DNA from: Desulfotalea psychrophila LSv54
GTDB lineage: Bacteria > Desulfobacterota > Desulfobulbia > Desulfobulbales > Desulfocapsaceae
Direction: 5' to 3'
Length of the DNA stretch: 32,000 nucleotides
Assembly: GCF_000025945.1 (NCBI RefSeq)
Contig: NC_006138.1
Coordinates: forward strand, 1-32,000
The position numbers were made by a program, and so were the translations under genes. The notes below the pieces were generated by a model. That model was not told the origin of the DNA. It saw only the letters and a list, made by a program, of their open reading frames with translations, and ran no database searches. Below, one piece after another: positions 1 through 32,000 of the stretch. The stretch's first letter is position 1. Every line of letters begins with the position of its first letter.

Positions 1-65
1 GTCTCTACCTTGGTCTGTGTTTTTAATTTCAGTATAGCCTCATTCTCGCATCTGTTTTTGAGTCC

Positions 66-114
66 TTTACCTAAAAGATCTTTCTCTGTGTTCTCATTTT
101 CCTCTGTGGTTAAC
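66..114. repeat. Intergenic mosaic repeat unit (CTCTGTG...CTCTGTGGTTAAC orientation)
   Basis: The sequence tttacctaaaag...ctctgtgttctcattttcctctgtggttaac uses the same word order as ~40 other copies in the window. It overlaps the 3' end of the methyltransferase CDS. Confidence 0.85.
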
Positions 115-774
115 TTTTTTTAGCTTTTCGCTTCCCTTAATCAGCAAAAAGACATCCCCTCCCACAAGCTGAACCGACGCCTGCAATTTTTTACCAAGCC
201 ACTGAACAGTAGACTCCGAAAAGAAGCAAATATGGGTGGGGTCATTCTTATAGTGCCAATTGGCAAAGAGCTCCTTTGTAAGCACCCGCTTAGTCATCAC
301 AGCCAGCACACCCTCAGGCTTTAAACAGGCCCATAACCGCTCTATCTCCATCCAAGGATCCTGTAGATGTTCAAAGACCTCTGAACTGGTGATAAAATCA
401 TACTGCTCGGCAAAGACCCTTTGATCAGGGGCGTAAATAGGATCATAAATGGCCATTACATGCCCCCTCTCCTCAAAGAGTATGGAGAGAGTCGGCCCCG
501 GCCCGCAACCAAAGTCAAGACCACAGGCACCAGCAGCTATGCGCGCAAGCACAGGTTGCAAGAGACGGGATAAAAACTTTCTGTAACCGGCATCGTCTGG
601 ACTGTTTTGGTGGAGGTCATACTCCCTCTTACTCTCCTGCTGCGAGAGATGAAAGGAGTCTGGGACAAAGACAAGATCGCAGACCGGACAGTGCAGATAC
701 GTCCTGCGCCGGTCACGATGGTAAAAATGGCTTGCGCATTCTTTACAGAGAGGGCACATATCATGGTCTTGCAT
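94..774 (-). CDS. Class I SAM-dependent methyltransferase with N-terminal CxxC...CxxC zinc ribbon
   Basis: ORF 94..795. It has SAM motif I LDFGCGPGP and N-terminal CPLC...CPVC. The ORF-track start at 795 is TTG. The ATG at 772-774 (MQDHDMCPLC) is preceded by GAGG about 6 nt upstream, so it is preferred. Confidence 0.8.
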   Translation of the reverse strand: MQDHDMCPLCKECASHFYHRDRRRTYLHCPVCDLVFVPDSFHLSQQESKREYDLHQNSPDDAGYRKFLSRLLQPVLARIAAGACGLDFGCGPGPTLSILFEERGHVMAIYDPIYAPDQRVFAEQYDFITSSEVFEHLQDPWMEIERLWACLKPEGVLAVMTKRVLTKELFANWHYKNDPTHICFFSESTVQWLGKKLQASVQLVGGDVFLLIKGSEKLKKVNHRGK

Positions 775-809
775 AAAAAACCTCACTAAAAACAAGGGTC
801 AATGAATCT

Positions 810-1634
810 ATGTTACAACATACCTTCTGCCATATATCAGGTCTTGGCGCAAAAACCGAAAAAAAACTCTGGGAAGCTGGCATCCACAACTGGGGGCAAA
901 TCTCCTGTTCCACCGCTGTAAGACTTTCGCCAACCAGCAGAGCTGATCTCGCCCAAACCTTGGAAGAATCGCTTACGGCACTAGAGAACAATCCAAAATA
1001 TTTTACAAAAAAGCTGGCCAGCACGGAAAGTTGGCGAATATTCAACCAGTTCAGAGATCAGTCGGCCTATATTGATATCGAGACCACGGGCCTCAGTGAT
1101 GATGCAGAGATCACCACCATCGCCGTCTATGATGGCAAGAAGATCATGCACTATATCCAGGGACACAACCTTGACGACTTCGTCCGGGATATACGGAGAT
1201 ATAAGGTACTGATCAGCTACAGCGGTACCGGATTTGACCTACCCGTTATCGAAAGATACTTTAAAATCAAACTCGACCATGCCCATATCGACCTGCGCTA
1301 CGTCCTGGCAAGTCTTGGTATCAGAGGCGGTCTGAAGGGATGCGAAAAGCAGATCGGCATTGACCGCGGCGACCTCGATGGCATTAATGGCTGCTTTGCC
1401 ATCACTCTCTGGCGAGCATACCAGCTACAAGGAGATCAGGCTGCCCTGCAAACTCTGGTCGCCTACAATATTGAGGACAGCGTCAACCTTGAACGACTTA
1501 TGGTGGAGGCCTATAACCGCAAGCTACTGGCAACCCCCTTTGCCGCTGAGATGAGCCTACCTAGCCCCAAACTACCTGTCCTACCATTTCAGGCGGACCG
1601 GGATTGCATCAGACGATTAGGCGGCGGGCAGTAG
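810..1634 (+). CDS. RNase H-fold (DEDDy-type) 3'-5' exonuclease-like protein, YprB/COG3359-like
   Basis: The N-terminus ISGLGAKTEKKLWEAGI is HhH-like. Other motifs are YIDIETTGL (Exo I), SGTGFDLPV (Exo II-like) and AYNIEDS (YxxxD, Exo III). It is divergent from the methyltransferase with only ~35 bp between the starts. Confidence 0.75.
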   Translation: MLQHTFCHISGLGAKTEKKLWEAGIHNWGQISCSTAVRLSPTSRADLAQTLEESLTALENNPKYFTKKLASTESWRIFNQFRDQSAYIDIETTGLSDDAEITTIAVYDGKKIMHYIQGHNLDDFVRDIRRYKVLISYSGTGFDLPVIERYFKIKLDHAHIDLRYVLASLGIRGGLKGCEKQIGIDRGDLDGINGCFAITLWRAYQLQGDQAALQTLVAYNIEDSVNLERLMVEAYNRKLLATPFAAEMSLPSPKLPVLPFQADRDCIRRLGGGQ

Positions 1635-1640
1635 TCCAAA

Positions 1641-2564
1641 TCAAAGATCTAACTGCATCCCCTCCCGAGCAAATTCTACCTGCATGGAGAGACTCTGGCA
1701 ATATTTCTCACTAAAAAGATCCAGTTGCGCATCTGTTCGATCCGGATCATGATGAAACAAGACCAACCTCTTCACCCCGGCACGTTCAGCGGCCTGTATC
1801 ACATGCTCTATCGGACTATGTCCCCAGTCCCGACGCATGGTCTCATACTCCTGCTGGGTATACTGAGCATCATGAATGAGCACATCTGCCCCGGCAAAAA
1901 AAGATTCTATGGCCCTGTTCTGCTCTGCGGCAACAAGCTCTCCCTCGTAGGCAAGCATTTCGTCATATTCAGGATCATCGCGATCTGTAACAAAGAGATT
2001 ACGAAATGGTTCTGTATCATAACAGGTACAAAAGACCTTACCGCCATACTCAAAACGATAGCCGAGGGTACTGACAGGATGATTAAGGTATTTAGTGGTA
2101 AGTTGAAGTCCACGCCCCATATCAAGCCGAGAGATCTCTTGCAGGGAGCGATAATTAATATGGGAAGAGAGCTCCCCCACATTTACGGGAAAATAACGAT
2201 ACTTCATCTGCCCCCCCACCACATCTTCCAGGGAGTTTTCCTCATAGGATACGGGGCCATAGACATTCATTCTTGTTGTTGGCAAATATATGGGGGCAAA
2301 GAAAGGAAAGCCCATTATATGATCCCAATGGGTATGGGAAAGAAAGAGGTCTAGAGAGAGACTACCCCGGGGTACATCCGCATTCATCAAGGCGTTGCCC
2401 AGGGCCCGAATCCCGGAACCTGCATCTATCACCACCAACCTGTTTTCCAGACCAACGCGCAACTCTATACAGGCACCATTACCACCATATTTCTGGGTGG
2501 TCCTACCCGGACAGGGAATCGAGCCACGCACTCCCCATAACTTTACTGTAAATGTTTCCGCCAT
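1641..2564 (-). CDS. MBL-fold metallo-hydrolase
   Basis: It has the HxHxDH motif (SHTHWDH) after VVIDAGSGIRALG, and the N-terminus KLWGVRGSIP is typical of the PhnP/cyclic-nucleotide phosphodiesterase-like MBL subgroup. Confidence 0.8.
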   Translation of the reverse strand: MAETFTVKLWGVRGSIPCPGRTTQKYGGNGACIELRVGLENRLVVIDAGSGIRALGNALMNADVPRGSLSLDLFLSHTHWDHIMGFPFFAPIYLPTTRMNVYGPVSYEENSLEDVVGGQMKYRYFPVNVGELSSHINYRSLQEISRLDMGRGLQLTTKYLNHPVSTLGYRFEYGGKVFCTCYDTEPFRNLFVTDRDDPEYDEMLAYEGELVAAEQNRAIESFFAGADVLIHDAQYTQQEYETMRRDWGHSPIEHVIQAAERAGVKRLVLFHHDPDRTDAQLDLFSEKYCQSLSMQVEFAREGMQLDL

Positions 2565-2604
2565 CCCTCACCAAGTCCCCAATAAGCCAATCCCAAGCAA
2601 GAGG

Positions 2605-3453
2605 CTATACCTGTAAAAAGATCTTGGCCCGCTCTATTTCAACCAAGACATTCTCTCCCATCTGGACCAACTGATCCCAATCAAAACCAAGCCGAACCAG
2701 AAGTTCATCTCGCCTCTGAAGATCGGGATAGGCATTACCGGCGGAGCCATATCCCATACAGTTGATATACAGATCGGCAAGACTTACCAGAGCTATCCGC
2801 TCATCACAACCCCGATGATCGAAATCATGATGGTGCGAAATACAGTCCGTTAAAAAGGAGTTAAATTTCCATTTCTGAGCAATCATCTCTCCAACATATT
2901 GATGAGTTATACCAAAAACCTCCTGTTCCACCTCGATCAGTGGAATCTGCTTCTCCTCAATAAGTTCCAGCACCTGCAAATAATCATCGGCGAAGGGGAT
3001 TTTGCCCAAATCATGAAGCAAACCTGCGAAAAAGAGTTCCTCTCTCTGCATAAGATCAAGGTCTTGCAAACCACCAAACATCTTGGCGGCAACGGCAACG
3101 CCCAGACTATGAACCCAAAATTGCTCCATGGAAAGGGCACTTTTTTTTCGCGCATGACCAACAAGGGCAATGGCAGCAGTACTCAGGGCCATATTCTTGA
3201 CAGTATTCATCCCCAACATGGTAATCGCCCGGGGCAGAGAGGTCACCTGGTTTACCAGAGAGTAATAGGCAGAATTAATCAACTTCAAGACCTGACCGGT
3301 GAGAACAGGGTCAAGAGAAATAACCTTACAAAGCTCATTGGGGGAGGCATTCGTCTTGCTACAGACCTGAAGTACCTTACCAACCGTTGTCGACATAGAA
3401 GGCATATGGTCAATAAATTTCGTGATTTTCAACTGTTGTTTGCTTTTTTCCAT
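2605..3453 (-). CDS. HDOD domain-containing signalling protein
   Basis: The HDOD signature is present: MPSMSTTVGKVLQV...ISLDPVLTGQVLKLINSAYYSL...ITMLGMNTVKNMAL, followed by LLHDLGK. Confidence 0.8.
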   Translation of the reverse strand: MEKSKQQLKITKFIDHMPSMSTTVGKVLQVCSKTNASPNELCKVISLDPVLTGQVLKLINSAYYSLVNQVTSLPRAITMLGMNTVKNMALSTAAIALVGHARKKSALSMEQFWVHSLGVAVAAKMFGGLQDLDLMQREELFFAGLLHDLGKIPFADDYLQVLELIEEKQIPLIEVEQEVFGITHQYVGEMIAQKWKFNSFLTDCISHHHDFDHRGCDERIALVSLADLYINCMGYGSAGNAYPDLQRRDELLVRLGFDWDQLVQMGENVLVEIERAKIFLQV

Positions 3454-3523
3454 CTCTATAAAACCGTATTCAAGTGTAGTAGCACATCAGAGATGCGCTT
3501 ATTCGAGCTAAGGCCTTAGCCAA

Positions 3524-4294
3524 TTAAAGATCGTTTCTCTTATGGAACTCCACTGCCTCGGCATAGGAGATCAGGCTCCCGCCAAATATATCAAGAGCGC
3601 TACCAATAGTGGCATCAATTCGGCCCCTGCCAAGCTCGGCAATGGCCTGCAAATCCTCCACGCCACGGATACCACCAGCATAGGTTGTGGCAATGGGGCT
3701 CCAATCTGCTAACTTCAGGACCAAATCACGCTCAATTCCTTCACACTTACCCTCCACATCGGCCGCATGCAGAAGAAATTCATCACAACAAGAGGCAAGT
3801 CGTTCCAGCACCTCTGGTACAACCTGCACCTCGGTAAACTTCTGCCATCTATCGGTGACAATAAAATAGTCATCACCTCGCCGCCGACAACTCAGATCAA
3901 GCACCAGACGTTTCTTACCCACTCGACGGACAAGATCCGCCAAGCGTCCTTCATCTATCTGACCATTAGAAAATACCCAGGAGGTAACAATCACATGCGA
4001 TGCGCCCAGATCGAGCCAATCACAGGCATTATCATAGTTAATGCCTCCGCCAATTTGCATACCTCCGGGCCAGGCGGCAAGGGCAGATTTTGCGGCGTCA
4101 TCATTGCCCGGACCTAGCTTGATAATATGACCACCCCTCAAATCATCCTGCCGATAGAGGTTGGCAAACCAGCTGGCAGGCTTATCTGCCGTATAATTTG
4201 TTTGAAGTTGGGACGGTTCTACATCGGATAGGGTCGAGCCAACAATCTGTTTCACTTGACCATTATGTAGGTCTATGCATGGTCGAAATTTCAC
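3524..4294 (-). CDS. hisA: Phosphoribosylformimino-5-aminoimidazole carboxamide ribotide isomerase, eukaryote-type (His6-like) HisA
   Basis: The N-terminus MKFRPCIDLHNGQVKQIVG closely resembles the His6/HisA-euk family. It has a TIM-barrel phosphate-binding tail YAGGIRGVEDL...IGSALDIFGG. The start is GTG with AAGAGGA upstream. Confidence 0.8.
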   Translation of the reverse strand: MKFRPCIDLHNGQVKQIVGSTLSDVEPSQLQTNYTADKPASWFANLYRQDDLRGGHIIKLGPGNDDAAKSALAAWPGGMQIGGGINYDNACDWLDLGASHVIVTSWVFSNGQIDEGRLADLVRRVGKKRLVLDLSCRRRGDDYFIVTDRWQKFTEVQVVPEVLERLASCCDEFLLHAADVEGKCEGIERDLVLKLADWSPIATTYAGGIRGVEDLQAIAELGRGRIDATIGSALDIFGGSLISYAEAVEFHKRNDL

Positions 4295-4384
4295 AAAAAA
4301 GATCCTCTTTGATCAACAGATAAATTAACATTTAATAAATTGCGTAAGATACAAGATCCGTCCCATAGTAACAAGAAAAAAGAC

Positions 4385-4484
4385 AGATACGAAGGGCAAG
4401 GACAAGAAAGCAGTTAACCACAGAGAAGGAGAGAACACAGAGAAGAACATTTTAGATAAAGAGCAAAAAACCTGAAGCTGTCAG
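4385..4484. repeat. Intergenic mosaic repeat unit (GTTAACCACAGAG orientation)
   Basis: In order: agatacga, gttaaccacagagaaggagagaacacagag (4413-4443), ttttagataaag (4450-4461) and agctgtcag (4476-4484). Confidence 0.85.
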
Positions 4485-4508
4485 AAAGGATAGAACCAAA
4501 AAGATAAA

Positions 4509-4568
4509 GCAGTGGCAGTGGCTTTTTACCAAAAAACCTCTGTGCTCTCTATGATCTCTGTGGTTAAC
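4509..4568. repeat. Intergenic mosaic repeat unit (inverse orientation), dyad partner of 4385-4484
   Basis: The sequence gcagtggcagtggctttttaccaaaaaacctctgtgctctctatgatctctgtggttaac has a core that is the reverse complement of the core at 4413-4443. Confidence 0.85.
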
Positions 4569-4680
4569 TTTTTTTTACAGTTTTTTGTCGCGACACAAAA
4601 AAGGGACAGAACCCATCAGGTCCCGTCCCGCATCATAACGCAAAAAAACAACCCATCTCCACACTCACCGCCTAGCGGTC

Positions 4681-4850
4681 AAGCATAGCGGAATGGCGAA
4701 CCTTTAGCTGTAAAGCGCTAGCCATTTCAGATTTATGCTTTACTACTTTTTAATTAATTTGCTCTGTGTACTCTGTGGTCTCTGTGGTTAACTTTTTTCG
4801 TTTTTAACTAACAGCTGACAGCTGTAGTTATCTTAAAGCTGACAGCTCAA
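4681..4850. repeat. Intergenic mosaic repeat block
   Basis: In order: aagcatagcggaatggcga, ttaattaatt, ctctgtgtactctgtggtctctgtggttaac (4762-4792), then aacagctgacagctgtag...aagctgacagct words. Confidence 0.8.
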
Positions 4851-4853
4851 TTC

Positions 4854-5543
4854 TTATCCCTGCTGCAGAAGCATAGTGGCAGGATTAACGGTCAGAACAG
4901 CACCAGGCTGGACGGCACATGGTCCACATTTAAGAACCTTCAACTTAATTTCTTTTTCTTCTGGATCAATAAGGAACACTGTTTCAAAGAGGTCTTCAAC
5001 TTCATGACATGGGGCAGGAATACCTTGGGCACTTAAACGTTCATCATCTCGATGACAGAGGGCGCTAAACCACATCATCTTAATACCTGTCTCTTCAGCA
5101 AAGGCACGTAGGGACTCTAATAGCGCACGGTCGGATTCAATAAAATCAAAGCCATCAATCACCAGACAATCCGCTTGGAACTTACCCTGCTGTCGTAAAT
5201 CGTCGATACGTTTGGCCAGAACGGCCTGGGAGAATTCACCTTCCTGGAAGGTCATGATCATACGCCTTGCCATTAAATTCCTGACATTCTGCGCATCTAA
5301 CTTGAGGAGTGTAACAATGTCATTATACCAGGCCCTCGTCTTTTCAAGACCTGTACCGATCGAAACATGAAGAACATTATTGCCGTTCATCATAAAATCA
5401 AGTGCAAACTGGACAAGAACTGCGGTTTTACCAATCCCAGCCCGGGACATAACCAAACCCATAGACTGAAAGCCATCACCCTTCTTGCTGTCCAAACCGA
5501 TTACCCTAAGTGGGTTTATTACATTCTCTTCTGAACTTTCCAT
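4854..5543 (-). CDS. Small RecA-superfamily (DnaB-C/KaiC-like) P-loop ATPase, function unknown
   Basis: It has a Walker A-like SRAGIGKTAVLVQFAL and a Walker B-like ADCLVIDGFDFI. The ATG at 5541-5543 (MESSEENV) is preceded by AGAGGGGG. The ORF-track start at 5579 is less likely. It lies on the same strand, ~120 bp downstream of fusA. Confidence 0.5.
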   Translation of the reverse strand: MESSEENVINPLRVIGLDSKKGDGFQSMGLVMSRAGIGKTAVLVQFALDFMMNGNNVLHVSIGTGLEKTRAWYNDIVTLLKLDAQNVRNLMARRMIMTFQEGEFSQAVLAKRIDDLRQQGKFQADCLVIDGFDFIESDRALLESLRAFAEETGIKMMWFSALCHRDDERLSAQGIPAPCHEVEDLFETVFLIDPEEKEIKLKVLKCGPCAVQPGAVLTVNPATMLLQQG

Positions 5544-5590
5544 GGCAGCCCCCTCTTTTCTGTTTGTCTTTAACAACATACAATGCAGGC

Positions 5591-5634
5591 AGTTATCCTA
5601 TCAGGTCTAACAAAAAAACCATGATAGGATAACT
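5591..5634 (-). other. Perfect 13-bp stem hairpin between fusA and the ATPase gene
   Basis: The arm agttatcctatca (5591-5603) pairs with tgataggataact (5622-5634) around an 18-nt loop. No U-tract follows it on the minus strand, so it is not a canonical intrinsic terminator. It may be an attenuator or processing site. Confidence 0.4.
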
Positions 5635-5661
5635 TCAGAGTAGCCGGTTACTGCAATTTTA

Positions 5662-7749
5662 TCAACCGTTCTTACGCTCTTCCTCGTGGGCTTTGATCAA
5701 ATTATCACCAACGGTCTTTGGAACAGGCTTGAAGTTTGCGAACTCCATGGTGAACTCTGCTTTACCCTGAGTAAGGGAACGAAGAGTGGTAGAATAACCG
5801 AACATTTCAGAAAGAGGCACCTCTGCTTCAATCACAGAATATGTACCTTCTTCGTTAGAACCAATGATCATACCACGACGCTGGTTGATGGATCCCATAA
5901 CAGCACCTTGGAATTCAGAAGGACCTTCAACGCTTACCTTCATGATTGGTTCCATGATAACAGGCTTAGCCTTCATGTAACCATCTTTAAACGCACCAAC
6001 AGATGCAATTTGGAAGGCAACATCGGAGGAATCAACTGCATGAAAAGAACCGTCATTGATAACACAACGAACGCCGGTAATTCCTGCACCACAGAGATGA
6101 CCTTTCACCAGAGACTTTTGGAAACCTTTGTCACAGGAGCTGATAAATTCACGAGGAATTGCTCCACCAACAATCTTATCAACAAATTCGTAATCGCCCT
6201 CATCGAGAGGCTCCATATAACCTGCAACACGACCGAACTGACCAGTACCACCAGTCTGCTTCTTGTGGGTGTAGTTGAACTCAGCACGCTGAGTAATGGT
6301 CTCACGATAAGAAACCTGAGGCTTACCTACTTCAACTTCAGCAGCATACTCACGCTTCATACGCTCAACGTATACTTCCAAGTGAAGCTCACCCATACCG
6401 CTGATGATGGTCTCATTGGTCTCGTGGTCAACGAAGGTACGAAAGGTAGGATCTTCCTTGGTGAAACGGTTGAGAGCCTTGGACATGTTAATTTGAGCTT
6501 TGTTATCTATGGGCTTAATAGAAAGGGAAATTACAGGCTCAGGCACATGCATAGAGGTCATGGAACAGTTTACTGCATCATTGGTGAAGGTATCACCGGA
6601 AGCACAGTCAACACCGAAGAGGGCAACGATATCGCCAGAGCCCACGCCATCAATCTCTTCCATCTCATCGGAGTGCATACGACAGAGACGACCGATTTTC
6701 ACCTTACGACCGGTACGACGATTGTATACGGTATCGCCCTTGGTCAACTGCCCCTGATAGGTACGTACATAGGTCAACTGACCATAACGACCATCTTCAA
6801 GTTTGAAGGCAAGCATGATAAGAGGATCTTCATCATTGTTGGTTACCGCAAACTCAGTTTCCTCGTTATCAAGGTCAAGACCAATATTCTCAACATCGGT
6901 AGGACATGGGAGATAGGTCTCAACGGCATCAAGAAGCGCCTGAACGCCCTTATTCTTATAGGCAGAGCCCATGAATACAGGGGTGAATTCAAGAGCGATA
7001 GTTCCCTGACGAACAGCCTTATAGATAAGATCGATATCAACATTCTCGCTATCCTCAAGAAGTGCTTCCATCAGCTCTTCTGAGAACATGGAGATCTCTT
7101 CAAGAAGAGTTTCACGCTTCTCTGTTGCCTCATCGAGCATCTCAGCAGGAATATCTGTGATACGAATCTCATCGCCATTCTCGCCTTCATAATAAACGGC
7201 TTTCATGGTCACAAGATCAACCATACCAACAAGATCACCTTCAAGACCAATTGGCATCTGCATCATATGTGCATTCAGTTGCAATTTTTCCTGAAGCTGT
7301 CCGGTTACCTTGGCTGGATTGGCGCCGGTACGATCACACTTATTGATAAAAGCAATACGTGGAACATTGTAACGAGTCATCTGACGGTTAACGGTAATAG
7401 ACTGAGACTGAACTCCACCAACGGAGCAAAGTACCAGTACCGCGCCATCAAGTACACGAAGTGCACGCTCTACCTCTACGGTAAAGTCAACATGGCCAGG
7501 AGTATCGATAATATTAATATCAGTACCCTTCCAGTTACAGAAAGTTGCGGCAGACTGAATGGTAATTCCGCGCTCTTTTTCAAGCTCCATGGAATCCATC
7601 TTGGCACCAACTCCATCCTTACCACGTACTTCGTGGATTGCATGAATTCGGTCTGTATAAAAAAGAATACGCTCAGTCAGAGTCGTCTTCCCAGAGTCAA
7701 TATGGGCACTGATACCAATATTACGAACTTTTGATAAATCTTTACTCAT
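5662..7749 (-). CDS. fusA: Elongation factor G (mitochondrial/spd-like subfamily)
   Basis: It has G1 [17 protein letters not shown] and NKCDR motifs and full EF-G length (695 aa). The N-terminal segment [26 protein letters not shown] resembles mtEF-G1-type factors. It is not in an rpsL-rpsG-fusA-tuf context here. Confidence 0.95.
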
Positions 7750-8055
7750 GGCTTGCTGTCCTCTAGCAACCGGCCCGGCCGGCTCTTCTCTAGGCTTTGA
7801 GAAAATAAAAAATGAGATACCACTGATTTGTAGTTCTCATCACCCCTTCCAGCACAACGCTAGAAGCTCACTTATAGTGGCAATATTAACATAAAACCAC
7901 CGCTTTTACCTTATAATGAACCGCATAGAATACACCGCAATTCCTTTCTGCGCTATAAAAAAAGAAATATATTTTTGCTTTTTTACTCCGCAAAGATGCG
8001 CCCGTCCGCCATTTTTTCTCCAAATGAAAAGAGAAGGAAGGCAAAGAAAAGAACA

Positions 8056-8086
8056 GTTAACCACAGAGGAAGGAGAGTACACAGAG
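8056..8086. repeat. Mosaic repeat core (GTTAACCACAGAG orientation)
   Basis: The core gttaaccacagaggaaggagagtacacagag forms the left arm of the 7750-8887 spacer. Confidence 0.85.
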
Positions 8087-8212
8087 AAAAACAGCTCTAA
8101 GTAAACTGCTTTGTGAACACAAAGAGGACTTTTTAGGTGAAAAACAAATGCAAAAAAGAACAGCCACAAAAACACCCCCACCCCTATGTGGCAGTAACAG
8201 TTTACAAAAAAT

Positions 8213-8850
8213 CTCTGTGATCTCGGTTCCAGTGGTTAACTGCTTTTTAGCTTTTTAATTAATTCCCTCTGTGTACTCTGTGATCCTGCGTTTAGTGCTT
8301 ATAGCTGGTTTCTCTGCTATTTTTTCGCTTTTTCTAGCATCCGCCACTCCGCGGTGCTCCACTGCTCATATCTAGCATCTTTTTTCTGTCTCTGTGATCT
8401 CGGCTCCAGTGGTTAACTGCTTTTTAGCTTTTTAGCTCTTTAGCTTCTTAATTAATTCCCTCTGTGTACTCTGCGATCCTGCGTTTAGTGCTTATAGCTG
8501 GGTTCTCTGATATTTTTTTCGGTGTTTCTAGCATCCGCCGCTCCGCGGTGCTCCACTGCTCATATCTAGCATCTTTTTTCTGTCTCTGTGATCTCGGCTC
8601 CAGTGGTTAACTGCTTTTTAGCTTTTTAGCTTTTTAATTAATTCCCTCTGTGTACTCTGTGATCCTGCGTTTAGTGCTTATAGCTGGTTTCTCTGCTATT
8701 TTTTTCGCTTTTTCTAGCATCCGCCACTCCGCGGTGCTCCACTGCTCATATCTAGCATCTTTTTTCTGTCTCTGTGCTCTTCAGCCAGTGGTTAACTGCT
8801 TTTTAGCTTTTTAATTAATTCCCTCTGTGTACTCTGTGATCCTGTGGTTA
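8213..8850 (+). repeat. Tandem array of a ~177-194-bp composite unit, 3 full copies plus a partial fourth
   Basis: Units start at 8213, 8390, 8584 and 8770 (partial). Each reads ctctgtgatctcggYtccagtggttaac-tgctttttagc-ttaattaattccctctgtgtactctgtgatcctgcgtttagtgcttatagctgg-...-ttctagcatccgccactccgcggtgctccactgctcatatctagcatc. Copies are >90% identical by eye and differ mainly by short indels of tagcttttt. Confidence 0.9.
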
Positions 8851-8887
8851 GAGCTACCCTCTAACTGCTAGTCTTTCCTGATGGTCC

Positions 8888-10249
8888 ATGCTAAACTGCC
8901 CCCATCAGAATAACTCCCCCCTAAAAGGACAATCCATGTCAGCAATTAGCGAAGATAGCGTATTCACCTCCCTCAAACAAGAGGGCCCTCTGGCAGTACC
9001 AAAATCTGTTGTCATAGATAAAACATTCAGCCCTGAATCACGGCTGTGGGTGAAAAATATCTGTACCAGTAGCACCCATATCACAAAATATCGCGCCCTC
9101 AGAAGCCAAATATTTGCCCTGCTCAACATCAGCCACTTCAAAGAGATAGAGGCCCTGATCAAGACCCCCCAATGCCAACAGGAAAAAAGCCAACGGGCCT
9201 ACTCATTACTGGCCAATATGTTTGACATGCAGGGTTCCAATCGGGAAATAGAGGCCCGGGTCAATGAATATGCCAGAACAGCCGATGCGGTGGTCAACTC
9301 CCTGAAAGAAAAAATCCTCGCCCCCTATACCGCTTATATTGCCACCACCAATGAAATAGCGGTGGTTAACAATCCCATCGAACTGATTCTGATCATGTTT
9401 AACGATCGCTATCACCGCAAGGCTCGATTTGAGGCCCGACGCAAACTGGTACTGATGAGTCTTGCCGGAAGCATCGACCAACGGGAGCGTGAAACAAAAA
9501 TTGAAGATAAATTTTCAAAATTTCTGAATTTTCTCAACTGTTATGTCTGGAGCAAAAAACAAAAAATAGGTGAGCACGACATTGCCTTCCTTCACTCCAT
9601 CCACAGGGAAGACAATTTTAGCTGTAGCAGCGTCAAGGTGATTTCCCCCAAGGAACTGAAGAACTATTCCACTGGCAAGGGCATCAAGCAGACCCTGCTC
9701 AAGAGGAGAAGATTTACCGTACGGGACAAAGATATTCCTATCCATGTATCTGTACGCAAAAAACCACCTGAGGCCAAGGTACTCAAACTGCTCAGAAAGA
9801 ACCAAAAAAACCCTGCTGTTGCCGTAGATGATGAGCTCGGGCTTATGGCAGTGCTGGATTCCATGGCAGATATCAAGACCTTCCAAAACCATCTGACCCA
9901 AAGTGCAGCAGAGGCCAATTCCTTCCTGGCACTGGAAAACATTTCTGACTCACTCAGCGAAAATTCTCTCTACAGATCGCATGCAATTGGCTCGAGCAAC
10001 AAGACCCCTATGATGAAATTTTTTGCTCGTCTTGGTGGCATGCGGGTAGAGTTTATCATCCATACCAACAAATCCTGGCTTAACTATATGTACCAAAAGG
10101 ATGTGGCCCACGACGAGTATGAGGTCAAAAGATTTTTTGACTCCGGAGTAGCCGAGCTTCTCTTTCCCAGGAAAATATTTCACCTTGATCACGGCAAAAT
10201 CCGCAACGAAATGATCCAGCTCTTCCGACAACACATAGAGGGAGAATAA
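8888..10249 (+). CDS. Hypothetical protein with a C-terminal RelA/SpoT-like (small alarmone synthetase fold) region with substitutions at conserved positions
   Basis: By-eye alignment to RelQ-type motifs gives four matches: IHVSVRKKPPEAKVLKLLRK vs IEHVKSRVKSPESILKKLKRK, DELGLMAVLDSMADI vs DIAGVRIICSFVEDI, YRSHAI vs YRSLHL, and VEFIIHT...AHDEYEVK vs VEIQIRT...EHKIYYK. About 280 aa at the N-terminus are unassigned. An alternative start at 8935 (MSAISEDS) has AAGGA upstream. Confidence 0.4.
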   Translation: MLNCPHQNNSPLKGQSMSAISEDSVFTSLKQEGPLAVPKSVVIDKTFSPESRLWVKNICTSSTHITKYRALRSQIFALLNISHFKEIEALIKTPQCQQEKSQRAYSLLANMFDMQGSNREIEARVNEYARTADAVVNSLKEKILAPYTAYIATTNEIAVVNNPIELILIMFNDRYHRKARFEARRKLVLMSLAGSIDQRERETKIEDKFSKFLNFLNCYVWSKKQKIGEHDIAFLHSIHREDNFSCSSVKVISPKELKNYSTGKGIKQTLLKRRRFTVRDKDIPIHVSVRKKPPEAKVLKLLRKNQKNPAVAVDDELGLMAVLDSMADIKTFQNHLTQSAAEANSFLALENISDSLSENSLYRSHAIGSSNKTPMMKFFARLGGMRVEFIIHTNKSWLNYMYQKDVAHDEYEVKRFFDSGVAELLFPRKIFHLDHGKIRNEMIQLFRQHIEGE

Positions 10250-10266
10250 AGCGGCAAAAAACAAAA

Positions 10267-10385
10267 AGCTGTAGCAGTGAAGCGTTAGCGGAATGGCAAG
10301 ACTTGAGCTATCAGAAAATGCAACGGCAAGGGCGGTTAACCACAGAGGGTGGGAGAACACGGAGGAAAACTTTTTAGATAAAGGA
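10267..10385. repeat. Intergenic mosaic repeat block (GTTAACCACAGAG orientation)
   Basis: In order: agctgtagcagtgaagcgttagcggaatggcaag, gagctatcag, gttaaccacagagggtgggagaacacggag (10335-10364) and tttttagataaagg. Confidence 0.85.
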
Positions 10386-10617
10386 CGGAAAGATAGCAGT
10401 AGAGCGTAGCAGGTAGGATGAGATATAGTTAGAAAATATTTCCTCAGAAGAAATGCCTGTTAATTATTTAATAATGCTTAAAAAACATGGCAAGAGTCGC
10501 TCCTCCTCTTGGTAAGGGGAGGCGGGGGTGGGGTTTGTCGCTTTTCCCGCAAGTACGGAACTAGCATGAACAAAAAATTTTCATAGACTAAACTCGCTGA
10601 TTGCAAAGCAAAGAATC

Positions 10618-10995
10618 CTATTTTTGTTGTAGTAATTCGACTTTAGTAGCAATATTTTCTGCAACTGCAAGACCGTTGTTGAGGACATCGACGTTTGTGT
10701 AGTGGAGAATGGTGAGGCCAAGTGATTTGAGAAAATCTTCGCGCTGTTGATCATGTTCAACGGCACCTGATTGGAAATGACTATCGCCATCTACCTCAAT
10801 GACAAGTTTGAGTTCATGACAGTAGAAGTCGACTACGTATCTGCCGATGCTATGTTGGCGACGAAACTTGCAACCGCAACCTTTTCGCCTGAGGTAAAGC
10901 CAGAGCCCTCTTTCCGATGGCGTGAGATTGTTGCGAAGCTTTTGTCGGAGGGTTTTATGCTTTTTGAGTGTGAAGGCTCTTTTGCTTGTTGTCAT
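10618..10995 (-). CDS. DUF559 (Vsr-like endonuclease fold) domain protein
   Basis: The typical DUF559 core is present: LTPSERGLWLYLRR...FRRQHSIGRYVVDFYCHELKLVIEVDGDSH. ATG at 10993-10995 (MTTSKRAF) is preferred. The ORF-track start at 11034 is TTG. Confidence 0.85.
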   Translation of the reverse strand: MTTSKRAFTLKKHKTLRQKLRNNLTPSERGLWLYLRRKGCGCKFRRQHSIGRYVVDFYCHELKLVIEVDGDSHFQSGAVEHDQQREDFLKSLGLTILHYTNVDVLNNGLAVAENIATKVELLQQK

Positions 10996-11009
10996 TTTCT
11001 TTTTAGCAT

Positions 11010-11068
11010 AACACTCTTTTACGAGATGTGGCAAATGGCTTTTTTATGCCTTTAAAAGAGTGTTTTTT
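11010..11068 (+). other. 12-bp perfect inverted repeat plus T-run in the DUF559 leader region
   Basis: The arm aacactctttta (11010-11021) pairs with taaaagagtgtt (11053-11064), followed by tttt. An inner ggca/tgcc pairing is possible. On the + strand it looks terminator-like (antisense to DUF559). On the - strand it lies in the 5' leader. Confidence 0.35.
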
Positions 11069-11160
11069 GGCATGATTTTCTAGGCAAGGCTGTTTTAGTA
11101 AATTGATTTTACTTGTTAATGCACAAACCCCATCCAACTTCCCCTTACCAAGAGGAAGAG

Positions 11161-11220
11161 CTGTAGCAGTGGAGTAGCAGCGAAGCGGCGGCAGTGAAGC
11201 ATAGCGGAGTGGCGACTGCC
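11161..11220. repeat. Mosaic repeat words (AGCAGTGGAG / GCGGAGTGGCGA orientation)
   Basis: The sequence is ctgtagcagtggagtagcagcgaagcggcggcagtgaagcatagcggagtggcgactgcc. Confidence 0.8.
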
Positions 11221-11338
11221 TAACAGATTTAAATCGAGAGGAAAAGTTGCAGACAGAACCCTGAGATAATGTTATTTAAAATTACAAGCTAACAAACCAC
11301 AATAAATTAACAGCACCACTTCAAAAGACAATACGCTC

Positions 11339-12304
11339 ATGCCAAAGCTCTCATTCATCATCCCCCTGTACAATGCAGAAAAGTTCATTGAAAAGTGTCT
11401 ATTAAGTATATTACAGCAGAACGTCCCCATTCAAGACTATGAAATAATTGTCGTTAACGATGGGACAAAGGATGATAGCCGCAAAATAGTCTCGGAAATG
11501 CAAGAAAAATTCTCAAACATCAAGATCATAGACCAAGAGAACAGTGGGCCGAGCGTCACACGTAACAGAGGACTTCGTGTTGCGACGGGTGAGTATGTCT
11601 GGTTCATAGACTCTGATGACTACATCATCGATAACTCCTTACAAGAACTCCTGGATATTTTAACAATGCCCTCACCTGACATACTTTATATAGGCTATAA
11701 AAAAGTATATGAAAACAAGAGGGACGAAAAAGGCACAGGAGAACGTAATGGCACAGCACAGCCCTACACCAATCATCAATTCTTAAAAAAATTCAAATCG
11801 TTCCCGCCAATGGTCTGGCTATATATCTACAGACGAACCATGCTCACAGAGAACAGGCTCTCTTTTCCGGAAGGAATAATGCATGAGGATGAAGAATTTA
11901 CCCCCAAGGCCCTCTTCTTTGCAAAAAAAATAATTCACTTCAACAGGGCAATATACTGCTATCTGAAGAGAGAGGCATCCATAACAAGTAGTCCATGGAA
12001 CCCTCTCATCGACATAAATTCAAAGTATGAAATTTGTCATTCACTGGCAGAATTTTCCAAGGCTCATAGCGACTCAAGAGACATTTGGCAGTCATACTTC
12101 TCCCGCAAAACAAACAGATTAGCCATAAACGTTCTAGATCTGTGCATAGCACACAACAAACCGAAACTGTTTAAAGAAAAACTTGCTCAACTCAAAAGAA
12201 ACAGGCTTTACCCCCTGCAAGCCAAGGCATCCCTCGGAATAAAGGACTACCTCTACGCACGATACAAAATGATCCAGTTCAACAGATACCTTAAACGAAA
12301 TTAA
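11339..12304 (+). CDS. Family 2 glycosyltransferase
   Basis: GT-A/GT2 signature: SFIIPLYNAEKFIEKCLLSILQQ, IIVVNDGTKDDS and FIDSDD (DxD). The region is visibly AT-rich. Confidence 0.85.
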   Translation: MPKLSFIIPLYNAEKFIEKCLLSILQQNVPIQDYEIIVVNDGTKDDSRKIVSEMQEKFSNIKIIDQENSGPSVTRNRGLRVATGEYVWFIDSDDYIIDNSLQELLDILTMPSPDILYIGYKKVYENKRDEKGTGERNGTAQPYTNHQFLKKFKSFPPMVWLYIYRRTMLTENRLSFPEGIMHEDEEFTPKALFFAKKIIHFNRAIYCYLKREASITSSPWNPLIDINSKYEICHSLAEFSKAHSDSRDIWQSYFSRKTNRLAINVLDLCIAHNKPKLFKEKLAQLKRNRLYPLQAKASLGIKDYLYARYKMIQFNRYLKRN

Positions 12305-12327
12305 CAGGGCTCACTAAGATCAAGGAG

Positions 12328-12665
12328 GAGCTATAGCAGTGGAGCACCGCAGAATGGCGAGCCGACAGCTAATAGCTTACAGCTTACAGCTTCTTTTCTC
12401 TCTTTGTGTCCTTGGCTGCCGTGGTTAATCGTTTTTCCGCCACGCTCCACTGCTCAGCTTTTTACCAAAAAACTAGCTCTTTGCTCTTTAATTCATTCCC
12501 TCTGTGTCCTCTGCGACCTCTGTGGTCAACTTTTTCGCTTTTAGGCAGTCGCCACTCCGCTCTGCTTCGCTGCTGCAGTTTACCAAAAAATCTCTGTGTC
12601 CTCTGTGGTTAACTTTTTTTACTTTTTACTTTTCGCCACTTCGCTGCTACTGACAGCTGACAACT
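12328..12665. repeat. Intergenic mosaic dyad with three inverse-orientation units
   Basis: The left part is gagctatagcagtggagcaccgcagaatggcgagccgacagct plus 4 AGCTWAY heptads (12367-12394). The right part has cores at 12399-12430, 12499-12530 and 12592-12613 (ctctgtgtcctctgtggttaac), then tcgccacttcgctgctactgacagctgacaac. Confidence 0.85.
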
Positions 12666-12671
12666 CCAATC

Positions 12672-14015
12672 TTAAAGCTTTTTCCTGCAACTCCTACCCC
12701 GACCAATTCCATAATAGGCAAGGCCAGCATCCTCCACCCGGGAAGGTTCATAGAGATTACGTCCGTCAAAAATCACCCTATCCCTCAGCTTTTCCTGAAG
12801 CATAGAAAAGTCTGGAACCCGGAAGTCTTTCCATTCGGTGACAATGACCAGGGCATCGGCACCTACTACAGCCTCATCCTTACTGGCAACAATCTCCAGA
12901 TCAGCACGCATCCCGTAAAGACGAAGGGCCTCGTCCATCGCCTCTGGATCATAGGCCCGAACACGTGCTCCCGCCTGCCAAAGTCGTTCCATCAGGACCC
13001 GACTCGACGCCTCACGCATATCATCGGTATTGGGTTTAAAGGAGAGGCCCCAAAGAGCAAAGGTCTTGCCGGCAATGTCATCACCATAGTGGCAGGTAAT
13101 ATGCTGATAGAGCTTTTGTTTCTGCTGGAAATTAACCTGTTCAACGGCCTGAAGAATCTGGGCATGATAGCCAACCTCTCGCCCAGACCTCTCCAGGGCA
13201 CGCACATCTTTAGGAAAACAGGATCCACCATAACCACAGCCCGGATAGATAAACTGATAGCCAATACGAGAGTCCGAACCAATGCCCCGGCGTACCTCCT
13301 CGATATCCACCTCCATCCTTTCGGCCAGATGAGACATCTCATTCATAAAAGATATCTTGGTGGCAAGGAGACAATTGGCCGCATATTTGGTGAACTCAGC
13401 ACTGCGCACATCCATAACCATTATCTTGTCACGATTACGGTTGAATGGCTCGTAGAGTTCACGCATAAGGGTCTCTGCCTGGGGGCTCTCGGTACCAATG
13501 ATGATACGTTCAGGCCGCATGCAATCTTCAAGGGCAGAACCCTCTTTTAAAAATTCCGGATTGGACAATACCTGAAATGGTAGTTCCTGCCCACGTCTGG
13601 TAAGCAGATCCTGCACATGGGCACGCACCTTATCGGCTGTACCAACGGGGACAGTTGATTTATTGACAATGATCTTTTCATCGGACATCAGGGAAGCAAT
13701 GGTACCAGCAACCCCAAGCACATACTGCAGATCCGCACTGCCATCCTCACCCGGAGGTGTACCCACGGCTATAAACTGGATGGTGGCATGATCGACCCCA
13801 AGGGCCGCATCGGTACTAAAGCGGAGACGAGCGACCTCGCAATTTTTAAGTACCAGTTCCTGAAGTCCAGGTTCGAAGATAGGGATAATCCCCTGCTGGA
13901 GACCAGCAATTTTCGCAGCATCAACGTCGACACAACAGACATCATGACCACAGTCTGCCAAAGCCACCGCCTGCACCAAGCCCACATAACCTACTCCAAA
14001 AACCGTTACCTTCAT
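12672..14015 (-). CDS. ugd: UDP-glucose 6-dehydrogenase
   Basis: It has the N-terminal Rossmann motif VFGVGYVGLV, NPEFLKEGSA, the catalytic GGSCFPKD and the UDPG_MGDP_dh C-terminal domain. Length is 447 aa. Confidence 0.9.
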   Translation of the reverse strand: MKVTVFGVGYVGLVQAVALADCGHDVCCVDVDAAKIAGLQQGIIPIFEPGLQELVLKNCEVARLRFSTDAALGVDHATIQFIAVGTPPGEDGSADLQYVLGVAGTIASLMSDEKIIVNKSTVPVGTADKVRAHVQDLLTRRGQELPFQVLSNPEFLKEGSALEDCMRPERIIIGTESPQAETLMRELYEPFNRNRDKIMVMDVRSAEFTKYAANCLLATKISFMNEMSHLAERMEVDIEEVRRGIGSDSRIGYQFIYPGCGYGGSCFPKDVRALERSGREVGYHAQILQAVEQVNFQQKQKLYQHITCHYGDDIAGKTFALWGLSFKPNTDDMREASSRVLMERLWQAGARVRAYDPEAMDEALRLYGMRADLEIVASKDEAVVGADALVIVTEWKDFRVPDFSMLQEKLRDRVIFDGRNLYEPSRVEDAGLAYYGIGRGRSCRKKL

Positions 14016-14040
14016 AAAAGCCTCACAAAAAATGATAAAA

Positions 14041-14200
14041 GATACGAGATACGAGATACGAGAAAGAACAGTTAACCACTGCTTATGAGAACACAGAGTT
14101 TTTTTAGATAAAGGTCGAGAGCAAAGGGCAGAAAGCTTGAAGCTGTCAGCTATCAGCTATCAGCTACCAGCTACCAGCTACCTTTAACTGACAGCTAGCC
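14041..14200. repeat. Intergenic mosaic unit with two heptad arrays
   Basis: In order: 3 x gatacga (14041-14062), gttaaccactgcttatgagaacacagag (14071-14098), tttttagataaagg, 6 x AGCTRYC (14141-14182) and ttaactgacagctag. Confidence 0.85.
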
Positions 14201-14204
14201 TTTC

Positions 14205-15249
14205 TTACTGTTTTCTTCCCAACATCCCAGCAATATCACCCTTCAACACCTGAAAGTACGCGTATATTTCACAAGCAGCATTTTCTGTAAAGACAGGCTC
14301 CTTTAAAAACTTTTCCCGAACCGTCTCCTCCCTATATATTTTCTCGATAAGGGCTAACGACTCTCGATTATCCGAGTCTAACTGCCAAAAGATAATTCGC
14401 CGAGGATTCAACACCCCCGGTTCAGGTTCAGCCCCCCCCCAATAAACAGGAATTGCTCCAGCCTCAATTGCCTCAAATATCTTTTCTGTGACATAGCCCT
14501 TAGCCGGTGAGTTCTCAGGACAGATATTAAACAAAAATTGCTGTAAATACTCCTTTCTTATTATCAGCAAAGGCCACCCGCAACGATTCATCATTATGAC
14601 ATAAATCTCCAGCACAGGCAACGGGCGCAATAGTCGAAATGGCTGCCACCACATCTGACCTGCGTAAAGAAAAACCATCGTGGCGAGCAACTAAGGCAGC
14701 AAACTTATTTTTTTTCCCATGGCTCTGCGCCTCAATTTCAGCCAAACGCTGCCTGATATCTTCCAGGGAGGCGTTCACTGCAAATTCTGGGCTGAAAATA
14801 TAGGTTAACCACAGAGGAAAACGACGATATCCCGGCCGTTCATCATAATCAAACCCCATGGCAAGGGTGGGGAGACCTTGAAGATAATCCTTATATTGGC
14901 GATGATAGGGCAGATGTAGATTCTCTCCTGAAAAAAAGAGCGAGGGTACAGTACACACCCTGAGCAGAAGTCGAGTTAAAGCAAAGTCGGTAAAGAGAGA
15001 GACGAGCAACAGCTGAGGCCTATACCACGATACGACAATTTTTTCCCCGATACTTTCTTGGCAAAAACGAAAAAACCAACTGCGGGAGGGAGCATCTTTT
15101 TCCTTAAAATGATTGCCAAAAACTGCAATTCGTACCGAACTATCAGCCCCCTTTCTCCCCAGAAAATCCCCTGCTACCGACAGCAGAAGGGATAATCCTC
15201 CGCCAATACGTTTTTCCCACTTCTTCCAAATTGACCAAATTTTTTTCAT
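14205..15249 (-). pseudogene. GT10-family alpha-1,3/4-fucosyltransferase-like gene, disrupted by a +1 frameshift
   Basis: Two overlapping ORFs (14527..15324 and 14205..14690) join as ...FADNKK|EYLQQFLFNICPENSPAKGYVTEKIFEAIEAGAIPVYWGG. This matches the GT10 core (H. pylori FutA ...VGNKSEFLSQYKFNLCFENS..GYVTEK..IPIYWG). The frame switch maps to AAGAAAGGAG (plus-strand 14550-14559), and deleting 1 nt restores the frame. A G9 run on the coding strand lies at 14432-14440. The likely start is MKKIWSIW at 15249. Confidence 0.75.
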
Positions 15250-15363
15250 TATAACCCCACAAAGAGCAAGTGCACTTTGCCAATACCAAGAACTCTTACA
15301 GGAAGAACGGCAATCACACACCACATAACGACCGCAAACTCACAAACCGTCTGACCGAACGCT

Positions 15364-17433
15364 CTACATAGGAACTATGTCCTCTTGCAGCGAACATGTC
15401 CCCTCACTCTCATTTTGGAAAATCTGCTCAAACATCGGCTGCAAAAACTGACTTCCATACTCACTCAGGTGATCTGCATCCGAATATAAAGATCGACCAT
15501 CTTTGCTACCATAGCAGTTTTCAGCATCACAAAAAGCGGGCAATGGATTTAAAATATGAACCCCACACTCTTGCACAGCTCGATCCTGGGCCTCTAGAAC
15601 CAAGCTATTACGTGAATAATACTTCTCCAGGGGGAGAACAACCCGCAGCTCCTCTCCCCGTAATATTTGTTGAGCCAAGGTTTTAGGGACATGAACGCCC
15701 ATGGCAGGAACTGGCCTGACAAGATACACTTCCCTTGTTTTTGCCAACATACAGGCCGTCTCAACAATTTTAGTTTGATACTCTTGTTGAAACCATTTTT
15801 CATCAGCAGATTGCGGAGAACGAGATATAAAGCCCAATGGCTGAGCCACACCACTGCTCCCGACTTCTCCCAAGAGGTACAGAGATGATCTATTGACAAT
15901 AACAAGAGGTATATCTCTGGATATTTTATCTATATTAGCAAACGCCCAATTATTAAAATCCAAACATTGGGAAACTCCATTTCGCTTAAATCCCTTAATT
16001 GTTGGGCAACCAGACATTCCCCAAAACAGTACGCCCTTACCATGTGCCTTCGCCGCTCCACCAAAAGAACGAGCAACAGCACCCGCATGACTATCCCCCA
16101 TTAAAATAGCCCCAACACTCTCACCTCCGTAAACACATCCCGGTGAACCTGCTCCCGTTGCAGCTTCAAAGCACTCTTCACGCCGTGGATCGCGGTTATC
16201 AATCTCGCCAAGAGCGGCCGCGCTTTCCCGTACAAAAGAGAGTAAACGATTCTGCGGCAATACCGAAACCTTAGCATGGATAATAACACTGAATAAGATC
16301 ACCATGCATACACCAGGCACAAGAGTATATCGTTCTCGAAAAATGCCTCCCCTTGCCAAATACAGGCGACAGGGATTCTCAACAAAAGAGTAGGAGATGC
16401 TTGCAAGAACAAAGCTCAGAACAACAAAAAACATTGTCCAAAGCACATGGCCATCAACTCCCAAAAAGTACGCGACGACAACCAGAGGCCAATGATAAAG
16501 ATACACAGAGTAAGATCGCGCGCCAATCCACTGCACAACTCTATTGCTGATGAAACAAGCGTCATGACGAGCGTATATAATAAGCATGGTCGCAACAACA
16601 GGAAGAGCGGCCAAATACCCGGGCCAGAGAAAATTTTCTCGGAAAAGAAAGGCACAGGTAGCCAAAGAGCCCCAACCAAGAAAAGATACAAAGCGTGAAT
16701 ACCTTCCTGCACAGCAAAAGCGATCATCAAGATAAAAAACAATCCCACCGGCAAGCATCTCCCACACCCGGGTAGGCAAGAGATAAAAGCTCGCCACAGG
16801 AGCACTTCTGCTCAATATTACGCAAGAAAAAAAAGAGCAAACAAAGAGCAGGATAATGACAACAAGACCAGAATCAAATTTGTAGCCAAAAGCTGATATC
16901 CCCTTCCGCCAAAATCGGTACAACAGTACTAAAACTACAGGAAACAAAAGATAAAACTGCCACTCCACGGAAAGTGACCAGGTATGTAGCAACCACTTCT
17001 CCTGAGAATCCGTGTCAAAGTAACCATTTTTTCCCCAATAATAAACATTTGAGAAGAACAACAGGGCATTTGTTGCTTCAGAACTAAGCTCTTTATAGTT
17101 CCCCTGTGGTAAAAAGAAGTAGCCAAAAAACAAAAGCAGGGCCACAAGAACCAAAAGGGCCGGAACAATTCTTCTCGCACGAGACAGGTAGAAATATCTC
17201 AAAGAAAAGGTTTCATTTTTTATCCCTGTCACAATAATTTTTGTCATCAAAAAGCCAGAGATGACAAAAAAGACATCTACACCGATAAAGCCGCCCTTAA
17301 GATGCAAAAAACCAAAATGATAAAAAACGACAAACAAAACAGCACAGGCACGTAGCCCATTTATATCTGGCCTAAATCCATTTGCACTCCGCCGACCTTT
17401 AATACTTTCTCCCAAAACCCTTTCTCCTAACAT
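15364..17433 (-). CDS. Acyltransferase family 3 membrane protein with C-terminal SGNH domain (OafA/YrhL-type O-acetyltransferase)
   Basis: The N-terminus DINGLRACAVLFVVFYHF and multiple TM segments fit acyltransferase 3. The C-terminal soluble domain has GDSHA. Length is 689 aa. Confidence 0.85.
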   Translation of the reverse strand: MLGERVLGESIKGRRSANGFRPDINGLRACAVLFVVFYHFGFLHLKGGFIGVDVFFVISGFLMTKIIVTGIKNETFSLRYFYLSRARRIVPALLVLVALLLFFGYFFLPQGNYKELSSEATNALLFFSNVYYWGKNGYFDTDSQEKWLLHTWSLSVEWQFYLLFPVVLVLLYRFWRKGISAFGYKFDSGLVVIILLFVCSFFSCVILSRSAPVASFYLLPTRVWEMLAGGIVFYLDDRFCCAGRYSRFVSFLGWGSLATCAFLFRENFLWPGYLAALPVVATMLIIYARHDACFISNRVVQWIGARSYSVYLYHWPLVVVAYFLGVDGHVLWTMFFVVLSFVLASISYSFVENPCRLYLARGGIFRERYTLVPGVCMVILFSVIIHAKVSVLPQNRLLSFVRESAAALGEIDNRDPRREECFEAATGAGSPGCVYGGESVGAILMGDSHAGAVARSFGGAAKAHGKGVLFWGMSGCPTIKGFKRNGVSQCLDFNNWAFANIDKISRDIPLVIVNRSSLYLLGEVGSSGVAQPLGFISRSPQSADEKWFQQEYQTKIVETACMLAKTREVYLVRPVPAMGVHVPKTLAQQILRGEELRVVLPLEKYYSRNSLVLEAQDRAVQECGVHILNPLPAFCDAENCYGSKDGRSLYSDADHLSEYGSQFLQPMFEQIFQNESEGTCSLQEDIVPM

Positions 17434-17640
17434 AAGGCAACACTTAATGAGACTTTATCAGAGGACCTGACAAAATATGCAAATTTAACAAGGTAAACTA
17501 TTGACATCATTTCAATCTCTTCCGTATTCCACCTAAACAATTCCCCTACATATTACCAATTTTATGCATACATTAGGGGGTAAATATCCTTAAACACCCT
17601 GCAATTTTTTAACAACGAGGTTCCACAATACAGAACCACA

Positions 17641-18408
17641 TCAGACCATGCCGATCCAGCCCTTAATCATCTTACGGAATCGATCAGATCTTGCAGTTTT
17701 TCTGGTAAGCTCAACTAACTGACCATAGCTTGAATTCTCGTATTCTGGCATCATCTTATTCCCCCATTGTGAGGGATCCCGATACGACTCCAATCCATGT
17801 TTTTTACTGAGAAGACTCAAAATAGACTGGTCATGTCGATGCTCAACAAATCCCGGATAATTTTCTCCGCAACTATTTACCTGATCGGTTAAAATTCTCT
17901 CATCCTGGGCATAGCGCAAATATTCATCAAAAAAAGAGAGAGATCGATCTGTCTTTTTTATCAAAACAAAACCGCCTATTCTCTGCATTGTTTCTTTATA
18001 TTTTTCTTCATCACAACCCAGCAAAACAAAGGCATCTCTCTTAGTCCATCTCTTTTCTATGTGCTCAAGATCAAAAACAATAACATCCTGTGACCTTTGC
18101 GTACTTATATCTATCAGAGGATCAATGCTCCCTATAAAATGGGAGCCCGAATCACAGTAGAACAAAAAATCACCATACGCCAACAGCTCTAGTGTTTTTT
18201 GTATAATATACGGCTTCCAAAGCCAATATCCCGCCCCTCGTTTTTGGGATAGTATCTTTTTATTTTTCTTGGCAAAGTCACTACCTATGTCCTTGGGGCC
18301 ATAGGAAATACATTGATCAAATCCACCGATAGCTATACCTGATTCACTGTTTTTTTTCTGTGCTTTTTTAAATGCATCATCCGCATAATTTATAAGTATT
18401 TTTCTCAT
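17641..18408 (-). CDS. Hypothetical protein in a polysaccharide locus, possibly a glycosyl- or other transferase
   Basis: A 255-aa ORF with an ATG start. The GAGYWLWKPYII and HRHDQSILSLL motifs recall uncharacterised capsule/LPS-locus proteins, but I cannot assign a family. It is AT-rich. Confidence 0.35.
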   Translation of the reverse strand: MRKILINYADDAFKKAQKKNSESGIAIGGFDQCISYGPKDIGSDFAKKNKKILSQKRGAGYWLWKPYIIQKTLELLAYGDFLFYCDSGSHFIGSIDPLIDISTQRSQDVIVFDLEHIEKRWTKRDAFVLLGCDEEKYKETMQRIGGFVLIKKTDRSLSFFDEYLRYAQDERILTDQVNSCGENYPGFVEHRHDQSILSLLSKKHGLESYRDPSQWGNKMMPEYENSSYGQLVELTRKTARSDRFRKMIKGWIGMV

Positions 18409-18555
18409 GCCTTACAGAAGGTAAAAATTAAAGACCTGCCTAAAAGAGCAGATCAGATAGATGTATTATCAGCAGAAATTAACCAGGAGAAACAACAAAG
18501 AAGAGAGCCGTCACTCTTTATGAGCAACCGGCTAGAGCAAAAAAACCATAAGTCA

Positions 18556-19203
18556 TCAATGTTCTGCTTTTTTAAGCAGAACATTAGGACGTGCCAGATC
18601 CCAACATATATTGGTCTTAACAATTTTTGCAGGATTACCAGCAATAAGTACATTATTTTCCTCAAAACTTTTCGTTACTATACTGCCCCACCCAACCATA
18701 CAATTATCGGCAATAATCACGTTCTTACCGATTTTCACATCAAGCCCGCACCAAACATGATCACCTATTTTAATATATCTTCCTCTATTGGTAACACAGT
18801 TATTCGTATCAAGCATGCTATGGCTATCTGTACACCAAATTTGTGCTCCCGCCGCAAAAGAGCAATCCCTGCCAATTTCAATGACACTCTTATCTTCAAG
18901 CATCATTATTGTTGAGCCATTGCTTTTACTATCTTGCCCTATTATCAAAGAACACTCACATACAGGACAATCATCCGTCCCTATATGAATAGTATCATTC
19001 ATAAGAGATGTGTTCTCTGCTATATATACGCGATTCCTGTCACCTATGATCGAAATCCGCATACTATCCAGTATTGATTTTGAGGTAATACTATTGCCAT
19101 CTCCCTTGATTGATATTTTCCGTACCTTACCTCTACCAGGAATAGAAACAATATTATCTGACCCCTCACTCTTAACCCTGCTAAAATAACTTAAAAAAAG
19201 CAT
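18556..19203 (-). CDS. Left-handed beta-helix (hexapeptide-repeat) sugar O-acetyltransferase
   Basis: The C-terminal hexapeptide repeats IGDHVWCGLDVKIGKNVIIADNCMVGWGSIVTKSF...IAGNPAKIV are WbbJ/MAT-like. Confidence 0.8.
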   Translation of the reverse strand: MLFLSYFSRVKSEGSDNIVSIPGRGKVRKISIKGDGNSITSKSILDSMRISIIGDRNRVYIAENTSLMNDTIHIGTDDCPVCECSLIIGQDSKSNGSTIMMLEDKSVIEIGRDCSFAAGAQIWCTDSHSMLDTNNCVTNRGRYIKIGDHVWCGLDVKIGKNVIIADNCMVGWGSIVTKSFEENNVLIAGNPAKIVKTNICWDLARPNVLLKKAEH

Positions 19204-19349
19204 ACGCTACCATCTCTTTAAGGTTTTGGCATCACACCCCATAATACCCTCACGGGAAAACTTTCATGCCACGATGGAAAAACAGACTCAACGCAATGTT
19301 ATTCCAATTTCTACGAGAATAATGATAAGCTGTTTCTGCAGATAAACGA

Positions 19350-20576
19350 TTATACATTATCCTCGGCAAGTTCTTCTCCCTGCCACTTCTTAGAAGAGAG
19401 CAAGGCGGGCACCAGAATAGTAAAAAGATATCCAGTAGAGCTACCACCTAACCAGCTATCACAGAGAGAACCAACAACAAAGGTAAGCAAGACCCCCTGC
19501 AACAACAGGCGATACCTGCTCTCCAGTGTAAAAGAGGCCCGAGCCGCAAAGAGCAGAGCAGCAATAAAGAGGGCCATCCCTGCAAGCCCCGCCTCTACTC
19601 CAACAAGCAGAAATGCATTATGGGGCCCCTTCATAGGAGGAACCCGAGTCCCCCTAATCAACTCACCGTGAACCACAGGAAAAGAGGCAGGACCAGTACC
19701 GAGAAAAGGTGCCTCGGCGATGAGCTTTAAAGAATTGATCTGCCACGCTATGCGTAGGGAAACATTGTTAAACTTCCCATGAGAAATCTCTTCTTGGTAA
19801 TTTGTTACGGTATTATAGAGTTCTCGCCCCTGATTCATAAACTTAGGGGAGGTCTGAACCAGTACAACAAGAGAGAGAGCAAGCATTAGTCCACCAACAA
19901 ACATTTTCTTCCATGAGAGTGTTTGCACCAGCAGCAAGAGGGCAAGGGCAAAGAAAACCACCATCCCTGTCAAACTACGCTGCAGATAAAAAATATCGGC
20001 AAAGCTCAGCAGGGCAACTCCACCCCAAAACAATCGGTGCAAGATGGAAGAATCCTTTAATCTATGGCAGGAGACATAAAAGAGCAGGGCCATCATACCA
20101 CTACTAAAACTCGGGTGGATGGGTGAATTATACGCACCAGCCCAGCCATAGCTTCTCGAAATCTGGCCAAAATAGACGAAAAATGTCTCTATCAGTAGAA
20201 CAACAAAGGCGGCCAAAAAGGCGTTAACGACCCAATCCACCCCCTTTCGCTGTCGTCTGCAGAAAAATATTACCATTGCCGGAAAAAGCAGGCCGCGCAT
20301 GCCCTTAACCCGATCAAGCACCTCATCCATCGGCCCCACCGAATAGGATATGCCAACACAGTAGAGGATAAAGAGGGCAAAGGCAGAGAGAGCCATTGGG
20401 TACCTGCGCAAGGTCGGGACAAACTCTTTATAGCCCCGTGCCAACAGCCAAGACAAGATAAAGAGAATAGTGGTAATCGTCTTTCCCGTAGTCGTTATAA
20501 CAGAACAAAAACAGGCCAAAGCGATAAAAGTCACTCCAGCCCACTCCAGATAATTCATTTTTTTTTCAGTCAACAT
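19350..20576 (-). CDS. O-antigen ligase/polymerase family (Wzy_C domain) membrane protein
   Basis: It has about 10 or more TM segments. A periplasmic loop carries GTGPASF...[19 protein letters not shown], typical of Wzy_C/O-antigen ligase-like proteins. Confidence 0.75.
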
Positions 20577-20600
20577 AAATTCTCATTAAAAACAGATGCA

Positions 20601-20891
<291 letters not shown>

Positions 20892-20892
20892 T

Positions 20893-21048
20893 GTGCCATA
20901 AGCAACTATCGTGTCAAGCGCTAATCTCAACTGTATTTTCAGCTTTTTCTAATATCCGCCATTGCGCTAGCGCTTCACTGCTAATATCTCGTATCTGTCG
21001 TTTCTGCCCTTTCTAACAGCTGACAACTCTAAACTTACAGCTGTCTTT
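20893..21048. repeat. Mosaic repeat block (inverse orientation) adjoining the heptamer array
   Basis: 20893-20956 is ~83% identical to 26257-26320. It is followed by atccgccattgcgctagcgcttcactgctaatatctcgtatctg and aacagctgacaac...acagctg words. Confidence 0.8.
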
Positions 21049-21915
21049 CTACAGCTCCAGCCCCTGCAAATACTCCCGCAAAGGGCCGCCAATCTCAGGA
21101 TGCTCCAGGGCAAAGGCAATATTGGCCTTCTGGAAGCCCACCTTATCGCCACAATCAAAACGGGTCCCTTCAAAACCGACCCCGAAAATAGGCTGCTCGG
21201 CAAGCAGGGCCACCATGGCATCTGTGACCTGAATCTCCCCACCGGCACCGGTCTGCTGTTTGCCAAGGAAGTCAAAGATACGGGGGGTAAAGATATAGCG
21301 GCCAATGGCGGCAAGGTTAGAAGGAGCATCTTCCGGCTTTGGCTTCTCCACCATGGAGGAGATTTGCAGGATACCATCATAGACCGTCTCACCCTCCAGA
21401 ATACCGTAACGATTGGTCTCCTCCCGTGGAACCTCAATGGTAGCCACCATGGAGGCCCGCAAACGATCAAACTGGTGGATCATCTGCTGCAAGACAGGCT
21501 TTTCACTCTTAATAAGATCATCGGCCAAAAGGACGGCAAAGGGTTCATCCCCCACCACATCACGGGCACACCAGATGGCATGACCAAGCCCTAATGGCTG
21601 ACTCTGGCGAGTGTAAATAATAGACCCGGAGGCGGGGACCAGAGACTCCACCGTACGCAGCAGCTCATCCTTACCACGTTTACGCAGGGTATCCTCCAGC
21701 TGATAACTACTGTCAAAATGATTTTCCAGGGCCGACTTACCACTGCCCGTGACAAAGATCAGTTGCTCTATACCAGAGGCCAGGGCCTCCTCCACCGCAT
21801 ACTGGATAAGCGGCTTGTCCACCACGGGAAGCATCTCCTTAGGCATCGCCTTGGTGGCAGGGAGAAAACGCGTTCCTAAACCTGCTACGGGAAAAATAGC
21901 CTTTTTTACTCTCAT
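21049..21915 (-). CDS. galU: UTP--glucose-1-phosphate uridylyltransferase
   Basis: The N-terminus KAIFPVAGLGTRFLPATKAMPKEMLPVVDKPLIQY and the VEKP motif match GalU. Length is 288 aa. Confidence 0.93.
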   Translation of the reverse strand: MRVKKAIFPVAGLGTRFLPATKAMPKEMLPVVDKPLIQYAVEEALASGIEQLIFVTGSGKSALENHFDSSYQLEDTLRKRGKDELLRTVESLVPASGSIIYTRQSQPLGLGHAIWCARDVVGDEPFAVLLADDLIKSEKPVLQQMIHQFDRLRASMVATIEVPREETNRYGILEGETVYDGILQISSMVEKPKPEDAPSNLAAIGRYIFTPRIFDFLGKQQTGAGGEIQVTDAMVALLAEQPIFGVGFEGTRFDCGDKVGFQKANIAFALEHPEIGGPLREYLQGLEL

Positions 21916-21943
21916 AATTCCTCATATATTTTAATAATAACAA

Positions 21944-22255
21944 ATTTAACCACAGAGGACGAGGAGGACACAGAGAGGACATCTTAGGTAAACTGCTTAA
22001 GAACAAAACCATGAGAGAGATTAGTAACTCCCAAAAGATCGCCCTTTGATCTTTAATTTTTTTCTCCGCCCGTCGCCCGTCCACGATGCTCCAATGCTAT
22101 AGCTCTCTCTTCTCTCTATGTCTTTGACTGCAGTGGTTAGCGTTTTCGCTTTTTAAATAATTACCTCTGTGTTCTCTGTGACCTCTGTGGTTAGTCGCTG
22201 TTTCTCTTGCTTTTAGGTAGTGGCAGTTCACCAAAAAACCTCTGTGGTTAATTGT
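21944..22255. repeat. Intergenic mosaic dyad
   Basis: The left arm is tttaaccacagaggacgaggaggacacagagaggacatcttaggtaaa (21945-21990). The right arm has cores at 22112-22140, 22164-22194 (cctctgtgttctctgtgacctctgtggttag) and 22239-22252. Confidence 0.85.
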
Positions 22256-22262
22256 CCTTCTT

Positions 22263-23219
22263 TTAATCTCTATAATTATCCTGATTCGATAAAAACCAGG
22301 CATAGGTCTCAGCCAAACCCTCACGAAGAGATATCTGCGCCCGCCAACCAAGATCAGCCAGACGAGAGACATCCATCAACTTGCGAGGAGTACCATCGGG
22401 TTTGCTGCTATCAAAGACAAGCGCGCCGGCAAAACCCACAACCTCAGCCATAGTCTCGGCAAGCTCACGGATAGTGCAGTCCAGCCCGGTACCCACATTA
22501 ATGTGGGAGAGCATGGGTTCGGTGTGCTGACTATAAATATCCCTGTCAAGATTCATCACATGGACCGAGGCCGCCGCCATATCATCTACGTGCAAAAACT
22601 CCCGCATCGGCGTCCCCGTACCCCAGACCACAACCTCTGCTGCACCGGCTAGCTTGGCCTCATGGAAACGACGGAGCATGGCGGGAATCACATGACTGTT
22701 CTCGGGATGAAAATTATCATTCATACCATAGAGATTGGTGGGCATCACCGAACGGTAATCTACCCCATACTGACGATTATAGGATTCACAGAGCTTGATC
22801 CCGGCAATCTTGGCCAGGGCATAGGGCTCATTGGTGGCCTCAAGTACCCCGGTGAGCAGGGCAGACTCCGCCATGGGTTGCTCAGCAAGCTTGGGATAAA
22901 TACAGGACGAGCCCAGAAACAGGAGCTTTCTCACCCCATGCAGATAGGCCTGATGGATGATATTGGCCTCCATCATCATATTCTGATAGATGAATTCGGC
23001 AGGATAGGTGTTATTGGCATGAATCCCGCCCACCTTGGCAGCGGCCAGATAAACCACGTCCGGTCGTTCCTCCTCAAAAAAATTCGCCACAGCCCGCTGA
23101 TCCACCAGATCCAACTGCGCATGGGTCCGGGTCACAATCTCTCCCGCGCCCATCTCCTCCAACCTTCTGACAATGGCCGATCCGACCATGCCCCGATGCC
23201 CTGCTACATATATTTTCAT
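22263..23219 (-). CDS. fcl: GDP-L-fucose synthase (GDP-4-keto-6-deoxymannose 3,5-epimerase/4-reductase)
   Basis: Similarity to E. coli Fcl is high along the whole length ([63 protein letters not shown]). ATG at 23217-23219 has GAGGAAGAG upstream. The ORF-track start at 23234 is TTG. Confidence 0.95.
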
Positions 23220-23247
23220 AACACTCTTCCTCAATCATAAAAACAAC

Positions 23248-23281
23248 ATTTACCACAGAGTCCACAGAGGACACAGAGAAC
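23248..23281. repeat. Mosaic repeat core (CCACAGAG x3 orientation)
   Basis: The core atttaccacagagtccacagaggacacagagaac lies immediately upstream of fcl. Confidence 0.8.
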
Positions 23282-23493
23282 TACTTTTTTTTATCAAAAA
23301 CAAAACAGAATAAAAGCTAGCATACTATCGAAGACGGCAGCACAAAGAATTGCAGAACGCACTGAAAAGGTGATAGGAAAAATCGCTAGGCTGAAATAGA
23401 CTCATTCCAGATAGGATTGATATTTCTAAGAAGCCCACCTAAGAAGTGTTCACCCTAAAACTTTTCTCTGTAGTTGAAATCAAAACAGGGACA

Positions 23494-23890
23494 GTTAACC
23501 ACTGCTTAGGAGTACACAGAGAGGACCTTTTAGGTAAAGGACCAAAAGCGTTAAGGCTAGAATCATTTGAAAAAATAAATTGTTCCAAATCAATCTGTTA
23601 TTATGCTTTTTAAATAATTCCCTCTGTGTGCTCAGTGCTCTCTGTGGTTAGTCGCTGTTGTTGCTTTTAAGCAGTCGCCATTCCGCTCGCCACTCGTTGT
23701 CGCTCGCTGCTACTCCACTGCTCAGTAGTTCAAAAAAAGTCCTCTGTGTCCTCGGTTCCAGTGATTAACTATCCTTCTTTTTCTCGCTGTTTCTCTCGTT
23801 GTTGCTTTTAGCTTTTCACCAAAAAAGCCTCTGTGTCCTCGGTTCCAGTGGTTAACCCTTTTCGCTTTTGATCTTTTAGGCAGTGGTTGA
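23494..23890. repeat. Intergenic mosaic dyad with three inverse-orientation units
   Basis: The left arm is gttaaccactgcttaggagtacacagagaggaccttttaggtaaagg (23494-23540). The right arm has cores at 23620-23651, 23741-23769 and 23828-23856, with tcgccattccgctcgcc...ctccactgctcag between them. Confidence 0.85.
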
Positions 23891-23901
23891 TGTAGTTGTC
23901 T

Positions 23902-24273
23902 TTACAAAACAAGACGTCGAACACCATCCACCAAGCGAAGCACATTAAAATTAATCAGCAAACCTGTCCGCACCCCAGCAAGCTTCATATAGGTCAAGAC
24001 CTGGGCCGTATGAAGTGGCAACAGCTTATCAACCACCTTCAGTTCAACAATAAGTTCATCAGCAACTAAAAGATCAATACGGTATCCAGCATCAATCTCA
24101 ATATCCTTATACCGGATGGGCAAGGCAACCTGTGTACGCACAGCGATGTTCAGACATTGCAATTCATACAACAAACAGCGCTCATAACTAGATTCAAGCA
24201 AACCTGGACCAAGCTGACGATGAACTTCTATGGCACAGCCAATAACCGTACCAGTCAACTCCTTAGTATCCAT
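23902..24273 (-). CDS. GxxExxY protein (PD-(D/E)XK nuclease-fold, PDDEXK_3-like)
   Basis: The motif LGPGLLESSYERCLLYEL (GxxExxY) is followed by IDLLVADELIVELK. The true start is MDTKELTG at 24271-24273. The longer ORF-track N-terminus (to 24450) only translates repeat words such as PHKQWL. Confidence 0.8.
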   Translation of the reverse strand: MDTKELTGTVIGCAIEVHRQLGPGLLESSYERCLLYELQCLNIAVRTQVALPIRYKDIEIDAGYRIDLLVADELIVELKVVDKLLPLHTAQVLTYMKLAGVRTGLLINFNVLRLVDGVRRLVL

Positions 24274-24275
24274 AA

Positions 24276-24845
24276 CATCCTCTGTGTTCTTGATTCCAAT
24301 AATTAAAAAAAAAACAATAACAGAAAGAACAAGGACGGCTAACCACTGCTTATGAGGACACGGAGAAAGACTTTTATATAAACCGCTTAAAGCAAAAAAC
24401 AAATTCGAAAATATAAACACTAGAACCCCTAAGAACAACTCAGCTAACATGTTGGATTTTATTTTTGTCTTTCATCTCGTATCTCTGCTTTTTAAATAAT
24501 TTCCTCTGTGATCTCTGTGCCCTCTATGGTTAGTCGCTGTGGCTTTTTAAATAATTACCTCTGTGTCCTTGGTTGCCAGTGGTTAACCGTTTTTCTCGCT
24601 GTTCCTCGTTGCTGTTTTTCTCGCTTTTGCTGTGGCTTTTTACCCAAAAAACCTCTGTGTTCTCATAAGCAGTGGTTAACTTCTTTTTTCTGCTTTTTCT
24701 CGCTATTCCGCTCGCCGCTACGCTGCTGCTGTTGCTGTGGTATTTTACCTAAAATCCTCTGTGATCTTGGTTGCCAGTGGTTAGTCGCTGTGGCTTTTTA
24801 AATAATTACCTCTGTGCGCTCGGTTGCAGTGGTTAACTTTTTCTT
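24276..24845. repeat. Intergenic mosaic dyad with five inverse-orientation units
   Basis: The left arm is ggctaaccactgcttatgaggacacggagaaagacttttatataaacc (24337-24385). The right arm has catctcgtatctctg, then cores at 24503-24533, 24558-24587, 24652-24680, 24756-24784 and 24809-24837. Three of these are preceded by tttttaaataattWcctctgtg. Confidence 0.85.
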
Positions 24846-24848
24846 TTT

Positions 24849-25964
24849 TTATTCCTTAGTGACGGGAATTGTGTAACCGTGCAATTTCAACAAAGCATGC
24901 TGCTTAGCCTTAGCAAGATCGTTAGCCACCATCTCAGCACACATCTCCTCCACGGTGATCTCAGGGACCCAACCAAGCTTCTCCTTAGCCTTAGTAGGAT
25001 CACCAAGCAGGGTCTCCACCTCGGCAGGACGGAAGTAACGGGGATTCACTCGAACCACCACATCACCCACCTGAACCGCAGGGGCATCTTCACCCACAAT
25101 AGCCTTTACTGTTCCAACCTCAGCCAAGCCCTCACCGCTGAACTCAAGCTCGAAACCAGCTTCCTTGGCCGATAGCCGGACAAAGTCACGTACCGAAATC
25201 TGCCTGCCCGTAGCAATAACAAAATCATCGGGAGCATCCTGCTGGAGCATCATCCACTGCATACGGACATAATCCTTGGCGTGGCCCCAATCACGCAGGG
25301 CATCCATATTACCAAGGTAGACACACTCCTCGAGTCCCTGGGCAATATTGGCAAAGGCACGGGTAATCTTGCGGGTAACAAAGGTCTCACCGCGACGAGG
25401 CGACTCATGGTTAAAGAGAATGCCGTTACAGGCATACATACCGTAGGATTCACGGTAATTTATGGTAATCCAATAGGCATACATCTTGGCCACTGCATAG
25501 GGTGAGCGGGGATGAAATGGGGTCGTCTCAGTCTGGGGAATCTCCTGCACCTCACCAAAGAGCTCCGAAGTCGAGGCCTGATAAAAACGGGTCTTCTTCT
25601 CAAGCCCCAAAAAGCGAATGGCCTCCAAGATGCGTAGGGTGCCATTGGCCACAACATCGGCAGTATATTCAGGAGCCTCAAAAGAGACGGCCACATGGGA
25701 CTGAGCAGCAAGATTATAGACCTCATCGGGCTGCACCTCTTTGAGGATACGGGTAAGATTGGAGGAGTCAGTCAAATCACCGTAATGGAGAAAAAACCTG
25801 GGATTCTCGGCATTGGGATCCTGATAAATATGATCAATCCGCTCGGTATTAAAGGAGGAGGCCCGCCTCTTGATGCCATGTACCTCATAACCCTTCTCCA
25901 ACAACAACTCCGCCAAATAGGACCCATCTTGGCCGGTAATACCGGTAATCAATGCCTTCTTCAT
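24849..25964 (-). CDS. gmd: GDP-mannose 4,6-dehydratase
   Basis: It is near-collinear with E. coli Gmd ([83 protein letters not shown]). ATG at 25962-25964 has GGAG upstream. Confidence 0.95.
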
Positions 25965-26132
25965 AATCACTCCACAATATATTTTCAGAGAAACCCTATA
26001 AAGCCTAATGGTAATTTATCCAGCACCACAATAGAAGCTTACAGGACAAAAAACAACTTCTTTCCCATTGCCGAACAGAGCCAATGGTCTGCATGGAATT
26101 TTATAAAACATGACCCTCAAAAACAGAAAAAA

Positions 26133-26745
26133 GTTAACCACTGGCTGAAGAACACAGAGAGGACCGTTTAGGTAAAAGACAAAAAATACAGCGATAAGCT
26201 GGAGCAGTGGAGTATTACGGAATGGCGAGCTGTCAGACAGAAAAGAGATGTGAGATGCGCCACAGGCAACTGTCATGTCAAGCGCTAATCTCAGTTCTCT
26301 TTTCAGCTTTTTCTAGCATCTAATAGCTGTAGTCCCCTGATAGCTGATAACTCAAAAGCATACAGCTTCTTTTCCCTCTGTGTACTTGGTTACAGTGGTT
26401 TTAAGCTTTTCTCGCTATGTCTCTCGCCTTTCGCCACTTCGCTGCTATCTTTTAGGTAGTGGCTTTTTACCAAAAAATCTCTGTGTGCTTGGTTGCAGTG
26501 GTTAGTCCTTTCTTGCTGTTATATTTTATCGCTGTTGTCGTTGCTGTTGTAGTTACTTTTCGCTTTTCGCTTTTTAAATAATTTCCTCTGTGTTCTTCAG
26601 CCAGTGGTTAACTGCTTTTTAGCTTTTTCTCGCTGTTTCTCTCACTGTTTTTTCGCTTTTCGCTTTTTAAATAATTTCCTCTGTGTTCTTCAGCCAGTGG
26701 TTAACTGCTTTTTAGCCCTATGTGGCCCTATGTGGCAGGATAGTT
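26133..26745. repeat. Intergenic mosaic dyad including a 67-bp direct duplication
   Basis: The left arm is gttaaccactggctgaagaacacagagaggaccgtttaggtaaaag...ggagcagtggagtattacggaatggcgagctgtcag, then degenerate heptads gagatgtgagatgcg. The right arm has cores at 26374, 26478, 26585 and 26678. 26557-26623 is duplicated at 26650-26716. It ends with cctatgtggc x2. Confidence 0.85.
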
Positions 26746-26961
26746 TACGCCCTTACTCTTGCCCTTTCTGACACCTATCGGTATTCCTGCCCTCACTTCT
26801 GAGCAAAAAAAGTGGTTTGTTGCAAAAATTAGCCTCACTAAGACTCCACAAAATGGGGTAAGATCAAAATGGCTATTTTTTATATGGAATCAATATTATG
26901 CTGAAGCTGTTATCTTAATACAATTTTGAAAAGTAAAAAATCAATTTAGAGAGGCAGAGGG

Positions 26962-27990
26962 ATGGGAGCATTAAATATCCTGGTGACAGGCGGGGCTGGT
27001 TATATTGGCAGTCATACCTGTCTGGAATTGCTAGAGGCAGGCTATGAGGTCACCGTTGTGGATGATCTGTCAAATTCGTGTTATGAAGCCCTAGCCCGGG
27101 TGGAGACACTTACTGAAAAAAAAATAACCTTTCATCAGGTAAATGTCCTTGACCAGCAGGCCCTCGATGCTGTTTTTGTAAGTAGCAAAAAGCCCTTTGC
27201 CGCAGTGATTCATTTTGCGGGACTAAAGGCAGTTGGTGAGTCTGTGGCCGAGCCACTCCGTTATTATCATAATAATGTCACGGGAACCCTTGTCCTCTGT
27301 GACCTTATGGCTAAGCACGGGCTGAAAAATATTATCTTCAGCTCTTCGGCAACGGTTTATGGTGATCCAGCAACTGTCCCCATAACCGAAGATTTCCCTC
27401 TTTCCTGTACCAACCCCTACGGACGCACCAAATTGATGGTAGAGGAGATTCTTGCCGATCTCCATGGGGCAGACCATGAGTGGAATGCCTGCCTGCTCCG
27501 CTATTTTAATCCTGTCGGAGCTCACAAAAGCGGGCGGATAGGAGAAGACCCCAATGGCATTCCCAATAACCTCATGCCTTATATTGCCCAGGTCGCCATT
27601 GGTCGTCTTGATTACCTGTCAGTTTTTGGCAATGACTACCCTACGGTCGATGGCACGGGGGTGCGGGATTATATTCATGTGGTCGATCTGGCCAAAGGGC
27701 ATGTCTGTGCTGTAAAAAAAATTCTTGAGGGTCGGGGCATCACAACCTACAATCTGGGAACAGGTCATGGCTGCAGTGTCCTTGAGATGGCGAGCGCCTT
27801 CTCCAGAGCCTGCGGCCATGATGTCGCCTATAAAATAGTAGCGAGACGGGCAGGTGATGTAGCAGTATATTGTGCAGACGCAACCAAGGCATTGGATGAG
27901 CTCGGTTGGTCAACCTCCCTCGGCCTTGAGGACATGTGCGAAGACACCTGGCGCTGGCAGAAAAATAATCCCACGGGCTATCGGCAATAG
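26962..27990 (+). CDS. galE: UDP-glucose 4-epimerase
   Basis: It has [21 protein letters not shown], the catalytic YGRTK (YxxxK) and the DYIHVVDLA motif. Length is 342 aa, with ATG and GAGG upstream. Confidence 0.92.
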
Positions 27991-28170
27991 GGAGAGGATA
28001 CAAGACAGTGGGATAAAGCCGTTACTTGCCTTCGCTAGAAGGCTAAATCCATACCTACACGAAGGATGCATCAGCCATTCACCCAATGGATATTTGCACT
28101 CTCGAAGGGATAAGATTGCTCAAGCGGATAGCTTATGGATATCGAGACACGGCCCCAAAAAAACAAAAGA

Positions 28171-28482
28171 AGAGCTGTGAGCTATCAGCTGTCAGTTAAA
28201 GCAGCACAGCTCAAGAGCTACATGCTGTCCTCGCAGTTAATCTCCCGCTATTTGCCTTCGCCATGCCGCTACGCTTCACTGCTGCCATTACGCTACGCCA
28301 CTCGTTGTCGCTCGCTGCTGCTTCACTGCTGCCATTTCGCTCGCCACTCGTTCGCCGCTACGCTGCTGACGCCACTCGTTTGACGCCACTCGCTGCTACT
28401 CACTGCTACTCACTGCTACTCGCTGCTACTCCACTGCTACAGCTTTCTTCCCCTCCGTGTACTCACAAGCAGTGGTTAACCC
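28171..28482. repeat. Intergenic mosaic dyad rich in CACTGCTGC / CGCCACTCG words with a 10-bp phased sub-array
   Basis: The left arm is agagctgtgagctatcagctgtcagttaaagcagc. The right arm has repeated gctacgcttcactgctgccatt / tcgctcgccactcgtt words, then 4 x cRctgctact decamers (28391-28430), then cctccgtgtactcacaagcagtggttaac (28452-28480). Confidence 0.85.
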
Positions 28483-29657
28483 TTTTTCTCTGCCCTCTGC
28501 AAAACCTCCCGAACAATAACACAAGTCTTTTCAATCTCAGCCTCAGTCAAGGTCGGATGGACCAAAAACATCAAACTGGTCTGACCAAGTTCACGGGCAT
28601 TGGCAAGGGGAACTTCGGGTCGCCAACCAGTACCGTCAAAGGCCTTCTCCCGATAGACCTCAGAACAACTACCCTGAAAGCAGGGTACTCCACGGGCAAC
28701 AATCTCTTCGACAATACGATCACGGCTCCAGCCAGAAGCCAGGTCGTCAGGACAAACAAAGAGGTAATGTTTATAACAGGCATGCACACAATCCTCCGGC
28801 ACCTCGACTCGACGTACGACAGACAGATCTGCTACGACATCATCAATGGCATGGGCATTCATCCTCCGAGCGGCTGTCCACTGCTCCATACGGTGCAATT
28901 GAATGCGACCAATGGTGGCCTGCATCTCGGTCATGCGCCAATTGGTGCCAAAGCTCTCGTGCAACCAACGAAATCCTGGTGGATGCTCCTTTTCATATAC
29001 AGCCTCATAGCTTTTTCCATGATCCTTATAACTCCACATTTTGGACCATAGTTCTCGATCATTGGTGGTCACCATCCCACCCTCACCACCGGTGCTCATG
29101 ATCTTGTCCTGACAAAATGACCAGGCTCCAATATGACCAATGGTACCCACACTACGCCCCTTATATCGAGCGCCATGGGCCTGGGCACAATCCTCCACGA
29201 CATAGAGACTATGGGCTTTCGCAAGTTCCATAATGGCATCCATCTCTGCAGGCATACCTGCTAGATGGACCACAATAATCGCCTTGGTCTTCTTGGTAAT
29301 ATGCAGTTCAATTGTTTCTGCACAGATATTCTGACTATTTCGATCAAGATCTGCGAAAACCGGGACAGCACCGGCAGTAACAATGGATGAGGCCGTTGCC
29401 AGAAAAGTTCGGGAGGTGGTTATCACCTCATCGCCCTTTCCTATACCAAGGGCCTTTAGGGCTAGATCAAGAGCAAGGGTACCATTACCAAGGGCCACAG
29501 CATGGGAACAGCCAGCCCACCGAGCAAATTCCTGCTCAAAAAGGCGGCACTCCTGCCCAGTCCAATAATTTACTTTATTAGAGAGAAGTACACGGGAAAC
29601 AGCATCGGCCTCTTCTTGAGAGAAAGAGGGCCAGGGAGAAAAGGAGGCATTTGACAC
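28476..29657 (-). CDS. DegT/DnrJ/EryC1/StrS-family sugar aminotransferase (PglE-like)
   Basis: It has a PLP-dependent fold, the active-site region SFCQDKIMSTGGEGGMV with the conserved lysine context, and the N-terminus WP.FSQEEADAVSRVL. The start is GTG. The TAA stop lies inside the GTTAAC of the flanking repeat word. Confidence 0.85.
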   Translation of the reverse strand: MSNASFSPWPSFSQEEADAVSRVLLSNKVNYWTGQECRLFEQEFARWAGCSHAVALGNGTLALDLALKALGIGKGDEVITTSRTFLATASSIVTAGAVPVFADLDRNSQNICAETIELHITKKTKAIIVVHLAGMPAEMDAIMELAKAHSLYVVEDCAQAHGARYKGRSVGTIGHIGAWSFCQDKIMSTGGEGGMVTTNDRELWSKMWSYKDHGKSYEAVYEKEHPPGFRWLHESFGTNWRMTEMQATIGRIQLHRMEQWTAARRMNAHAIDDVVADLSVVRRVEVPEDCVHACYKHYLFVCPDDLASGWSRDRIVEEIVARGVPCFQGSCSEVYREKAFDGTGWRPEVPLANARELGQTSLMFLVHPTLTEAEIEKTCVIVREVLQRAEKKG

Positions 29658-29679
29658 GGAAATATCCTAAATAAGAGAG

Positions 29680-30300
29680 TTACAAAAGAGGTCGGGCTGG
29701 CACACCAGCTACAACAGAGTTATCAGCAATATCGGCAAGAACCACCGATCCTGCCCCAACCATAACATGAGCACCAATATTCACTAACTGCTTCACAGAG
29801 GAACCGATTCCCAACCAAGAGGCAACACCGACACAAACACCACCTGCCAAGGCTACCTGCGGGCTTAGGTGAACCGCATCTGCTAGTTGACAATCATGCT
29901 CTACAATAGCCCCTGTATTGACAATACAGGCATCACCAATCTGAGCAAAAGGATTCAAGATTGCCCCAGCCATAACCACAGTCCCCACGCCCAAGATCGC
30001 ATAAGGACTCACCACAGCACGAGGGTGTACCAAGCTAACAAGATCAGCTTCCACAGACATCAAAACTTTTTGCTTTTGATAACGAATGATATTATCGCCA
30101 ATAGCCACCACACAACCTTGATATTGAGCAAGGGACCCAATAAGATCGGCACTGTCTCCAACAATTTGCCAGGGGCCTAGGCTACTCTTTTGCGGCCATG
30201 CATCATCAAAAAATACAACATCATCCCAACCGGAGCAGAGGGCAATATCGGCAACGACCTTCCCATGCCCACTCGCCCCTAATATGGCTAATTTTTTCAT
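29680..30300 (-). CDS. NeuD/PglD/PglB-family hexapeptide sugar N-acetyltransferase
   Basis: The N-terminal Rossmann-like KLAILGASGHGKVVADIA is followed by C-terminal LbH repeats (IGDACIVNTGAIVEHDCQLADAVHLSP). Length is 206 aa. It overlaps the upstream gene by 4 nt. Confidence 0.85.
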   Translation of the reverse strand: MKKLAILGASGHGKVVADIALCSGWDDVVFFDDAWPQKSSLGPWQIVGDSADLIGSLAQYQGCVVAIGDNIIRYQKQKVLMSVEADLVSLVHPRAVVSPYAILGVGTVVMAGAILNPFAQIGDACIVNTGAIVEHDCQLADAVHLSPQVALAGGVCVGVASWLGIGSSVKQLVNIGAHVMVGAGSVVLADIADNSVVAGVPARPLL

Positions 30301-30893
30301 CTCTTTGAGCCTTGAAATTTTGTCATTGTCTCACAACCACCGCCACTGATCCCTTCCCGGACAAACACCTTCTTTACCGTCAAAAGCAGTATTTTGATAT
30401 CAAGCCATAGTGACTGATTATCCACATACCAGACATCAAGCTGAAACTTTTCTTCCCAAGAGATAGCATTACGACCATTTATCTGCGCCCAGCCGCTTAC
30501 CCCTGGACGCACCTCATGACGTCGCCTCTGCTCATCGGTATACAGCGGGAGATATTCCACAAGCAGAGGGCGTGGACCAACCAAGCTCATATCCCCCTTC
30601 AAGACATTCCACAGGCCCGGTAACTCATCCAGGCTTGTGGAGCGCAACCTCTTACCAAAAGAGGTCAAACGCTCCTCATCAGCCAAAGGCCTACCGCTCC
30701 CATCAAAGGCATCTCGCATGGTGCGAAACTTCACCATAGTAAAGAGATTACCATCTTTCCCTGGACGGACCTGACGAAACAATACTGGAGAACCCAGCTT
30801 TTTTCGAATCTGCCAGGCAACAACAATAATCATAGGCAATAAAAAAAATAGCCCTGTACCTGAAGCAATAATATCAAATATTCTTTTAATCAC
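30297..30893 (-). CDS. Small (PglC-type) undecaprenyl-phosphate sugar-1-phosphate transferase
   Basis: It starts MIKRIFDI with a single N-terminal re-entrant helix, then PVLFRQVRPGKDG..F...KFRTM and DELPGLWNVLKGDMSLVGPRP. The GTG start overlaps the TGA stop of the GT4 gene (GTGA). Confidence 0.88.
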   Translation of the reverse strand: MIKRIFDIIASGTGLFFLLPMIIVVAWQIRKKLGSPVLFRQVRPGKDGNLFTMVKFRTMRDAFDGSGRPLADEERLTSFGKRLRSTSLDELPGLWNVLKGDMSLVGPRPLLVEYLPLYTDEQRRRHEVRPGVSGWAQINGRNAISWEEKFQLDVWYVDNQSLWLDIKILLLTVKKVFVREGISGGGCETMTKFQGSKR

Positions 30894-32000
30894 TCTATTC
30901 CCATTTCAGAAAGCATATGTGCATTTACCTTATGCACATCATATTTTTCTTCCGCGATTCTGCGCGACTCTGCACCCATCTCAGCAACCAATTCCGGATT
31001 TTCAATAAACTTCTGCATCACATCAACAAGAGCAGCCACAGACTTAACCGACACTAAATAACCATTTAAGCCATCGATAACTGTTTCACGGCAACCAGGG
31101 GCATCTGTAGTAATCACCGCTCGCCCCATAGCCATGGCCTCTAGCACGGTTCTGGGGGTACCCTCCCGGTAAGACGGTAGCACATACACACCGCAACCAG
31201 CAATGGCCGGCCGGACATCATCAAGTTTACCTAAATACTCCACAGTGCCTGCGGCAACCCAATCATCTAACTCCTGCCGTTTAATTGCATCCGGATTGTC
31301 ATCTATCCACCCCACGAGTTGAAATTGCGCCTGAGGATATATAATCTTTACTTGCACTGCCGCCTGGACATATTCGCGTACGCCTTTATCACCTAGCAAC
31401 CGGGCAATCAATAAAAAATGCGGTGATTTCGGCAAAAGAACTTGTTGGTACTCTGCCACATCCACTCCCGAGCCATTGACAATGCGGGACGCCACTTTGG
31501 CAGAAAGAATACCGAGCTTACGAAACAGCTCTTCATCATCTGGATTCTGAAAAAAGACCTTGTCCACCCTACCTAGGGCAAAGCGATATAACCGTTGGAT
31601 AAGCGTCTTAAGCAGCCCTCTCTTACCGCCGGCTTGGCCGGTAAATGCGTAACCAAGGCCAGTGATCAGCGCAAAACGGCGCGGCACTCTGGCCAACCAA
31701 GCGGCAAGACTGCCGTAAACAACAGGCTTGATGGTATAACCCAGCACAAATCTCGGCTTTATCTTTATCATCAACCGGTACAGTTCTAGTATAGTGCTAA
31801 GGTCTGCCACCGGATTCACACCGGTTCGCTGCAATCCAATAACATGCACACTTACCCCTTTGCCAGTAAGCGCCTGATGGATGGCATCACCCTCGGCCAG
31901 ATTTGGTACAGCAACATGCACCTCCAAACGCCTGGCCAACAGAGCGTCAATCAAAGGGCCGCGGAATTTAATCAACGAATCGGGAAAACTGGCAATCAGT
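30890..32000 (-). CDS. Family 4 glycosyltransferase (PglA-like), N-terminus outside the window
   Basis: It has the GT-B C-terminal EX7E region PSYREGTPRTVLEAMAMGRAVITTD. The ORF-track start at 31975 is TTG and the frame stays open to the window edge (..LIASFPDSLIKFRGPLI), so the gene is probably 5'-truncated here. Confidence 0.8.
   Translation of the reverse strand, partial: LIASFPDSLIKFRGPLIDALLARRLEVHVAVPNLAEGDAIHQALTGKGVSVHVIGLQRTGVNPVADLSTILELYRLMIKIKPRFVLGYTIKPVVYGSLAAWLARVPRRFALITGLGYAFTGQAGGKRGLLKTLIQRLYRFALGRVDKVFFQNPDDEELFRKLGILSAKVASRIVNGSGVDVAEYQQVLLPKSPHFLLIARLLGDKGVREYVQAAVQVKIIYPQAQFQLVGWIDDNPDAIKRQELDDWVAAGTVEYLGKLDDVRPAIAGCGVYVLPSYREGTPRTVLEAMAMGRAVITTDAPGCRETVIDGLNGYLVSVKSVAALVDVMQKFIENPELVAEMGAESRRIAEEKYDVHKVNAHMLSEMGIE

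Follow-up and report, generated by a model that had tools for sequence, protein, structure and literature searches.

Intergenic inverted-repeat arms in Desulfotalea psychrophila point to a repeat family partnered with the GxxExxY nuclease gene

The window analyzed here (32,000 nt of the Desulfotalea psychrophila chromosome, 75% coding) contains EF-G and a surface-polysaccharide locus, and its intergenic repeats are real. The core of these repeats is the same inverted-repeat arm that borders GxxExxY, a small uncharacterized nuclease gene, across many bacterial phyla. This favors a partnership between repeat and nuclease over signals at operon boundaries. On balance, we lean toward regarding them as palindromic repeats linked to a nuclease, a family comparable to REP-RAYT and NTS-Ssn whose expansion took place in the D. 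psychrophila lineage. No published description of a GxxExxY-linked repeat family was found in the literature.

The core arm consists of TTMAC followed by two to four heptamers (C-R-C-N-R-A-G) spaced every 8–9 nt; in the window, GTTAAC is followed by CACAGAG or CACTG... heptamers. Allowing at most one mismatch, GTTAACCACAGAG has 11 matches in the window (0.06 expected) and GTTAACCAC has 38 (4.8 expected). An earlier note on this DNA had counted about 40 core copies, nearly all outside coding sequence, and this is borne out: a profile built from 21 arms (nhmmer, E ≤ 1) yields 41 matches, 39 of them intergenic, the others being one over the last codons of ORF 94-795 and one weak match (E 0.16) inside a gene. 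Similarly, on the plus strand, 3 of the 42 copies of CTCTGTG and 7 of the 20 copies of CACAGAG fall in genes. The non-random orientation also stands: nine arms read GTTAACC... (L) and 31 read ...GGTTAAC (R), with the GTTAAC end outward, and L arms precede R arms in five of the six spacers holding both. The repeat was rightly described as unfamiliar, as it matches no Rfam entry, and a CRISPR array is ruled out in the window, which also contains no tRNA genes. The features are as follows (strand in parentheses where assigned).

82..119 (-): R arm over the 3' end of methyltransferase ORF 94-795 (nhmmer E 3.6e-6), an ORF 13 codons longer than its orthologue at its end
4413..4568: complete 156-nt palindromic element, L arm 4408-4444 and R arm 4533-4574 (nhmmer, folding)
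4757..4797 (-): R arm, three CTCTGTG heptamers with a 9-nt period and a GGTTAAC end (TRF, nhmmer)
8051..8088 (+): L arm (nhmmer E 9e-7)
8208..8855 (-): array of eight R arms (nhmmer matches; TRF score 993, 89% matches), including a 186-nt unit ×3.3 at 8242-8855 (TRF)
10332..10367 (+): L arm downstream of ORF 8888-10249 (nhmmer E 5.7e-6)
10499..11161 (-): DUF559 (Vsr-like PD-(D/E)XK) gene 10618-11034 with its own 37-nt inverted repeat (Pfam PF04480 E 2.4e-29); the gene is nested in a repeat-rich spacer and its flanking repeat (I3) is 78% complementary
12405..12618 (-): three R arms in a convergent spacer (nhmmer)
14040..14101 (+): AGATACG ×3.4, then directly an L arm, 14065-14101 (TRF; nhmmer E 4.9e-10)
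20601..20891: AGATACG heptanucleotide microsatellite, 41.6 copies (TRF, 99% matches), starting 25 nt upstream of the start of a wzy-like gene
21946..22251: L arm 21946-21977; R arms 22114-22139, 22159-22193, and 22241-22251 (nhmmer; inverted pairs I5, I6)
23252..23862: L arms 23252-23279 and 23491-23523; R arms 23616-23650, 23739-23770, and 23824-23862 (nhmmer)
23902..24273 (-): GxxExxY (PDDEXK_3) gene, 123 aa (TIGR04256 E 2.1e-42)
23493..24681: arm pair around the GxxExxY gene, 23493-23521 / 24653-24681 (inverted repeat I4, 93% complementary, 1131 nt apart)
24276..24842: gene-proximal arm 24276-24298 (-), L arm 24336-24368 (+), five R arms 24498-24842 (-) (nhmmer)
26128..26711: L arm 26128-26161; R arms 26373-26400, 26474-26504, 26581-26618, and 26674-26711, the last two within a 93-nt unit whose copies are 100% identical (nhmmer; I1, I2 94% complementarity)
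28267..28486 (-): arrays of CAGTGAG / CGAGTGGCG-type words (10–14-nt period), the AGCAGTGGAG / GGAATGGCGA words of the earlier note, then R arm 28451-28486 (TRF; nhmmer E 2.5e-8); CAGTGAG-type arms also lie beside some GxxExxY genes elsewhere

The arms form genuine inverted pairs (26127-26159 / 26586-26618, 94% complementarity; 21947-21975 / 22165-22193, 83%), and folding, a check proposed in advance, gives a stable long hairpin for element 4413-4568 on both strands (-55.8 and -61 kcal/mol; z -4.9 and -7.0). The claim that each spacer is a palindrome goes too far, however: the spacers are asymmetric, a single L arm facing tandem R arrays (e.g., 8242-8855). Repeat units are 89–100% identical, marking recent amplification. 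Polarity, described as strict, has a single exception, the arm at 24276, and the assertion that small words always accompany the core in fixed order is overstated: TTTTAGRTAAA, TTTTTTGGTAAA, or AATTATTTAAAAAG follows approximately 24 of 37 arms, and GCAGTGGAG follows 13 of 37. The short tandem repeats of AGATACG, GCTAAAAA, and GCGAAAA lie on the outer side of the GTTAAC end of the arms and not on the inner side. Nor do arms surround every transcription unit, since spacers 3454-3523, 5580-5661, 17434-17640, and others have none; the compact-operon spacers and the 28.5–32 kb block are arm-free by the nhmmer profile, as had been noticed. Assembly artefact, the alternative offered from the outset, is effectively refuted, and its probability is negligible: we found no point in its support, the window is part of a finished 3,523,383-bp chromosome, and the same arms occur in more than 100 independent assemblies (multi-megabase contigs, complete chromosomes) and in Pseudoalteromonas chromosomes.

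The reported bracketing of each gene (...GGTTAAC, gene, GTTAACC...) is the complement of spacer elements with outward GTTAAC ends: ordinary genes seem bracketed because such elements fill the spacers. The only gene inside an arm pair in the window is GxxExxY, which had gone unrecognized (true extent 23902-24273), and the supposed left core at 24337 is actually upstream of it. The search for a RAYT/IS200-like or other nuclease gene, advised for the whole genome, returns for the window ORFs no Y1 transposase and one GxxExxY nuclease gene, and the unknown protein partner once postulated, a plausible idea, now has a candidate in its product. This protein is 100% identical to NCBI "GxxExxY protein [Desulfotalea psychrophila]" and belongs to a PD-(D/E)XK family (PF13366; 30,965 cluster representatives) with invariant residues D67, E77, and K79; its AlphaFold2 model (pLDDT 84.8) matches the fold of PD-(D/E)XK nucleases only. 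Some points count against a partnership: the proximal arm of the window gene is degenerate, many additional arms are nested around it, the window contains about 40 arms for its one gene copy, and no more than two GxxExxY paralogues are on record for the D. psychrophila genome.

Operon-boundary insulators or terminators had been suggested as the role of the repeats. A close Desulfotalea relative, represented by a MAG (L121), has a syntenic 22-kb locus in which EF-G is 90% identical and the spacers are shorter, and the nhmmer arm profile finds no arms there; the arms are therefore lineage-specific gains and not conserved signals. Two repeat units in spacer 4295-4853 still have a canonical intrinsic terminator between them (minus strand, 4629-4603), and the matching spacer of the MAG has an ordinary terminator. 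The suggested operon-boundary role is thus not supported. The orthologous spacer is too diverged for alignment, and no target-site duplications or empty-site/filled-site pairs were resolved.

A broader RNA-level account, which we judge distinctly unlikely, would have the arms act as host-selected operon-boundary or mRNA-stability hairpins, or pair into a stem around the GxxExxY mRNA that sequesters the Shine-Dalgarno sequence or is processed by RNase III; in the latter version, solo hairpins would be what is left of decayed cassettes. A small ORF within an RNase III stem is known for the 23S rRNA intervening sequences, and the stable RNA folds on both strands, the intergenic arms co-oriented with spacers, their proximity to the start and stop codons of GxxExxY genes, and the resemblance of heptamer ends (GAG/GAGG) to Shine-Dalgarno sequences are all in keeping with such a role, as is the CACAGAGG end of the degenerate arm 5 nt upstream of the window GxxExxY ATG. 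However, besides the arm-free spacers of the relative and the retained terminator, arm mismatches have no strand bias (G:U-compatible, 128 sense vs. 104 antisense) and include 183 transversions, many between heptamers; it is therefore the repeated word that is conserved, and not a continuous stem. Tandem arrays in the same orientation have no pairing partner, and approximately 40 gene losses in 32 kb, as decayed cassettes would require, are implausible.

The arms extend well beyond this lineage. The combination GTTAACCACAGAG-N(2-12)-CACAGAG occurs at no fewer than 120 loci across many phyla, including, among the matches listed, Acidobacteriota, Planctomycetota, Verrucomicrobiota, Chloroflexota, Nitrospirota, Proteobacteria, and Bacteroidota. 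An inverse partner lies 67–533 nt away at 49 of 124 such sites, and 16% of sites are inside long ORFs vs. 70% of random sites. A GxxExxY gene lies within arms at loci from three different phyla (L025, L049, L055), and in an unbiased scan of loci not chosen by protein, GxxExxY was the main cargo of such arms. Conversely, 80 metagenome loci were picked from the GxxExxY protein alone. In these, arm heptamers sum to 96 upstream-forward and 86 downstream-reverse, vs. 12 and 18 in the opposite configuration, and a flanking inverted complementarity score of at least 30 was found at 60 of 75 loci, vs. 1 of 91 shifted controls and 9 of 75 direct-orientation controls. Both arms share the same dominant heptamer at 35 of 41 loci, across at least nine heptamer classes (median complementarity score 42 within loci vs. 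22 between loci). In 86 of 125 arms the first heptamer comes after "AC", and the median distance of arms is 23 nt to the start codon and 18 nt to the stop codon. The repeat combination recurs next to GxxExxY in other lineages (L203, L206), and Pseudoalteromonas polysaccharide loci combine GxxExxY with tandem hairpin units (135 nt, ×6–10, in L208/L209) and heptanucleotide microsatellites.

Very improbably, the arms could instead be arrays bound by some nucleoid or replication protein of the host that has nothing to do with GxxExxY. Words do repeat at a fixed 8–9-nt period, and TTAACCACA resembles the DnaA box, being one mismatch from its consensus, TTATCCACA. Nevertheless, the heptamer is free to differ from one element to the next (CACAGAG, CGCAGAG, CACGAAG, CAGTGAG, and others) yet agrees between both arms of one element, which fits a universal host protein poorly; moreover, the period is unlike the helical repeat, and the arms are missing in the close relative.

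It is also possible, although unlikely, that REP-like palindromes, already present in the host or mobilized by other means, are where the GxxExxY gene preferentially inserts or homes, landing in their loops, with the arms spreading via other machinery or recombination alone. IS elements that target REP sequences exist (e.g., ISPpu9), a gene in a palindrome loop is the expected outcome of insertion into a hairpin, and hairpin-only copies far outnumber gene-bearing ones (gene at 3 of 124 sites). Heptamer class follows protein relatedness weakly (57.8% vs. 55.3% identity; nearest-neighbor concordance 19 of 56 vs. 20% expected) and partly follows flank G+C (rho 0.37), so that tight protein-site co-evolution is not demonstrated. 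Against this, 80% of GxxExxY genes across phyla share the same arm architecture with tight spacing to start and stop codons, which implies that gene and arms are transferred together or that the target is extremely strict. We saw no other mobilizing gene beside the arms, and the flanks of the Y1 transposase gene in L206 are arm-free.

The nuclease-repeat partnership that we favor would most likely operate as is known for RAYT with REP/REPIN and Ssn with NTS. The GxxExxY protein would recognize the arms, probably when they are folded in single-stranded form, and then cut there; repair or recombination may leave gene-less arm copies in intergenic DNA, and slippage or unequal recombination could multiply these into tandem units, around which other short words and heptanucleotide microsatellites would accrete. 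Such a family may be selfish, or it may have become domesticated and, for instance, influence how polysaccharide gene modules recombine.

Several known systems share parts of this organization. BOX elements of Streptococcus pneumoniae are intergenic and modular (boxA-boxB(n)-boxC); they resemble the present repeats in having a vocabulary of short words in preferred order with one module variable in number, and in having no known transposase, but their sequence is unrelated and they are not known to have an associated nuclease gene. The 23S rRNA intervening sequences also place a small ORF (four-helix-bundle / S23p) in long inverted repeats scattered over many phyla, but they reside in rRNA, are excised by RNase III, and encode another protein family, whereas the arms here are intergenic and their mismatches carry no RNA-strand signal. 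MITEs, including Correia/NEMIS of Neisseria, are likewise short, non-coding, intergenic, and often co-transcribed, with terminal inverted repeats, long hairpins, and a related gene-carrying version with the same ends; here, however, target-site duplication was not seen, the arms are internally repetitive, and where MITE relatives carry a DDE transposase, the cargo is a 123-aa protein of the PD-(D/E)XK type.

The BIME-like logic proposed earlier is supported. As in REP/BIME and REPINs with RAYT (IS200/IS605-like Y1 HUH), there are multi-copy extragenic palindromes in mosaic clusters, one or few chromosomal enzyme genes with inverted flanking repeats, and lineage-specific expansions. In contrast, the GTAG/CTAC motif is absent here, the window ORFs lack the Y1 transposase, the flanked gene is of another fold, and the arm consensus is common to many phyla, whereas REP sequences are species-specific.

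In the Ssn system, with its NTS/SRM repeats, a repeat lies near 71% of homologues, and 42% are flanked on both sides (Chenal et al., 2025; PMC11893778), compared with complementary arms at 60 of 75 GxxExxY loci. Ssn has a GIY-YIG fold and acts on ssDNA (PMC11893778); GxxExxY is a PD-(D/E)XK protein and a putative nuclease. SRM are single 20–50-nt hairpins, whereas an arm here comprises two to four heptamers, and two arms usually enclose the gene. In both systems, a small single-domain nuclease gene has hairpin-forming repeats on both sides (PMC11893778), many extragenic copies cluster around genes in several phyla, clusters occur at genes for surface structures, and the nuclease gene is built much like an insertion sequence.

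The best-supported interpretation of the window repeats is a family of palindromic repeats, linked to a nuclease and expanded in this lineage. Their core is an arm of 28-30 nt, AAAGCA-GTTAAC-CAC(A/T)G...-CACAGAG(G), present in two orientations (L, reading GTTAACC..., and R, reading ...GGTTAAC), and the features that bear on it are as follows.

0-8 kb, housekeeping genes
4413-4568, complete palindromic element, which folds on either strand
4629-4603, minus strand, canonical intrinsic terminator between two repeat units of the His_biosynth/AAA_22 spacer
5662-7749, EF-G gene
8242-8855, R-arm array, a 186-nt unit x3.3
~8.9 kb onward, surface-polysaccharide locus (wzy-like gene, glycosyltransferases, gmd, fcl, UDP-glucose dehydrogenase, DegT aminotransferase)
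10618-11034, DUF559 (Vsr-like PD-(D/E)XK) gene, within 10499-11161, with its own 37-nt inverted repeat at the flanks
19350-20576, minus strand, wzy-like gene
20601-20891, AGATACG microsatellite, 41.6 near-perfect copies, beginning 25 nt upstream of the wzy-like gene start
23493-23521 and 24653-24681, arm pair around the GxxExxY gene, 93% complementary
23902-24273, minus strand, GxxExxY gene (TIGR04256, E 2e-42; NCBI annotation agrees)
28267-28440, arrays of 10-14-nt period with CAGTGAG / CGAGTGGCG-type words, which are the AGCAGTGGAG and GGAATGGCGA words of the earlier note

The earlier note had described these repeats as non-randomly oriented and almost all outside coding sequence, and this was confirmed: the 13-mer core occurs 11 times in the window (0.06 expected), a 9-mer with at most one mismatch occurs 38 times (4.8 expected), and a profile made from 21 arms has 41 matches in 32 kb, 39 of them intergenic. 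The repeats are thus real, but the terms in which they were presented ("always," "fixed order," "strict," "every transcription unit") were too strong. Among the profile matches, 9 arms are L and 31 are R, and the claimed polarity holds, though not strictly: of six spacers with both orientations, five have their L arms ahead of the R arms. Word order is not fixed, since one of three short words lies immediately interior to the arm in ∼24 of 37 cases, and GCAGTGGAG-type words come next in 13 of 37. Likewise, the palindrome attributed to every spacer is complete at 4413-4568, but elsewhere a single L arm stands opposite tandem R-arm arrays, the unit copies of which are 89-100% identical. Exterior to the GTTAAC end are short tandem repeats (e.g., GCTAAAAA, GCGAAAA, AGATACG), and AGCTATC (x5.7) forms a further heptanucleotide array in the window. 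The arrays at 28267-28440 may represent a second arm family nested in the first; their words resemble the CAGTGAG-type arms around the GxxExxY genes of three foreign loci (L143, L149, and L155).

Most genes of the window are carried on the minus strand, the GC skew is negative across its whole length, and a tRNA/tmRNA search of the window found none. The AGATACG array upstream of the wzy-like gene could be a contingency (phase-variation) locus. Two minus-strand ORFs, 14205-14690 (with a weak GT10 fucosyltransferase match) and 14527-15324, overlap, and may together be a frameshifted glycosyltransferase gene. Another small nuclease gene in a repeat-rich spacer, DUF559, also has inverted flanks; its 37-nt inverted repeat is unrelated in sequence to the arms.

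The arms are not conserved boundary signals. In the syntenic 22-kb locus of a Desulfotalea MAG (EF-G 90% identical), gene order is kept and spacers are shorter, and neither CTCTGTG, GTTAACC, nor an arm-profile match was found in that locus. The His_biosynth/AAA_22 spacer measures 204 nt with an ordinary terminator in the MAG, versus 559 nt in D. psychrophila. A role for the arms as intrinsic terminators was rejected, as the terminator scan gave counts near those of shuffled sequence and the sole clear terminator (4629-4603) is separate from the repeat units; the operon-boundary hairpins proposed in the earlier note are not supported. The orthologous spacer is too diverged for insertion boundaries to be aligned. 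At the edge of one gene, the methyltransferase ORF at 94-795 outruns its orthologue by 13 codons into a repeat arm (82-132), where the original stop codon was apparently displaced by the inserted arm. For genome annotation, the interpretation of the repeats given above warns that the long, repeat-filled spacers of polysaccharide loci are invaded DNA, not regulatory architecture.

The gene enclosed by the arms encodes a small PD-(D/E)XK nuclease of the GxxExxY family (TIGR04256 / PF13366, PDDEXK_3). In three foreign loci from three phyla, a GxxExxY-family gene is bracketed exactly by arms, and when other loci were scanned without bias, such arms carried mainly GxxExxY. In a protein-first test, 80 metagenome loci were chosen from the GxxExxY protein alone; arm heptamers occurred 96 times in the upstream-forward and 86 times in the downstream-reverse configuration, versus 12 and 18 in the opposite one, and complementary flanks were present at 60 of 75 loci versus 1 of 91 shifted controls. 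At these loci the arms lie ∼20 nt from the start and stop codons, with an outer boundary consensus of TTMAC followed by C-R-C-N-R-A-G. The heptamer varies by locus (CACAGAG, CACGGAG, CACGAAG, CGCAGAG, CGCGGAG, CACAAAG, CAGTGAG, and others), while both arms of one locus carry the same heptamer in 35 of 41 cases; heptamer class correlates weakly with protein similarity and partially with flank G+C. Insertion of the GxxExxY gene into hairpins that already existed is an unlikely account of this arrangement. CACAGAG upstream and CTCTGTG downstream do not amount to a gene polarity, since any palindrome reads arm...arm' from either strand; what matters is that GxxExxY is located inside the pair and ordinary genes between elements. 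In one gammaproteobacterial MAG (L043, 1263-1631), a 122-aa ORF without a Pfam match lies inside CACAGAG arms, and possibly represents another cargo family of the element.

The arm core is widely distributed, with GTTAACCACAGAG-N(2-12)-CACAGAG occurring at at least 120 loci. Among the matches listed, hosts include Acidobacteriota, Planctomycetota, Verrucomicrobiota, Chloroflexota, Nitrospirota, Beta- and Gammaproteobacteria, and Bacteroidota; the motif consists of GTTAAC and two to four CACAGAG heptamers, an inverse partner is found 67-533 nt away at 49 of 124 sites, and 16% of sites fall inside long ORFs, compared with 70% of random positions. The remaining D. psychrophila words are not shared. 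Other repeats with an 8-9-nt period (CACGAAG, CACGGAT, CGCAGAT, CGCGGAT) occur near CACAGAG hairpins at six loci (L034, L048, L079, L082, L083, and L108), and several of these heptamers also border GxxExxY genes in the protein-selected loci.

The gmd-GxxExxY-fcl order (window 22263-25970) recurs in two unrelated marine metagenome scaffolds (L203, L206, L207; 80, 71, and 73% identity to the window for gmd, GxxExxY, and fcl, respectively), a recurrence that points to joint transfer of the block or to a preferred site, and hairpins surround the gene. Hairpin repeat arrays also occur near GxxExxY in L203, L206, and the Pseudoalteromonas loci L208 and L209. In the Pseudoalteromonas chromosomes, GxxExxY lies in a polysaccharide locus, and a 135-nt hairpin unit (x6-10) occupies the spacers of ∼1 kb together with perfect heptanucleotide microsatellites, those adjoining GxxExxY being TAGCTCC x9.6, CCGAAGC x7.7-11.7, and GTTAAAG x12.7; these parallel the 186-nt unit, AGATACG x41.6, and AGCTATC x5.7 of the window. 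L206 also has, at 3132-3971, a Y1_Tnp (IS200/RAYT-like) gene 6 kb away from GxxExxY; no CACAGAG arms were found at its flanks, and a RAYT link through this gene was therefore dropped.

The window GxxExxY protein has 123 aa, with invariant D67, E77, and K79, which fit the D...ExK motif. A PDB sequence search with GxxExxY found no relative; the AlphaFold2 model (pLDDT 84.8) has fold matches to PD-(D/E)XK nucleases only, all weak (Cas4, lambda exonuclease, Hjc, and I-Bth0305I). A 2012 survey of PD-(D/E)XK proteins listed GxxExxY / PF13366 as of function unknown. D. psychrophila carries a second copy (95% identical), and the next closest relatives are from cold marine Gammaproteobacteria (65-72% identity). 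Some of the relatives P0241-P0255 have 263-295 aa (one has 240 aa) and two domain copies, resulting from tandem fusion or from read-through between neighboring cassettes; in L208, two GxxExxY genes lie side by side. A search for plasmids and phages as vehicles found little: of 72,556 plasmid records, 8 contain GxxExxY, no phage record does, and plasmids gave no match to the 186-nt unit. Clustered at 50% identity, the family comprises 30,965 representatives (∼31,000 clusters), a size at which it could include many nucleases specific to a sequence or structure.

Mismatches between arms show no strand bias in a test of G:U versus A:C (128 versus 104), many are transversions in the inter-heptamer spacers, and the heptamer period is 8-9 nt; therefore, it is the repeated word that is conserved and not a continuous stem. 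Because that period departs from ∼10.5 nt, helical phasing of the heptamers was rejected. These observations favor protein recognition of the arms (as DNA or RNA) over a simple RNA helix. Roles of the arms at the RNA level, against which the lack of strand bias argues, are quite unlikely, and it is very improbable that the arms are arrays for a host protein.

With respect to known systems, the Rfam gathering threshold gave no match in the window (an E-value search returned chance-level miRNA matches, E ∼0.3-0.6) and nothing at the hairpins of 18 foreign loci, and a resemblance to DnaA boxes was set aside, since the heptamer varies between elements and agrees within one. No description of these arms was found in the open-access literature under CACAGAG, GxxExxY, PDDEXK_3, TIGR04256, or Desulfotalea repeats, and the sequence words returned primer matches only. 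Integron attC sites occur once per cassette, downstream of the ORF, with R''-L''...L'-R' boxes and extrahelical bases, in cassettes of one orientation next to intI. An attC or cassette array, which the earlier note did not recognize either, was rejected here, since the gene has an arm on either side, the tandem-heptamer stems have no conserved bulges, and no integrase is present in the window. CRISPR arrays have identical direct repeats with unique spacers of similar length; the arms, in both orientations and with the sequence between them itself repeated, are no such array, in agreement with the note. As to REP/BIME and known MITEs, which the note likewise did not recognize, no GTAG, RAYT gene among the window ORFs, or known transposase partner was found, but the palindromic and terminal-inverted-repeat features of those classes are present. 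Like MITEs, the elements are small and non-coding with terminal inverted repeats (4413-4568; foreign elements of 67-533 nt); however, their same-ended partner encodes a PD-(D/E)XK protein and no known transposase. At 4413/4568 and in example foreign elements no target-site duplication is evident, some palindromes simply running on outward.

The closest precedents, by analogy of architecture and logic, are REP-RAYT and, especially, Ssn-NTS, although membership in either fails on enzyme fold and repeat motif. The arms resemble REP/BIME as many-copy, extragenic, imperfect palindromes in inverted pairs, but REP has a 5' GTAG/CTAC that the arms lack, and no Y1 HUH transposase was found among the window ORFs, the gene within the arms being PF13366. 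The Ssn gene is flanked by its hairpin repeat, which this GIY-YIG nuclease cuts in ssDNA, modulating transformation, and Ssn repeats cluster around surface-protein genes (PMC11893778). Of the genomes rich in these repeats, 81% encode Ssn. GxxExxY shares the hairpin repeat on both sides of a nuclease gene and the many dispersed extragenic copies; it differs in fold, Ssn being a single-domain GIY-YIG protein (cd10448). We tentatively propose, as a possibility somewhat short of even, that GxxExxY and its heptamer-array arms form a third, undescribed cross-phylum partnership of nuclease and hairpin repeat beside RAYT-REP and Ssn-NTS. The GxxExxY protein would act on the arms, each recognizing its own variant, and gene-less copies of the arms would disperse and, in some genomes, multiply, with a preference for surface-polysaccharide loci; there they might affect how gene modules recombine or are taken up. 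This manner of spread is likewise an inference, and the system may be selfish or domesticated. Such a partnership would provide the very large "hypothetical" small-nuclease family with a function that is concrete and can be tested, and account for a conspicuous intergenic repeat class that recurs from Acidobacteriota to Proteobacteria. GxxExxY enzymes, if site-specific, might serve as tools in the way suggested for Ssn. The partnership would also extend an emerging rule, seen with RAYT and Ssn, by which a hairpin repeat dispersed in bacteria is accompanied by a nuclease gene of its own with the repeat at its flanks.
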